The notes under the pieces: generated by a model | The model's database searches: none | What the model was told of the DNA's origin: nothing | Seen by the model: only the letters and a program-made list of their open reading frames with translations | DNA from: an uncultured Alphaproteobacteria bacterium | GTDB taxonomy: Bacteria > Pseudomonadota > Alphaproteobacteria > ATCC43930 > CGMCC-115725 | DNA: 64,000 nt | Reading direction: 5' to 3' | Assembly: GCA_963737145.1 (NCBI GenBank) | Contig: CAVTRO010000006.1 | Coordinates: forward strand, 130,911 to 194,910 | Shown here: piece by piece, positions 1 through 64,000 of the stretch | How the letters are laid out: every line of letters starts with the position of its first letter | How positions within the stretch are numbered: position 1 is the stretch's first letter | Position numbers and translations under genes: made by a program

Positions 1-677
1 GCCCGGTCATCCGCACCCCGATATTCCCGAAATCCTGCGCCGAGATGACCGACATCTGGCATGTCATCGGGCTGCGCGGCACCGGCAGCGACAAATATTC
101 GGTGACCGACCTCTTCGTGCCGGCAGGCTTTGTCGCGGCGCGGGACGACGACAGCACGCGCCGGGAAGACGGCGTGCTCTATCGCTTCAGCAGCCTGCAG
201 CTCTATGCGTCGGGGTTTGCCGGGGTGGCGATGGGGATCGCCCGCAGCACCCTCGACGCCTTCACCAAGCTGGCGCGCGACAAGGTGCCGTTCCGCGGCA
301 AGACCACCCTGCGCGACAACAATGTCGTGCAGTCTGAGGCAGGGCAGGCCGAGGCACGGCTGCGCTCCGCCCGCGCTTTGTTGTACCGGTCGCTTGAGGA
401 GATCACCGGCGAGGTCGAGCGATCCGGCCATATCACCCTCGAGCAGCGGATGGCGATCAGGCTGGCCTCGACCTTCGCGATCCACCAGTCGATGAGCGTC
501 GTCGACATGGCCTATCATGCCGCCGGATCCACCGCGATCTTCGAAGAGAACCCGTTCGAGCGCCGGTTCCGCGACATCCACACCGTCTCGCAGCAGTTGC
601 AGGGCCGCCGGGACCATTTCGAGACCGTCGGCCAATATCTTCTCGGCCTCGCTCCTGACACTCTCGCCTGGTTGTAA
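1..677 (+). CDS. Acyl-CoA-dehydrogenase-fold flavin monooxygenase, C-terminal part (5' end lies outside the window)
   Basis: ORF 45..677 stays open to the window edge. Its C-terminal helical domain parallels the intact paralogue at 47307..48479 (NPFERRFRDIH versus NPIQRAWRDVH). Confidence 0.7.
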   Translation, partial: PVIRTPIFPKSCAEMTDIWHVIGLRGTGSDKYSVTDLFVPAGFVAARDDDSTRREDGVLYRFSSLQLYASGFAGVAMGIARSTLDAFTKLARDKVPFRGKTTLRDNNVVQSEAGQAEARLRSARALLYRSLEEITGEVERSGHITLEQRMAIRLASTFAIHQSMSVVDMAYHAAGSTAIFEENPFERRFRDIHTVSQQLQGRRDHFETVGQYLLGLAPDTLAWL

Positions 678-731
678 GAACAGCGCTCACGGCCGATACT
701 GTCGGCGCGGAGCTTGGGCAAGGAGTGAGGC

Positions 732-1730
732 ATGCAGGTTCGCGACGGCTTTGTCGGCACTGTCGGAAAGACGCCGCTGATCAAATTGCGGCGGGCCTCC
801 GAGGAGACCGGGTGCACGATCCTCGGCAAGGCCGAGTTCCTCAATCCCGGCGGTTCGGTCAAGGACCGTGCCGCGCTCTACATCATCAAGGACGCCGAGG
901 AGCGCGGCCTGTTGCGCCGGGGCGGCGTCATCGTCGAGGGCACCGCCGGCAATACCGGGATCGGCCTCGCGCTGGTCGGCAACGCCCGCGGCTACCGCAC
1001 CGTCATCGTCATGCCCGAGACGCAGAGCCAGGAAAAGAAGGACATGCTGCTGCTGTGCGGCGTCGATCTGCGGCTCGTGCCGGCGGTGCCTTATGCCAAC
1101 CCGAACAACTATGTCCGCTACTCCGGGCGCCTCGCCGAAGAAATCGCCGCGCAGGAGCCGAACGGCGCGATCTGGGCCAACCAGTTCGACAACCTCGCCA
1201 ACCGGCGCGGCCACTACGAGACGACGGGCCCCGAGATTTGGGAGGAGACCGACGGTAAGGTCGACGGCTTCACATGCTCGGTCGGCACCGGCGGCACGCT
1301 GTCCGGGGTCGGGATCGCGCTCAAGGAGCGCAACCCCAAGGTCCGGATCTATCTGTCCGACTGCATGGGCTCGGGCATCTACAGCTGGTACGCGCGCCGC
1401 GAGTTCAAGCCGGAGGGCAACTCGATCACCGAAGGGATCGGCAACAACCGCGAAACCAAGAACCTCGAGGGGTTCACGCCCGACGGGCAATACCAGATTA
1501 CCGACGCGGAGATGCTGCCGATCCTGTTCAGCCTTGTCCAAGACGAGGGGCTGGTCCTCGGCGGCTCGACCGGCATCAATGTGTGCGGCGCCATGCGCCT
1601 TGCGCGCGAACTCGGCCCCGGCCACACGATCGTGACGATCCTCTGCGATTCCGGCACCCGCTACCAGTCCAAGCTGTTCAACCCGGAATTCCTAAAGGCG
1701 CGCGACCTCCCCACCCCACCGTGGCTGTAA
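732..1730 (+). CDS. Cysteine synthase family PLP enzyme (CysK/CysM-like)
   Basis: 332-aa ORF with the PLP-lysine motif GGSVKDRAA and the glycine loop SVGTGGTLSG. Length is typical for O-acetylserine sulfhydrylase-type enzymes. Confidence 0.85.
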   Translation: MQVRDGFVGTVGKTPLIKLRRASEETGCTILGKAEFLNPGGSVKDRAALYIIKDAEERGLLRRGGVIVEGTAGNTGIGLALVGNARGYRTVIVMPETQSQEKKDMLLLCGVDLRLVPAVPYANPNNYVRYSGRLAEEIAAQEPNGAIWANQFDNLANRRGHYETTGPEIWEETDGKVDGFTCSVGTGGTLSGVGIALKERNPKVRIYLSDCMGSGIYSWYARREFKPEGNSITEGIGNNRETKNLEGFTPDGQYQITDAEMLPILFSLVQDEGLVLGGSTGINVCGAMRLARELGPGHTIVTILCDSGTRYQSKLFNPEFLKARDLPTPPWL

Positions 1731-1745
1731 TAAACTATTCTCGCT

Positions 1746-1850
1746 GTCCCGGCGAAAGCCGGGACCCACCTCTGAACGGGGACAAACATCTCGGCGTGAT
1801 GACTAGGCCGTTCGCACGGGTAGCGGAGTGGATCCCGGCTTCCGCCGGGA
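1746..1850. repeat. Two short GC-rich stem-loops (cccggc-N4-gccggg type) in an intergenic spacer
   Basis: gtcccggc-gaaa-gccgggac at 1746..1765 and tcccggc-ttcc-gccggga at 1833..1850. A related degenerate copy lies near 49709..49730. Confidence 0.55.
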
Positions 1851-1869
1851 CATCGCAGGTAGGAATAGC

Positions 1870-2580
1870 ATGATGGAGCTGTTGTTTCGGGATGATGGGT
1901 ACCTGCGGTCCTGCACTGCCCGGGTGATTGCCGCCGACGGGCGCGGCATTCGCCTGGACCGCACTGTCTTTTACCCGATGGGCGGCGGTCAGCCGGGCGA
2001 TACCGGCGTGCTCCGCCTCTCGGCGGGGCAAGAGATTGCTGTCGTCGACACGATAAAGGGGAGTCATCCCGACGAGGTGATCCATGTCCCGGCGGCGGGA
2101 TCGACGCTGCCCGATCCAGGCACTGAGGTCATCGCCGAGATCGACTGGGCGCGGCGATATCGGCTGATGCGCATGCACACCTGCCTGCATCTGTTGTGCA
2201 GCATTGTTCCCGGGGCGGTGACCGGCGGTCAGGTTTCCGACGTCAGAGGACGGCTCGATTTCGATGTGCCCGGATCGAGCCTGGACAAGGAGACGCTCGC
2301 GGGCCGGCTCAACGCACTTATTGCAGAGGCGCACCTGGTTGGGCCGCGGTGGATCACCGACGCGGAGCTCGCCGCGCAGCCCGAGCTCGTCCGCACGATG
2401 TCGGTCAAGCCGCCGAGCGGGATGGGGCAGGTGCGCCTCATCGAAATTCCCGGTATCGATCTGCAGCCCTGCGGCGGCACGCATATCCGCAGCACCAGCG
2501 AGATCGGCCCGGTTGCGGTCACCAAGATCGAGAACAAGGGCAGGCAGAACCGCCGCGTGATCCTTGCTTTCGCGGAGTGA
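1870..2580 (+). CDS. Alanyl-tRNA editing protein (AlaX-type, AlaRS second additional domain)
   Basis: Zinc-binding motifs HTCLHLL and CGGTH are present. Length from the ATG at 1870 is about 236 aa. The upstream part of ORF 1828.. overlaps the repeat hairpin. Confidence 0.8.
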   Translation: MMELLFRDDGYLRSCTARVIAADGRGIRLDRTVFYPMGGGQPGDTGVLRLSAGQEIAVVDTIKGSHPDEVIHVPAAGSTLPDPGTEVIAEIDWARRYRLMRMHTCLHLLCSIVPGAVTGGQVSDVRGRLDFDVPGSSLDKETLAGRLNALIAEAHLVGPRWITDAELAAQPELVRTMSVKPPSGMGQVRLIEIPGIDLQPCGGTHIRSTSEIGPVAVTKIENKGRQNRRVILAFAE

Positions 2581-2596
2581 GGGAGGAGAGGAGCCG

Positions 2597-3475
2597 ATGC
2601 CCTACGCCCATCCCGAAGCCCTCGTCGCTACCGAGTGGCTCGCGGCGCATCTCGACGACCCGCAGCTCCGGGTCCTCGACGCGTCCTTCAAACTGCCCGG
2701 GATTACCCCGACGGCGCGGGAGGATTACGATCGCGGCCACATCCCCGGTGCCCTATTCTTCGACATCGACGACATCGCGGAGCCGGGCACGAGCTTGCCG
2801 CATATGATCCCGTCGCCCGAGCTGTTCGCGCGCAAGATGGAGGGGCTCGGCATCGGCGACGACGACCGAGTTATCGTCTACGACAGCGCCGGCCTGTCTT
2901 CGGCCGGCCGCGCCTGGTGGATGCTGCGCCTCTATGGGCATCACAATGTCGCGCTCCTCAACGGCGGTCTGCCCAAATGGAAGGCGGAGGGGCGGCCGCT
3001 TGAAACCGCCGCGCCGAAGCCGCCGCGGGACCGCCATTTTTCGGCGCGGTTCGACCCGGCGCCGGTCCGCGACAAGCAGGCGTTGCTCGACAATCTGGCG
3101 ACGCGGCGCGAACAGGTCGTCGATGCCCGCGCTGCGGGCCGGTTCGCTGGAATTGCCGAAGAAACCCGGCCCGGATTGCGCCGGGGCCATATTCCGGGCA
3201 GTTGCAACCTGCCCTATGACCGGGTCACCGATCCGCAGACGCACCGGCTGCGCGATGCCGACGAGCTCTCGCATCTGTTCCGTGATGCGGGCGTTGCGCT
3301 GGACCGGCCGATCGTCACGAGCTGCGGTTCCGGCGTTACCGCCTGTGCGCTCGCTTTTGCGCTGCACTTGATCGGGCATCCGGGCACCGCCGTCTATGAC
3401 GGGTCGTGGTCGGAATGGGGGCTGCCGGGCGACACGCCGGTCGAGACCGGTCCCCCGCCTGCCACGACACCGTGA
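2597..3475 (+). CDS. sseA: 3-mercaptopyruvate sulfurtransferase (tandem rhodanese domains)
   Basis: Two rhodanese halves and the active-site loop SCGSGVTAC, which matches the CG[ST]GVT motif typical of 3-MST. The start MPYAHPEALV is at 2597. Confidence 0.85.
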   Translation: MPYAHPEALVATEWLAAHLDDPQLRVLDASFKLPGITPTAREDYDRGHIPGALFFDIDDIAEPGTSLPHMIPSPELFARKMEGLGIGDDDRVIVYDSAGLSSAGRAWWMLRLYGHHNVALLNGGLPKWKAEGRPLETAAPKPPRDRHFSARFDPAPVRDKQALLDNLATRREQVVDARAAGRFAGIAEETRPGLRRGHIPGSCNLPYDRVTDPQTHRLRDADELSHLFRDAGVALDRPIVTSCGSGVTACALAFALHLIGHPGTAVYDGSWSEWGLPGDTPVETGPPPATTP

Positions 3476-4020
3476 CTGCGCTCGAAGACGTCATCACCTA
3501 TCTCGAAATGCTCGAGCGCCCCTCCGGGAAGCGGGTCCCGGCGCCGCTCGATAAGCTCGCGCTGATGCGCGCCGAGGACTGCACGGTTTCATTTTACCGG
3601 TACATATACGATGCGGTCGGCCGGCCTTGGCTGTGGTTCGAGCGGCGGCTGGTCGACGATGCGGCGCTGGCGGCCCTGATCGCGAAGCCGACGATCGAGA
3701 TTTTTGTGCTGTACGTGCGCGGGGTTCCAGCCGGCTTCTTCGAGCTAGATACTGAGGCGCCGCGTGACACGAAGCTGTGCTACTTCGGGCTCATTCCCGA
3801 CTTTATCGGGCGTCGGCTCGGCCCCTACCTGCTGCAGGCGGCAATCCATCAGGCTTGGTCTAGACCGCTCGACCGCTTTTGGCTCCATACGTCGACTTTC
3901 GATCATCCAAAGGCGCTGGCCACCTATCAGCGGGCCGGCTTTGTCGTTTATGCCCGCCGCCGGGTTTCGTTCGACGATCCGCGCGACCTCGGGATTTTGC
4001 CGAAGCCGGAACAGAGCTAG
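3472..4020 (+). CDS. GNAT family N-acetyltransferase
   Basis: The GTG at 3472 overlaps the sseA stop (GTGA). It has an acetyl-CoA-binding style segment RRLGPYLLQAAI and a C-terminal YQRAGF motif. Confidence 0.7.
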   Translation: MTALEDVITYLEMLERPSGKRVPAPLDKLALMRAEDCTVSFYRYIYDAVGRPWLWFERRLVDDAALAALIAKPTIEIFVLYVRGVPAGFFELDTEAPRDTKLCYFGLIPDFIGRRLGPYLLQAAIHQAWSRPLDRFWLHTSTFDHPKALATYQRAGFVVYARRRVSFDDPRDLGILPKPEQS

Positions 4021-4023
4021 TCC

Positions 4024-5163
4024 ATGGATATCGGGTTCACCGAAGAGCAGGAGCTGCTGCGCGAGACGGCGCGGCGGTTTCTGGAAAACTACTGCGGGAC
4101 GCAATTCGTGCGGCGATTGATGGCCGAGCCGGCCGCCGTCACCGACGAGTTCTGGCGGAAGCTCGCCGAGCAGGGCTGGCTCGGCATCGTTTACCCGGAA
4201 GAGGAAGGCGGCAGCGGGCTGGGCCTCATCGATCTGGTCGTGTTGATGGAGGAGATGGGGCGGGCGGTGATGCCCGGGCCGTTTCTGTCGACCGTGTTAC
4301 TCGGCGGCGGGGTCGTCGCCGAAGCCGGAAGCCCCGCCCAGCGCCGGCGATGGTTGCCGGAAATCGCCGCCGGCAACGCGAAGGCGGCCCTCGCCTGGAC
4401 CGAGCCCAATCTGCGCTGGGATGCGGCCGGCATCATGTCGAGGGCGCGCGAGGCCGGGGGTGGATATACTCTTTCCGGCACCAAGCTCTTCGTCGGTGAT
4501 GCGCATCTCGCCGACATTATCGCGGTCGCGGCGCGCACACGCGATGGCAGCACGATGGACGACGGCGTCAGTCTATTCCTGGTGCCAAAGGAGACGCCTG
4601 GCCTCACTATCACGCTATTGCCGACGATAGACGAGACCCGCAAACTCTGCGAGGTCAGGCTCGACAATGTCGCAGTGCCGGCGGGTGCGCTGCTCGGCGA
4701 AATACACCAGGGTTGGGCGCCGTTGTCCCGGGTGATCGCCCGCGCCACTGTAGCAGTGGCTGCAGAGATGTGCGGCGCCGCGCAGCAGGTTCTCGACATG
4801 ACCGTTGCCTATGCCAAGATGCGCGTCGCCTTCGGCAAGCCGATCGGCAGCTATCAGGGAGTAAAGCACCAGGCCGCCGACATGCTGGTGGCGCTTGAGA
4901 ACGCTAAATCGCTGACCTATTACGCCGCCTGGGCGGTCGATCAAGGACTGGACGAGGCGCCGCTGGCGGTGTCGATGGCAAAGGCGGCCGCCTCCGACAT
5001 GTCCCGCAGCGTCGCCGGCACCGGCATCCAGCTGCATGGCGGCATCGGCATGACTTGGGAGCACGATCTGCAGCTCTACTTCAAGCGCGCCAAAGCCTCC
5101 GAGGTCGCCTTTGGCGACGCCGCGTGGCACCGCGAACGCGTTGCGCAGCTGATGAGACTCTGA
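4024..5163 (+). CDS. Acyl-CoA dehydrogenase
   Basis: Uninterrupted 379-aa ORF with the usual three-domain ACAD layout and the C-terminal motif GGIGMTWEHDLQLYFKRA. Confidence 0.9.
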   Translation: MDIGFTEEQELLRETARRFLENYCGTQFVRRLMAEPAAVTDEFWRKLAEQGWLGIVYPEEEGGSGLGLIDLVVLMEEMGRAVMPGPFLSTVLLGGGVVAEAGSPAQRRRWLPEIAAGNAKAALAWTEPNLRWDAAGIMSRAREAGGGYTLSGTKLFVGDAHLADIIAVAARTRDGSTMDDGVSLFLVPKETPGLTITLLPTIDETRKLCEVRLDNVAVPAGALLGEIHQGWAPLSRVIARATVAVAAEMCGAAQQVLDMTVAYAKMRVAFGKPIGSYQGVKHQAADMLVALENAKSLTYYAAWAVDQGLDEAPLAVSMAKAAASDMSRSVAGTGIQLHGGIGMTWEHDLQLYFKRAKASEVAFGDAAWHRERVAQLMRL

Positions 5164-6245
5164 CCGCATTGCCACCGCGACAGAACAATTTCGACGCACT
5201 GCGCCTGATCGCTGCCATCAGTGTCATCTTCTCGCATTCGTTCCTGATCGCCGAGGGCACGCAGAACAACGAATGGCTGATTCTGCTGACCGGGAACCAG
5301 TGCATCTTGGGGCTGGTCGGGGTTTTCGTGTTCTTCTCGATAAGCGGTTTCTTGGTGACGCAGAGCTTCGAGCAGACCCCCAAGCCGCTGCACTATCTCG
5401 CGAAGCGCGCATTGCGCGTCTTCCCCGGTCTGTTTGTGGCGACGCTGGTGTCGGCACTCGTGCTGGGACCGCTCGTTACGACATTGCCACTCGGAGCCTA
5501 TCTGAGCCGGCCGGAACCATACGAATATATCGTCGGCAACACGCTCCTCGATCAGAGCGTGCACGAGCTGCCTGGTGTCTCCTTCACTGGCAATCCGGTC
5601 GGGCTCGAAATCAATGGGTCGCTGTGGACCTTGCGCCTCGAATTCACGATGTACCTGATGGTGCTGGGACTGGGGCTGCTGCGTCTGCTGACCCTTCGGG
5701 CGGCGCTTCTGCTGCTGATGTTCGGTATGGCCTGTGTGCATTTCGAGATGCTCGACGAGCTCGAAAAATGGGGCTGGATTTTTCAGCTGCTCAGCGGCTG
5801 GGGCTGGCTCGTCGGCTTTTTCGCCGCGGGAATGGCTCTCTACAAGCTGCGCCACACCCGTATTCTCGACGGCCGCATCGCGCTGCTCGCGCTCGCCGGT
5901 CTCGTGCTCAGCGTCCCGCTGCGCCAATTCATCACGCTGTTTCCAGTGTTCGGCTGCTATCTGGCGCTGTGGGTGGCCTTGAACCCGCGATTGCCGGTCA
6001 TCCCGGCGGCACGCTTCGGCGATTTGTCCTATGGCCTCTACATTTATGGCTGGCCGGTCGAAGAGGCGGTGATATGGCTCTACGGCGGCCATGCCGCCTG
6101 GTGGCAGGTGTTCCTGAGCGCCTTGCCGATAGCGGCGGCGCTCGCCTTCCTGTCGTGGCACCTTGTCGAGCGGCCGATGCTGCGCCTCAAGCCGGGCGGG
6201 CGGCGCGCGGCGGCTGGTTACGCTCCGGCGCCGCAACAGGCATAG
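5160..6245 (+). CDS. Acyltransferase family 3 integral membrane protein
   Basis: N-terminal signature NNFDALRLIAAISVIFSHSF followed by about 10 hydrophobic segments. There is no in-frame ATG after the ACAD stop, so the start is uncertain (CTG/TTG near 5160-5170). Confidence 0.75.
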   Translation: MTALPPRQNNFDALRLIAAISVIFSHSFLIAEGTQNNEWLILLTGNQCILGLVGVFVFFSISGFLVTQSFEQTPKPLHYLAKRALRVFPGLFVATLVSALVLGPLVTTLPLGAYLSRPEPYEYIVGNTLLDQSVHELPGVSFTGNPVGLEINGSLWTLRLEFTMYLMVLGLGLLRLLTLRAALLLLMFGMACVHFEMLDELEKWGWIFQLLSGWGWLVGFFAAGMALYKLRHTRILDGRIALLALAGLVLSVPLRQFITLFPVFGCYLALWVALNPRLPVIPAARFGDLSYGLYIYGWPVEEAVIWLYGGHAAWWQVFLSALPIAAALAFLSWHLVERPMLRLKPGGRRAAAGYAPAPQQA

Positions 6246-6320
6246 TCGAGAGGGCTGGCGCCGGGCTCCGCTCCCCCGCTAGTATGCCGGTTCGAAGCCA
6301 ATTGCGCGGGAGACACGCCG

Positions 6321-6671
6321 ATGCGGATACACAACCTCTACACCGATTCGAGCGGCCAGTCGCACTTCCGGGACATCGAGGTCGAATGGGTCGAGGAAAC
6401 GCGCGGGGGCAAGCTCTCGAAGCGGCTGCCGGCGACCGGCATCATTTTCCGCGAAGTCCCGCCGACTTACGACCTCGACTGGCACCCTGCACCAAGACGG
6501 CAATACATCATCAATCTCGATGCCGGCGTGCAGATCACCGCGAGCGACGGCGAGAGCCGCAAGATCGGCGCCGGCGAGGTGATCCTCGTCGAAGACACGA
6601 CCGGTAAAGGGCACCTGTCCAAGGCGCTCGACAACAAGATCCGCAACTGCATCTTCGTACCGATCGAGTAA
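6321..6671 (+). CDS. Small cupin-fold protein
   Basis: 116-aa ORF with good coding appearance and beta-rich cupin-like sequence. It lies 14 nt upstream of the FAH gene. Confidence 0.55.
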   Translation: MRIHNLYTDSSGQSHFRDIEVEWVEETRGGKLSKRLPATGIIFREVPPTYDLDWHPAPRRQYIINLDAGVQITASDGESRKIGAGEVILVEDTTGKGHLSKALDNKIRNCIFVPIE

Positions 6672-6684
6672 CGGAGCACTCAAC

Positions 6685-7635
6685 ATGAAGCTGCTTTATT
6701 TTGACGACTACAAATTGGGCGTGCTGAAGGGCGACCGCGTCGTCGACGTGTCGTCGGTCGTGCGCGATATCCCGCATACCGGCCCCGGCGACCTGATCAA
6801 TGGGTTGATCGCGCGCTTCGACCAGTACCGCGGCCGGCTCGAGGACGCGGCGGCGAGCGGCCAAGGTGTCGCGCTGTCGTCGCTCAGGGTGCGCCCGCCA
6901 CTGCCGAAGCCGACCAACATCGACGCGATGGCTGTCAATTACATGGAAGACGGCACGCGCAGCGCGCCAGCGCCGATCAACGCCTTTCACAAATCGCCCA
7001 GCGCTATTATTGGCCCTGGCGATACGATGGTTTTGCCCGACGTCCCGGCCACGATCTTCGAGGGCGAGGCGGAGTTGGCCGTGGTCATCGGCAAGCGCGC
7101 GAGCAATGTCAAAGCCGCCGACGCGATGGATTATGTCTTCGGCTACACTAACTTTATCGACGGCTCGGCGCGCGGTCTCCCGCCAGCTGGCAACGTCTTC
7201 TTCCAGATGAAGTCGCGCGACACCTTTGCACCGATCGGCCCCTATCTGGTGACCAAGGACGAGATCCCCGACCCGGAGAAATTGCAAATCCGGCTGTGGA
7301 ACAACGGCACCTTGATGCAGAACTTCAACACCAGCGACATGGCGCACAAGATCCCGCGCTGCATCGAGTGGCTGACCTCGATCCACACCTTGGAGCCCGG
7401 CGACATCATCGCCACCGGCACCAACCACCGCGGTCTCAACTCCTTCCAGGACGGCGACAAGGTCGAGCTGGAGATCGATGGTCTCGGGCGGCTCGCGTTC
7501 AACGTAAAGGACGAGTTGAAGCGCAGCTGGGGACGTGAGACGCGCCTCCAGATGCACGAGAAGGCGGCGCAGAAGACGCCCGGAAATTACCCGGACATCA
7601 CGCCGCAATTGACCGGCAAACACGCCGCTCGCTGA
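6685..7635 (+). CDS. Fumarylacetoacetate hydrolase (FAH) family protein
   Basis: 316-aa ORF. The FAH-domain core includes EGEAELAVVIGKRA and a DGDKVELEIDGLG C-terminal beta segment. Confidence 0.85.
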   Translation: MKLLYFDDYKLGVLKGDRVVDVSSVVRDIPHTGPGDLINGLIARFDQYRGRLEDAAASGQGVALSSLRVRPPLPKPTNIDAMAVNYMEDGTRSAPAPINAFHKSPSAIIGPGDTMVLPDVPATIFEGEAELAVVIGKRASNVKAADAMDYVFGYTNFIDGSARGLPPAGNVFFQMKSRDTFAPIGPYLVTKDEIPDPEKLQIRLWNNGTLMQNFNTSDMAHKIPRCIEWLTSIHTLEPGDIIATGTNHRGLNSFQDGDKVELEIDGLGRLAFNVKDELKRSWGRETRLQMHEKAAQKTPGNYPDITPQLTGKHAAR

Positions 7636-7652
7636 TCCGCTCACTCGCGTTG

Positions 7653-7697
7653 CCCCACCCCAACCCTCCCCTGCAGACGGGGAGGGTTGGGGTGGGG
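7653..7697. repeat. Perfect 19-bp inverted repeat with a 7-nt loop (REP-like or terminator-like)
   Basis: ccccaccccaaccctcccc-tgcagac-ggggagggttggggtgggg, read directly. It sits between the FAH stop (7635) and the aminotransferase start (7721). Confidence 0.85.
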
Positions 7698-7720
7698 GCC
7701 ATCACACAGGATGATCGACG

Positions 7721-8959
7721 ATGACCGCCGGCTTTGCCTACAGCAACCGCTTCAACGAGAACCTTCCGCCGCCGGCGCCGCCCTGGACCGGCTTTCCGAA
7801 ATACAATTTCATCGGCGGGCACAACGACCCCGAACGGGTCCCGGCGGCGGCTCTCGCCGATGCCGCGACCAAGGTCCTGCGGCGCCGCGGGGCTGACCTG
7901 GCCCTCTACAATTTCGACGGGCCGCAGGGTTATCGCGGGCTGCGAGATTTCGTTGTCGGCAAGGTCTCGCGCCGCCCGGCCATCAAATGCTCGGCGGAGG
8001 ATGTGTTGATCACCTCCGGCTCCGGGCAGGGAATCGATCTCGTCAATCAGCTGCTGCTCGAGCGTGGCGACACCGTCATCCTCGAAGAATTCACCTATGG
8101 CGGCGCGTTGACAAAGCTCAAACGGCTCGGTGTCAGCATCGTCGGTGCACCGCTCGATGAGGAGGGGCTGCGGATCGATGCGCTCGCCCGGATCGTCGAG
8201 GACCTCGGGCGGAAGGGCATTGTTCCGAAATACATTTATACGATCCCGACGGTCCAGAACCCGACCGGCTCGATCCTGCCGCGCGCGCGCCGCGAGGAAT
8301 TGCTCGCACTGACCCGAAAGCACGGTGTCCCGGTTTTCGAGGACGAGTGCTATGCCGACCTGACCTGGGACGGCGCGGGTCCGCCCTCACTGTATGCGAT
8401 GGACCCGCAGCAGGTGATCCATATCGGCTCCTTCTCGAAGACCCTGGCGCCGTCCTTGCGCCTCGGCTACGTCGTCGCCGTTCCGCAGGTCATGAGCCAA
8501 ATAGTCGCCTGCAAGCGCGAGGCCGACAGCGGCACCGGCGCCCTCGATCAGATGGTCGTCGCGGAATATTTCTCGCACTATTTCGGCGAGCATGTCGGCG
8601 GCCTGACCCAAACCCTGCACGAGAAGCTCGACACAATGGTCGAGGCGGTCGAGCGCGAGTTCGGCACCGCGGTCGAAAAGATGTGGAAGCCGAAGGGCGG
8701 CATCTTTCTGTGGCTGAAATTCCCCGACCGGGTCGATGTGACCAAGCTCGTCGGGCCCGCCGCCAAAGCCGGGATCGCCTTCAACCCGGGACCCGAATGG
8801 TCGTGCAACCCTGCCGCGAGCAAGTCCCATCTGCGCCTTTGCTTCGCGCTCCCGTCAAAGGACGTCATCCGCGACGGCGTCGCGGCCTTCGCCCGGGTCT
8901 GTTTCGAGGAAACCGGCATCCCCGAGCGCAGCGCCAACATCCGCCGCGCCGGCTCTTAA
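7721..8959 (+). CDS. PLP-dependent aminotransferase (fold type I; 2-aminoadipate/MocR-type catalytic domain without an HTH)
   Basis: Uninterrupted 412-aa ORF with the PLP-lysine context GSFSKTLAPSLRLGY. Confidence 0.85.
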   Translation: MTAGFAYSNRFNENLPPPAPPWTGFPKYNFIGGHNDPERVPAAALADAATKVLRRRGADLALYNFDGPQGYRGLRDFVVGKVSRRPAIKCSAEDVLITSGSGQGIDLVNQLLLERGDTVILEEFTYGGALTKLKRLGVSIVGAPLDEEGLRIDALARIVEDLGRKGIVPKYIYTIPTVQNPTGSILPRARREELLALTRKHGVPVFEDECYADLTWDGAGPPSLYAMDPQQVIHIGSFSKTLAPSLRLGYVVAVPQVMSQIVACKREADSGTGALDQMVVAEYFSHYFGEHVGGLTQTLHEKLDTMVEAVEREFGTAVEKMWKPKGGIFLWLKFPDRVDVTKLVGPAAKAGIAFNPGPEWSCNPAASKSHLRLCFALPSKDVIRDGVAAFARVCFEETGIPERSANIRRAGS

Positions 8960-8973
8960 GGGCAGGTTCGATC

Positions 8974-9405
8974 TTGGTGGAAAATACTAGGGATGGGCCG
9001 CGCAGGCGGTACATCGAACGGGCGACAGCGCAGGCGCGGGCCTACTCGCAAGCGGTGATCACCGAGGGCGGGAGGATCGTCTGGCTCGCCGGGCAAGTTG
9101 GATTGGCAGACGCTTCGGGAAACTCGCTTGCCGGCGATTTCGACGGCCAGGTCCGAGAGGTGTTTTCCCGCTTGAACCGGACGCTCGAGGAGGCCGGCGG
9201 CAGCCTCGCCGACATGGTCACGATGACCGTCTTCATCACCGACTCTCGCTACGGCGACCGGTTTACCGAGCTGCGCAAGGAAATTTTCGGCGACAACTTT
9301 CCCGCGAGCGCGCTGATCACCGTCGCCGGCCTCGCCCGCCCGGAGATGCTCGTCGAGGTTCAAGGAATCGCCGTCATAGGGATGAGGCCTTCCCGCTTCC
9401 ATTGA
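8974..9405 (+). CDS. RidA/YjgF (endoribonuclease L-PSP) family protein
   Basis: Only the last ~143 codons of ORF 8347..9405 look real (YSQAVITEGGRIVWLAGQVG ... PASALITVAGLARPEMLVEVQGIAV). The start is TTG 8974 or GTG 8977. Confidence 0.8.
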   Translation: MVENTRDGPRRRYIERATAQARAYSQAVITEGGRIVWLAGQVGLADASGNSLAGDFDGQVREVFSRLNRTLEEAGGSLADMVTMTVFITDSRYGDRFTELRKEIFGDNFPASALITVAGLARPEMLVEVQGIAVIGMRPSRFH

Positions 9406-9480
9406 AGCGGCACGTGTGAAGCCTGAGCGTGCGTGATAAAGTGTCCATGTAAAGGGCAGAATCAAAGGGAGGATTCTTCG

Positions 9481-10203
9481 ATGCGCGCTATGGACGTGAT
9501 GACGACCAATGTGATCACCGTCAGCCCGGATACATCGGTGCAGGAGGTGGCGAAAATCCTGTCCGAGCGGAGCATCAGCGGGGTTCCGGTAGTCGACGCG
9601 CAGAACCGGCTGGTCGGGATCGTCAGCGAGGGCGACCTGCTGCATCGCGTCGAGATGGGAACCGATCGCCGGCCGGATCGCAGAACCGGGCGCCGGCGCT
9701 CATGGTGGCTTGACACGGTCGGGTCGGACGAGGAGCTCGCACGCGCTTATGTCAAATCGCACGGCCGCACCGCCAGAGACGTCATGACGAGCGAGGTCAC
9801 CTCTGTCAGTGAGACCACCGACCTTGCCGAGATCGCGAACCTGCTCGAAACCAGACGGATCAAGCGGGTGCCTGTCGTCAGAGACGGCAAACTCGTCGGG
9901 ATCGTGAGCCGGGCAAACCTCGTGCGGGCGCTGGCGGCAGCGGGAAGTCGCCTCAGCGCCGATACCGCCACCGACGACCGCACGATCCGCCAAAAGCTCT
10001 TGGCCGAGCTGCAGGGGCAGCAGTGGGTGCACGCTTGGGCGGCCGATATCATCGTCAGGGATGGCGTCGTGCATATCTGGGTGTCCGACGACCGCCCCGA
10101 AGAAGAGCAGCGCGCCCTGCGCGTCGCGGCCGAGAACGTTCCCGGCGTTCTCGGCGTCGAGGAGCACATCGTGCCGGCGCCGATGATTCCGCCGGCGTTT
10201 TAG
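9481..10203 (+). CDS. CBS-pair plus BON domain protein
   Basis: Starts MRAMDVMTTNVITVSP. It has two CBS repeats (ISGVPVVD.., IKRVPVVRDGKLVGIVSRANL) and a C-terminal BON-like segment (VVHIWVSDD..AENVPGVLGVEEH). Confidence 0.8.
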   Translation: MRAMDVMTTNVITVSPDTSVQEVAKILSERSISGVPVVDAQNRLVGIVSEGDLLHRVEMGTDRRPDRRTGRRRSWWLDTVGSDEELARAYVKSHGRTARDVMTSEVTSVSETTDLAEIANLLETRRIKRVPVVRDGKLVGIVSRANLVRALAAAGSRLSADTATDDRTIRQKLLAELQGQQWVHAWAADIIVRDGVVHIWVSDDRPEEEQRALRVAAENVPGVLGVEEHIVPAPMIPPAF

Positions 10204-10307
10204 CGGCGCCCGGTTAGGTGGGCGGAATCCGGGATTGACCGCGGGCGTCGAACGGTAAACCATTCTTCGACCATTGCTTTCGCCGTCAGAGGGAGGATCA
10301 GCCCGCG

Positions 10308-11475
10308 ATGAGCATCAAGAACAAGGCCTATATTGTCGGGATCTACGAGCATCCGACGCGCAAGGCCGAGGACAAATCGCTCGCCCAATTGCACGCCGAA
10401 GTCGGCCAAGGGAGCGATCGAGGACGCCGGCCTCAATAAGAGTGACATCGACGGCTATTTTTGCGCCGGCGATGCGCCGGGCCTCGGGCCTCTATCGATG
10501 GCCGATTACATGGGATTGAAGCTGCGCCACATGGATTCGACCGATAGCGGCGGGTCGTCGTATATCATTCATGTGGGCCACGCCGCCGAGGCGATCGCGC
10601 TCGGCAAATGCAACATCGCGTTGATCACGCTCGCCGGCAGGCCGCGCAGCGAGGGCCAGGCGACCGGCACCGCGGCGCGCACCGCGCAGAACACGCCCGA
10701 CGCGCCGTTCGAAAACCCTTACGGTCCGGCCACTGCGAACATGTATGCGATGTGCGCGATGCGCCACATGCACCAGTACGGGACGACGAGCGAACAGCTC
10801 GCCTGGATCAAAGTCGCCGCCTCGCACCACGCGCAGCACAATCCGCATGCGATGCTGCGCGACGTCGTCACGGTCGAGGATGTCGTCAATTCGCCGATGA
10901 TCGCCGACCCGCTGCATCGGCTCGATTGCTGCGTAATTAGCGATGGCGGTGGGGCGATCATCGTCGCCAGCCCCGAGATGGCAAAAAGCCTGAAGCGGCC
11001 CAAGATCAAGATCCTCGGCGCCGGCGAAGCGCCCAAGCACCAGATGGGTGGGCAGATCGACCTGACCTATTCGGGCGCAGTGTGGTCCGGACCGCCGGCC
11101 TTTGCCGAGGCCGGGGTCAAGCCCGGCGACATCAAATACGCCTCGATCTATGACAGCTTCACGATTACCGTGCTGATGCAGATCGAGGACCTCGGCTTCT
11201 GCGAGAAGGGCCAGGGCGGCAAGTTCGTCTCAGACGGAAATCTGATAGCCGGCACCGGCAAATTGCCGTTCAACACCGATGGCGGCGGGCTGTGCAACAA
11301 CCACCCGGCAAACCGCGGGGGCCTCACGAAAGTCGTCGAGGCGGTGCGCCAATTGCGCGGCGAAGCGCATCCCGCGGTGCAGGTCAAGAATTGCGATCTG
11401 GCATTGGCGCACGGCACCGGCGGGTCGCTCGGCACAAGGCACGGCGCAGCGACCGTGATCATGGAGAGGGAGTGA
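10308..11475 (+). pseudogene. Thiolase-like (SCP-x/lipid-transfer type) protein, reading frame interrupted once
   Basis: The N-terminus from ATG 10308 (MSIKNKAYIVGIYEHPTRKAEDKSLAQLHAEV) is in a different frame from ORF 10333..11475 (..KGAIEDAGLNKSDIDGYF..). The frames join at gtcGGcc around 10401-10408. Confidence 0.8.
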
Positions 11476-11479
11476 GCAG

Positions 11480-11872
11480 ATGCCGGCTCAGGAACGCAAG
11501 ATCCAGGCCCCGCAGCCCAATCCCGAAACCCAGGCGTTCTGGAAGGCCGCTGAGGAAGGCAAATTGATGATCGGCAAATGCAATGCCTGTGGGGCGGCGC
11601 ATTACTACCCGCGCGCGATCTGCCCGTTCTGCTTCAGCGACAAGACCGAATTGCAGCAGGCCTCGGGCAATGGCACGATCTACACCTACAGCGTCATGCG
11701 GCGGGCGCCGATCCCTTATGCCATCGCCTATGTGGCATTGAGCGAGGGTCCGACGATGATGACCAACATCGTCGATTGCGACCTCGACAAGATCCGCATC
11801 GGGCAGGCGGTCCGCCTCGTCTTCAAACCGACCGACGGCGGGCCGCCGATGCCGATGTTCACGCTGACTTGA
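11480..11872 (+). CDS. Zn-ribbon/OB-fold protein (DUF35), usual partner of SCP-x type thiolases
   Basis: CNACG..CPFC zinc ribbon followed by an OB-fold segment. It starts 4 nt after the thiolase-like stop. Confidence 0.8.
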   Translation: MPAQERKIQAPQPNPETQAFWKAAEEGKLMIGKCNACGAAHYYPRAICPFCFSDKTELQQASGNGTIYTYSVMRRAPIPYAIAYVALSEGPTMMTNIVDCDLDKIRIGQAVRLVFKPTDGGPPMPMFTLT

Positions 11873-11890
11873 AATCCTTCAGCCCCGAAA

Positions 11891-14088
11891 TCAGCGCCAC
11901 TTTATCCGGCTGATTATATCGGAGCGTTCGTCGGTCCACAGCGCGGAGCTAGGTGCCGGGGCTGGCGGCTCCCAACCGAGATTGGCCTCGAGGAAATCCA
12001 GATCGCCACCACGCTGTGAGACAGCGATTACCTCGGTTTCGGCGTCTTCGATCTTGTTTGGCTCGGCAGGCCGATAGTGAAGGTGCCGCGCGGATGCGCC
12101 GGCGTCGGCGGCGAGCGCAGTGATGAGCGGCACGAGATCAAGGTATCGGTTGCTGATGTGAAACAAGATGATGCCGTGGGCCGCGAGCTTTCTTTGATAC
12201 AACGCGAGCGCTTCCCGGGTCAGAAGGTGAACCGGAATGCTGTCGGAGCTGAAGGCGTCGATGACGATAGCGTCGTACGATTGATCGGGCTCGTCTAGGA
12301 GGGTGAGCCGGGCGTCGCCGAATACGAGACGTGGCGTGTCGCCACCTCCGGTCAAGAAATGAAAAAAGCGTGTGTCTCGGGCGAGCTGCTCGACCGCCGG
12401 ATGAATCTCGTGAAACACCCAAACCTGCCCCGGGTGAGCATAAAAACCAAGTTCGCCCGCGCCGAGCCCGACCACCCCAACCCGCTCTAGCGGTCGCGCG
12501 GCTGCCGCTTTGAAGAAGCGGCCGAACGGCCCATTCTGGCGATAATACCCAAGCGGAACCCCCTCATCTCCCGGCCGTGTACCCTCGACGCCATGGATCG
12601 TGGTGCCGTGTTGCAGTACTCTGAGCGCGCCGTCGTCGACCACTCGCACACGATACACGCCGAAAAAGCTACGGGTGGTTTCAAGCGTTCCGCTGAGGTT
12701 GGCCAGTTGCACCACCAAAAGGCAGGCGGCAATTCCCAGAGCAAAGGCCCGCGCCGCTCGCTGAGGTAGAGGAGGACCAAAGCGGTGAGAACGAGCGCAC
12801 CGACTGCGACGAGAGCCGGTACGTTCTTCGCAAAGAAAAGCGACAACAAGACCAGGAAAACCAGGACGGGCAGGAGGACGTAGTGCCGGGCGACATTGGC
12901 CCTGCCGGGTCCGCCGACCGGGCGTATCAGACACGACGCCACGATCATCAGCGGGTATTCCCAGACATCCGGGAAGATCGCCGGCGCGATGACAGCATTG
13001 AACAACCCACCCAATACCCCGCCCAACGATATGCAGAGGTAGAATTGGGTCAGGTCTTCGACCGCCGGCCGGCGCGCCGCCAGCTCGCCATGGCAGACCA
13101 TGTCTATCACGAAGAAACCCGCCAGCTGCAGGACCAACAGCCAAATGTTTGGCGGCGCTAGAGACAGTACGATCATCGGGATGATGACCAGCGGCTGCAG
13201 TCTGACCATCAGCGGATGACCCAGCGGCGGCCGCCGTGCGAAAGCGCAGGTGAAGGTCAGGAGGTACAGCGTCAGGGGTACGACCCAGAAGAGCGGCGCC
13301 GAAGCGAGGTCGGTGGTGATATGCGTGGTGACGCCGAGAAGCAGGCTCGACGGGACAAAGGAGTAGGCAATCCAACGCAAACGGTCGGCTGTCCCGGCGG
13401 CATCACCGGCCAATTCTTGCTCTCTGGCCGGATTTTCACGGCTGCGATAGGAGAGCCAGCAAAAGGCGATCGCCGCGACGAGGATGGCGAGCCCGGCAGA
13501 CCATAGCCGGCTCTGCTCAGAGAGTGGTAGATACGGCTCAATAAGGAGCGGGTACGAAAGCAGCGCCAGCAGGCTGCCTCCGTTACTGGCCGCATAAAGA
13601 AAGTACGGATCCGCGGCGGTCTCGTGATCGGTGCGAGAAAACCAACGTTGCAGCAGCGGTGCCGTTGCCGTTATCGCGAAGAAAGGAATGCCCACGGTCG
13701 TGGTCAGGCGTAGGATGAGCCATAAGACCGGCGGTCCGTTTGGCGATTGCGCCCCTCCGGACACATCGAGCGGCAGGAACATGACGGCGAACGCCAGAAC
13801 CAGAACATGCACCCCCAGCTGTGTGCGAGGTTCGAGACACGTCGCCGAGAGATGGGCGTAAAGGTATCCAAGCAACAGCGTTGCCTGAAAAAAGCAAAGG
13901 CAGGTGTTCCACACGCTGGGCGTGCCGCCGAGTTGCGGCAGGACCATTTTGGTGAGCATCGGCTGCACCGCGAAGAGCAGGGCCGCGCTCAAGAACAGCG
14001 TGGCCGCAAAGAGCGGCAGCAGCACTTGCCTCGTAAGCATTCCGGCCGAGCGCTCTGACAACAGAACCCTATCCGGCGGCGAACTCAT
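11891..14088 (-). pseudogene. Polytopic membrane protein fused to a spermidine-synthase-like domain, one frameshift
   Basis: The N-terminal ~445 codons (frame of ORF 12487..14208, start MSSPPDRV at 14088) are multi-TM. The C-terminal domain (frame of ORF 11891..13375) carries VGVVGLGAGE and IVIDAFSSDSIP motifs. The frames join near 12745-12760. Confidence 0.75.
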
Positions 14089-14276
14089 GCCGTCTTCCCC
14101 TGCGATCGTGCCGCCACGATCCGTGGCAATGCTTTTAGAAATCGTAAAGAGGATCACCCCAGGCTTGATCTCCCGATCAGCTCCGTGTCTGCTTGCCTGG
14201 CAACCCAAAATAAGCGACGCTTCGGCTTCGAACGCGAGTTCTCGCGATGCTCCCCGGCCTATGACTGGAGAATAAA

Positions 14277-15065
14277 TTGGATACGCTCGAACCCAAGGTT
14301 TCCATGAGACCCCGCAATATCGGTCCGGAAGAGTGGGCGGTGCGAGTCGACCTCGCCGCCTGCTACAGGCTAATCGCCCATTTCGGCATGGACGATTTGA
14401 TCCTGGGCCACATCTCGGCGCGTGTGCCGGGGGCGGAGGATCAGTTTCTGATCAATCCAATGGGGCTGTTGTTCAACGAGATCACCGCTTCGAGCCTCTT
14501 GAAAATCGACATCGAGGGCAATCAGATCGAGCCGTCGGACTACGAGCCGAACCGCGCCGGCTTCATCATTCACAGCGCCATCCACATGGCGCGGCCCGAC
14601 GCCCGCTGCGTTCTGCACACCCATACCCAAGACAGCATCGCGGTCAGCGCACAGGAAGAGGGGCTCTTGCCCTTGTCGCAATGGGCGCTGCGCTTTTACG
14701 GTAACCTCGCCTATCACGATTACGAAGGCGTCTCACTCGATCTCGACGAGCGGGAGCGGCTGCAGCGCGACATCGGCCAGAATCAGGTATTGGTGTTGCG
14801 GAACCACGGCCTGTTGACCGTCGGCCACAATGTCGCCGAGGCGTTTTCGCTGACCTATTACTTCGAGCAGGCGGCGCGGGCTCAGCTCAAGATGCAGGCG
14901 GCTGCCGCGGCGGGCGCCAAGGTCCTGTTTCCATCAAAGGAAGCCTGCGAGCAGTCAGCGGCGCGCCCGCGCGGTAATGAGGGGCAACTGCCGCTCGCCG
15001 GGCAACGCGAATGGCCGGCCCTGCTGCGGCTCGCCGACAAGCTCGATCCGAGCTACCAAAACTGA
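14277..15065 (+). CDS. Class II aldolase/adducin family protein
   Basis: 262-aa ORF (TTG 14277, or ATG 14304) with metal-binding histidine context VLHTHT and NHGLLTVG. Confidence 0.85.
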   Translation: MDTLEPKVSMRPRNIGPEEWAVRVDLAACYRLIAHFGMDDLILGHISARVPGAEDQFLINPMGLLFNEITASSLLKIDIEGNQIEPSDYEPNRAGFIIHSAIHMARPDARCVLHTHTQDSIAVSAQEEGLLPLSQWALRFYGNLAYHDYEGVSLDLDERERLQRDIGQNQVLVLRNHGLLTVGHNVAEAFSLTYYFEQAARAQLKMQAAAAAGAKVLFPSKEACEQSAARPRGNEGQLPLAGQREWPALLRLADKLDPSYQN

Positions 15066-15076
15066 CCTGAGCCGCG

Positions 15077-15607
15077 TCAGCGGCGCCCGCACTGCTCCCG
15101 TTCGGCTCGGACCTGGCCAAGGCGGTATTGCAGGTGCTCGCGCTCTTCGCCGTAGGGGGTCTGGGCAAGCCTGTCGCGCAGCTCGTGCTCCTCATGTCTT
15201 AATCCCTCACACCGCTCGCGATAGCCATGCTCTTCGCCGTACCGTGGCGGCGGTGCATAACCCGGCGGGGGGTACCCCGGCGCGGGCGCATATCCGGGTC
15301 CAGGATAGCCAGGCGTTTGGGCTTCTCGCGGTGGCGGCACGGGAGCAGCAGGCCGGCCGCCATTGCAGACCAACTGACCGTTGTTGTTGCCGATATCCCC
15401 GACGCAATGCGTCACATTGAGGGCCGTCCGCTGATCGCCGCGCCCATTGGCTCTACGGCACACCGCGGTCAAGGTACCGCCCTGCATTCTGAAATCCCTG
15501 CAGCTCTGCTGATAGGAGCCCGGCGGCAGCCCCTGTGCATTTGCCGCAAAGGCCAGCCCCGCCAGCGCTGCCGCCGCGAACAACCCGGATACTATTTTCA
15601 CCTTCAA
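15077..15607 (-). CDS. Secreted protein with a single CVNH-like (cyanovirin-N homology) half-repeat, a PGY-rich linker and a charged helical tail
   Basis: Signal peptide MKVKIVSGLFAAAALAGLAFAANA. The segment SCRDFRMQGGTLTAVCRRANGRGDQRTALNVTHCVGDIGNNNGQLVC follows the C..L.A.C...G.....L....C...I.N.NG.L pattern of CVNH repeats. It is followed by PGYPGPGYAPAPGYPPPGYAPPP. Confidence 0.55.
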   Translation of the reverse strand: MKVKIVSGLFAAAALAGLAFAANAQGLPPGSYQQSCRDFRMQGGTLTAVCRRANGRGDQRTALNVTHCVGDIGNNNGQLVCNGGRPAAPVPPPREAQTPGYPGPGYAPAPGYPPPGYAPPPRYGEEHGYRERCEGLRHEEHELRDRLAQTPYGEEREHLQYRLGQVRAEREQCGRR

Positions 15608-15674
15608 CTCCCGCCCGTTGATGAATCCGATAACGGACGAAACGAGCCGGAAAGTTCCGGGTGCGTCGTGGTTC

Positions 15675-16487
15675 TCAAGCGAGCCAACGTTTGCGGCGGC
15701 GGTAATGCTTCACGTCGCGGTAACTCTTCCGCCCGGTGGCCGAGAGCCCGAGATAAAATTCCTTGACGTCCTCGTTGCTGCGCAACTCGGCCGCGGTCCC
15801 GTCCATCACGATCCGCCCGTTTTCGAGAATATAGCCGTACTGCGCATGGCGCAGCGCGATATTGGTGTTCTGCTCGGCGACCAAAAAACCGACATGCTCA
15901 TTCTCGTTCAGCCGGCCGACAATAGCGAAAATCTCCTCGACCAATAGGGGCGCCAGGCCCAGCGAAGGCTCGTCCAGCAGAATCATCTTTGGCTTCGACA
16001 TCAGCGCCCGGCCGATCGCGGTCATCTGCTGCTCGCCGCCGGAGGTGTAGCCGGCGATGGCGCCGCGCCGGATCTTGAGGCGCGGGAAATAGCTGTAGAC
16101 CTTGTCAAGATCCTCGGCGATCCGCGCCCGGCCATCGCGCCGCGTATAGGCGCCGGTCAGCAGATTTTCTTCGACGGTCAGATGCGCAAAGCAGTGGCGC
16201 CCTTCCATGACCTGGATCAGCCCGCGCTTGACGACTTCGGCGGCATCGAGCGCGTCGGTACGCTCGCCGGCAAAGGTGATCGAGCCCTTGGTCGCCTCGC
16301 CGCGCTCGGCGCGCAACAGGTTGGAAATCGCCTTCAACGTCGTCGTCTTGCCGGCGCCGTTGCCGCCGAGCAGCGCAACGATGCCGCCCTCCCCCACTTC
16401 GAGCGAGACGCCCTTCAGCACCAAAATGACGTGGTTGTAAATGACCTCGATGTTGTTGACGGAGAGGAGCGCGCCCGCTTCGGTCAT
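15675..16487 (-). CDS. Branched-chain amino acid (HAAT) type ABC transporter ATP-binding protein, LivF-like
   Basis: Walker A GGNGAGKTT, signature SGGEQQM, Walker B ILLDEPSLGL and a basic C-terminal tail. The start MTEAGALLSV is at 16487. Confidence 0.9.
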   Translation of the reverse strand: MTEAGALLSVNNIEVIYNHVILVLKGVSLEVGEGGIVALLGGNGAGKTTTLKAISNLLRAERGEATKGSITFAGERTDALDAAEVVKRGLIQVMEGRHCFAHLTVEENLLTGAYTRRDGRARIAEDLDKVYSYFPRLKIRRGAIAGYTSGGEQQMTAIGRALMSKPKMILLDEPSLGLAPLLVEEIFAIVGRLNENEHVGFLVAEQNTNIALRHAQYGYILENGRIVMDGTAAELRSNEDVKEFYLGLSATGRKSYRDVKHYRRRKRWLA

Positions 16488-17830
16488 CAGTTGCTTTGGG
16501 TCCTCACATTTGCTTCGAGCAGTCGCGCGGGGTAATGCCTTTCTCCTTCGCGTAAGCGATCGCCGAAATCCTTGTACATCTCGGTCAGCATTGCGCGGTC
16601 CGGTTGGATCCAATCGGAGACGAATTTCCAGTGCTTGCCGTCCCACTGCTGGATCCGCACTTGGCCGTTGCCTTCATGGTTGGCGCAGGAGAGCTGGATC
16701 GGCACCATCAGCCCGTCGGCGCCGAGTTGCGCTATGCGCTGCGGCGTGATGTCGAGGTGCTCGTAGCCCCACTGCACCTCTTCGCCCTTGAGCGGCTTCT
16801 TGCCGAATTTGGCCTGCGCGGTGCGGATCGCCTCGAGATCGTAGATCGCGTTGATTACGCCGCGGTTGTAGAGCACCTCGCCGACTTTGTCTCGCGTGGT
16901 GCGGCCGCCGTTCTTGTCATAGACGTATTTGAAGATGTCCTTGATCACCGGATAATCCTGCCCGGCGCCGTGGAACGTGCCCGATTTGTAGCCGACCGCC
17001 GCCTCGCCGGCGGGCAGGACGTCGGGTTCGGAGCCCGACCACCACACGCCGATGAAATGGTCCATCGGATATCCGACCGAGGCCGCGCCCTTGATCGCGG
17101 TCGAGTTCATCACTCCCCAGCCCCACATCAAAAGCCAGTCCGGCCGCTGTTGGCGGATCTGCAGCCAGGTTGCCGACTGCTCGATCCCCGGGGCCGAAAC
17201 CGGGTATTTGAGGAACGTGTAGCCGTATTTCTGCGACAGCTTTTCGAGCGTCGCGATCGGCTCCTTGCCGTAGGCGATGTCGATGTAGACGAGGCCGATC
17301 TTCTTGCCTTTGAGCTTGTCGAGGCCGCCCAACTGCTCCCCGACATATTTGACCATCGCGTCCGCCTGCGCCCAATAGGTCGCGGGCAACGTGAAAACAT
17401 AAGGGAAAACGGCGCCGTCGCTAGCGTCGGCGCGGCCGTAGCCCATCGAGACGACTGGGATCTTGTCGGCCGTCGCGCGCTCGATCAGAGCGTAGGTGAT
17501 GCCGGTCGACAACGGGTCGACGAGGCTGGCGCCGGTCGGCCCCTTGTTCTTGAGCCGCTCATAGCACTCCACGCCTTTGTCGTTATTGTAGCCGGTTTCG
17601 CATTCCTCGTAGGTGATCTTGACGCCGCCGACCCCGCCGTCGCGCGCGTCGATCATGTCGAGATAATCGGCATAGCCGTCCGCAAACGGGATGCCGTTCG
17701 GCGCATAGGGGCCGGTGCGATAGACGAGGCGCGGAATGAATTGCTCGTTCTGCGCGAACGCGCTGGCGGCGCCAAGGCCGAATACCGCGATCGCGAGCGC
17801 GGTCCACGCCAATGCTGTCTTGACCCTCAT
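16487..17830 (-). CDS. HAAT-type ABC transporter periplasmic substrate-binding protein (3' end frameshifted)
   Basis: Signal peptide MRVKTALAWTALAIAVFGLGAASAFA from ATG 17830, then a type I periplasmic binding fold. The last ~18 codons change frame at the AAA run 16566-16568. The alternative frame reads IAYAKEKGITPRDCSKQM with a stop at 16504. Confidence 0.85.
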   Translation of the reverse strand: MRVKTALAWTALAIAVFGLGAASAFAQNEQFIPRLVYRTGPYAPNGIPFADGYADYLDMIDARDGGVGGVKITYEECETGYNNDKGVECYERLKNKGPTGASLVDPLSTGITYALIERATADKIPVVSMGYGRADASDGAVFPYVFTLPATYWAQADAMVKYVGEQLGGLDKLKGKKIGLVYIDIAYGKEPIATLEKLSQKYGYTFLKYPVSAPGIEQSATWLQIRQQRPDWLLMWGWGVMNSTAIKGAASVGYPMDHFIGVWWSGSEPDVLPAGEAAVGYKSGTFHGAGQDYPVIKDIFKYVYDKNGGRTTRDKVGEVLYNRGVINAIYDLEAIRTAQAKFGKKPLKGEEVQWGYEHLDITPQRIAQLGADGLMVPIQLSCANHEGNGQVRIQQWDGKHWKFVSDWIQPDRAMLTEMYKDFGDRLREGERHYPARLLEANVRTQSN

Positions 17831-18334
17831 CTCATCCTCCCTGCGACCCAGATGCAACCGGGCATTGCTGCGCCAGAGATTACGTGGGCAGCCGACCCGG
17901 CGCAATCTTTCCAATCCCAGTGCGAACGTGCGGTTCGGCATAGCCCATTCCGGGCCAGACCGTTCAGGTCCGCCTGCCGCCAACTTGACCGACCATTCCA
18001 GGCTCCCGCTCCCCCAAGGACGGGCCGGAGCACGCCGCCATGCCGGATCGTCAGCCGGCATTTCGAAGGCCGCTCGCGCATGTCGCCGCTCGGAAACCGC
18101 GAGAGGCTGGAGGCGGCGCCAGAGACATTCAAGCTCCGCCTGATTGATTCCGGTGACGGCGCGGCCGGCATCAACCAATCTTCCGTCGGGTTCGTAATGC
18201 GACGAGCAACAGCGATCCGAGCCACGGCCGCCGGCCCTCCGGATCGGTCCAACCGACCATGAGGCAAATCCAAACCTCAGCAATTCTCGGGCTCTCACGA
18301 ACCCTGCGAGGTACCAAGCGGACGCGATAATGGA

Positions 18335-18940
18335 CTAGTTTCGGACGCTGTCGAGGATGTGCACATCGTCTACCACGGGCGGATGACCTGAGGCGGGGAG
18401 CGCGCCAGATGCCTGCATTAGGTGCTCATTGGCCACGATCCGATGCGAACGCGTCCGCTGAAGGTCGACATTCAGACCTGGCGATACGGTAATATGATTC
18501 GGCCAGCCCGTCCGAGCTGCCAGTCGCCCCGGTTGGAGCCGATATAGCGATTTCCAGAGAGGGGCGGGACCCTCATCCCGCAGCGGCGAGGGCCTTTTCG
18601 AGCTCAATCTCGGCGGCGAGGCTGTCACGATCGCGCCCGATCGTCAGAAGGGCCAGGTTGCGGCCGCTCTGCCAGTAAGTCACCGCGCAGTCCTTCGCCA
18701 TTCCGAGGTCGCCGGCCTCACGGCGAGGATAGGAGCCGAGATCCTCAGTCGGGGTGAATTGTTTCGGGTTAACGAAAATCGACGCGACAATCCGATCGCA
18801 CTCCGCATCGGCGGCTCGGACCAGCGCCATATGCCCTTCATGCAACGCGCCCATCGTCGGCACCAGGCCGACCCGCCGGTCGCCGACCTTGCGCCAAAGG
18901 ACGACATGGCTGCGCAGGTCGGCGACAATTCGTCTATTTC
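18335..18940 (-). pseudogene. panC: Degraded, shortened relic of pantoate--beta-alanine ligase
   Basis: The clear PanC N-terminal core is [52 protein letters not shown]. Downstream similarity is only patchy, spread across three frames (GDWQL.., ..ILDSVRN stop). The relic is ~600 bp against ~850 bp expected, and no start codon is evident. Confidence 0.55.
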
Positions 18941-18951
18941 CACGGACGCCC

Positions 18952-19799
18952 TTATCCCTTCACCGAGCCCGAGGTCAGGCCGGCGACGTAATGCTCGACA
19001 AAGAACGAATAGATGATGGCGACTGGGATCGAGCCCAACAGTGCGCCCGCCATCAGCTGGCCCCAATAGAACACGTCGCCGCGGATCAGTTCGGCGATGA
19101 CCCCGACCGGCACGGTGCGCACCTGGCTCTTGGTCAGGAAGATCAGCGCGTAGAGAAACTCGTTCTGCGACAGCGTGAAGGCAAAGATGCCGGCCGAGAT
19201 GAAGCCCGGCGTGCACAACGGCAAAAAGATCCTCCGCATCGTCTGCAATCGGCTGGCGCCGTCGATCCGCGCCGCTTCCTCGAGCTCCTTCGGCACGGTC
19301 TTGAAATAGCCGAGCAAGCAGCCAGGCGCAGAACGGCACCAGCATCGTCGGGTAAGTCAGAATCACCGAGGTCAGCGTGTTGCCGAGCTGGAGGCGGTTG
19401 ATCACATCGGCGAGCGGGATGAACAAGAGCGGCTGCGGCACGAGATAGATCGCCGCCATCGTCATCGCGATCAGCCCGGCGCCGGCAAAGCGCATGCGCG
19501 CGAGCGGATAGGCGAGCATGGTGCCGAGGACCAGCGAAATCGCCGTGGACACGACCGCGACCAGCATCGTGTTCCAGGTCCACAGCAGGAAGATTGTTTT
19601 GGTCAGAAGGTCGATGTAATGCTTCAGCGTCGGATGCATGGACGATCAGCGGCATCACGTTCCTGTTGTAGAGTTCGGAGTTCGGCTTGATCGACGTGAT
19701 CGCCATCCAGTAGAACGGAAACAGCGCCAGCACCAGGAAGAAGCCGACCGGCAGCCACACCCGCACGGCCTGCTTGAGCCGGCCATCGCCGCTAACCAT
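18952..19799 (-). pseudogene. CUT1 sugar ABC transporter permease (MalG-like), at least 2 frameshifts
   Basis: Three frame pieces: MVSGDGRLKQAVRVWLPVGFFLVLALFPFYWMAITSIKP.. (from 19799), ..HPTLKHYIDLLTKT..PFCAWLL, and ..GYFKTVPKELEEAARIDGAS..SGSVKG (stop 18952). The joins are near 19640 and 19320. Confidence 0.8.
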
Positions 19800-20734
19800 C
19801 ACTCTCTCCGCATGATAAACGGTGAGCGCGACGATCAGCAGGCGCCAACGCCGGCAGCATCGCCAGCGCCACCGAGGCGCCAAGGCCGAGCTGACCCGCC
19901 CCCATCGCGATATCGAAGGCATAGGTCGCAAACAGTTGGGTCGCATTGTCCGGCCCGCCATGGGTCAGCACGTAGACCAGCTGGAAATCGGCAAAGGTGA
20001 AGATGACCGAGAACAGCGTCACGATCAGGATAATCGGCTTCAGCAGCGGCAGTGTGACGAAGCGGAAGCGCTGCCAGCCGCCGGCGCCGTCGATGGTCGC
20101 CGCCTCATAGAGTTCGGGCGGCACGGTCTGCAGCCCGGCGAGCAGGGTGATGCCGTAAAAGGGCAGGCCGCGCCAGGTATTGATGATGATGATCGAAACC
20201 ATCGCGAGGGCGGGGTTGCCGAGCCAGGACGGGCCGGGCTTGGGTCAGCCGAGCGCCGATCAGCAGCCGGTTGACGACGCTGAAGGCGGGATCGAGCATC
20301 CACATCCAGGCCACCGTGCTCAGCACGGTCGGCACGATGAACGGCAGCAGCAGCAGCGCCCGCACCAGGTTCTTCATGCTGAAGTGCTGGTTCATCGCCA
20401 GCGCGAGGCCGAGCCCGCCGACCATCTTCAGCAATGTCGCCGCGACGGTATAGACGAAGGTATTGACCGCGACCTGCCAGAAGACCGGGTCGTGGGAATC
20501 GGTGATGAAGTTTCTCAGACCGACGAAAGGTGCCGGGCTGCGCCACCGGCCGATCCTGCAGGCTGAGCAGGATGCCGTAGACGAAGGGATAGCCGACGAG
20601 CCCGCCAGGAACAGCAGCGGCAGCGCCATCATCAGCCAGCTGAAGACGGCCTCGCGGTCGAGCCAGCCGGCCAGCGACAGGGCCTGGCGCGGCGGCCGCG
20701 CCAGCCCAGCCAGCGGTTCGCTGCGGATCGACAT
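19799..20734 (-). pseudogene. CUT1 sugar ABC transporter permease (MalF-like), at least 3 frameshifts
   Basis: Pieces are MSIRSEPLAG..MMALPLLFLAG, ..VGLRNFITDSHDPVFWQVAVNTF..PFIVPTVLSTVAWMWMLDP.., and ..MVSIIIINTWRGLPFYGITLLAGLQTVPPELYEAATIDGAG... The EAA-loop motif is present. The stop appears coupled to the next ATG (TGATG at 19797-19801). Confidence 0.8.
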
Positions 20735-20749
20735 GTCGCGCCGGACGCA

Positions 20750-22040
20750 GCGATCAGGCCGAGCTTGTAGATGCCCTTCAGCTGGGCCTCGGCGTCCTTG
20801 ATGACCTCCTTGGTCGAGGCGCCGGCACAAGCCTTGGCGAACATGTCGACGACGACGTATTTGGCGACACTCTCGGCCAGCCGGCGGTCGGGCGGCGCCG
20901 GCCAGCCCGGCAAATGCGCGTGCCGAGCGCATCGCGGTAAGGGAAGTTGCGCGGCTCGACATTCCACATCGGCGCGTTGTCGTAGCCGTGCAGCAACGGC
21001 TGATAATAGCTGACCGCGACGTCATACCAGCCGCCCAGCTGCTTTGGTTCCATCAGCCAGCGCATGAAGTCGTGCGCTTCCTTCTCCTGCGGGCGAGAAA
21101 TTGAAGATCGAATGGCTGATCGCGTCAAGAAGATGGAAGCGACCCTTCGGCCCGGCCGGGTTCAGCGCCTGCTCGGTGACCTTGGCGATATCGGGGAAAT
21201 TCGCGCTTGGCGAACCAAAGGATGCTTTCGGCATTGTTGGTGCACGAGATCTGCTCGGCCATCCACGCCTTGTTGTTGCTCGACGTCGGTCCAGCCGAGC
21301 ACGTCCTCGAGCATCGTATCCTTGAAGAATTTCCGCGGCGAAATCGACGGCGCGCGCGGTCTCGTCCGAATTGATCGTGACGGTCTTGCCGTCTTCGGCC
21401 ACCTCGTGCGCGCCATAGGACCACAGCAGCGGATAAAGCCAGCCGTGGTTGTCGCCAAAGCCGTGGCCGAGCTCGAAACCGAAGGGGTGACCTTTGGCTT
21501 TCAGCTTCTTGCCGACTTCGTAGCAGCTCGTCCCAGGTCTCCGGGAATTTCTTGACGCCGACCTCGGCGAACCAGTCGGTGCGCCAGTTCATCAACTGGC
21601 CGATAGAGCAGAACGGGATCGCCTTCCATTTGCCGTTGACGACACGCCTTTCCCGGGCGGCGTCGTACCAGCCGCCTTGCTCCTTGCCGATCTCCTCGGC
21701 GATATCGCCGACATCGGCATATTTTTCATCGTACAGGAACGGGATCAGGGTCAGGTTCATCGTGATGTCGGCGCCGGACCCGGTCTCGGCGATCGTGGCT
21801 ATGCGCGTCGGCAGGCTGCCGACGCTGGTAATCTCGTAAATGATTTTGACGCCGGTCTCCTTCTCGTAGGCCGGGGCCAGCGTATTCTTCATATACTCGT
21901 CGAATGGCTGGATGAACGAGCTTTCGTGGAGCAGCGTGACCGTCTTGCCCGGCGGCCCGGCCCAAGGCAGGGATCAGCGCCGCGCCGGCGGCGCCGGCCG
22001 CCGCAATCTTCAGAAAACCGCGGCGCGATGTAGCGTCCAT
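20750..22040 (-). pseudogene. CUT1 sugar ABC transporter substrate-binding protein with Tat-type signal, at least 5 frameshifts
   Basis: Tat signal MDATSRRGFLKIAAAGAAGAA from 22040. Conserved blocks are scattered over all three frames (PPGKTVTLLHESSFIQPFDEYMKNTLAPAYEKETG.., VAEDGKTVTINSDETARAVDFAAEI, FFKDTMLEDVLGWTDV, NNKAWMAEQISCTNNAESILWFAKREFP, DIAKVTEQALNPAGPKGRFHLL, KEAHDFMRWLMEPKQLGGWYDV.., AESVAKYVVVDMFAKACAG..IYKLG). The 3' end is approximate. Confidence 0.75.
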
Positions 22041-22153
22041 TCCTCGCACTCCTGCAAGCCGACACCTGAAAATCCGGCGGGATTCAACGCTTCTATAGGC
22101 CGCGCTCCGCCGCGGCAAGCCGGTAACCATCGGCCTCGGCTAGAACCCCGGGG

Positions 22154-23361
22154 CTAGAACAAGGTCCCGTCGCTGATGATCGTGAGAGGTGGGGCGCCGT
22201 CCGGCCGGCGTTCGCGCGCAATTTCCCGTCCGGCCGCCCAGCTGCCGCCTTCGAGGACGCGGGCGAGCGGGAATTCCTCGGCGGTTTTGCCGAGGCGCTC
22301 GCGCACCCCGACGGCCAGTCGATCCAAGCAGCGCGACGGTCAGCGCCCGCCATTCGACGACGGGCTCGCTCAGCGCGTCGAGGGGGCGCCGCAGAAGCGT
22401 CGGGGTCGCGCGGCTCGATGATGCCGCAATCGATGAAGAGGCCGCCGTTGCGGTATTCGGCGAGGCCGGTGAGGCCGTCGATCTCCTTGACCCGCAACCC
22501 CGCGGCCTCGAGCGGCTCGACGAGCGAATAGGTGAGCCATTGGCTGAGCTTGTGAAACGGTACGAGCCCATTACCGGGTATTGCCGGATGGCGGCCGCAA
22601 TCACCGAGCGGCACGCCGGCGAGACTGATGCGCCCCGGCCAGATCGGCCCGAACAACTGCAGCAAAGTGCGCAGGATTTCGGGGGCGCGTCAGCTCCTCG
22701 CGCCGGGCCGCCCAGTAATCGTAAAGATTACCCGGCCGCGCTGCAGTGCCGAAGAAGGCTGGGTTGGCGGCGCAAACCTCGCCCAGCCGACGCAGCAACG
22801 CCGCGCGCCCTTCGATCCCGGCGAGTTCGTTGCCCGGGGCGTGCTGGAAGGCTCGGCGCCAGCGCCTCCGTCGTGATCCGCGACAGCGCTGCGGCGTCGG
22901 CCCGCCATGGCTGGGCGGGATCGGCGGAAAACAGCCCTGATTGCATCGCGCGCAGGCTCGCCACCGCGAGCCCCTCGGAACGTGAGAGGATCTGGCCGGT
23001 CTCCGCCTCGTGAAAGCGCCAGCGCGGCGCCTGCCCCGGCATCGAGGAGGACCGAGACGACGGCGAGATCGATCCGGGCCCGAGCCGCCTCGTCTGGTTC
23101 GGCACCGGGCGCGACTTGCGCCGCGCGGTCGACCCCTCCGGCCGAGAAATGCCGCCATCGGCTGTGATAGGGCACGTCGAGATCGGGATAGCGCCGTCGC
23201 GTGATCTCGACGACGCGGCGGACCGCTTCGTCCAGCCGCGCCATAACGAGCCGAAAATGCCGGGTCTCGCCACGCTCGGCAGCGGCAAAGACGATGCCGC
23301 AGCGGTCCCGGACGGCCGCCGCGGTCAGCAGTTCCGAAGGTTCGTCAGTCGTCGAGAGCAC
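22154..23361 (-). pseudogene. DUF1688 (URC4-like) protein, at least 5 frameshifts
   Basis: Ordered blocks lie in different frames: ..ELLTAAAVRDRCGIVFAAAERGETRHF..YHSRWRHFSAGGVDR.., ..WRFHEAETGQILSRSEGLAVASLRAMQSGLFS.., ..GNELAGIEGRAALLRRLGEVCAANPAFFG..GNLYDYW.., ..LQLFGPIWPGR..FHKLSQWLTYSLVEPLEAAGLRV..AEYRNGGLFID.., and ..EWRALTVALL.. The end is ..APPLTIISDGTLF (stop at 22154). Confidence 0.7.
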
Positions 23362-24598
23362 GACCCCTGATGCCGCTGAGCTCCTCGGGGTCGGGAATCC
23401 CGGCCGGCGCAAAGTAGCCGGCGGCTTTCTTTGCCTCGATTTCGACCGCCGCGTCGAGCGGCACCAGCCGGTCCGGGATCGCGACCTGCTCCACGACCTC
23501 GATGCCCTGTCCGGTCAGCGCGTCACGTTTGAGGTTCGACATCGACACCCAGCGGTCTATCCGGCGGATGCCGAGCCAGTGGAAAACGTCCGGCATCAGC
23601 TCCTGAAACCGCATGTCCTGCACGCCGGCGACGCATTCGGTGCGGCGGAAATAAGTGTCCGCGCGGTCGCCGCCCGATTGGCGCTTGCGGGCGTTGTAGA
23701 CGAGGAATTTGGTGACCTCGCCGAGCGCCCGCCCCTCCTTGCGGTTGTAGACGATGATCCCGACCCCGCCCTGCTGTGCGGTCTCGACGCAGACCTCGAT
23801 CCCGTGGACGAGATAGGGGCGGCAAGTGCAGATGTCCGAGCCGAACACGTCCGACCCGTTGCACTCGTCATGGACACGACAGGCGATGACCGTGCCGGGC
23901 TCGGCGAGCTTCTCCACCTCGCCGAAGAAATAGACGGTCATGCCGCCGATCGGCGGCAGCAAGACCTCGATGTCGGGCCGGGTCACGAGTTCGGGGAACA
24001 TCCCCCCGGTCTCCTCGAACAGGGTGCGCCGCAGATCGGCTTCGGCGACCCCGAAGCGGGCGGCCAGCCCGGGCAGATGCCATACCGAATCGATCGCCGC
24101 CTTGGTGACGCGGATCTCGCCATTGTCGAGCAGAACCTCGCCGTCCGGCCGCAAGGTTCCGTCGGCGAGAAGCGGGCGAAGCTCAGGCGTCGTAATTCGC
24201 GCCCGCGTGACCGCGATCGTCGGACGGATGTCGATGCCGGCGCGGATATGTTCCGCAAAGACCTCGCCGACGAGATGGCCCCAGGGGTCGAACGATACGA
24301 TTTTCGCCGGATCGCCCCATTGGGGATGCGGTCCGATCAGCGTCGCCGGCGCGGTATCGGTGAAATCCGGCCGATGGTCCCGCGCCAAGGCCCGCGTCGC
24401 CACGGCAAGCGCGCGATAAATCGCGTAAGCCCCGGAGTAGGAACCGACAGCGTTGCGGTACCGCGGCTCGGCGGGGCTCGCCACGACGGGCCCGCGTTCG
24501 GCCGGGCTGGACGCGCCCCAACACAGCGGAATGGCGCCCCGGCCAGCGGTTCCAGGGTGGGAAGTCAGACGGATATGACGCGGTGCGGAGTGCTCCAT
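23345..24598 (-). CDS. GTP cyclohydrolase II homologue (URC1-like)
   Basis: Uninterrupted 417-aa ORF with RibA-type zinc/catalytic motifs CRVHDECNGSDVFGSDICTCRPYL and NRKEGRALG. It has a long N-terminal extension, as in URC1-type proteins. Confidence 0.8.
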   Translation of the reverse strand: MEHSAPRHIRLTSHPGTAGRGAIPLCWGASSPAERGPVVASPAEPRYRNAVGSYSGAYAIYRALAVATRALARDHRPDFTDTAPATLIGPHPQWGDPAKIVSFDPWGHLVGEVFAEHIRAGIDIRPTIAVTRARITTPELRPLLADGTLRPDGEVLLDNGEIRVTKAAIDSVWHLPGLAARFGVAEADLRRTLFEETGGMFPELVTRPDIEVLLPPIGGMTVYFFGEVEKLAEPGTVIACRVHDECNGSDVFGSDICTCRPYLVHGIEVCVETAQQGGVGIIVYNRKEGRALGEVTKFLVYNARKRQSGGDRADTYFRRTECVAGVQDMRFQELMPDVFHWLGIRRIDRWVSMSNLKRDALTGQGIEVVEQVAIPDRLVPLDAAVEIEAKKAAGYFAPAGIPDPEELSGIRGRALDD

Positions 24599-24772
24599 GA
24601 CCTTTTCACGCGGGAAAGATCAGAAATGGAGAGCGTAAATGGGGTTATCAACAGCCCGCAACTCGGGGCGGCTCGCGTCACGATGGTGTGAGCGGGTCGA
24701 AATAACCTCCGAGATCGGTTCCGGCGTACTAAGTTAAACTCGTTTTGCGTTCGGTTTCCGGCAATCATCCCC

Positions 24773-25722
24773 ATGACTGAGCCGCCTTCGCAACTGGATC
24801 CGCGCAAGTTTCAGGATCCTTTCACTGACCGCCAAGGGCGAGCGGAGGGCGCAGGTCGCCCTCAGATCGCTGGACACGCTATGGTTCAATACCGGCACGC
24901 TGTGCAACCTGACCTGCCAACATTGCTATATCGAGTCCTCGCCCAAAGAATGACCGGCTGGTCTACCTGACGGCTGCCGAAGTTGCCGAATATCTCGACG
25001 AGATCGAAGCGGGCGGTCTCCCGACGTCGCTGATCGGCTTCACCGGCGGCGAGCCGTTCATGAACCCCGAGCTGCCGGGAATGCTCGAGGATGTCCTTTC
25101 CCGCGATTTCCGCGCGCTGGTTCTGACGAATGCGATGAAGCCGATGGCGAAATGCAAGCCGGCGCTGTTGAAGCTCAGAGACCGCTTTGGCGACCGGCTG
25201 ACGATCCGGGTCTCGATCGACCACTACGGGCCGCAGGTGCACGAGCTGGAACGGGGCGAACGCAGCTGGCGGCCGACAATCGACGGGCTGCTGTGGCTGG
25301 CGCGCAACGGTTTCTCGCCGCATGTTGCCAGCCGCCGGCTTTCGGGAGAGCCGGAAGCGGCGATACGCAGCGGTTTTGCCGGGCTGTTCGCCGAACTCGG
25401 CGTCGCGATCGACGCCGCCGATCCGGTGGCGCTCACGGTGTTTCCGGAAATGGATGCCGGCGCCGATGTTCCCGAGATCACCGAAGCGTGCTGGGGCATT
25501 CTCGGGAAATCGCCGGAGAGCGTCATGTGCTCGACTTCGCGCATGGTCGTGAAGCGCAAGGGCGAAGCGCATCCGGTCGTCCTTGCCTGCACCTTGCTCC
25601 CCTATGATTCCCGCTTCGAGCTCGGCCGGACCCTTGCCGCGGCGAGCGGCGCCGTGCCGCTCAATCATCCCGCACTGCGCCAAGTTCTGCGTCCTCGGCG
25701 GCGGCGCCTGCAGCCGCGGGTG
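24773..25722 (+). pseudogene. Radical SAM protein with Cys-rich C-terminus, 3 frameshifts
   Basis: After frame repair it reads MTEPPSQLDPRKFQDPF / LTAKGERRAQVALRSLDTLWFNTGTLCNLTCQHCYIESSPK / NDRLVYLTAAEV..GGEPFMNPE... / NHPHCAKFCVLGGGACSRG. The CxxxCxxC motif is CNLTCQHC. The joins are near 24828, the AAA run at 24946-48 and the CCC run at 25669-71. Confidence 0.75.
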
Positions 25723-25734
25723 ACGCATTCCGCC

Positions 25735-26385
25735 TCAGAACAGAGTTAATGCCGCGGTTTGTTTGAGGATCTCGTTCGAGCCGTCCCAGATCATCCGCAG
25801 CGCGACGAAGGTGATGATCCCGAGCCCGACCCAGGAGATCCAGAAAAAGCGATCGAGGAGCTTCGCGATGCAGGTCGAGGCGACCCCCATCAGCGCCACC
25901 GAAAGGACAAGCCCGAACGCCAATAGCCAGAAATGATCGCGCGCGATCCCGGCAACCGCCAATACGTTGTCGAGTGACATCGAAACGTCGGCCAGGACGA
26001 TCCGAGTGAGCGCCTCCGTCGGGGTCGTCCGGTGCATGCGGAGCCGGGTGCGCGAGCACTCCGCCCCGCCCAACCCCGCCCGCCCATTGGTCTGGGTCTC
26101 GCGGATCTCGCGATACATTTTCCAGGAGACCCACAGCAGCAGCACGCCTCCCGCCAAGGTCAGGCCGATCACCGCGAGCAGCTGCACGGCAAAATAGGCA
26201 AAGAAGATCCGCAACACGGTCGCGGCGGCGATGCCGAGCACGATGATGCGCCGCCGCCGTTCGACCGGAAGACCCGCCGCCGCTATTCCGACGACGATCG
26301 CGTTGTCTCCGGCGAGCACCACGTCGATGATGACCACCGACAGCAGTGTGCCCAGTTGATTAACGCCGATCAGCACCTTCGCCAC
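25735..26385 (-). CDS. TerC/YjbE family integral membrane protein
   Basis: Duplicated signature motifs VLAGDNAIVVG and SMSLDNVLAVAG within hydrophobic segments. The start is probably GTG 26385, 35 nt from the divergent MFS start. Confidence 0.8.
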   Translation of the reverse strand: MAKVLIGVNQLGTLLSVVIIDVVLAGDNAIVVGIAAAGLPVERRRRIIVLGIAAATVLRIFFAYFAVQLLAVIGLTLAGGVLLLWVSWKMYREIRETQTNGRAGLGGAECSRTRLRMHRTTPTEALTRIVLADVSMSLDNVLAVAGIARDHFWLLAFGLVLSVALMGVASTCIAKLLDRFFWISWVGLGIITFVALRMIWDGSNEILKQTAALTLF

Positions 26386-26420
26386 ATAATCACTGATCTG
26401 CGCACCGTCGAGACCGTCGC

Positions 26421-27582
26421 GATGTCGAGAGCAGTTGTTTTCCGCCCGGCGCTGCGCCTTTCGGCTTTCTACGCCGCGACCTTTCTGGTGACGGGCATTC
26501 AGCTCCCGTTCTGGCCGGTTTGGCTCGCCTCGCGCGGCCTCAGCGCGAGAGAGATCGGCGTCCTGTTGGCCGCGGCGATCTGGGTGAAGGTGCTGGCCAC
26601 CCCGGTGATCGGCGCTGTTGCCGACAAGACAGGAGGGCGTCGCGTGCTGATGGGGGCGCTCGCGGCAGCCGCTCTTGCCGCCTATGCGGGGCTTTTGCCG
26701 GCCAGAAGCTTTTGGCTGCTGATCTCGCTCAACCTCGTCGCGCTGACCGCACAATCGGCGCTGATGCCGCTCGGCGATACGATCACCCTCGCCGCCGTCC
26801 GCTCGGACGGTCTCGATTATGGGCGGATCCGTCTCTGGGGCTCGGTGAGCTTTATCTTCGCCTCGATCGCAAGCGGTGCGGCGCTAGCATCGTCCTCGGG
26901 AGAGCGGGTGCTTCCATTGGTGCTCGGCGCCTCGGTGCTCGTGCTCCTCGCTTGCCTGTGCATCCCGCCGATCCGCCGGATAAAGGGGGCCGCGCGGATC
27001 GCCGGAATCGGCGCCGTCGCCGGCGATCGCAGGTTCTGGATCTTTATCCTTGCCGCGTCCGCTCTGCAGGCGAGCCACCAAGTCTATTATGGCTTCGGAA
27101 CGCTGTACTGGCGCTCGCTGGGTTTCTCGGACACGACGATCGGTTGGCTTTGGGCGGAAGGAGTCCTCGCCGAAATCCTGCTCTTCTGGCAGGGCCAGCG
27201 GCTGCTCGCCCGGCTCGGGCCGATCGGATTGCTCATGCTCGGGGGCGTCGCCGGCATGCTGCGCTGGAGCCTCGCCGGCGTGCTGACCTGGCTCCCGTTC
27301 ATCGCGGCCCTGCAGCTTCTGCACGCCTTCACATTCGGAGCGAGCCACCTCGGGGCGATGCACTTCCTCTCACGTGCGGTGCCGCCCTCGGCAGCGGCAA
27401 GCGCGCAAAGCCTTTATACTGCACTGTCCTCCGGTCTCGGCAGCGGACTTGTAATGGGGATCGCGGGGGCGCTCTATTCAGCCTTTGGCGGAGCCGCCTA
27501 TTCTTTTATGGCCGCGCTCTCCGCGGCTGGGTTAGTGGGAGCAGCGGTATTAGGCTGGACAGCCGAGGGACGGAACCGCTAG
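26421..27582 (+). CDS. MFS transporter (HcaT/MFS_1_like type)
   Basis: From ATG 26421 (MSRAVVFRPALRLSAFYAATFLV..) it has 12 hydrophobic segments. The upstream part of ORF 26032.. is antisense to the TerC gene. Confidence 0.85.
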
Positions 27583-27741
27583 CGCACTTCGGCGTTCGCT
27601 GCAGCAAGAGCGACGTTGTTACGATCCGCCGCGGCATGATCTCCCCTCAACCACCATGCCGCCCGGTCATCGGATCGTGCCGGAGCGCCATGCCGGTTCT
27701 TCCCCCCAACCGGCATGGCGTCGCTCTCGGTCGGCGCCCAG

Positions 27742-28194
27742 CTACTTCGAACACCTCGGGTGGACGCCGTCCACCGCATGGGCGACCACGTAATCGTGAA
27801 ATCCTTTCGTGTCGAGCGTGCTGGCCAACTTCAGCATCTCAGTCGATTGCTGGCAGAATTGTCCGGTCGGAATGAGTGCTTGCTTGCGCGCAGCCTCGTT
27901 GGCGAGACTGGTTTGCCAGGTATCGAAGGCGCTCTTCGCGTTGCGCGCCCCGGTGCGTCGGAAATGCTCGATCATCGCGTTTTGATAGCGCAAGATCGCG
28001 GCCGTGTTGCGCGCCCGAAATTCGCCATAGACGCTATCCCGGCAAGCCGAGCTGATGACCATCAGATTGGTTTGAAACTGCAGAGCCTGCTCCGCTTCGA
28101 TATCCCCCGGCGAGTAGCAATTCCGGTCGGCGGCCGACACTGTCGCGGCCGACGCGGCGGACAGCAATGCCGCAGCCAAAACGACTTTTTTCAT
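27742..28194 (-). CDS. Secreted hypothetical protein
   Basis: Signal peptide MKKVVLAAALLSAASAATVSAA from ATG 28194, then 150 aa with four Cys. I recognise no family. Confidence 0.5.
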   Translation of the reverse strand: MKKVVLAAALLSAASAATVSAADRNCYSPGDIEAEQALQFQTNLMVISSACRDSVYGEFRARNTAAILRYQNAMIEHFRRTGARNAKSAFDTWQTSLANEAARKQALIPTGQFCQQSTEMLKLASTLDTKGFHDYVVAHAVDGVHPRCSK

Positions 28195-28411
28195 CGCAAT
28201 TCCCCAAGATGTCCCCGACACCTCAGCATAACCAAGGAGCTCCCTCAATTTCAAGAGCAACAACGCTCGACCTCGACAAATCTTAAGTACAAAGGTTTGC
28301 CTTCAAAGGTGGAAAAAGTACGCAATAACGCAACCAATGATTGGATAGAGAACCGGCGCGGTCTATCCAAATGAATAGTGGCTAGCGGGAGCTTGACCGG
28401 GAGAGGCGAGA

Positions 28412-29149
28412 ATGGCCGCGATAATTGTCTTGTTCACCGATTTTGGTCTCGAAGGCCCCTATACCGGCCAGGTCAAGACCGTCTTGCACCAGATCGCACC
28501 CGGCGTTCCGGTGGTCGACCTGTTTGCCGACCTGCCCGCGGCAAAGCCCCAGCCTGCAGCCTATCTGCTTGCCGCCTACGGCGCATGGTTTCCGCCCGGT
28601 ACGGTCATTCTCGCAGTGGTCGATCCCGGAGTGGGCGGGCAGCGTGCAGCGTTGGTCGTCGAAGCCGACTCGCGTTGGTATGTCGGTCCGGACAACGGCT
28701 TGCTGGAGCTCGTCGCGCGGCGCGCCGGCCGCGTCCGGAGCTGGGAGGTCTCCGCGCGGCCCGACGCGATATCGGCGAGCTTTCACGGCCGCGATCTGTT
28801 CGCGCCGGCAGCAGGGCTGCTCGCTCGCGGCGAGCCGCCGGGCGACCGGCTCCGTCCCGAGGGGGTATCCCGCCGTCCCGATTGGCCGGACGACCTTGCC
28901 GAAATCGTTTACATCGACAGGTTCGGCAACGCGATGACGGGTCTGCGGGCGGCGTTGATCCCGGACGGGGCGCGACTTGCCGCTGCCGGGCGGGTTCTCG
29001 CGCGCCGGCGGACATTTTCGGAGGTCCCTGAGGGCGAAGCCTTTTGGTACGAGAACTCCAACGGGCTCGCCGAAATCGCCGTGAATGCCGGACGGGCGGA
29101 TGCCGCGCTCGGCCTCGCCGTAGGGAGCCCGGTGGCGATCCTGCCGTGA
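28412..29149 (+). CDS. SAM hydroxide adenosyltransferase / SAM-dependent halogenase family (DUF62) protein
   Basis: N-terminal LFTDFG, then VVDPGVGGQRAALVV, SFHGRDLFAP and C-terminal NSNGLAEIAVNAG motifs, as in the DUF62 fold. Confidence 0.8.
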   Translation: MAAIIVLFTDFGLEGPYTGQVKTVLHQIAPGVPVVDLFADLPAAKPQPAAYLLAAYGAWFPPGTVILAVVDPGVGGQRAALVVEADSRWYVGPDNGLLELVARRAGRVRSWEVSARPDAISASFHGRDLFAPAAGLLARGEPPGDRLRPEGVSRRPDWPDDLAEIVYIDRFGNAMTGLRAALIPDGARLAAAGRVLARRRTFSEVPEGEAFWYENSNGLAEIAVNAGRADAALGLAVGSPVAILP

Positions 29150-29168
29150 TCTCGGCCCAAGACTATTT

Positions 29169-29781
29169 TCAAGGCGGCGGGACGACGATCTTGGCGCCCG
29201 GCGGAACCCTGAGCACGCGACGCTTCTGCAGTCTGTGAACCAGCCACACGGCGACCGTAAAGACGATAAACACGATCAGCATGACGAGACTGAACGAGCG
29301 CACCAGGTGGCCGAGCACGGCGCGGAACGCGTGCCCGAGGAAATAGCCGGCGGCAACAAAGCTGCCGGCCCACAGACCGGCGGCGAGACAATTCAGTATA
29401 AAAAACCGCTTCCAATGAACCGCGCTCAGCCCCATCGCAAAGGAGGAGAAATTGCGGATGCCATAGATAAACCGGAAAGTCAGGATGAAGCCGGCGTTGT
29501 ACCGCTCGAGCCAAAACAAAGCCGATTTCGACCCCGTAACGCCATTTCGGGAACCGGTTGAGCAGCCGCAGGCCGAAATACCGGCCGATCCAGAAATAGG
29601 TCTGATCGCCGGAAAAGCTGCCGAGCCACGTAGCTAGAAAGAGCAGCGCCGGGTTGAGCAGACCCTGCGCCGCGGCGAAGGCGGCAAATAGCACAAAGGT
29701 TTCGCCTTCGAGATACGTCCAGATGAAGGCAATCAGGTAAAAGCAGGCGCCGTTCTCAGCGATCAGCCGGCTGATGTCCAT
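29169..29781 (-). pseudogene. DedA family membrane protein, one frameshift
   Basis: The N-terminal half (MDISRLIAENGACFYLIAFIWTYLEGETFV..GRYFGLRLLNRFPKW) and the C-terminal half (..LFWLERYNAGFILTFRFIYGIRNFSSFAMG..) are in different frames. They join near 29525-29535. Confidence 0.8.
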
Positions 29782-29930
29782 TCCCGACCCAGTTCCTGCT
29801 TGTCAACCGCCCCGGGCCGTCGCTGGAGCGCGTCTGAGATGCACTTTCGACGCCGCGTATGCTAGGGTTTTCCGCGTTCCCCGTCGAGCAAATTCCCGCG
29901 TTACCGAGAAACCAGGCAAGGAGAAGACCG

Positions 29931-30383
29931 ATGGCCGGGTTGTACTTCGAGGAGTTTGAGGAGGGTCAGATCTTCGAACACGCGATCAGCCGGACCGTCA
30001 CCGAAATGGACAATGTGCTCTTCAGCACATTGACGATGAACCCGCAACCGCTGCATTTGGACGAGGAATTCGCCAAACAGACCGAGTTCGGCCAGCGGCT
30101 GGTCAACAGCCTTTTCACGCTCGGTCTGGTCATCGGCATCAGCGTCGGCGAAACGACGCTCGGGACGACGGTCGCCAATCTGGGGATGAGCGATGTCCGG
30201 TTTCCGAAGCCGGTCTTTCACGGCGACACGTTGCGGGCGCGAACGATCGTGAAGTCGAAACGGCGCAGCCAGTCGCGCAAGGACGCCGGGATCGTCGAGT
30301 TCGAGCATCAGGGGATCAACCAGCGCGGCGAAACCGTTGCGATCTGCCGCCGCGCCGGTTTGATGAAGTGCAAGCCCAGATGA
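29931..30383 (+). CDS. MaoC-like (R)-specific enoyl-CoA hydratase/dehydratase
   Basis: 150 aa from [15 protein letters not shown], with a hot-dog fold signature (LHLDEEFA.., [13 protein letters not shown]). Confidence 0.85.
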
Positions 30384-30433
30384 AGTTCAGCCCACATTCA
30401 GCCCACATGAAGTGGCCAGGCGACGGAGGGGTG

Positions 30434-31292
30434 ATGCGCTCTCTGCTGTTTGTTCCCGCCGATAGCGAACGCAAGCTCGCCCGCGCGCCGCAATCGGACG
30501 CCGACGCGCTGATCCTCGACCTCGAGGATTCGGTGGCGCCGGCGAATCGGCCGTCGGCGCGCCGTCAAGCCCGCGATTTCCTCGCCACCACCGGTTCCGG
30601 CGGATTTCCGCCGGTATGTGCGGATCAACGCATTGTCGAGCGGCGTCGCCCTCGATGATCTCGTTGTGGTCGTGCCAGCAAAACCGGATGGAATACTGCT
30701 GCCGAAATGCGTGCCGGAGGACCTGCGCACGCTCGACCATTATCTTTTGGCTCTGGAGGCGGCCTCGGCGCTGCCGCCGGGGAATATCCGGGTCATCGCC
30801 ATCGCCACCGAAACCCCGGCCGCAATGTTCGCCCTCGGCGGTTATGGCGGGGTTTCGCCGCGGCTCGAAGCCATCACCTGGGGCGCTGAAGATCTGGCCG
30901 CGTGTATCGGCGGCAACAATCGCCGGGTCGAGGGCATCTATGATGACGTCTACCGCCTGGCCCGCTCGTTATGCCTGTTGGGAGCGGCAGCCGCCGAGGT
31001 CATCCCGATCGACACGATCTATACCGATTTCAAAGACGAGGCCGGGCTCGCCGCCGAGTGCGCCGCCGCAAGGCGATCCGGCTTCACCGCCAAGATGGCG
31101 ATCCATCCGGCGCAGATCCCGGTCATCAATCAGGCCTTTACCGTCAGCGATGAAGAACTCGCCTGGGCGCGCAATGTCGTCCAGGCTTTTGCCGAAAACC
31201 CTGAAGCCGGGACAATCGCCATTGACGGCAAGATGGTCGACAAGCCGCACCTGATACTCGCACGCCGGCTTCCCGGGTTGAGCGCGAGCTGA
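30434..31292 (+). pseudogene. HpcH/HpaI-CitE family CoA-ester lyase (citrate lyase beta-like), one frameshift
   Basis: MRSLLFVPADSERKLARAPQSDADALILDLEDSVAP.. (frame of ORF 30368) continues as ..YVRINALSSGVALDDL..AITWGAEDLAA..KMAIHPAQIPVIN.. (ORF 30618..31292). The join is near 30605-30615. Confidence 0.8.
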
Positions 31293-31368
31293 GAGATCGG
31301 CTGGCGAGACCGTAGCGGCCGATTTCGTTTGTTGCTAGGCTAGGTAGGCATCCTAGGGTTGACCAGAA

Positions 31369-31971
31369 ATGATCGTGAAATCGATGATCGGGGCACTCGC
31401 CGCGGCGATGCTGTTGGCGGCGTGCTCGCAAACACCGCCGCAATATTTCGGACCACAGCTCGCATCGGCCTCCGGCGAGGTTGAGCCGCAGGCGATCAAC
31501 TCTCCGGCATACGCGATACGCCCGCCGCTGCCCGGCCGCCCCGGTTATCTCGATACGATCCGCTATATCGATGATGGGATCAAATACATCGACCCGTACG
31601 CCGAGTTCTTTATCTCTTACGATGGCCAAATGTGTTTTCGCGGCTTGGTCAATCGCCAAGCAGCATATTTTGAAAATTACCAGAACTATTGGTGCATGTA
31701 TCCAACCGCGGTGAACAACGTTGAAGCACTGGAGAACGATATCAGTTATCTGGATACGGTCCGCTTGTGGTGCGTGCTGGCGGCGCCGCAATGCGCCCGC
31801 CGAATCGGGTTTCCTGATTATCTCGATGAAAGCGCCTGGATCGGGAACAGCATCACGGCGCAGACCCGCCCTTTTAGAGAGCAGCGCAATGCCATCGCGT
31901 ATCTGATCTACCTGATGGGCGGGAACGCAGCCGGCGCGCAGCCTCTACGACCAGCCGCTCTTTCGCATTAA
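31369..31971 (+). CDS. Lipoprotein, function unknown
   Basis: The lipobox LLAAC sits within MIVKSMIGALAAAMLLAACSQ, in a 200-aa ORF. Confidence 0.55.
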   Translation: MIVKSMIGALAAAMLLAACSQTPPQYFGPQLASASGEVEPQAINSPAYAIRPPLPGRPGYLDTIRYIDDGIKYIDPYAEFFISYDGQMCFRGLVNRQAAYFENYQNYWCMYPTAVNNVEALENDISYLDTVRLWCVLAAPQCARRIGFPDYLDESAWIGNSITAQTRPFREQRNAIAYLIYLMGGNAAGAQPLRPAALSH

Positions 31972-32006
31972 CGTTAACCTGCGGGAAGCGAGCTTCTCCG
32001 CGCCGG

Positions 32007-32879
32007 TCAACCGAGCCAGCCGGTCGCGACGCCCGCGAGCAATACGGCGCCGACAAAGGCGCGGTAGACGACGAATGGCCAAGCTGCGAAACGTTCGAGG
32101 ATGCGCAAGAGGCCCCAGATCGCGAAAAAAGACGAGAGGCTCGCGACGACCAGTCCCAAGAGCAGCACCAACCAGCCATGCGCATCGAGCCCAGCGTGCC
32201 GCAGCTCCACCAATTCCTTGAGGCCGGCCAGCGCGATCGCCGGCAATCCGAGCAGGAACGAGAAGCGCGCGGCGTCCTCGCGCTTGAAGCCGAGGAAGAG
32301 GGCCGCCGTCAGGGTCGAGCCCGAGCGCGAGACGCCGGGGATCAGGGCGCCGACCTGCGCCATGCCGACAACGAGGCAGTCGAGGAGCCCCACGCGCTCG
32401 AAGGGGCGCTGATGGCGCGCCGCGACTTCCGCGATTGCGAGCAGCAGCGCCATGACGATGCAAGCTAGGCCCACCACGACGAGGCTCCGCAGCGGCGAGC
32501 CGCAGGTATTGAGTGTCTTAGCGAGCGCAAGCCCGGCGATCCCGATCGGTATGGTGCCGATCACGATGCCGACGGCGAGTATGAATGAACGATTGTAGTA
32601 GTCGCGGCGTGCGATCGCCCACAACGACCCGAAGACGAGGTCCCGAACATCTCGCCAGAAGTAGCTGATGACCGCCGCCAAGGCGGCGAGCTGCATAGCC
32701 GCCGAAAAGGCGGACCCCGGGTCCGGCCAGCCCAGGAGTGCCGGTACGATGCGCATATGCGCCGTCGAGGAGATCGGCATCAGCTCGGTGATGCCTTGAA
32801 CGACGCCCAGCACGGCCACCTTCGCATAGCCGAGCGCAACGAACCCCGTGTCGATGCCGTTGGTACAACCATTATCCAC
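32007..32879 (-). CDS. uppP: Undecaprenyl-diphosphate phosphatase
   Basis: BacA/UppP signatures VVQGITELMPISSTAHM and PGVSRSGSTL, in a polytopic membrane profile. Confidence 0.9.
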   Translation of the reverse strand: MDNGCTNGIDTGFVALGYAKVAVLGVVQGITELMPISSTAHMRIVPALLGWPDPGSAFSAAMQLAALAAVISYFWRDVRDLVFGSLWAIARRDYYNRSFILAVGIVIGTIPIGIAGLALAKTLNTCGSPLRSLVVVGLACIVMALLLAIAEVAARHQRPFERVGLLDCLVVGMAQVGALIPGVSRSGSTLTAALFLGFKREDAARFSFLLGLPAIALAGLKELVELRHAGLDAHGWLVLLLGLVVASLSSFFAIWGLLRILERFAAWPFVVYRAFVGAVLLAGVATGWLG

Positions 32880-32964
32880 GCGATTGCTTCGCCTTTAAAT
32901 TCCGTGCCGGGTCGGTGCGGGTCGGAAACGCCAACTCGACATTTCCTCGCAGCCGCCGATCAAT

Positions 32965-33012
32965 GGGCAAGCCGGTTGGTGGGCAAGCCGGTTGGTGGGC
33001 AAGCCGGTTGGT
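32965..33012. repeat. Perfect 3 x 16-bp direct tandem repeat
   Basis: gggcaagccggttggt occurs three times in a row, read directly. It begins 86 nt upstream of the uppP start. Confidence 0.9.
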
Positions 33013-33416
33013 GTCGTAGAAGCACCAGTGATTATGGAAAACTACCGGTTAACCGCTTGCGGTGATACGCGATATGCGTGCCGAAAGCAAATCTCGCTTA
33101 TACCGGCGCACCGGCAAGACTGCGGTCGCCGCGCATGCTGCCAAATCGCTTCTTTTATGTTATTACGCAACCGCCTTTTTAGCGCGCATTCCAATCCAGT
33201 TGCATCGCTTCCCCAGGGCGTCGTCCGGGGGCTTGATCCCGGATCTCTGAGATGTCCGGGTTAACCATGGTCGAGCCCGGCCATGACGAATGCACGAAAC
33301 AATCCCATCTGGTCGGATACCGCTCTAATTGATGTTCTTCGTTTGCATTTCCGCAAGCGCGTCGGAATGACAAATTTACCAAAATGGCTTCTGCGGGCTG
33401 AAACTCAATTTCTGGC

Positions 33417-33442
33417 AAAAGCGAGTCCAACGCGCTCGCTTT
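33417..33442 (-). terminator. Candidate intrinsic terminator of glnA
   Basis: On the minus strand, aaagcgag-cgcgttgga-ctcgcttt is followed by t, 30 nt after the glnA stop. Confidence 0.5.
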
Positions 33443-33471
33443 AAGCAATCGAAATTTAGGCGGCTTTCCGC

Positions 33472-34881
33472 TTAGACCGAGTAATACATCTGGAATTCGA
33501 TCGGATGCGGGGTGTGCTCGAAGGCGTAGACCTCCTCCCACTTCAATTCCATGTAGGCTTCGATCTGGTCCATGTTGAAGACGTCGCCCTTCAACAGGAA
33601 GGCGTGGTCGTTGCGCAATTCGCCCAACGCCTCGCGCAGTGAGCCGCACACGACCGGCACATCGGTCAATTCTTCCGGCGGCAGGTCGTAGAGGTTCTTG
33701 TCCATCGGGTCGCCGGGGTGGATCTTGTTCTGGACGCCGTCGAGCCCGGCCATCAACATCGCGGCAAAGCCGAGATAGGGGTTGGCTGCCGGGTCGGGAT
33801 AGCGAACCTCGACCCTCTTCCCCTTCGGGCTGGCCACGTAGGGGATGCGACAAGACGCCGAACGGTTGCGCGACGAATAGGCGAGCAGCACCGGCGCCTC
33901 GAAACCCGGGATCAGCCGCTTGTAGCTGTTGGTAGTCGGGTTCGTGAACGCGTTGATCGCCTTGGCGTGCCGGATGATGCCGCCGATGTAGTAGAGCGCC
34001 GTCTCGGATAAATCAGCGTAGAGGTTGCCGGCGAAGAGCGGACGCTCGCCCTTCCACAGGGACTGGTGGACGTGCATACCCGAACCGTTGTCACCCATGA
34101 CCGGCTTCGGCATGAAGGTCGCGGTCTTGCCGTACTGGTTGGCGACGTTGTGCACGACATATTTGTAAATCTGCATATGGTCGGCGGTGCTGACCAGGGT
34201 CGAAAACACAAAACCCAATTCAGCCTGCGCCGGCGCCACCTCGTGATGATGCTTTTCGACCGCGAGCCCCATGTCGTGCATCACCGACAACATCTCGGCA
34301 CGCATATCCGATTGGCTGTCGACCGGCGGCACAGGGAAATAGCCGCCCTTGATCGGCGGCCGGTGGCCGGTGTTGCCGTCGGGCATTTTCCTATCGCTGA
34401 CGTAGGGGCCCTCTTCGCTGTCGATTTCGTACATCGCCCCCTTCATCGTCGCCGAATAGCGCACATCGTCGAAGATGAAGAATTCAGCTTCCGGCCCGAA
34501 AAAGGCTTTGTCGCCGATGCCGGTCGCGATCAGATGTTGCTCGGCCTTCTTCGCGATCGAACGCGGGTCGCGGGCATAGGGCTGCCCGGTCATCGGCTCG
34601 TGCACATCGCAAAAGATTATCAGCGACGTCTGGGCGGCGAACGGGTCGAGAACTGCAGTCGAACACTCGGGCACCAGCATCATGTCCGAGTCGTTGATCG
34701 CCTTCCAACCGGCGATCGACGATCCGTCGAACATCACCCCGCCGTCGAGGAAATCCTCGCTGATCGTCCGTACGTGATGCGCCAGATGCTGCCACTTGCC
34801 GCGCGGGTCGGTGAACCGGAAGTCGACGTATTTGACGTCGTGCTCCTTGATTATATCCATGACTTTTTGGGTATCAGACAT
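33472..34881 (-). CDS. glnA: Glutamine synthetase type I
   Basis: 469-aa ORF with a typical GSI N-terminus ([17 protein letters not shown]) and the adenylylation-site context [10 protein letters not shown]. Confidence 0.97.
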
Positions 34882-34960
34882 TGCAACTTTCCGTTCAATG
34901 TTTAACAGGGGTTCAGGAGCGCGAGCGCGAGATCACCGCAGGAGGTCCTACGGCGTAAGC

Positions 34961-35431
<471 letters not shown>

Positions 35432-35460
35432 TCAATCTGCTGAATAATTAATCAACTCAT

Positions 35461-36645
35461 TCAGCTGGATGACAGATTGCCGAGACGTTTCCCAATTCGG
35501 GCGATCGCCTCGGCGATCGCCTGTCGGCTGTTGGCGTAAGAGAAACGCAAATAGCCCTCGCCATATTCGCCAAAGCTGGTGCCGGCGACGGTTGCCACCC
35601 CGGCTTGCTCGAGCAGCTGGCCTTGCAGTGCCCGCGCGCCGTAACCGGTCCCGGTGATATTAGGGAAAGTGTAGAACGCGCCGCCCGGCTGCTGACAGCG
35701 AAAGCCGGGCAGCGCGTTCAACGCCGCGACGATCATTTCGCGTCGCTCGGCAAACGCGTTCACCATGCGGTGAACCGGCTCGCGCGGGCCGGTCAGCGCG
35801 GCGATCCCGGCATGTTGGGCGGCGGCGTTGACGCAGGAGTGGCAGTTGATCGCGAGCCGCTCGGCATGACCGAACAGCGCCTTGGGCCATACCGCGTAAC
35901 CCAGCCGCCAGCCCGTCATCGCATAGGTCTTGCTCCACCCGTCGAGAAGGATCAGCCGGTCGCGCAGCGACGGGTAACGAAGAAGGCTAATGTGCTCGGC
36001 GCCGTCGTAAAGGATTTCCCCGTAAATTTCGTCGCTGAGCACGGCGACCTGCGGGTGCCGCTCGAGCCCGGCGACCAGGCGGTCGAGCTCGTGCCGCGGC
36101 ACGACGCCGCCCGTCGGATTGGCCGGGCTGTTAATGATGATGAGCCGGGTGCGCGGCGTAATTTTGTCGAGGACCTCGTCGGCGCTGAACGAGAAGCCCG
36201 CCGCCTCGTGCAGCGGGATCGGCACCGGCGTCGCTCCCGAAAACCGGATCACGCTCTCGTAAATCGGGAACCCCGGGTTGGGGTGGAGTATCTCGACCCC
36301 CGGCTCGCCAAACATCAGGATCGCGAAGAACATCGTGACCTTGCCGCCGGGGACGACCAGCACCAGGTCCGGCGAAACTTCCACCCCGTGGCGGCGCAGG
36401 AGATCGGCCGCGACCGCGGCGCGCAGCGGCGGAATGCCGTTCGCCGGCGTATACCCGTGGTGGCCGTCGGCGAGCGCCTTGCGGCCGGCCTCGACGATGT
36501 GCTCGGGAGTCGGGAAATCCGGCTGTCCTATGCCGAGATTGATGATCGAGCGGCCCTCGGCGGCGAGCGCATTGGCGCGGGCGAGCACCTCAAACGCGGT
36601 CTCGGTCCCGAGGACACCCATGCGTCCGGCCATCTGCAGCATCAT
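35461..36645 (-). CDS. Pyridoxal-phosphate-dependent aminotransferase (class I, aspartate aminotransferase-like)
   Basis: Uninterrupted 394-aa ORF with INSPANPTG and the PLP lysine in DGWSKTYAMTGWRLGY. Confidence 0.9.
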   Translation of the reverse strand: MMLQMAGRMGVLGTETAFEVLARANALAAEGRSIINLGIGQPDFPTPEHIVEAGRKALADGHHGYTPANGIPPLRAAVAADLLRRHGVEVSPDLVLVVPGGKVTMFFAILMFGEPGVEILHPNPGFPIYESVIRFSGATPVPIPLHEAAGFSFSADEVLDKITPRTRLIIINSPANPTGGVVPRHELDRLVAGLERHPQVAVLSDEIYGEILYDGAEHISLLRYPSLRDRLILLDGWSKTYAMTGWRLGYAVWPKALFGHAERLAINCHSCVNAAAQHAGIAALTGPREPVHRMVNAFAERREMIVAALNALPGFRCQQPGGAFYTFPNITGTGYGARALQGQLLEQAGVATVAGTSFGEYGEGYLRFSYANSRQAIAEAIARIGKRLGNLSSS

Positions 36646-36902
36646 TCTCTCCTAACCGATTTTTGTTGAGCAGAAATTAGCGCGCCGTCGCGCGCTTGGA
36701 AAAAAGGTTCGCACGAGGTTCGCCGCTGGAGGAAGCAGGATTCGAAGCACTCGAGCGAATAGTCAATTGGCGAAAAGGTGGATGCGGGCGAGACCCGGCC
36801 ACCTTTCTCGCGTGCCCCTAGGCCTGGGTATGCTGTTCGGTGCGGCTTCAGCCGCGTCCAATCGACACGCGCGGGTCAAATCGGGGTGTTATTCACCCCT
36901 AA

Positions 36903-37961
36903 TCAGCGGCGGACCCAAACCCTCGATCCAGCGCCGAGGAGGACGGCCGAAACCAGGAGGACCATTGAGGACGGCTCCGGTACAAAGCCGAGTTGGGCGA
37001 GATCGACTTCGGCAATAACTCCGGCGTGATCCGACGGCCATAGCGGCTGAGAACCTTCGAAGGGCATCGTATTGCCGACCAATAGCGCCAAATCCAACGA
37101 GGAGAACCCTCGCTCGAAAACGTAATCGTAGTGGTTCGTCAACTGCGATGTCGGGTTGCTCAGGTCAGGCGACTGACAGCACGTCGGTCCCGCCGCCCCG
37201 AGAGCGGCCGTCACATCGGTGAAGCCGGCAGCCAGCATCTCCGCGTAGGTCGGTTCGTTAGGATTGGCGTTGAAATCGCCGACGACCAGTTGCGGCTCCG
37301 CGACGGTGTCGAGTTGCTGAATTATCTCACCGGCTTGCGCCGCGTTTGCCGGCGAATGGGTTTCGTCGAGATGCGTCGAGACAAACTCAAACGGGACACC
37401 ATCGAGGCTTGCATTGACCAGAACATAACCGCGCTGTAGCGGGATGCCACCGAGCGTCACGTTGTTGGCAAAGGTGTATCCGGTCCCCGTTGCGGTAAAA
37501 CCGGCAACGTCGGTGCGAGCGAGCACGATCTCTTGGTCGGTAAGGCTGAAGCCGGCCCCGGAGACCTGGAATCCCGTGTGGACGCCGGCTTCCGAGTAGT
37601 GGAGCCCCTGCGTGGCTAGAGCATTGATCAGAGTTTGCGGGTAATCGAGTGTCGTACCGCCGGGTGCGCTGATGATTTCGGCTTCCTGCAAACCGATCAG
37701 CAACGGCCCGCCCGCGCTCGCCGCTTCGCTGGCGATTGCCGCTGCGCGCGCCGGGAAGTTGTTTGCAAGTACCAAATTGAAAGCGGCTTGTATCGCAGCC
37801 GGCGTAGGGTTAGCGAGCACCGGGGTGGCATCTGCGCCCACATAGAGGTTCTGGGTCATCACCGGAACTTCGATTGGCGCGGCGCTGGCCTTTATTCCCA
37901 GCAAAAACCAGACAGCTGCCAACAAAACAGCAAAAAAGGGTCGACGATTCAATCGAGCCAT
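36903..37961 (-). CDS. Endonuclease/exonuclease/phosphatase (EEP) family protein with a PEP-CTERM sorting tail
   Basis: Signal peptide, an EEP C-terminal catalytic SDH motif (WPSDHAGVIAEV), and a terminal VPEPSSMVLLVSAVLLGAGSRVWVRR (PEP motif, TM helix, basic end). Confidence 0.75.
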   Translation of the reverse strand: MARLNRRPFFAVLLAAVWFLLGIKASAAPIEVPVMTQNLYVGADATPVLANPTPAAIQAAFNLVLANNFPARAAAIASEAASAGGPLLIGLQEAEIISAPGGTTLDYPQTLINALATQGLHYSEAGVHTGFQVSGAGFSLTDQEIVLARTDVAGFTATGTGYTFANNVTLGGIPLQRGYVLVNASLDGVPFEFVSTHLDETHSPANAAQAGEIIQQLDTVAEPQLVVGDFNANPNEPTYAEMLAAGFTDVTAALGAAGPTCCQSPDLSNPTSQLTNHYDYVFERGFSSLDLALLVGNTMPFEGSQPLWPSDHAGVIAEVDLAQLGFVPEPSSMVLLVSAVLLGAGSRVWVRR

Positions 37962-38249
37962 GGACGCTCCGGGATCTGTCCGAACCAGACTCCGACTTGC
38001 CCAGGCGTATCAAGGCGCATGCCAATCCTGGAATGCCGCGGATATTTAGGTTAACCAAATGTTGGGTGTAAGAAATTCCGACGGCTCGGATCAGACTGGA
38101 ATCACGCCGGTTTCCCGATCGCTCACTCGGATCAGAGATTTACGGTCGTCGAGAGAACAGGGTCCGTGCTTCTTCTCGCTATTGGTTCTACAGAGTAGTA
38201 AAGTTTTCCGACAGAAAGGACGGGGCGGAAGCCGCGCGGCGGTTTCGAA

Positions 38250-38972
38250 ATGCTCCCTCTACGGGGCCAGCGCGATCGCGGCAGGGTCGCCGCGGCTGTC
38301 GTCCAACTGGACTGGCGCGGACAGGACAGCATGTCGGGTGTCGATTGGGGTCAGGCCACCAACGTCGGCAAGGCGCTGCTGTTCTCACCTGTCGTCGGCT
38401 TTGTTCTTCGGCGCTCTTGCTGCTGGCCATGAAGGCGCTCATCAGGCGTCCTGAGTTGTACCGCGCCCCGGAGACCGACAAGCCGCCGGCGTGGTGGATC
38501 AGGGTCCTGCTGATCTTCACCTGCACAGGGGGTCTGCTTCGCCCACGGTTCGAACGACGGCCAGAAGGGCACGGCTCATCATGCTGATCCTGATCGGCAC
38601 CGTGCCTACCGCCTTTACCCTCAATCGCGCGCTTCCCGAAGGCGCGGTCGCCCGATTTTCGGTGAACTCGGCGGCTGCCTCCAAGATCGTCGGGATCGTC
38701 AGCCGCGCCAACCTGATCCAGGCCCTAGCCTCTGTCGTGGGCCGAATGGACCAGCACGACGAAACGGACCGGCAGATGAGGCTCGAGCTGATGTCTCGGC
38801 TGTGGCAGCAATCGTGGACCATTTTGGCAGCCGCAACGTTACGGTCAGCGGCGGCGTTGTGCATTTGCGGGGGCTGGTCGGCTCGCCGGCGGAACACAAG
38901 GCCTTGCTCGCGCTGGCGGAAGGCGTGCCCGGAGTATCTCGGATTGCCGACGAAATGATCCCGGCTTATTAG
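38250..38972 (+). pseudogene. Chimeric relic: central fragment of a PiT-family phosphate transporter joined to the C-terminal CBS/BON fragment of a paralogue of 9481..10203
   Basis: The PiT blocks are GVDWGQATNVGKALLFSPVVGFVL / ALLLLAMKALIRRPELY..PPAWWIRVLLIFTCTG / ..SNDGQKGMGLIMLILIGTVPTAFTLN, read across shifted frames. From ~38690 the sequence reads VGIVSRANLIQALAS.., then a shifted frame IVDHFGSRNVTVSGGVVHLRGLVGSPAEHKALLALAEGVPGVSRIADEMIPAY with its stop at 38970-72. Confidence 0.6.
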
Positions 38973-38999
38973 GAGATCCGGGTTAACGGTGGAGATGTC

Positions 39000-40025
39000 A
39001 TGAAGGTCGGGATCTTTCTTACCTGCCAATACCCGCCCGGGAGCGACATGGTCGCTGCGCTCGAGGCCCAATATGTCATGACGCGGCTGGCGCGCGACCG
39101 CGGCTGGGACGCGGTCGCCACCGGTCAGCACTATTTGAGCGAAGGGATGCGCCAGATCCAGCTGGTTCCGTTTCTGGCGCGTCTGGCCGCGGAAGCCGGG
39201 GAGATGACCGGCATTGCCGGCGTGTTGTTGACGACATTGCACAACCCGGTGGAAGTCGCCGAACACATCGCCTCGCTCGATGCGATCTGGCGCGGCAATT
39301 TTGTCTTTGGCGTGGGTCTCGGCTACCGCGATGTCGAGTTCGACGCCTTCGGCGTGCCACGCGGTCAGCGCGTGCGCCGTTTCGAGCAGTGCCTCGAAGT
39401 CGTCAAGCGGCTGTGGACCGAGGCCAATGTCAGCTTCGAGAACGACATCTGCAAATTGACGAACGTCACAATGACGTGCCGGCCGATCCAGCAACCCTAT
39501 CCGCCGATCTGGTTTGCCGCCAACAACGACCGCGCAGTGAAGCGCGCCGCGCGCCTCGGCGACAGCTGGTTTGTCAATCCGCACGCCACGATACCCGAGA
39601 TTACCCGGCAGCTTGCTCTATACCGCGCGGAGCTCGCGCGTGTCGGCAAGCCGTTTCCGCGGGTATTGCCCTATGCCCGCGAAATCTATTGCGCCAAGGA
39701 CCGAGCTACGGCGCTCGAAATGGCCGGACCTTACCTTTCCGAAAAATACCAGACCTACGCCAAATGGGGCCAAGACGAGGTATTGCCGGGCGACGACACG
39801 TTCCACCGGCCCTTCGAGGAGCTATTGCGCGACCGGTTCGTGCTCGGCAGCCCTGATGACTGCTACGAGCAGCTGCGTCCGTGCTGGGAGCAGACGGGGG
39901 CGAATTTCCTGATGTTCCGGACCCATTGGAGCGGCATGCCCCTCGGCCACGCTTTGGCCAGCATGCGCCTGATCAGCGACGAACTGTTGCCGGCATTGCG
40001 CCGCATCACGCCGGCGCGCGACTGA
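39000..40025 (+). CDS. LLM-class (luciferase-like) flavin-dependent oxidoreductase
   Basis: Uninterrupted 341-aa ORF with a TIM-barrel LLM pattern (VATGQHYLSEG.., GVGLGYRDVEFDAFG). Confidence 0.85.
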   Translation: MKVGIFLTCQYPPGSDMVAALEAQYVMTRLARDRGWDAVATGQHYLSEGMRQIQLVPFLARLAAEAGEMTGIAGVLLTTLHNPVEVAEHIASLDAIWRGNFVFGVGLGYRDVEFDAFGVPRGQRVRRFEQCLEVVKRLWTEANVSFENDICKLTNVTMTCRPIQQPYPPIWFAANNDRAVKRAARLGDSWFVNPHATIPEITRQLALYRAELARVGKPFPRVLPYAREIYCAKDRATALEMAGPYLSEKYQTYAKWGQDEVLPGDDTFHRPFEELLRDRFVLGSPDDCYEQLRPCWEQTGANFLMFRTHWSGMPLGHALASMRLISDELLPALRRITPARD

Positions 40026-40110
40026 GCGGCGGGCTTACCCTTACCCGCCTCGCTGCGCTCGGCGCCTCTCCCGCAGTGTAGGAGAGGAGCTCAAAATGTC
40101 CAGGTAAAGT

Positions 40111-40172
40111 CAAAGCTCCTCTCCCGCACCGCGGGAGAGGAGGACCAAGCCCAAAGGGCTTGGTGGGTGAGG
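40111..40172. repeat. Dispersed ~62-bp double-hairpin repeat, copy 1
   Basis: caaagctcctctcccgcaccgcgggagaggaggaccaagcccaaagggcttggtgggtgagg. A second copy at 62012..62074 has the same architecture, and compensatory changes preserve the second stem. Each copy abuts the stop codon of a minus-strand gene. Confidence 0.75.
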
Positions 40173-41012
40173 TTAAGCCTTCGGCGGGAAGAACACCAGC
40201 GTGCGCACCTCGATGCTCTCGCGCGGCGGCGCGTCGGGGGGCGAGGTCGGGTCGTCGAAGCCGGTATGGGCGGAAAACCGCGCCGCTCCCTCGAGTGCCG
40301 AGTCGTAGCAGCGGATCAACACCGGTTCGTCAGCCTGCATCTTCGGGAAATAGTAGTACCGCTGGTTCGGATTGTAGGTGATCGAATAGGTCTCGCCGGT
40401 GCGGTCCGGGTATTTGAGGTCGCTGGCGACCAAATTCTCCTCCGAGAGGCTCTGCGCATCGCACAACGCCAATGGCGATTTCAGCACCGGCCCGCGGATC
40501 GGCCGCCACAGATTGATTATCGCGAAGCGGTGCTTGAGCAGCTCCTCGGCTTCCTCGCCCATCAGGTCACGGACCCGTTGAGGCGCCGACCACGCGGTGT
40601 AGTCGTCATGCACGCGTTTTGCCGGTATTTTTATCGTATTTCCCTTTGCCGACATCGCCGCATTGCGCGCGATGTGGTCGAAGGCGACGACGCGCGTGGC
40701 GCCCGTCGCTTCCTTGATGACGCGCTCGCATTCCGGGTAATAGACGGACGCGATTTCGTTCTCGTCGTAAAAATTCTCTACCGCCGTCTGGTGGTGCAGC
40801 AGCACAAAACCTTCTCTGTCGAGCGACAGCTGGCCGATCAGCGGCCGCGCATCGCGGATCGCCACTTGATGCGTTTCGCCTGCGCCGGTTCTGGCCGGCA
40901 CCCCCGGCGGCGGCTCGTAATTGTAGGAGACTGGCTTCTCCGCCATCGGAACGAGGAAGTTGAGCGGCGCCACGACGGTCTTCAGATCCGCGACTACCGA
41001 GCCGTCCATCAT
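40173..41012 (-). CDS. CmcJ/NvfI-like (AsaB-type) putative oxygenase family protein
   Basis: ~279 aa from MMDGSVVADLK (alternative start at 41078). It has conserved-looking blocks HVDYT-like RVHDDYTAWSAPQRV, INLWRPIRGPV and SAHTGFDD. The family assignment is from memory of that family. Confidence 0.6.
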   Translation of the reverse strand: MMDGSVVADLKTVVAPLNFLVPMAEKPVSYNYEPPPGVPARTGAGETHQVAIRDARPLIGQLSLDREGFVLLHHQTAVENFYDENEIASVYYPECERVIKEATGATRVVAFDHIARNAAMSAKGNTIKIPAKRVHDDYTAWSAPQRVRDLMGEEAEELLKHRFAIINLWRPIRGPVLKSPLALCDAQSLSEENLVASDLKYPDRTGETYSITYNPNQRYYYFPKMQADEPVLIRCYDSALEGAARFSAHTGFDDPTSPPDAPPRESIEVRTLVFFPPKA

Positions 41013-41182
41013 GTCCTCCGCGACTTGCAATTGTGCGGTTGGCTCAACTCTAAAAGAAGCGATAATGACCGTCAACATGGATACGGGTTGAGCCGATCCG
41101 CGGGGCCGGGCGGGCGACATTGACGCCCGCCTACCGCAAGCCGGTAAGCGCCAACAGATCCGAGAACGCTCGCCGTTCAGAT

Positions 41183-41419
41183 CTATGCTACTCGCCGAGA
41201 AGCCGTCTGCTCGTCTTTTTCCTCGACAACAAAGCTGATCTTTCCATTGACGCGGTACATCGTGATTTGGTCGTTCTCGACGACACATTCAGCATTCTTA
41301 ATCCAGAACGATTTGATGCCGCGCAAGGTCTTCGAAGCTTCTTTGATCGCCTCCTTGCATGCTTGATCAAACCCCTGCGGGGATTGTGCGATGACTTCGA
41401 CACTGCGTACGATCGACAT
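41183..41419 (-). CDS. Dodecin-family small flavin-binding protein
   Basis: 78 aa: MSIVRSVEVIAQSPQGFDQACKEAIKEASKTLRGIKSFWIKN..YRVNGKISFVVEE. This matches the dodecin pattern (sheet-helix-sheet, ..ASKTLR.. motif). Confidence 0.75.
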   Translation of the reverse strand: MSIVRSVEVIAQSPQGFDQACKEAIKEASKTLRGIKSFWIKNAECVVENDQITMYRVNGKISFVVEEKDEQTASRRVA

Positions 41420-41452
41420 TGCAATCTCCTTCTCTGAGATGGGAATGTTCGC

Positions 41453-41680
41453 TCACGCTCGGTCTTTCAGACCATTCTTGTGTTCGGCGCAATGCGCGCA
41501 GCAATAGACCGCGCCGTCGGCTTCGACGCCGTGGCCGACGATCTTGCAGCCGCAATGCGCGCAAGTGGGCGCCATTGCATGAATGGCGCATTCGAAGCTG
41601 TCGAAGGTCATTGTCCGACCTCCGAGGCTCACATGGATCGGCTTGTCATAATTGTTGCCGCATACCTCACAAGTTTCCAT
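41453..41680 (-). CDS. Small Cys/His-rich metal-binding protein (metallothionein-like C-terminal half)
   Basis: 75 aa with 9 Cys and 6 His, including CEVCG, CAHCGC and YCCAHCAEH. The last motif resembles the SmtA/BmtA ..YYCSEACADGH segment. Confidence 0.6.
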   Translation of the reverse strand: METCEVCGNNYDKPIHVSLGGRTMTFDSFECAIHAMAPTCAHCGCKIVGHGVEADGAVYCCAHCAEHKNGLKDRA

Positions 41681-41706
41681 TCGACTTCCCTTCCTCTTGT
41701 TGCAAT

Positions 41707-42024
41707 TCAGCCGGTCGCTCCCAGTTCTTCGGCCCGGCGTTCGAACTCTTCACGGATGTCGTTTATCGTCGGCAGACCCAGCGAACGCAGCTCGGCGTGG
41801 ATGCGCTTGGCCGGCTCTGAATCGAGGTCGCGCCTAAAGTTTGCCACAACTTCCTGCGCCGAACGGTATTTGTGAAAGCGCTCGATCTCGGCGTGCGTGG
41901 CCTTTTGCACGTGTTCGAGTTTCTTTTGATCCGCCTCCGAGCGACCCTTCGGCTTGGCGTTGAGAACCGGTTTGAACGCACGCTCTTCGAGAAAACGCAC
42001 CAGCTCGTCTTTCTTGTCCGCCAT
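41707..42024 (-). CDS. Hypothetical charged helical protein, first gene of the stress-type small-protein operon
   Basis: 105-aa ORF, preceded by a GAGG ribosome-binding site and the GGAAC-N16-CGTT promoter. Confidence 0.6.
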   Translation of the reverse strand: MADKKDELVRFLEERAFKPVLNAKPKGRSEADQKKLEHVQKATHAEIERFHKYRSAQEVVANFRRDLDSEPAKRIHAELRSLGLPTINDIREEFERRAEELGATG

Positions 42025-42052
42025 CGGTCACCTCGCGCTCGCTTGTCTGCGA

Positions 42053-42077
42053 AACGCGCCGCGGGCGCCGATGTTCC
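42053..42077 (-). promoter_or_regulatory. EcfG-type (general stress response) promoter, GGAAC-N16-CGTT
   Basis: The minus strand reads GGAAC (42077-42073), then atcggcgcccgcggcg (16 nt), then CGTT (42056-42053). It lies 28 nt upstream of the ATG at 42024. Confidence 0.6.
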
Positions 42078-42092
42078 GAACGCCTCGCTGGG

Positions 42093-42455
42093 CTATCGGG
42101 GAGCAGGCGCTTCCGGCCCCTCAGCAAGAGGCACGACCTCGATCGCGATCGGCAAATACAGCTTCAGGACATCCGTGGCGAACTCGACCTGTTCGTCGTC
42201 AAGGGCGCGCACGAACACCGCCGTCTCGCCGTTGTGGATGAACCGCACAAAAGTCGCGCGGGCATTGCCGATCACCAATGGATCGACCTCCAATGCCGCG
42301 AGCTCGGGCTGCAGGAGGGAAGAGACAGGGCCAACCTCGTTGAGCACCCGATGGGCAATATTCCGCGGCGCCACACCTTCGGTGATCAGCCGATGGACGG
42401 CATCCTCGGCGATCCCGCTGGATTGAAACAGCCCGATAACCAAGCGCGTCGCCAT
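42093..42455 (-). CDS. General stress protein 17M-like (YflT-type) domain protein
   Basis: N-terminus MATRLVIGLFQSSGIAEDAVHRLITEGV fits the GSP17M-like pattern. The 120-aa ORF starts 12 nt after the TPP-enzyme stop. Confidence 0.55.
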   Translation of the reverse strand: MATRLVIGLFQSSGIAEDAVHRLITEGVAPRNIAHRVLNEVGPVSSLLQPELAALEVDPLVIGNARATFVRFIHNGETAVFVRALDDEQVEFATDVLKLYLPIAIEVVPLAEGPEAPAPR

Positions 42456-42467
42456 ATGGCTCTCCTC

Positions 42468-44160
42468 TCACGCGTTCCTTCCGGGCGCCCAAGGCTCCGG
42501 CGCGCGCGGCTCGAGATCGGTCACGACATCGACCACGACTGTTTCGCTCGCGCCCATTGCCTCGGCGAGGGCGGGGGCGATCTCGCCCGGGCGCTCGACC
42601 CGGATGCCGCGAACGCCAAAGCTCCTTGCGACGGCGGTGAAGTCGGTCGGCCCGAAGCGGATCAGCTCCTCTCCCCGGCCCGGCCGGTTGCCCGCGACGC
42701 GGCGCACGCCGGTCAGGTTCTGGCCAAACCCGGAATTGTTGTTGACGACAACGGTCACGGCGATGCCGCAACGGCGGGCTGACTCCAGCTCGGCGAGGTG
42801 GTAGTAGAACCCGCCATCTCCGGTGAAGCACAGGACCTTGCGAGCGCCGGCCGCGCATTTGGCGCCGAGCGAAGCGGGAAACGACCAGCCGAGCGACCCC
42901 GCCGCCCGCAGATAGGTTTGGCCGCCGCCGTTGAGTTCGATAATCGTGCCGGTCCAGATCCCGGAATAGCCGGTATCGGCAACCAGGACTGCATCGGCTG
43001 GCAATGCCCGGGTGATTTCGGCACACAACCGCTCGACCCGGATCGGCGCGGCGTCGTTCTCACAGAGCGGGGTCATCGTGGCGCGCCAGTCGGCGACGAT
43101 GCGCGCGGCCTCTTCGGCGAAACCAGCATCGCGCGTCGGGTTCCCGATTAGCTGGTTGAGGTACACCAGCGTCGCTTTCGGGTCGCCGACGAGCCCCGTG
43201 GTGTTCGGGTAGCTGCGGCCGATTTCCAGGGGATCGGGATCGATCTGCACGATCCTTGTGTCGGGCGGCGGCACGGTCCAGTTCAACGTGACCTGGTCGC
43301 CGGTATCGCAGCCGATGAACAGCACAAGATCGGCGCCGTGCACGATGCGGTTCGCCGGCGGCGCCGAATAGCTTCCGGCAACCCCGACTGAAAGCCGATG
43401 GCGGGTCGGGATGATCCCGCGGGCGCCAAGCGTGGTCGCGATTGGCGCGTGCAGCGCCTCGGCGAGCGCGAGAATTTCGGGCCCCGCCTGTGAAGCGGCG
43501 GCCCCATCGCCGGCGACGATCGCGACGCGGCGGGAGCGCGGTAAGCGCCGCGGCGGCGCGCTCAATATCGGCGGTACCGGCTATGGGGCGATGCGCCGGG
43601 ATGCGCCGCGCCTCGGGATCGATTACCGGCGGCTCGGCGGTCTGGCCGAGCTCAATTTCGTCACCCTGATGGCCCGAGAAGTCGAGATGGGCGGGCCGCG
43701 GCGTCTCTGCCAACGCGGCGCGCCACGCATGGCGCATCAGCCGCGGCAGTTCGGAGGTCAGGTCGACGGTGGTCGAGAACTTGGTCACCGCCGCGAAAAG
43801 CGGTGCGTGAGGGATTTCCTGGTACGCGTTGCGATGCTGAAACGAAGGCGGCTTGCGGCCCGTCAGCGCAATCACCGGGGCGCGCCCCAGAAAGGGATCC
43901 TGCAGTCCGGAGGCCAGATTGGCAGCGCCGACCGCCTGCGCCATGCACACCCCCGGCCGCCCGGCAATCCGGGCATAGCCGTCGGCCATATAAGCCGCCG
44001 CCTTTTCCGAATGCGCGAGGATCGGGGTCACCCCGAGATCCCTCAACTGGAGCAATGTGCGGCGCAGCACCAACTCCACAAAGAATACATGCGTCGTCTC
44101 CGCCCCGGCCAGCGCCCGCGCCAGCCATTCGGCGCCGTTCATCGATCCGTGTTCACTCAC
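42468..44160 (-). pseudogene. Thiamine-diphosphate enzyme (acetolactate synthase / oxalyl-CoA decarboxylase superfamily), one frameshift
   Basis: The N-terminal PYR domain is in the frame of ORF 43060..44160 (..GRPGVCMAQAVGAANLASG..). The middle and PP domains are in ORF 42468..43565 (RRVAIVAGDGAAAS.., TGDGGFYYHLAELESA, VVVNNNSGFG). The join is near 43535-43545. Confidence 0.8.
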
Positions 44161-44183
44161 CTGCAGTTCCTCCCGAAAGTAGC

Positions 44184-44211
44184 CCCTCTCCGCCCCCGGG
44201 GGCGGAGAGGG
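44184..44211. repeat. Perfect 14+14 bp palindrome (REP-like family ccctctccgccccc/gggggcggagaggg)
   Basis: Read directly. The same element, with one extra central base, occurs at 59860..59887, and a degenerate copy occurs at 59746..59775. Confidence 0.85.
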
Positions 44212-44220
44212 AGAAGTTCC

Positions 44221-45429
44221 TCAGATGACATTGTTGTCGCGCAACCGTCGGATTTCTTCCGGCGTGTAGCCCGCGAGGGTTTGCAGCACATCTTCCGTGT
44301 GCTCGCCTTTCAGCGGCGCGCGCTTGGCGGCCACGGGTGAATCCGAGAGGCGCAGCGGGCAGCCGATCACCGAGAAGCGGCCGCGCGTCGGGTGTTCGAG
44401 ATCGAAGATCGTCTCGCGCTCGCGCAGATGCGCGTCGGCGAGCACTTCGGCGGTGTCGAGCACCGCGCCGCAAACGATGCCGCGCCCGGCGAACGCCTTC
44501 ATGACCTCGCGCTTTTCGCGCTGCGCCGTCCAGCCTTCGATCTCCGCGGTCAATGCCGCCCCATTGCGGGCGCGCGCTGGCGGGCTGGCGAAACGATCGT
44601 CGGTGCGAAGATCCGGGCGCCCGATCACCTCTGTCATCGCCTCGAACATCTCCGGATTATCCGGCGGGATGATCATGTAGACGTAATCGTTCGACCCGCT
44701 GCCGGCGCAGCGTAACAGATCGGACCAGCCGCCGGTCGCCGAGCGGTTGCCGCTGCGTTCGAGAGGTTTCCCGGTCGCCAGGGTCTGCGTGTATTTGACT
44801 CGGGTCAGGTTCAGCACTGCCTCCTGCATCGCCACCTCGACGAGCTGGCCGCGGCCGGTGCGTTCCCGCTGCACCAATGCCGCAAGGATGGCGATCGTCA
44901 AATGCATGCCGGTGCCGGAATCACCTATATTGGCGCCGTTGACCATCGGCGGGCCTCCGGCCTCACCGGTAACGCTCATCGCGCCGGAGGTCGCCTGCGC
45001 TACCGGCTCGAAACATTTGAAATCGCTATACGGGCCATAAGAGCCGAACCCCTTGACCGAGGCATAGATTGCCCGCGGATTGAGCGTCCTGACCGCACCC
45101 CAGCCGAGGCCGAGCCGTTCCATCACCCCCGGCCCGAGGTTCTCCGCGACGATGTCGGCGTTTTGGATCAGTCGGCGGGCGATCTCCTTGCCCTCCTCGG
45201 TCCGCAGATTAACGACGGTGCTGCGCTTGTTGCTGTTGAGCAGCAAGAAAAAGAAGCTGTCGAGGTCCGGATTATCCATGTTCCACAACCGGCGCGCCCG
45301 GTCACCGTGCGGCGGCCGCTCGATCTTGATCACATCGGCCCCGAGCCAGGCCAGCATCTGGGTGCAAGAGGGGCCGGCCTGGTCGTGCGTAAAGTCGATC
45401 ACGCGAATGCCCTCTAGAGCCTGGCTCAT
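44221..45429 (-). CDS. Family III (CaiB/BaiF) CoA-transferase, formyl-CoA transferase-like
   Basis: Uninterrupted 402-aa ORF. Its N-terminus MSQALEGIRVIDFTHDQAGPSCTQMLAWLGADVIKIE closely parallels Frc/YfdW (..[31 protein letters not shown]..), and it also has GDSGTGMH and TGRGQ.VEVAMQEAVLNL. Confidence 0.85.
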   Translation of the reverse strand: MSQALEGIRVIDFTHDQAGPSCTQMLAWLGADVIKIERPPHGDRARRLWNMDNPDLDSFFFLLLNSNKRSTVVNLRTEEGKEIARRLIQNADIVAENLGPGVMERLGLGWGAVRTLNPRAIYASVKGFGSYGPYSDFKCFEPVAQATSGAMSVTGEAGGPPMVNGANIGDSGTGMHLTIAILAALVQRERTGRGQLVEVAMQEAVLNLTRVKYTQTLATGKPLERSGNRSATGGWSDLLRCAGSGSNDYVYMIIPPDNPEMFEAMTEVIGRPDLRTDDRFASPPARARNGAALTAEIEGWTAQREKREVMKAFAGRGIVCGAVLDTAEVLADAHLRERETIFDLEHPTRGRFSVIGCPLRLSDSPVAAKRAPLKGEHTEDVLQTLAGYTPEEIRRLRDNNVI

Positions 45430-45575
45430 CTGGGTCCTCCTTCCTTCCGGAATACCGAGGTGACCCTACACCGATGACAAATCGGGTTCCACCGGCTAGG
45501 GCAAGCGTTGACATCGGAGCGCGGCCGGGATTGCATCCTCTCGGGATGCCCTCGGCGACAGTTAGGGAGGCCGAC

Positions 45576-46049
45576 ATGCAAGGCGATGCGACCATCATTC
45601 AGCACCTTAACGCGGTCTTGAGGAACGAGATGACCGCCATCAATCAATACTTCCTCCATGCCCGGATGCTGGACCATTGGGGCGCCGTCAAGCTCGGAGC
45701 GCATGAATACGACGAGTCAATCGACGAGATGAAGCACGCGGACTTGCTGATAAAACGCCTGCTGTTCCTTGGCGGCGAGCCGCGCCTGGAGTTTGACCGG
45801 CTGCTGATCGGCAACAGCGTCCCCGAGGTCCTCGAATGCGACCTGCGGCTCGAGCAGTCGGCGATGCCGCAACTGCGGGAGGCAATCCCTCATTGCGAAG
45901 CTGTCCGCGACTTCGTCACCCGCGACCTGTTCAGCCAGATCCTTAGGGGCGAGGAAGAGCACGTCGATTTCCTTGAGACGCAACTGGAGCTGATCGGCAA
46001 GATCGGACGCGAAAACTACATCCAAATGCAATCCGAGCCGCCCAAATAG
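45576..46049 (+). CDS. bfr: Bacterioferritin
   Basis: 157 aa from MQGDATIIQHLNAVLRNEMTAINQYFLHARM. The haem-ligand Met context is DESIDEMKHAD, and ferroxidase Glu/His residues are present. Confidence 0.9.
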   Translation: MQGDATIIQHLNAVLRNEMTAINQYFLHARMLDHWGAVKLGAHEYDESIDEMKHADLLIKRLLFLGGEPRLEFDRLLIGNSVPEVLECDLRLEQSAMPQLREAIPHCEAVRDFVTRDLFSQILRGEEEHVDFLETQLELIGKIGRENYIQMQSEPPK

Positions 46050-46082
46050 CCGCAGGCGGGGCTCGAAAGGAGGGAACCAGCA

Positions 46083-47303
46083 ATGTCAGCGACAATGCAG
46101 CGTTACAATGTCGGCGGGATTTATCTGCAACGGCCGTTCAAGATCCGCCGTCTCGGCCATTTCGGTTTCAATGTCGAGAAATTACCGGAAAGCCGCGAGT
46201 TCTATAGCGACCTGCTCGGCTTCATCGCTTCCGACACGCTCGACTTCTCGCGCGCGCCGTGGTTTCCGAAGGACCAGGACCTGGGCGATCCACGCGGTCA
46301 TTTCATGCGCTATGGCACCGACCACCACGCCTTTGTGCTGTTCCCGAAGCGCGTGATGGACCACCGCGCCGACCGCCAGTTCGCGCCCGAGGTGACCATC
46401 AACCAGATCACCTGGCAATGCGGCAGCCTCCAGGAGATCGTTGACGCCCACAGTTATTTCGAACAGCAGCAGGTCCGTATCCAGCGCGTCGGGCGCGACA
46501 TGCCGGGCAGCAACTGGCACGTCTATGTCTACGACCCTGACGGCCACACCAATGAATTCTATTACGGGATCGAGCAGGTCGGCTGGAACCGGCTGAGCAA
46601 ACCGCGCGACATGTACTACCGCGGCTTCAACGAAAAGCCAGCCTTGCCGCAGATGTCCGAAGCGGCCGAACTGGCCGAAGCGATCCAGAAGGGCATCGAC
46701 GTTTATTCGGGTCACCGCCCGCAGGAGACCTTGGCCGCGACCTATGACGTCGAAGGCATATTGCTGCCGCGGCCCTTCAAGATCACCAAGATCGGTCCGG
46801 TCAGCCTCTTTGTCGAAGACGTCGACCGCGCCGAAAATTTCTATACCGAGCGGCTCGGCTTCGTGCACAGCGAGGAAGCGGTTTATCGCGGGGCGCGCTG
46901 CGTTTTTCTGCGCTGCGGCGCCGAGCATCACAGTGTCGGGCTGTTCCCGAAGGAGCTGCGGCGCACATTGGGTTTGAGCGAGCGAACAACCTGTATGTCG
47001 TTCGGGGTGGAGGTCGGCAGCTATGCGCAACTGCGTCAGGCGGTCGCCTTTTTGAAGGAGCACGGGGTCACTTTCATCAACTCAATCCCGCCCGAGCTCT
47101 ACCCCGGCATCGATTACACGGCCTTTGCGCTCGACCCCGACGGCCACTGCATCCAACTGTATTACTATATGGAGCAGATCGGCTGGGACGGCCGGGTCCG
47201 CCCAGCCTCCGAGCGTCGCCGCGTTAATGGCGGATGGCCCGAAGCGCTGGAACCTCTCTCCGACACCTATGTCGACCAAGTGTTTCAGGGCCCGCTGGGT
47301 TAG
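46083..47303 (+). CDS. VOC-superfamily protein with tandem glyoxalase/extradiol-dioxygenase modules
   Basis: Uninterrupted 406-aa ORF. It has two repeated halves, each with paired beta-alpha-beta-beta-beta modules (..LGHFGFNVEKL..DPDGHTNEFYY.. and ..IGPVSLFVEDV..DPDGHCIQLYY..). Confidence 0.8.
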   Translation: MSATMQRYNVGGIYLQRPFKIRRLGHFGFNVEKLPESREFYSDLLGFIASDTLDFSRAPWFPKDQDLGDPRGHFMRYGTDHHAFVLFPKRVMDHRADRQFAPEVTINQITWQCGSLQEIVDAHSYFEQQQVRIQRVGRDMPGSNWHVYVYDPDGHTNEFYYGIEQVGWNRLSKPRDMYYRGFNEKPALPQMSEAAELAEAIQKGIDVYSGHRPQETLAATYDVEGILLPRPFKITKIGPVSLFVEDVDRAENFYTERLGFVHSEEAVYRGARCVFLRCGAEHHSVGLFPKELRRTLGLSERTTCMSFGVEVGSYAQLRQAVAFLKEHGVTFINSIPPELYPGIDYTAFALDPDGHCIQLYYYMEQIGWDGRVRPASERRRVNGGWPEALEPLSDTYVDQVFQGPLG

Positions 47304-47306
47304 CCC

Positions 47307-48479
47307 TTGATGACCCCCGAAGAGTATCTGGAGCGCGTTCGCGCATTGCTGCCGGCACTGCGCGAACGCACGGCCCGTGCCGAGCAGCTACGCCGCCTGC
47401 CCGACGAAACCTTTGCGGATTTTCAGGAGGCGGGGCTCTTTCGCGCTTTGCAGCCGAGACGTTACGGCGGCTACGAGATCGATCCCGCAACCTTCTACCA
47501 GGCGATAATGGAAGTGGGCGCGGTTTGCGGGTCAAGCGCTTGGATCCTCGGGGTCATTGGCGTCCACAACTGGCAGTTGGCGATCCTTCCCTCGCAGGCG
47601 CAAGAAGATGTGTGGGGCAAAGACACCAGCGTCCAGCTGTCGACATCGCTCGCCCCGACTGGGACGGTGCAGCAGGTCGAGAGCGGCTATCGACTGCATG
47701 GCCGCTGGTCCTTCTCCAGTGGTTGCGATTTCTGCCAGTGGGCTGTGCTCGGCGGGATTGTTCCGCCCGTCGAGCAGGGCCAGCCGCCCGATGCGCGCGT
47801 ATTTCTGGTGCCGCGGCGGGACTACATCATCGACGATAACTGGCACGTCATGGGCCTTTGCGCGACGGGCAGTAAGGATATTGTCGTTAATGACGCGCTC
47901 GTGCCGGAATACCGGACGCATTCGTACGAGGACGCGTTTCACCTAAAACATCCCGGCACTGCGATGAACGACGCGCCGCTCTACCGTCTGCCTTTCGGAC
48001 TTGTCTTTGCCAATGGCATTACGGCTCCCGCCATTGGCGCAGCGCTGGGGGCGCTCGAAATATTTCGAGAGCAGTCGCTGAAGCGCATCAGTCTGCGCGA
48101 CCAGTCGCGCGTCACCGAGGATCCGTTCACCCAATATCGCCTGGCTGAAGCCGCGGCCGCGGTCGGCGCCGCGCGCGACCGCGTGCTCGGCAATTTTGCC
48201 GAGATGATGCGCCTCGCCCGCGCCGGCGAAGAAATTCCGCTGGCGGCGCGCGCCCGCTACAAATGGGACGCGGGGAAAGCCATTGATTGGAGCGTCAAGG
48301 CGGTCGACTGGTTGTTCGAGGCGAGCGGCGGCCGCGGCATCTTTCTCGACAACCCGATCCAGCGCGCGTGGCGCGACGTGCATGCGATGCGGGCGCATGC
48401 CGGCAACAATCCCGAGCGCGCTGCTTTTGTGTTTGCCCGCTCGGAATTCAGCCTGACGCCACAAGACATTCGGTTCTAG
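47307..48479 (+). CDS. Group D flavin-dependent monooxygenase, oxygenase component (acyl-CoA dehydrogenase fold, HsaA/HpaH-C2-like)
   Basis: Uninterrupted 390-aa ORF. It starts 4 nt after the VOC gene and has an ACAD-like fold without the catalytic-base context. It is a paralogue of the partial gene at 1..677. Confidence 0.8.
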   Translation: MMTPEEYLERVRALLPALRERTARAEQLRRLPDETFADFQEAGLFRALQPRRYGGYEIDPATFYQAIMEVGAVCGSSAWILGVIGVHNWQLAILPSQAQEDVWGKDTSVQLSTSLAPTGTVQQVESGYRLHGRWSFSSGCDFCQWAVLGGIVPPVEQGQPPDARVFLVPRRDYIIDDNWHVMGLCATGSKDIVVNDALVPEYRTHSYEDAFHLKHPGTAMNDAPLYRLPFGLVFANGITAPAIGAALGALEIFREQSLKRISLRDQSRVTEDPFTQYRLAEAAAAVGAARDRVLGNFAEMMRLARAGEEIPLAARARYKWDAGKAIDWSVKAVDWLFEASGGRGIFLDNPIQRAWRDVHAMRAHAGNNPERAAFVFARSEFSLTPQDIRF

Positions 48480-48496
48480 GACGAGGGGGAACGCCG

Positions 48497-49870
48497 ATGA
48501 AGACCAGCGAAAACCGCATTCTGACGACCCATGTCGGGAGCCTGCCGCGGCCGGCGGAGTTGCGCCAGCTGCTGGTGCGCAAGGACCAGGGCGAGCCTTA
48601 TGATGACAAGGCCGAGCTCGACCGCCTGACCCGGCAGGCGGTCGCGGACATTGTTCACCGCCAGGCGAAGGCCGGCGTCGACATCGTCAATGACGGCGAG
48701 ATGTCGAAGCCCGGCTATTCGACCTATATTGCCGATCGCCTGTCGGGGTTCTCAGGCCATGAGCCCGCCAAGCCGCGCTTGGACACCAGAGAGCACCCGA
48801 ACTTCGTCGCCGCCTATGAGCGGATGACCGGCGCCAATGTCGCAAGACGCGCCGTGTGCGTCGGTCCGGTCGCGGTCCGCGACCGCGAGCCGCTGGCTCA
48901 GGACATCGCCAATTTGCGTGCAGCGCTCGAAGAGGTCAGTGTCGCCGAAGGGTTCATGACAGCGGCTTCTCCTGGGCTCGTGCCGGTGTTTCAGACCAAC
49001 CGGCATTACCCGACCCACGAGGCTTATGTCGAAGCCATCGCCGCCGCGATGCAGGAGGAGTACGAGGCCATCACCAATGCCGGTTTTGTTTTGCAGCTCG
49101 ACTGTCCGGATCTGGCAATGGCGCACCACACCACTTTTCAGGATCTGAGTGAGGCCGATTTCCTCAAACGCGCGGCATTCCACGTAGAGACATTGAACAA
49201 CGCGGTGCGCAATATCCCGGCCGACCGCATGCGCATCCATATCTGCTGGGGCAATTACGAGGGGCCGCACGACCACGACATTCCGTTTGCGAAGATCGCT
49301 CCGCTCCTGGTCAAGGCAAAACCTCAGGCGCTCGTCGTCGAAGCCGCCAATCCCCGGCATGCGCATGAATGGACGGTGTGGCAGGAGACGAAATTGCCCG
49401 ACGACAAGATTCTCGTGCCGGGTGTGCTCGATACGTCGACCAATTACGTCGAGCACCCCGAGCTGGTCGCCGAGCGCATCTGCCGCTTCGCCGACATCGT
49501 CGGCCGTGAGCGCCTCATCGCCGGCAGCGATTGTGGCTTTGGCACCTTTGCCGGCTACGGCAAGCTCGACCCCGACATCTCGTTCAAGAAATTGCGCGCG
49601 ATGGCCGAAGGCGCCGCAATCGCCTCGAAGCGGCTGTGGGGCCGAGCGACCCGTCGCCCCCACGAAAGCGGGGGCCCAGGGCGGCGCCTTCCGAGACCTG
49701 GCCGCCTGGATTCCCGCTTTCGCGCGGGGGCGGCCGGGGAAAATTGTGCTGCACGCCGTGCAGTGCATCGCCCGTCTCACCCTCCCAAGGCCGCGGCTTG
49801 GGCCCCTCCCTCTCCCCCTGAACGGCGAAGAGCGGCATGCATGACGCTGCGGATCCTCCGGGTCGCGTGA
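48497..49870 (+). CDS. Cobalamin-independent methionine synthase-like (MetE C-terminal domain, Meth_synt_2) protein with an anomalous 3' extension
   Basis: MKTSENRILTTHVGSLPRP.. through ..KLRAMAEGAAIASKRLWG looks like a complete family member (~375 aa). The ORF then continues ~80 codons through repeat-like, Arg/Pro-rich sequence to the TGA at 49868-70. Confidence 0.75.
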   Translation: MKTSENRILTTHVGSLPRPAELRQLLVRKDQGEPYDDKAELDRLTRQAVADIVHRQAKAGVDIVNDGEMSKPGYSTYIADRLSGFSGHEPAKPRLDTREHPNFVAAYERMTGANVARRAVCVGPVAVRDREPLAQDIANLRAALEEVSVAEGFMTAASPGLVPVFQTNRHYPTHEAYVEAIAAAMQEEYEAITNAGFVLQLDCPDLAMAHHTTFQDLSEADFLKRAAFHVETLNNAVRNIPADRMRIHICWGNYEGPHDHDIPFAKIAPLLVKAKPQALVVEAANPRHAHEWTVWQETKLPDDKILVPGVLDTSTNYVEHPELVAERICRFADIVGRERLIAGSDCGFGTFAGYGKLDPDISFKKLRAMAEGAAIASKRLWGRATRRPHESGGPGRRLPRPGRLDSRFRAGAAGENCAARRAVHRPSHPPKAAAWAPPSPPERRRAACMTLRILRVA

Positions 49871-51033
49871 TCGGCGGTGGCATTGGCGGGCTTACCGCCG
49901 CCGTGGCGCTGCTTCAGGCCGGGTTCGAGGTCGAGGTCTATGAGCAGGCGCCCGAGCTGACCGAGGTCGGCGGCGGCATCAACATGGCGCCCAATGCGAC
50001 GCGCGTGCTGCGCCGGCTCGGCCTCGCCGAGGGGCTCGACCGCGAGGGGGTGCGGCCCGCTCGGGACTCACCAGCGGCGTTGGCAGGACGGGCGCACGTT
50101 GCAGCGCGCGCCGCTCAATCCGCTGTGCGAGGAGCTCTACGGCGCGCCGCACATGACCATCCATCGCGCCGACCTGCTCTCGGTCATTGCCGAGGCCTTC
50201 CCGGCGGAGCGCGTCCATTTAGGGCATCGGCTGGTCGGTCTTGCCGAAGGGGGCGACCGCGTCGAGGCGTGGTTCGACAACGGCGTGCGGATCACCGCCG
50301 ACGTGCTGGTCGGCGCCGACGGCATCCACTCGGCGGTGCACGCCGCGCTCTTCGGCGAGGAGGCGCCGGCATTTGCCGGCTGCGTCGCTTATCGCGGGCT
50401 CGTGCCGGCCGAGCGCATCGCCGATCTCGGGCTCGAGCTCGGCTCGCAGTCATGGGTCGGCCCCGGCGGGCATTTTGTGCATTATTTCGTCTCGCGCGGG
50501 CGGCTGCTGAATTTTGTCGGCTGGACCGAGCACGACGAATGGAACCGCGAGGACTGGACCGACCGCGCCACGGTCGCGCGGGCGCTCGCCGCTTTCGCGG
50601 GCTGGCACGAGCAGGTCCGAACCATTATCGCGGCGGCCGAGACCTGCTTCATCTGGGCGTTGTTCGACCGCGATCCGCTGCCGCGCTGGTCGGTTGGCCA
50701 TACGACCCTATTGGGCGATGCCTGTCACCCGATGTACCCGTTCATGGGCCAGGGCGCGGCAATGGCGATCGAGGACGGCGCAGCGCTCGCCGCCTGCCTG
50801 CGCGCGATCGGCGATCCGGCAGAGGCGCTATTGCATTACGAGCGGCGCGCCTGCCGCGCGTCACCCGCCTGCAGGAAATGTCGCGCGCCAACAAGACCCG
50901 CTTTCACCTGCGCGACGGCCCGGCGCAGCGGGCGCGCGACGCCGAATGGGCCAAGGCCGGCGACCGCTCGCCCGACGCGCTGCGCTGGCTCTACGAATTC
51001 GACCCTGCCGCGGTCACCTCAGTGGCGGTATGA
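49841..51033 (+). pseudogene. FAD-dependent aromatic-ring monooxygenase (salicylate hydroxylase-like), about 3 frameshifts
   Basis: Pieces are MTLRILRVA / VIGGGIGGLTAAVALLQAGFEVEVYEQAPELTEVGGGINMAPNA.. / ..HMTIHRADLL..VGADGIHSAVH..LLGDACHPMYPFMGQGAAMAIEDG.. / ..RLPRVTRLQEMSRANKTRFHL... The joins are near 49865, 50060 and 50845. Confidence 0.75.
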
Positions 51034-51034
51034 G

Positions 51035-51619
51035 CTACGGCCCCGGGTTGGGATTGTCTTTTAGGGGAGGGATCGCGCGGCAGATATTCGTACATCGCGC
51101 TCAGATCGCGATCGGTTTTCCAGCGATACAGTGGCCACGGCATTACCTGCAGCAGGCGCCCAGAATATCCCGATGGGGATCATGGCCGGTCTGCATGACT
51201 TCGAGAAATGCGTGCCAGGTCAGTCCTGCCGGCATGCCGTCTCTTTTTGTCCGGGGTGATGTTCGCGGAAAAGACAGTGTGACCATCAACCGGATCCGGC
51301 CCGAACTGTCGCCCACCCGCCAGATATTCCGCCGTATTGATCTGCTCCGGCTATCCCAGGTAGGGATTGCCGCTGTTTGTATAGTTCGGATGGGTGTGGC
51401 AATCGTTGCAGCCGGTCGAGTTGACCAGATAGCTGCCGAGACCGACCAGCGCCCAGTCTTTCCCTGCGAAGTTGAGCTTGCTGCCTCCGGAAAGATTTCA
51501 GGCGACGATCTCATAGCCGCGCAGAATCTGGCTGATCTCATCGGCCCGCCCGGCGGACACTTGCAGCATCGTCGCCAATGCAGACCGCTGCGATCCACCA
51601 TACCGGATACGCGCGACAA
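51035..51619 (-). pseudogene. Small c-type cytochrome relic with an in-frame TAG and several frameshifts
   Basis: The minus strand reads ..LNFAGKDWALVGLGSYLVNSTGCNDCHTHPNYTNSGNPYLG-TAG-PEQINTAEYLAGGRQFGP.., with the stop at 51350-52. It continues in shifted frames as ..DGMPAGLTWHAFLEVMQTGHDP.., ..LLQVMPWPLYRWKTDRDLSAMYEYL.. and ..RAIPPLKDNPNPGP. The haem motif is CNDCH. Confidence 0.55.
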
Positions 51620-51762
51620 TACGCATTTCCATTCGCCGAACCTTCCGCTTGCTCATACGCAGCGGCCGGTTCTAGCCGCCGAATGCGTCAACAAACTGTC
51701 AGGGCAGCAAGGATGGCGCCGGCTGTCGGCCGGACCAGCCTCCCGGGCGATCGATGTACCAG

Positions 51763-52146
51763 TTATTCCGGCTTGAAGCAGTAGGCGGCGAGCTTGTTGC
51801 CGTCGAGATCGCGGACATAGGCCGCATAGGCACTGGGATGCCAGCTGCGCGGCCCGACCGGGCCTTCATCCTTGCCGCCGGCCGCGAGGGCGGCCTTGTG
51901 GAATTCTGCAACCGCCGCACGGCTCGGCGCGACGAAGCTGATCGTGCCGCCATTGGCGAAGCTCGCCGGTTGTCCGTTGGCCGGCTTCAGCACGAAGAAT
52001 TCCGGCGCCAATTCGCCCCAGATCGAGCCGTTCTCGCCCAGATCGTTCAAACGCTTGTAGCCGAGCGTGCCCAGCACGCGGTCATAAAAGGAGCGCGCCT
52101 TCGCAAGGTCGTTCGTTCCCACCGTGACATGCGTAAATATGGCCAT
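51763..52146 (-). CDS. VOC family (glyoxalase/bleomycin-resistance fold) protein
   Basis: 127 aa from MAIFTHVTVGTNDLAKARSFYDRVLG, ending ..YVRDLDGNKLAAYCF. Confidence 0.8.
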   Translation of the reverse strand: MAIFTHVTVGTNDLAKARSFYDRVLGTLGYKRLNDLGENGSIWGELAPEFFVLKPANGQPASFANGGTISFVAPSRAAVAEFHKAALAAGGKDEGPVGPRSWHPSAYAAYVRDLDGNKLAAYCFKPE

Positions 52147-52662
52147 CCGATCCTCCTCAAGACACAAGCGCCCCGTTCAAATGCGCCGCCGGTGCAGATT
52201 ACCGGTTTCGCAAAGGAGGGTAAACGGCGGATTCCGTGATGGCCGAGCCAGCCGGCTTTAGCTCTCAGATGCCGGACATCGAGTTATATCCGGCATTAAC
52301 TTCGAATTTTGTCTACTTAACCACCAATTCCCCGGCAATTTTAAGTTTTAGAACCTAAGGTCGCCTTCCGACGCGAGAAGCCGGATGAGGTCTGGCAAAC
52401 GCGCTCCGGATGGAGACGAGGATGCGATTTGCGATGCCGCTATGGACGAGCTGTCTCGGACGGGATTGTCTCGTGCTCGAGCTCGGTCAGCGGCGGAAGC
52501 ACGGCGGCCCGGCAAACCTCGGACAACGCGGTCCGATGTCGGAATGGCGTAAATGGCGAGTGCGCCGGCCGACGGCGCATGGTCGCTGTTCGGGCTGGAA
52601 CGCAAAGCCGACGATGCCGTCTCGAACGCCCGCTATACGATCGACTGAACTGGAGAGAAATT

Positions 52663-52857
52663 ATGTTGTCCGATTTCGAAGTCCTGCGCGCCGCTGACCA
52701 GATGATGCACGAATTCGGCGAGCATGCCGAGCTCCAGGCCGCCAAATACGCCGATCTGATGCTGGGACACAGCAACCGGGCCGCGCTTCTGGTCTGGGCC
52801 CGCATCTGGCGCACGATCGCCGAGAAGCGCCCGGCGCAGACCGGGTTACCGCATTGA
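52663..52857 (+). CDS. Small conserved-looking hypothetical protein (64 aa)
   Basis: An ATG with GGAGAG 8 nt upstream, followed by helical sequence MLSDFEVLRAADQMMHEFGEHAELQAAKYADLMLG... I recall similar small proteins in Rhizobiales but cannot name the family. Confidence 0.5.
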   Translation: MLSDFEVLRAADQMMHEFGEHAELQAAKYADLMLGHSNRAALLVWARIWRTIAEKRPAQTGLPH

Positions 52858-53836
52858 CGATAGAGCCGCGCAGGAAGTCGATCATCGCGGCGTTGACTTC
52901 CGCGGCCCGCTCCTGCTGCGTCCAGTGGCCGCAACCCGGCAGGATGATGGTGCTGCGAAGCTCGGGAACGAATTGCGACAGATTGGGAATAAGCTGGTCC
53001 ATGCCGGGGAACCTCACCACGGGATCGCGGTCGCCGGCGATGTAGAGCGCGGGCACGGTCACCCGCGCTCCGGCAAAGGCGGCGAGGAGCTCCCAGTTGC
53101 GATCAATGTTGCGGTAATAGTTGAGGCCGCCGCGAAACCCGGTGCGGGCGAATTCATCGGCGTAGAAATCGACGTCGGCCTCGGTCAGCCAGGAAGGCAG
53201 GGTCACGGGGTTCACGAAGTGAGTGCTCCAGCGCGCGAGTAGGCCGCCTTGGCGCGGCACCATGAGGGCGGCGGCCTCACCTTGCGGCATATCCCCGGAG
53301 ATCGAATAGAGGCTGGCCGCGGATAAACCAGCGGATATCGTGCTCGAATTCGGCCTCGGCCACACCCGGGGTCTGGAAATAAAGCTGATAGAAGACCGCA
53401 TCGTCGGTCTGCGGCATGACGGTGGTCGGGCGGACCGCACCGCGTGGCCGGAACGGCACGCTGAGCCCAATCACGCCGCGGAAGCGGTCGGGGCGCAGCA
53501 GCGCGGCATGCCACGCCACCGGCGCGCCCCAGTCGTGACCGGCGATGACAGCCTGCTCGGCGCCCAAGGCGTCGAGCAGACCGACCATGTCGCCAATCAG
53601 GTGGAAGAGCGTGTATTGGTCGATCGCCTCGGGGCGATCGGTCCGGCCGTAGCCGCGCATGTCGGGTGCCACGGCATGGAAACCCGGCCTCGGCGAGCGC
53701 CGGCAGCTGGTGCCGCCAGGAATACCAGGATTCGGGAAAACCGTGGCAGAGCAGCGACCAGCGGACCCGTCCCTTGCTCGGCCAAGTGAATGCGGATCCC
53801 GTTCGCCTCGACGGTACGGTGGCTGATCTGGGTCAT
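52846..53836 (-). pseudogene. Alpha/beta hydrolase (epoxide hydrolase-like), 3-4 frameshifts
   Basis: Pieces are MTQISHRTVEANGIRIHLAEQGTGPLV / LLCHGFPESWYSWRHQLPALAEAG (third frame) / FHAVAPDMRGYGRTD..IAGHDWGAPVAW..AEAEFEHDI / AGLSAASLYSISGD..YRNIDRNWE..PGCGHWTQQERAAEVNAAMIDFL. The 3' end is uncertain: the uninterrupted frame would run antisense through 52663..52857. Confidence 0.75.
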
Positions 53837-53912
53837 CCGCGATCTCCTTCCCCGTGGATGACTGCGGATCGTATGCTCCCGGCCGGCGATCACCAAAGGA
53901 AAGGAGTCGACC

Positions 53913-54459
53913 ATGGCCAGGCTGCAGCCGATCACCGGCAAGGAACAGGTTCCGGCAAAGGACCACGCCGATCGTGGACGCCATCGCCCAGAGCCGCGGC
54001 GCCATTCAGGGGCCGTTCACGATGTTTCTGCACTGTCCGGAGCTGGCCGGCCGTGTCGCTCATCTCGGCGCGTTTGTGCGCTTCGAGGGCTCTCTCGACA
54101 TGCGGGCTCGGGTGCTCGCCGCGATGACCGTCGCGCGCGAGTTCGAAGCGGTCTATGTCTGGGGTGCTCAGACCGGCGGCGCGCGGCGTCAGGGCGTGCC
54201 GGAGGCGACGATTACGGCGATCCGCGAGAACCACTCGCGCGGCATCCCGCCAGAAGACGCCGAAATCGTCGACTTCACGCGGCAACTCCTCCGCAAGCAC
54301 CGGGTCGACGAGGCGACCGCCGGCTCACTTCGGAAGCGGTTCGGCGATCAGGGTTTCATCGAGCTGACCGGCGCCATCGGGTACTACAGCATGCTGGCGA
54401 TGACCGTGAATGCGTGCGAGCTCGAAGCCGCTCCGGGCGCTGAAGTGCTGCAAGTCTGA
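53913..54459 (+). pseudogene. Carboxymuconolactone decarboxylase (AhpD-like) family protein, one frameshift
   Basis: MARLQPITGKEQVPAKDHA (frame of ORF 53913) continues as ..VDAIAQSRGAIQGPFTMFLHCPELAGRVAHLGAFVRFEG.. (ORF 53854..54459). The join is near 53965. Confidence 0.75.
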
Positions 54460-54516
54460 ACCCGGTCCCGGCGTGAGCGCCGCAGCTGCCGCGGCGCCCG
54501 ATCGATGCCTCTAGGC

Positions 54517-54789
54517 TTAGCGGCCGTATCCGTAGCCGTGATCATAAGGCGGGGCGCTGCTGCCATACCCTTCATGGTAGGCCCGCTCGCGAGCGTGCTT
54601 GGTGGCCTCGTGATGGCCGATGATGCAGCCCGCACCGGCGCCGAGCAGCCCGTGGTGGCCGACAAAATGCCCGGCGACGCCGCCGATGAGGGCGCCTTTC
54701 AAGCAGCCCCTGGCCGACGCCGGGGTCGAACCCAACGCAAGTCCTGTCACCGCGACCGCAAAAGCCGCGGGGAGCAGTATCGCTTTCAT
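54517..54789 (-). CDS. Small secreted glycine-zipper protein
   Basis: Signal peptide MKAILLPAAFAVAVTGLALGSTPASA, then a GxxxG-rich segment GALIGGVAGHFVGHHGLLGAGAGCIIG and a His/Tyr/Gly-rich tail. Confidence 0.55.
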   Translation of the reverse strand: MKAILLPAAFAVAVTGLALGSTPASARGCLKGALIGGVAGHFVGHHGLLGAGAGCIIGHHEATKHARERAYHEGYGSSAPPYDHGYGYGR

Positions 54790-55082
54790 GTGAAACTCCT
54801 TCAGACGGGTTGTTGCTGGTAGCCAACAGACCCCAGCAACCGCAGGTTCCCGCACTGAGCGAGATCGCGCTAAAGCAAAGCGAAGGTCTCAAACTGTAAA
54901 TGGAAGGCAACATCTTCCGAAGCCACGTAACGAAATCATATGTCGTGTTGAATGACATAAGAGTTACATTTCGATTACAACATTTTACCAAATACCGGAG
55001 TGCCGTTCATACGCCGATTACAGAGGAGCGCGTAAGTTTTAGGCAACGCCCGAGACGGGGGATTCGCTGGAAGGAAGAACCA

Positions 55083-55619
55083 ATGTCCGAATTTAATGGT
55101 CTCGTCGAGCGAGAGATTCCAAGGCTTCGGCGCTATGCGCGGGCGCTCACCCGCAGCGCCGATCGCGCAGACGATCTCGTGCAGGAGACGTTGCTGCGCG
55201 CGATCTCCAAGTCCCATCTTTGGCAGACCGGCACCGACATTCGCGCCTGGCTCTTCACGATCATGCACAATCACTATGTCAACATGGTGCGCCGTGCGAT
55301 GCGCGACGAGGCGACCGTCGACATCGAGCAGATGTCGTCCTCGCTCGTCGCCGTCACGGATCCGACTGCATCGAGCCAGCTTCGCGAGCTCGAGCAATCG
55401 CTCGCCCGCCTGCCCGGGGAGCAACGCGAGGTGATCCTGCTCGTCGGGCTCGAAGGAATGTCTTACGAGACCGCGGCAAAAGTCCTCAGTGTCCCGGTAG
55501 GCACGGTTCGCTCGCGCCTGTCGCGCGGCCGTGACGCGCTGCGCCGTCTGATGGGTCTGCCGGAAAAGGCCGCAAGAGCGGTCGAGGCCCCGAGCGAAGC
55601 TGCGCCTCTCGCAGCCTAG
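55083..55619 (+). CDS. ECF-type RNA polymerase sigma-70 family factor
   Basis: Region 2 is DLVQETLLRAI..IRAWLFTIMHN. Region 4 HTH is SYETAAKVLSVPVGTVRSRLSRGRDAL. The protein is 178 aa from ATG 55083. Confidence 0.9.
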   Translation: MSEFNGLVEREIPRLRRYARALTRSADRADDLVQETLLRAISKSHLWQTGTDIRAWLFTIMHNHYVNMVRRAMRDEATVDIEQMSSSLVAVTDPTASSQLRELEQSLARLPGEQREVILLVGLEGMSYETAAKVLSVPVGTVRSRLSRGRDALRRLMGLPEKAARAVEAPSEAAPLAA

Positions 55620-55635
55620 CTGCCTCCTCCTGCGT

Positions 55636-55660
55636 AGTGGCGTCGCGACCCTGCGCCACT
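55636..55660. terminator. Inverted repeat between convergent genes (candidate bidirectional terminator)
   Basis: agtggcg-N11-cgccact lies between the sigma factor stop (55619) and the enolase-superfamily stop (55668). Confidence 0.4.
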
Positions 55661-55667
55661 ATCGCGT

Positions 55668-56868
55668 TTACGGCTGACGATAACTGAGCAGGCCGCCCCC
55701 ACCCGCGGGCGGATGGGCGCGGATTGCCTCCTCGTCGGGCTCTGTGCCCCAGCCCGGCTCGTCGGGCACCACAAGGTGCCCGTCTTCGAATTGCGGCGCG
55801 TTGGTGAACAATTCCTCGTCCCAAGGCAGGCGATCGATATCGACTTCCATGATCCGCAGATTGGGCGTGGCGGCTGCGAAATGCGCGTTCATCATCGTGG
55901 CCAGGTGGCCGTAGAAATTATGCGGCGCGATATTGACCTCGTGGGCATCGGCGGCGGCGGCGATCTTCATCGACTGCCAGACCCCGTTCCACACCGCGTC
56001 GACGATCGCGACATCCATCGACTGCTCGCGGAAATAGGGCAGGAATTCGCGCAATCCGAGCAGGGTCTCGCACGAGCTGATCGGGTGCGGGCTCTGCCGG
56101 CGGATATAGGCGAGCGCCGCGGGGTTATAGCTGTCGATCTCGACCCAGAACATCTCGATGTCGGCGATCGCCCGCAGGATCTTCAGATACCCCTCGGTCT
56201 TGGCGTTGAAGTTCAGGTCGAGCAGCAGGTCGACATTCGGGCCCGGCGCCGTCGCGTATGGCTTCGAGGTGAGCGCGCAAGTTGCGCAGCACCGGTTTGT
56301 CGACATTGAGCTCGGGCATGAACGGAACCCCAAACCCGGGGCGCCAGCCGCGCGGAGCGCCCCCGTCGTAGATGAAGATGTTGGTTTTCAGCGCGCTGAA
56401 ACCCTTGTCGCGCACTTCGGCGCCGATCGCCTTTACGCCGTCGAGACTGGTGATCGCGGGTTTGTAGAGGGTCGGATGATTTATCCGCCAAGTCGCGCAA
56501 TGCGACCAATAAACCCGGATCCGGTCTCGCACCTTGCCGCCGAGGAGCGCGTGGCACGGCACCCCGAGCGCCTTGGCCTTGGCGTCGAGCAGCGCATTCT
56601 CGATGGCGCCGAGCCCTTCGGCGACAACGCCACCCGCTGCCGGGCGGGTGAAGCAATACAGCTCGGTATAGATCCGCTCGTGGTCGAACACCGGCTGGCC
56701 GACAACCCGCCCGGCGAGCCGCTCGATGACCGCGCTGACCCCGGGCGAGCCGAAGCCCTCGTCGAACTCGCTCCAGCCGACGACGCCCTCGTCGGTGGTC
56801 AGTTTGAGGAAGTGATAGTTTCGCCACCCGGCATCGCAGCGAAGAATTTCGAGGCCCTTGACCTTCAT
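55668..56868 (-). pseudogene. Mandelate racemase/muconate lactonizing enzyme (enolase superfamily) protein, one frameshift
   Basis: MKVKGLEILRCDAGWRNYHFLKLTTDEGVVGWSEF....LRAHLEAIRDGAGP (ORF 56125..56886) continues as NVDLLLDLNFNAKTEGY..FWVEIDS.. (ORF 55668..56333). The join is at GGGCCC 56238-56243. Confidence 0.8.
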
Positions 56869-57063
56869 CGGCGCATTCTCCCCCATTGGCGTGCCCGGTT
56901 AAACATAGCCAACACTCGCCGACGCCGCATCTCCGCATCATGATCGCGCGGGGTTTGGCGGATTGGAAATACCTCCTGTAGCGATGCTTGACACAATTAC
57001 CTGCCAAACGCAGTATTATCGTGATAACGGCAGCAATTAACCAATATTACTGCGGGAGGGCGC

Positions 57064-58194
57064 GATGAGAAGAGCATTGATCGATACGTCAATTGCGGCG
57101 TTGCTGCTGACCGGCGGCATAATGCCGGCCGGCGCCTGGGATCGCGGCTACGCCGAGATTTCGCGGTTCTGCCGGACTTGCCGGGCGGGCCGGTGCCGAG
57201 CGAAGGGTTGACGGTCGGCCCGGACGGCACGGTTTACACGCCGACCTTTGGCATCAACAGCCAGGGCGCGGTGCCTGGCCCGCCGCATTTGTTCTCCTTC
57301 AAACCGAACGGCCAGCTGCTCTACGATGTTGCGCTGGTCAATCCGGCGGGCCCGCAGCCCAGCACCCTCCTGCTCGGATTGGTGTTTCAGAAATCTTCCA
57401 AGACATTGCTGATCTGCGACCTTTCCAACGGCATCGTCTGGCAGGCCAATCCGAAAACGGGCAAAGCAACCGTGTTCATGAACACCGGACAGGGTTCGAA
57501 TTCCGGCCTCAACGCGCTGACCTTCGACAAGGCGGGCAACGTCTACGTGTCGGATTCGTTTTTGGGCGTCATCTGGAAGACCGGCCCCAACGGCGGGTCC
57601 CCCTCGATTTTCGTCAATTCTCAGACATTGTCGCCGCAGGCCGCAACGGGGGTGATCCTGGTGCCGCCATTCGGCGCCAACGGCGTCGAGTTCAACAACG
57701 AATATACCGAGATGTACGTCGCGAACACCGCCTATCACTCGATCGTCGAGGTCCCTGTGACCCTGAACCAAGACGGCTCCGTATCGGTGGCCGGCCAGGC
57801 GCAGGTGCTGACGACCGGCATCAACGCACCCGACGGCATCGCGGTCGACAGCCACGACAATCTCTGGGTCGATGCCAATCAGCAGGACGAGATCGAGGTC
57901 ATCAACCCCAACGTCGTCACGTCGCAAGGCACCTCGCAAAGGTCATTGCCAAGCGCGGCGATTTCCAGGGCATCAGCGAAGGACGGCACGGTGCAGGGGC
58001 TGCTCTTCCCGGCGAGCCCGGCGTTCAGCCCTGACGGGAACTACATCTATACGTCGAACCTCGCTTTGTTCCTCCCCTTTGCGGGAGTTCCGGAGACGGC
58101 GATCAATTCGCCCTGGACGCTCCAGGTCAAGCACTACACGATCGCCAAGATGCGCGCCGAAATCCCTCCGCTGACCGAGCAGGAAGAGAAATAA
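57064..58194 (+). pseudogene. Secreted SMP-30/gluconolactonase/LRE-like beta-propeller protein, about 3 frameshifts
   Basis: Signal MRRALIDTSIAALLLTGGIMPAGA from ATG 57064 is out of frame with ORF 57178..58194, joining near 57165. A compensating frameshift pair lies around 57930-57975: ..GKVIAKRGDFQGIS.. is readable only in another frame. Confidence 0.75.
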
Positions 58195-58207
58195 GCGAGC
58201 TATCCGA

Positions 58208-58979
58208 TCACGGGCGCACCGCCGGGGCGTCCATCGGCATGCCGCGGGCCCGCTCCATCAGGTAGAGTTCGAGGGCGACGGCTTGGGGAGCGCCATAGTC
58301 GAAGGCTCGGCGCGCACGCCGGTCATGCAGTTGCGCAGACGGCGCTGCAGCGAGCCGAGGCTCTGCCATTCGAGGCGATAGATCGGGTACCCGGTCGGGT
58401 GTGCCTGCGGGATCACGCTACCGGCGAGGCGCTTGCCCCAGTTGTCGTCGTGGCACTGGCTGCAGGACAGGTTCAGCTGACCTTCGCGCTGGTGGAACAG
58501 TTCTTTGCCCAGATCGAGAAACGGGCGCAGCTCGGGGCCTGCGGCTACCGCGATCGGCAGGCCGCGCGACTGACGAGCGACAAACGCGGTCAGCGCGAGC
58601 AGGTCGTCGCTTTCCCAGGCCAGCGGCTCCGCCCTCTGATACTCGGTGCGGCAGCGGTTGATCCGCTGCTCGAGATCGAGCGGGCGGGCCGAGGCGGCGT
58701 CGAACGCCGGGTAGTGGGCGGCGACTCCCTTCATGCTGGCCTCGGCATCGCCATGACAATCCTGACAGGATTTCGCGGCTGCACCCGCTTTTCTGGCCCA
58801 TAGGCTTTCGCCTTGCAGACACCCACAGCATGCCGGGGTTGGCGGTCTCGTCATCCTGCATCGCCCGGATTTCGGGGCTGGCGAAATCATAGCCCGAGCG
58901 CCTCGCCTCGGGCGCAATCTCGGCTGCGACCGCCGTTGCGGCGGCCAAGCGCGAGCCCCGCCGCGAGCAATGCCCTCAT
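58208..58979 (-). pseudogene. soxA: SoxA-type dihaem cytochrome c, about 3 frameshifts
   Basis: MRALLAAGLAL / AAATAVAAEIAPEARRSGYDFASPEIRAMQDDETANPGMLWV / ..GESLWARKAGAAAKSCQDCHGD....LNLSCSQCHDDNWGKRLAG..NCMTGVRAEP / FDYGAPQAVALELYLMERARGMPMDAPAVRP. The haem motifs are CQDCH and CSQCH. The joins are near 58945, 58810 and 58301. The ATG overlaps the soxZ stop (ATGA). Confidence 0.75.
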
Positions 58980-59296
58980 TCTACGGTGATTTGACGGATC
59001 TCGCTTTGGATCTGACCGTTATCGTCGATCCAGCTGAAGACCAGTTCGCCGCTCTCCGTCGCTATAGTCGAAAAGGCGATGAACGGGTTCGCGGATATCG
59101 CCGGGAACAGCTCGGCCCGGAACACCTCGTCGCCGTTATAGAGGCAAGTGAACCGGCTGATGATGTCGCGCGGGATTGCCGCGCCCTTGTTGTCGAGGCG
59201 ATAGCCGGTCTCCATCGGATGTTGGATCAGGGTCTTGATCTCGATGATTTCGCCGCGCTTTGCGCGCGGCGGGAAGTTGATCAATACCCGCGCCAT
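58976..59296 (-). CDS. soxZ: Thiosulfate oxidation carrier complex protein SoxZ
   Basis: 106 aa: MARVLINFPPRAKRGEIIEIKTLIQHPMETGYR..RFTCLYNGDEVFRAELFPAISANPF... This is a typical SoxZ sequence and size. Confidence 0.85.
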   Translation of the reverse strand: MARVLINFPPRAKRGEIIEIKTLIQHPMETGYRLDNKGAAIPRDIISRFTCLYNGDEVFRAELFPAISANPFIAFSTIATESGELVFSWIDDNGQIQSEIRQITVE

Positions 59297-59303
59297 CGGC
59301 TCT

Positions 59304-59745
59304 TCACTGCTCGGTGCAGGCCGCCAATGTCACGATGACATCGGCGCTGTCCGACCAGAAGCTGCCATCGGCGAGCCGCGCGATCGCGACGACCCGTTGC
59401 GAGTCGGCAAGCCGAATGCGCGCTCGCGACGCGAGCCTTGCCGGCGCGCGGGCCGAAATGGAACGCCGCGACGTAAGGCTGCGGGTTCTTCTGGTTGAAG
59501 ATATGGATGCTCTCGACGTGGTCGGCCTCGGTCATCGGGCTCTCGACCGACACGGTCAGCGGCACGGTATTGCCGTTCTCGACGATCGACGGCAATTCGA
59601 GCTTGACCTTGCCGGGTGTTAGCGGCGCCTCTCCGATCAAATCGCGGATCGCCTCTGCCATCGCCTCCTCCGTCGCGCCGGCTGCTGGAGCGAACGACGC
59701 GAGCCCAGCTCCGGCTGCCATTAGGATTACCCAACGACGGGTCGG
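59304..59745 (-). pseudogene. soxY: SoxY-type sulfur carrier protein with a non-canonical C-terminal arm, one frameshift, start unresolved
   Basis: A Tat-like TRRWVILMAAGAGLASFAPAAGA, then ..KVKLELPSIVENGNTVPLTVSVESPMTEADHVESIHIFNQKNPQPYVAAFHFGPRAGKA... After a frame change near 59400-59420 it reads ..RIRLADSQRVVAIARLADGSFWSDSADVIVTLAACTEQ (stop at 59304-06). There is no in-frame start between the Tat motif and the REP elements. Confidence 0.75.
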
Positions 59746-59887
59746 CGAAAAATCGCCCTCTCCGCCCGTTTGCGGGGGGAGAGGGAGGGGACACGTCGCG
59801 CGAGCGACGGGGAGGGTAAGGTGGGTCGCGCCGTCGTTCCGAGCGGGGGCTCCCCCCACCTCACCCCGACCCTCTCCGCCCCCAGGG
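59746..59887. repeat. Two REP-like palindromes in the soxX-soxY junction
   Basis: A degenerate copy ccctctccgccc..ggggggagaggg lies at 59746-59775. A perfect copy ccctctccgcccc-ca-ggggcggagaggg lies at 59860-59887. Confidence 0.8.
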
Positions 59888-60421
59888 GCGGAGAGGGAGA
59901 ATTGACCCAATATGCGATACATGGCTCGGAAGCACCTTCAGTGCGCGCAAACTCAACAGGAACGCTATCACATCATCGATCTGCTCGGCGGTCAGGATCG
60001 GTTTGCCGCGCCAGGCTAGGCCGACCCGATTGAGCCCTTCCACCCGGTAATAGGCCGGCATGATCGTGTCAGGGTTGAGGCGCGTCGGATCGACGAGACG
60101 CAGCCTTAACTGGCCCTCCGACCAACGCGAACCGGCCCCCGACAGATCCGGCGCGAGCGTCCCCTGGAACTTCTCTTCTGGAAACGGGCCGGTGTGACAC
60201 AACAGACAAGCGCCGAGCCTGCGATCAACCACGATCGCCCGGCCGCGGACCGGGTCTCCGGCCGCCCCGGTCAGCGAAGCGGGAATCGCGTCGCCGACGA
60301 CCGTGTAGGGGCGCAGCTCCGCTGGCGCGACGGCGGTGGTCGACGCCAACAGCGCCAATCCCGCGACAGCGGCATCAGCCGAACGTTTCCGCCGTGATCG
60401 TGCGGAACCAGGCTTCGGCAT
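59861..60421 (-). CDS. soxX: SoxX-type monohaem cytochrome c
   Basis: Signal-like MPKPGSARSRRKRSADAAVAGLALLASTTAVAPA and the haem motif CLLCH in ..RRLGACLLCHTGPFPEE... It also has ..DTIMPAYYRVEGLNRV.. and ..LTAEQIDDVIAFLLSLR. The ORF tail runs ~25 codons into the REP element. The start overlaps the preceding gene by 47 nt. Confidence 0.7.
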   Translation of the reverse strand: MPKPGSARSRRKRSADAAVAGLALLASTTAVAPAELRPYTVVGDAIPASLTGAAGDPVRGRAIVVDRRLGACLLCHTGPFPEEKFQGTLAPDLSGAGSRWSEGQLRLRLVDPTRLNPDTIMPAYYRVEGLNRVGLAWRGKPILTAEQIDDVIAFLLSLRALKVLPSHVSHIGSILPLRPWGRRGSG

Positions 60422-61640
60422 AAGCCGCCTCGAGAGCGCGAAAATCGGCCGGTGCGTCGAGCGGGCTGACCCCGCCCGCCCCTTCGACATCGGCGAGCCG
60501 CCCGCCTGCCGGGTGATAGACCCCGGCGATCGAGATCCCGTAATCGGGCGCCACCAGGCTGTAGCAGGTGTTGATTAGTTTTGGCGGCGACGGGGTGTCG
60601 CCATGCAGCAAGGTGGTGACAGCGAAGGCGCACACCTTTGCCTCGGCATTGGCGGCGAAGGCCGATTTCGGCATTGCGCCGGTGATTGCGGCATCACCGA
60701 TCACATGAATGTTCGGCTGCAGGCGCGACTCGAAAGTTACCGGGTCGATCGGGCACCAGCCGGTGCCGTCGGCCACACCCGCGAACTGGGCAATTCCCGC
60801 CGCCCGCTGCGGCGGGATGACATTGGCGACGTCGGCCTTGTAGGTGGCGAAATCGGTCACGAGCGTGCGGGTCTTCGAATCGACTGATATGACCTTCCCG
60901 CCGTTCGACAGCGAAACCCACTCGATGAGATCGGGGTAGAGCTGGTGCCAGGCGTTTTGGAACAGGCGCTGCTTCGAGAAACTGTCCTTTGCATCAAGGA
61001 TGATCAGCTTCGAGCGCGGTTTCGCCTTCTTCAGGTAATAGGCAATCAAGCTCGCCCGTTCGTAAGGACCGGGAGGGCAGCGGAACGGATTGGCCGGGGC
61101 CGAGATCACAACCGTCCCGCCGTCGGCCATCGCTTCGAGCTGACGGCGCAGCAAAAGGGTCTGGTCGCCAGCCAGCCAGGCGTGGGGCATCACCGAGGCC
61201 GCAGCCTCGTCGTACCCGGGCAGCGCGTCCCAGCGGATGGCGATCCCCGGCGCTAAGACCAGCCGGTCGTAATCGAGCGGCGAGCCGTCGCGGAGCGAGA
61301 CACGCCGGGCGTGCGGGTCGAGGGCCGTCGCCTGGTCCTGCGCGACGGCGATACCGGCCGCGCGGATCGCATCGTAGCCAAAGCGCTGTGCCGCCATGTC
61401 GCGCAGACCGGCGATCACGGCGTTGCTGAACGGACATGCCGTGAAGGTCGGGTTCGGCTCGACCAGCGTAACCTCGAATTGGGGATCGGCGCGGCGCAAT
61501 GCCCGTGCGCAGGTCGCGCCGCCGAAACCGCCGCCGATTATGACGATGCGCGGTCTGGCTTGGCCCAGCGACAGCTTGGGTGACAGCGCGGCCGCGGCCG
61601 CAGCGCCCTTCAGAAAGGCTCGTCTCGTAGTTCTGATCAC
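60375..61640 (-). CDS. Flavocytochrome c sulfide dehydrogenase flavoprotein subunit (FccB/SoxF-like)
   Basis: GTG 61640 followed by the Tat signal IRTTRRAFLKGAAAAAA. Rossmann motif RIVIIGGGFGGATCA. The ~421-aa ORF is uninterrupted. Confidence 0.9.
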   Translation of the reverse strand: MIRTTRRAFLKGAAAAAALSPKLSLGQARPRIVIIGGGFGGATCARALRRADPQFEVTLVEPNPTFTACPFSNAVIAGLRDMAAQRFGYDAIRAAGIAVAQDQATALDPHARRVSLRDGSPLDYDRLVLAPGIAIRWDALPGYDEAAASVMPHAWLAGDQTLLLRRQLEAMADGGTVVISAPANPFRCPPGPYERASLIAYYLKKAKPRSKLIILDAKDSFSKQRLFQNAWHQLYPDLIEWVSLSNGGKVISVDSKTRTLVTDFATYKADVANVIPPQRAAGIAQFAGVADGTGWCPIDPVTFESRLQPNIHVIGDAAITGAMPKSAFAANAEAKVCAFAVTTLLHGDTPSPPKLINTCYSLVAPDYGISIAGVYHPAGGRLADVEGAGGVSPLDAPADFRALEAAYAEAWFRTITAETFG

Positions 61641-61975
61641 CGTTGCTCCGCTACCCAGGCGGCTATCGCCTGGATCTCCTCGTCGGAAAACCCTTTCGCT
61701 ATTCGCCCCATCACTGTCGACGGGCGCTCGCCCGAGCGGAAGGCCTGCATCGCGGCAACAATATCCGCCGGGTTCTGCCCCCGCAGCGGCGCCACTTTGG
61801 TCTCCGCCGAGGCGGTCGGCGGATGACAACCCGAGCACGAAGATGCGCCGGGCGGCGGTTCCGCCGCCGAGGCGGTGGAGGCGATAACCAGTACCAGCAG
61901 CAGCACCCTTACCCTCCTCGCTACGCTCGGCACCCCTGGCGCATCAAAGATGCGCCACCCGACGGGCGCAGGCAT
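61637..61975 (-). CDS. Class I c-type cytochrome (FccA/SoxE-like partner of the flavoprotein)
   Basis: Haem motif CSGCH, a signal-like hydrophobic segment RVRVLLLVLVIASTASAA, and a stop that overlaps the next start (GTGA). The start codon is uncertain (ATG 61975 or an internal GTG). Confidence 0.7.
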   Translation of the reverse strand: MPAPVGWRIFDAPGVPSVARRVRVLLLVLVIASTASAAEPPPGASSCSGCHPPTASAETKVAPLRGQNPADIVAAMQAFRSGERPSTVMGRIAKGFSDEEIQAIAAWVAEQR

Positions 61976-62011
61976 GCGTGCGCCGAGAGGGCGCAATGCA
62001 GGAGAGGGGCT

Positions 62012-62074
62012 ACAAAGCTCTTCTCCCGCACCGCGGGACAGGGGGGACCAAGCGCGCAGCGCTTGGTGGGTGAG
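62012..62074. repeat. Dispersed ~62-bp double-hairpin repeat, copy 2
   Basis: caaagctcttctcccgcaccgcgggacaggggggaccaagcgcgcagcgcttggtgggtgagg aligns with 40111..40172. It lies 11 nt beyond the stop of the molybdoenzyme gene. Confidence 0.75.
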
Positions 62075-62085
62075 GGGAAGGCCGC

Positions 62086-64000
62086 TCACACCGGCTTCAG
62101 GTCCTGGTCCTTCAGCGGCAACGAGCGGATGCGCTTGCCGGTCGCCGCGAAGATCGCGTTGCACAATGCCGGGGCCAGTGGTGGCACGCCGATTTCCCCG
62201 GCGCCGCCCCAGAACGCGCCGCTCGGCACCAGCACGGTTTCGATGGCCGGCATCTCGGCAAGACGCAGCATCTGGTAATCGTCGAAATTGCCTTGTTGTA
62301 CCCGGCCGTTCTCGATCGTGATCGCGCCGTAGAGCGCCGCGGTCAATCCATAGGCGATCGCGCTTTCGGTCTGCGCCCGCAGGATCTCGGGATTGACGAG
62401 ATGGCCGGTGTCGACCGCAGCGACGACGCGATGCAAGCGAACCTCACCTTTGCTGCCGACCGAGACCTCGGCCACCTGCGCGCACAAACTGCCATATGCC
62501 TCGACGAGCGCAATTCCGCGGGACACCCCCGCAGCCGCCCGCTTGTCCCAACCCGCTTTTTGCGCCGCCGCGTCGAGCACCGCGAGCCGCACCGGATCTT
62601 TGCTCAGCAATTTGCGGCGGTACTGGTACGGATCCTGCCCGGCGGCGTGCGCCATCTCGTCGATGAAGGATTCGCGGAAAAAACCGTTCTGCGAATGGTT
62701 GACCGAGCGCCAGAAGCCGACTGGCACGTGCGTCGTGCGCATGGCGTAGCCGACCTCGTAGTTCGGCACCGCATAGGCCATCTCTTCGGTAAAGCCGTTG
62801 GCGAAGGATTGATCGATGCCCCCGGTCAGCCGCTGCGGAAATAGATTGGCGAGTATCGACGGGCCGGTGACCCGGACCCGCCACGCGACCGGCATCCCCG
62901 AGGCGTCGAGGCCGGCGGTCAACTTGGCCATCGCCGTCGGACGGTAGAAATCATGGCGGATGTCCTCCTCGCGCGTCCATAAGAGCTTGACCGGCTGCCC
63001 GACCGCCTTGGCGATCAGCACCGCCTGATGGACAAAGTCCTGGACCGCGCCGCGCCGGCCGAAGCCGCCGCCGAGCATCGTCTTGTGCACGACAACCTTC
63101 TCCGGCGGCACCTCGGCGGCGGCCGCCGCTGCGGCCAATGCCGCTTCGCCGCTCTGAGTCGGCACCCAGACCTCGACCTTGTCGGGGGTGACGTGCGCCG
63201 TGCAATTCTGCGGCTCCATCGTCGCATGGCTCAAAAACGGCGCCCCGTATTCGGCCTCGATCCGCGTCGCGGCCGCGGCGAGCGCCGTGTCGACATCGCC
63301 GTCCCTGCGGACCACCGCTGCCTCCGGCGCGGTGAGCCCGCTGCGCAGGAACTCGGCGATGCTGGCGCTCGACACGGTACCGTTCTGCCCCTCGTCCCAG
63401 GTCACCGGCAGCGCATCGATTGCCGTCTTTGCCTGCCACCAGCTGTCCGCGACGACGGCGACCGCGTTCGGCAGCCGCACAACCTGGCGCACGCCTTTGA
63501 GCCCGCGGATTTTCGACTCGTCGTAGGATTTGGGAGTGCCGCCGAATACCGGGCACTGGGCAACCGCGGCGTAGACCATGTTCGGCACGCGGACATCGAT
63601 GCCGTAAAGCGGCTTCCCGGTCACCTTGTCGACCGTATCGAGCCGCTGCTGCGGCGTGCCGATCAAGGTCCAGTCTTTCGGATCCTTCAGCTTGACCTCG
63701 GACGGAGGCGGCAATTTCGCGGCGGCTTCGGCAACTTCCCCATATCGCAGGGTGCGGCCGCTCGGCTTGTGGGTGACGACGCTGTTTGCCGCCTGGCACT
63801 CGGCCGTCGGAACGCCCCATTGCGCTACTGCCGCGGCGATCAGCATCTCGCGCGCCGCCGCGCCCGCCTTGCGGAGATATTCCTGCGAGGTCCGCACCGA
63901 GCGGCTGCCGCCGGTCGACATGTCCCCCCAGGCGCGCTTGCGCCGCAGGTTTTCTTCGGGCGACGGGAATTCGGCGCGCACCTTGCTCCAATCGCATTGG
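62086..64000 (-). CDS. Xanthine dehydrogenase-family molybdopterin-binding subunit (IorB/aldehyde oxidoreductase beta-like), 5' end outside the window
   Basis: The uninterrupted frame of more than 630 codons runs to the window edge. It has typical blocks GKPLYGIDVRVPNMVYAAV, MLGGGFGRRG and PSGAFWGGAGEIGVPPLAPALCNAIFAATG. Confidence 0.85.
   Translation of the reverse strand, partial: QCDWSKVRAEFPSPEENLRRKRAWGDMSTGGSRSVRTSQEYLRKAGAAAREMLIAAAVAQWGVPTAECQAANSVVTHKPSGRTLRYGEVAEAAAKLPPPSEVKLKDPKDWTLIGTPQQRLDTVDKVTGKPLYGIDVRVPNMVYAAVAQCPVFGGTPKSYDESKIRGLKGVRQVVRLPNAVAVVADSWWQAKTAIDALPVTWDEGQNGTVSSASIAEFLRSGLTAPEAAVVRRDGDVDTALAAAATRIEAEYGAPFLSHATMEPQNCTAHVTPDKVEVWVPTQSGEAALAAAAAAAEVPPEKVVVHKTMLGGGFGRRGAVQDFVHQAVLIAKAVGQPVKLLWTREEDIRHDFYRPTAMAKLTAGLDASGMPVAWRVRVTGPSILANLFPQRLTGGIDQSFANGFTEEMAYAVPNYEVGYAMRTTHVPVGFWRSVNHSQNGFFRESFIDEMAHAAGQDPYQYRRKLLSKDPVRLAVLDAAAQKAGWDKRAAAGVSRGIALVEAYGSLCAQVAEVSVGSKGEVRLHRVVAAVDTGHLVNPEILRAQTESAIAYGLTAALYGAITIENGRVQQGNFDDYQMLRLAEMPAIETVLVPSGAFWGGAGEIGVPPLAPALCNAIFAATGKRIRSLPLKDQDLKPV

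Follow-up and report, generated by a model that had tools for sequence, protein, structure and literature searches.

The frameshifts in this stretch of DNA (the window, 64,000 nucleotides) almost certainly have a technical cause and do not stem from gene decay. From the sequence, they are very probably the product of a locally poor long-read consensus in which two classes of error are superimposed, the affected genes being functional in the organism. The window would be part of a long-read metagenome-assembled contig, inferred to come most likely from a Nanopore-type platform. In the first class, single bases, for the most part extra ones, would have been miscalled without regard to sequence context. 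Such errors reach about 4-5 per kb within patches (about 19-25.7 kb, 50-55 kb and 57-59.5 kb), and coding sequence elsewhere has about 0.1 per kb. The second would comprise isolated extra A/T calls inside GANTC, the CcrM site. Gene callers would see truncation because of the extra bases. The patchiness could stem from coverage that is low in places, from incomplete polishing, from strain heterogeneity or from a mosaic contig. The source contig (221,936 bp, from a soil-type lineage) is consistent with long-read assembly. The GC content of the window is normal (64%), no IS elements were seen, the Rfam scan returned no RNA families, and megablast gave no close match to known plasmids.

Frames were called with a six-frame codon-usage Viterbi model, and lesions were placed by DNA alignment to relatives, which are Stellaceae contigs with 88-91% nucleotide identity (none closer than about 91%). 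The frame model, the DNA alignment, Pfam and blastx showed that frame switches are required in about 20 genes across 10.3-59.4 kb, in line with the preliminary description, which had counted about 21 of some 70 genes. Those found by blastx to be split between frames are the thiolase-like, DUF1688, radical-SAM-like, DedA, CitE-like, TPP, alpha/beta-hydrolase, SMP-30, soxA and soxY genes. Over the 40.1 kb compared, 92 one-nucleotide indels were detected, and they were strongly clustered (500-nt bins, chi2 = 182, df = 81, p = 1e-9, dispersion 2.25). This test bears out the non-uniform damage described earlier. Clean zones described earlier were verified against relatives at 7946-10300, 33473-36686 (coding), 38990-40003, 44224-48477 and 59920-64000, and at 1-7946 by ORF structure alone. 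The first hot zone is organized as follows.

18960-25710: hot zone 1, with about 22 +1 insertions and at least two deletions (frame model; alignment to L002)
18960-20740: two sugar-ABC permeases, frameshifted
20760-22059: solute-binding protein, frameshifted
22157-23400: DUF1688 gene, frameshifted
23348-24619, minus strand: GTP cyclohydrolase II, an intact single ORF without indels, 97% amino acid identity to L001 and L002
24780-25710: radical-SAM-like gene, frameshifted

At 18583-23013 the Viterbi model changed frame about 19 times on the minus strand. At least 15 disruptions had been reported in 18952-23361, and the alignment found 18 +1 insertions and at least two deletions there. When the window was aligned jointly with L002 and the Illumina MAG L001, insertions at 21948, 22327, 22402, 22687, 22857, 23025, 24637, 24824, 24948 and 25668 were private to the window. 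L002 is a Nanopore MAG that itself carries broken ABC genes, and of six apparent window deletions in 19390-21370 the frame model backs only those at 20600 and 20916. GTP cyclohydrolase II lies in a clean 1.6-kb island (23026-24636) inside this zone. By our own arithmetic from the alignment counts, a clean stretch of this length has a Poisson P of about 0.003 in a zone with about 3.7 events/kb.

The second hot zone and the adjoining sox region contain the following features.

49837-55100: hot zone 2, with frameshifted genes, a 74-aa ORF and intergenic spacers (Pfam, alignment)
49837-51016: FAD monooxygenase, FAD_binding_3 split over frames (Pfam)
51038-51671, minus strand: cytochrome c
52871-53863, minus strand: alpha/beta hydrolase
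53881-54458, plus strand: AhpD-like gene
55673-56884, minus strand: enolase-superfamily gene, one frameshift near 56240-56275, MR_MLE_N and MR_MLE_C in different frames (Pfam)
57041-59750: moderately damaged zone, with the SMP-30-like gene, soxA and soxY hit and soxZ intact (alignment to L161; blastx HSPs change frame)
57159 (-1), 57932 (-1) and 57981 (+1): SMP-30-like gene
58303 (-1) and 58820 (+1): soxA
59421 (+1): soxY

Twelve +1 insertions at 52532-55024 were each confirmed by both L161 and L002; those at 51077-51756 were seen against L002 only. In the FAD monooxygenase, positions 6-72 of the FAD_binding_3 profile match in one frame and positions 108-335 in another. L161 and L002 lack the whole enolase-superfamily gene (55701-56870), and L161 joins window position 55700 directly to 56871. 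For the SMP-30-like gene, the truncated 333-aa product is found identically in a database record, and homologues have about 376 aa.

Outside these zones lie isolated extra bases and a fusion gene with one frame switch.

10399, plus strand: extra A in the thiolase-like gene, inside GAGTC (GANTC), absent from four Illumina relatives
11894-14208, minus strand: membrane/spermidine-synthase-like fusion gene, one frame switch near 12713 (frame model, three-frame translation)
16566, minus strand: extra A in the branched-chain-type binding protein gene, changing GAATC to GAAATC, absent from three relatives
29526, minus strand: extra T in DedA, inside GATTC; removal gives a clean 209-codon frame
30605, plus strand: extra T in the CitE-like gene, inside GATTC; removal gives a clean 285-aa ORF
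43535, minus strand: extra base in the TPP enzyme gene; removal gives a clean 576-codon frame

The insertion at 16566 alters the final 20 or so codons of the binding protein. The fusion gene lies in a segment (11873-14263) that is missing in most relatives, where 11872 is joined directly to 14264.

Altogether, 56 +1 insertions were catalogued, 25 of them absent from at least two independent relatives, Illumina assemblies among them, and 31 from one relative. Wherever two or more relatives could be compared (L001, L002, L161 and JGI contigs), none of the insertions was present in any of them. All coding lesions were exactly 1 nt long, and events polarised by at least two relatives comprised about 25 insertions and 3 deletions, whereas ordinary intergenic differences in the clean zones against the same relatives were of mixed sizes (1, 2, 4, 11 and 25 nt). 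Within the error zones both coding and non-coding DNA are hit, and intergenic insertions polarised by two relatives lie at 24637, 53866, 53908, 54863, 54950 and 55024. ORFs are intact in the Illumina relatives L001, L086, L101 and L082. The Nanopore-only MAG L002, in contrast, contains split ABC ORFs, and its own private frameshifts lie at 24602 and 26249. Once the extra bases were removed, the radical-SAM-like, DedA, CitE-like, AhpD-like and TPP genes each read through at full length without a stop, and no stops remained after frame correction in the DUF1688, hydrolase and AhpD-like genes. Programmed frameshifting and transcriptional slippage were both dismissed, since a single gene can require five or more shifts, the sites share no slippery motif, and spacers are also hit.

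The preliminary description had located the indels in short homopolymers and read them as homopolymer-length errors. Counting events inside and outside such runs did not support this. The inserted base differed from both neighbours in 39 of the 56 +1 insertions (53% expected at random), and only 7 of the 56 ended in runs of three or more, for which random insertion predicts 17.5%. Individual sites read differently as well. At the AAA site at 24946-48, a G at 24948 splits an A5 run and leaves the homopolymer length unchanged; at the CCC site at 25669-71, a T at 25668 precedes an unchanged CCC; and the lesion placed in gtcGGcc near 10404 is really the extra A at 10399, inside GAGTC. The signature of homopolymer-length error (454, Ion Torrent or classical Nanopore) is absent from the sequence. 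In classical Nanopore consensus, errors take the form of homopolymer deletions. Since the errors here are mostly insertions outside homopolymers, the platform assignment is uncertain; they could also be of a PacBio CLR-like kind or come from a low-coverage consensus.

A sequence context was found for a minority of events. Six of the 56 insertions lie inside GANTC, against a background of 0.63% (p = 1.5e-6), and the motif accounts for four of the six isolated insertions of otherwise clean zones (10399, 16566, 29526 and 30605). No other 3- to 5-mer was enriched around insertions in a k-mer scan, and no interrupted motif of the GANNTC type was found near the frameshifts at 12713, 50051, 50840 and 56275, for which no relative was available. 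In Alphaproteobacteria, GANTC is the site of m6A methylation by CcrM, and its methylation in this organism would be expected from the alphaproteobacterial (Stellaceae-like) affiliation. The GANTC-linked insertions seem to point to Nanopore-type miscalls. Consensus errors of ONT data are dominated by methylation motifs (PMC6591954), and such motif errors are systematic enough to outlast consensus calling (PMC6591954; see also PMC11610573 and PMC11610603).

The same lesions could in principle reflect ongoing pseudogenisation, in which accessory metabolism is being lost and purifying selection keeps the housekeeping genes. We consider this very unlikely, even though several observations fit it: glnA, glnB, an aminotransferase gene and BacA/UppP are intact, GTP cyclohydrolase II is spared within a hot zone, lesions other than indels exist (an in-frame TAG, a truncated panC and a BON relic, see below), and 1-nt indels of clean zones fall in spacers and not in coding sequence. 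The glnB-aminotransferase spacer, for example, shows three 1-nt differences against L164, and the 3 kb of flanking coding sequence show none. The sparing of housekeeping genes had been noted before and holds for these genes, but it is not the pattern, since numerous accessory genes are likewise undamaged (LLM monooxygenase, CoA-transferase, acyl-CoA dehydrogenase, MFS, TerC, SAM hydroxide adenosyltransferase, GTP cyclohydrolase II, soxZ and FCSD). Damage tracks position in the window and not gene function. All classic housekeeping genes are clean, a result that selection would produce as well.

Selection on the affected genes argues further against decay. Four frame-corrected genes with 13 frameshifts in total were used for the comparison of nonsynonymous (N) and synonymous (S) changes. 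Changes private to the window were N = 20 and S = 54 (27% N) against 29% N in relatives (Fisher p = 0.78), and the neutral expectation of 70-74% N was rejected at p = 3e-14. GTP cyclohydrolase II in its clean island gave a window-private N/S of 4/26. The data leave room for no more than about 16 hidden neutral substitutions, and the indels match or exceed these in number. There were no in-frame stops in these four multi-hit genes, nor in a set of six frame-corrected genes, and relaxed selection was not found in genes with up to five frameshifts. In bacterial pseudogenes, substitutions far outnumber indels, deletions prevail and indel sizes cover a broad range. The lesions here are 1-nt insertions, mostly outside homopolymers and without deletion bias; their absence from relatives and their enrichment in a methylation motif, for which decay offers no mutational rationale, also speak against it. 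The preliminary description had left open whether the assembly is mis-called in patches or the lineage is losing accessory metabolism. Mis-calling is strongly supported, and is favoured because the lesions are private, nearly all 1 nt long, removable, located in coding and non-coding DNA, linked in part to GANTC and unaccompanied by relaxed selection (N/S unchanged); loss of metabolism is unsupported for the frameshifts.

A real and localised burst of +1 insertions, for example through patchy error-prone repair synthesis too recent for substitutions to have accumulated, would match the clustering at the kb scale, the insertion bias and the lack of accompanying substitutions. It would nevertheless require dozens of simultaneous knock-outs, sox genes and transporters included, to be fixed at once, and the insertions at GANTC suggest faulty basecalling rather than mutation. 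We know of no bacterial process that makes context-free single-base insertions at 4-5 per kb in several patches without substitutions, and we regard such a burst as hardly credible. It is just as hard to believe that the extra bases are real and record recent, localised bursts of context-free +1 mutagenesis with a preference for CcrM GANTC sites in a soil Stellaceae-like lineage. If they were, about 20 accessory genes would have been inactivated in patches before any substitutions, by an undescribed mode of clustered frameshift mutagenesis.

Within the technical explanation, the contig could combine, as a mosaic or chimera, blocks from closely related populations that were assembled at unequal depth, or could hold collapsed strain variants as extra bases. 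This refines the artefact explanation and is no alternative to it; we hold it possible, if rather doubtful. Error density jumps just past the synteny breaks at 17909-18705 and drops near 59.5-59.9 kb, where the alignment to L161 breaks. In L002, the block ending at window position 55619 directly precedes panC and the block starting at 18705. The high microdiversity of soil populations (PMC12313526) is also in its favour. On the other hand, the transition at about 25.7 kb comes without a synteny break, and error density is not predicted by local divergence (local nucleotide identity to relatives, rho = -0.17, p = 0.18). The idea that inserted bases are tandem SNP alleles, i.e., synonymous alternatives to a neighbouring base, fitted 11 of 17 events, against about 50% by chance in our own estimate.

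Three lesions of the window are of another kind.

18576-18959, minus strand: panC fragment, N-terminal 90 or so codons only
38227-38960, plus strand: relic region containing part of a BON domain and several changes of frame (frame model), not spanned by any close relative
51351-51353, minus strand: in-frame TAG in the cytochrome c gene (CTA on the plus strand), a substitution and not an indel; L002 has CAG

All three had been singled out earlier as lesions other than simple indels, and this was upheld. The TAG lies one base away from the position first given (51350-52). Codon projection on the L002 ORF reads PYLG*PEQIN in the window and PYMGQPKQLN in L002, and manual re-reading of the alignment showed that a second apparent stop is due to a compensating +1/-1 pair near 51477-51497. 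For panC, Pfam Pantoate_ligase covers only 6-87 of 268 positions. The gene is cut at the synteny breakpoint near 18705, next to a segment (17910-18705) that matches no relative; L002 has a full panC of 281 aa, the remainder of which has no match in the window. The BON domain matches 25-65 of 69 positions at about 38836-38958. The panC truncation, the BON relic and the TAG may be genuine strain-specific changes in gene content.

The main value of these results lies in quality control. Gene loss, pseudogene load, completeness or a lack of sulfur oxidation and transport inferred from this genome would be wrong. The usual advice to check the homopolymers misses most errors here, 70% of which lie outside them. 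In alphaproteobacterial long-read MAGs, extra bases within GANTC could cheaply reveal methylation-linked miscalls without recourse to reads, and the N/S of private changes, combined with indel polarisation against two relatives, offers a general read-free test of whether frameshifts are artefactual or genuine.

Compared with known systems, the window resembles reductive genomes (Mycobacterium leprae, Sodalis and recently host-restricted symbionts) in its many frameshifted genes, with accessory functions hit and an intact-looking core. Unlike them, it shows no relaxed selection, a single in-frame stop, no deletion bias or large within-gene deletions, and no lesions shared with relatives. Errors concentrated at a short motif recall Nanopore miscalls at methylation motifs such as Dcm CCWGG in Enterobacteriaceae, but the window differs in its motif (GANTC), in having bases inserted rather than substituted, and in that the motif explains only some 10% of events. 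A third parallel is with consensus indel errors of long-read (Nanopore or PacBio CLR) bacterial and metagenome assemblies, by which predicted genes are cut short, an effect that the IDEEL test measures. Nanopore consensus indels cause coverage-dependent frameshifts (PMC9262707), and the long-read frameshift problem is also treated in the proovframe preprint (10.1101/2021.08.23.457338). The window departs from the textbook Nanopore change of homopolymer length, since its errors are mostly insertions outside homopolymers, and its hot patches (4-5/kb) are dense for a polished long-read assembly. It shares with such errors the private single-base indels, the split genes and the restoration of frames by removal of one base, as well as, probably, a rate that varies with local data quality, and the Nanopore MAG L002 carries such lesions too, elsewhere in its sequence.

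The window has a GC content of 64%, and an Rfam scan of it found no families. Relatives were sought with the intact GTP cyclohydrolase II gene (23348-24619, minus strand) as the anchor, scanning one genome per GTDB species. The closest were uncultured Alphaproteobacteria from soil, most of them carrying the label Stellaceae. L001, an Illumina MAG scaffold, and L002, a Microflora Danica long-read MAG, each share 97% amino acid identity with the window in GTP cyclohydrolase II and just ~88-92% nucleotide identity. Regions 7946-11872 and 14264-17909 were compared with JGI short-read soil contigs (L081-L109), 52286-64000 with a 1.45-Mb ENA contig (L161), and parts of 33.5-48.5 kb with the related loci L162 and L164. 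In most of the 80 loci L001-L080, GTP cyclohydrolase II adjoins DUF1688 (22157-24619), an adjacency seen in Alphaproteobacteria, Betaproteobacteria and certain other groups; the pairing presumably resembles that of URC1 and URC4 in the URC pathway of pyrimidine degradation.

A six-frame codon-usage Viterbi model detected ~19 same-strand frame switches within 18583-23013, and additional ones in other genes named in the preliminary description. Frameshift-aware blastx against the ORFs of relatives placed consecutive parts of a single orthologue in different frames of the window for the thiolase-like, DUF1688, radical-SAM-like, DedA and CitE-like genes, and split the TPP, alpha/beta-hydrolase, SMP-30, soxA and soxY genes in the same way. 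Among Pfam domains, FAD_binding_3 was divided between frames (positions 6-72 and 108-335), and MR_MLE_N and MR_MLE_C lay in separate frames. The total of ~20 frameshifted genes bears out in its main points the preliminary description, which had counted about 21 genes needing frame switching and at least 15 disruptions in 18952-23361; the latter interval contains 18 +1 insertions and at least two deletions. The truncated SMP-30 product of the window matches a 333-aa database protein at 100%; homologues have ~376 aa.

Lesions were polarised by three-way alignments. Between 21852 and 26480, an extra base in the window is missing in both L001 and L002 at 21948, 22327, 22402, 22687, 22857, 23025, 24637, 24824, 24948 and 25668. 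Between 52286 and 55700, the same holds for L161 and L002 at 52532, 52574, 52864, 53317, 53680, 53754, 53866, 53908, 53970, 54863, 54950 and 55024. Within 7946-17915, covered by up to six short-read contigs, coding sequence is disrupted only by single extra As at 10399 and 16566. The catalogue comprises 56 +1 insertions (25 polarised by at least two relatives), and the 1-nt deletions attributable to the window are few (20600, 20916, 57159, 57932 and 58303). Both genes and intergenic spacers carry lesions. Ordinary differences between the window and these relatives in the spacers of clean zones vary in size (1, 2, 4, 11 and 25 nt). The glnB-aminotransferase spacer (35310-35497) shows three 1-nt differences (35319, 35340 and 35401) from L164, the sole relative there, and the 3 kb of flanking coding sequence shows none.

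The 92 one-nucleotide indels in 40.1 kb of compared sequence are significantly clustered (500-nt bins, chi2=182, df=81, p=1e-9, dispersion 2.25). The damage is non-uniform, as had been described, and the zones listed as clean showed none wherever comparison with relatives was possible. Clean and damaged stretches alternate on a fine scale. No lesion falls in or around GTP cyclohydrolase II (23026-24636), which sits inside a zone of ~3.7 events/kb (Poisson P ~0.003). Error density did not track local divergence. It rises sharply at the 17909-18705 synteny break and drops near 59.5-59.9 kb. A mosaic contig, depth that varies along it, incomplete polishing with short reads, or frame correction guided by proteins would each be consistent with these changes. 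The ~800 nt between the two synteny breakpoints (17910-18705) had no match among 164 loci, and the frame model assigns them no coding sequence; they may be the scar of a rearrangement or a join made during assembly.

Genuine decay of accessory genes, the biological reading of the damage, fits poorly with this layout. Damage tracks position rather than function. A good number of accessory genes have escaped it (LLM monooxygenase, CoA-transferase, acyl-CoA dehydrogenase, MFS, TerC, SAM hydroxide adenosyltransferase, soxZ and FCSD). Two lesions fall in ~7.5 kb of accessory genes at 7.9-17.9 kb, and ~25 in the 6.7 kb at 19-25.7 kb. The ORFs are intact in short-read relatives, and the Nanopore-only L002 has private frameshifts of its own, at 24602 and 26249, with split ABC genes. 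Microflora Danica MAGs received one Medaka round of polishing (PMC12313526), and residual Nanopore indels are coverage-dependent and a known cause of frameshifts (PMC9262707). This technology pattern fits an artefact. The frameshifts are very probably not biological, reflecting a long-read consensus of locally low quality, to which a methylation motif contributes. In L002 (CAVOHI010000065.1; ~12500-15650 and ~9950 of its locus), the genes for the ABC binding protein and one permease are each broken up into ORFs that overlap, and extra bases occur in TerC and in the 5' end of the GTP cyclohydrolase II gene.

The indels had been ascribed to short homopolymers, which the sequence context contradicts. 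The inserted base differs from both neighbours in 39 of 56 cases (random insertion expectation 53%), and runs of at least three contain just 7. At two of the sites originally cited, run length is unaltered: a G interrupts A5 at 24948, and a T precedes CCC at 25668. We infer the Nanopore platform rather than assign it outright, because this insertion bias outside homopolymers departs from the textbook Nanopore profile. GANTC, the recognition site of the conserved alphaproteobacterial adenine methyltransferase CcrM, contains six of the 56 insertions (10399, 16566, 21284, 29526, 30605 and 54863; background 0.63%, binomial p 1.5e-6), four of them isolated in otherwise clean zones. A k-mer scan of the 56 insertions found no other enriched 3- to 5-mer. 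Systematic errors of Nanopore consensus sequences have been documented as arising from methylated motifs (PMC6591954; also PMC11610573, PMC11610603). GANTC occurs 67 times in the 64 kb, and appears strongly under-represented against the ~200 expected by a rough base-composition estimate.

Some lesions, as first described, are not indels; they involve the following features.

panC fragment, ending at ~18705 where L002 synteny breaks; keeps Pfam positions 6-87 of 268
38.2-39.0 kb, multi-frame relic with part of a BON domain (positions 25-65 of 69)
51038-51671, minus strand, cytochrome c gene with at least 9 indels and an in-frame TAG

L002 has a complete panC followed by the block found at 55619 in the window, and CAG where the window has the TAG (CTA at 51351-51353 on the plus strand). 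The panC truncation, the BON relic and the TAG may be real strain-level differences; alternatively, panC may be a chimeric join and the TAG a substitution miscall. The verdict on the frameshifts is unaltered by them.

Several segments of the window differ in content from relatives. A 2.4-kb segment (11873-14263) coding for a membrane/spermidine-synthase-like fusion protein looks like a strain-variable insertion: most relatives join 11872 directly to 14264, and part of it occurs only in L088 (78% nucleotide identity), a short-read contig. The enolase-superfamily gene (55701-56870) is an insertion relative to L161, which joins 55700 to 56871, and L002 carries panC at the corresponding point, downstream of a sigma-70 gene; this is a gene-content hotspot, because three lineages show three arrangements. 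A 39-nt insertion relative to L162 (44180-44218), between the TPP enzyme and CoA-transferase genes, contains a GC-rich inverted repeat (CCCCTCTCCGCCCCCGGGGGCGGAGAGGG) and resembles a terminator or REP-like element. The spacer before the CitE-like gene has a 45-nt insertion relative to L002 (30370-30414) consisting of repeated ATGAAGT / CAGCCCACAT units. One small ORF lies between the class II aldolase and ABC ATPase genes.

15080-15607, minus strand, this ORF, encoding part of a CVNH (cyanovirin-N homology) domain (Pfam E=1.2e-6)

Deleting the inserted bases restored stop-free full-length ORFs in the radical-SAM-like gene (three bases) and in the DedA, CitE-like, AhpD-like and TPP genes. For a selection test, the window was projected onto intact orthologous ORFs and lineage-private nonsynonymous (N) and synonymous (S) changes were counted. 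In DUF1688, with five frameshifts, private N/S was 10/18 in the window, 25/40 in L001 and 18/42 in L002; window-private values were 4/16 in the radical-SAM-like gene, 5/15 in the hydrolase and 1/5 in the AhpD-like gene, and none of these four projected genes contained an in-frame stop. Summed over the four genes, window-private changes come to 20 N and 54 S (27% N), close to the share in relatives (29%, Fisher p=0.78) and far from the neutral expectation of 70-74% (binomial p=3e-14). No more than ~16 neutral substitutions could have gone unnoticed beside the 13 frameshifts of these genes. Genuine decay is very improbable, and a real burst of insertions even more so. An artefact is the preferred reading; the useful outputs are a quality-control warning and the GANTC flag. 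In real pseudogenes, substitutions are far more numerous than indels, and indels are deletion-biased and varied in size, whereas the coding lesions of the window are 1-nt insertions.
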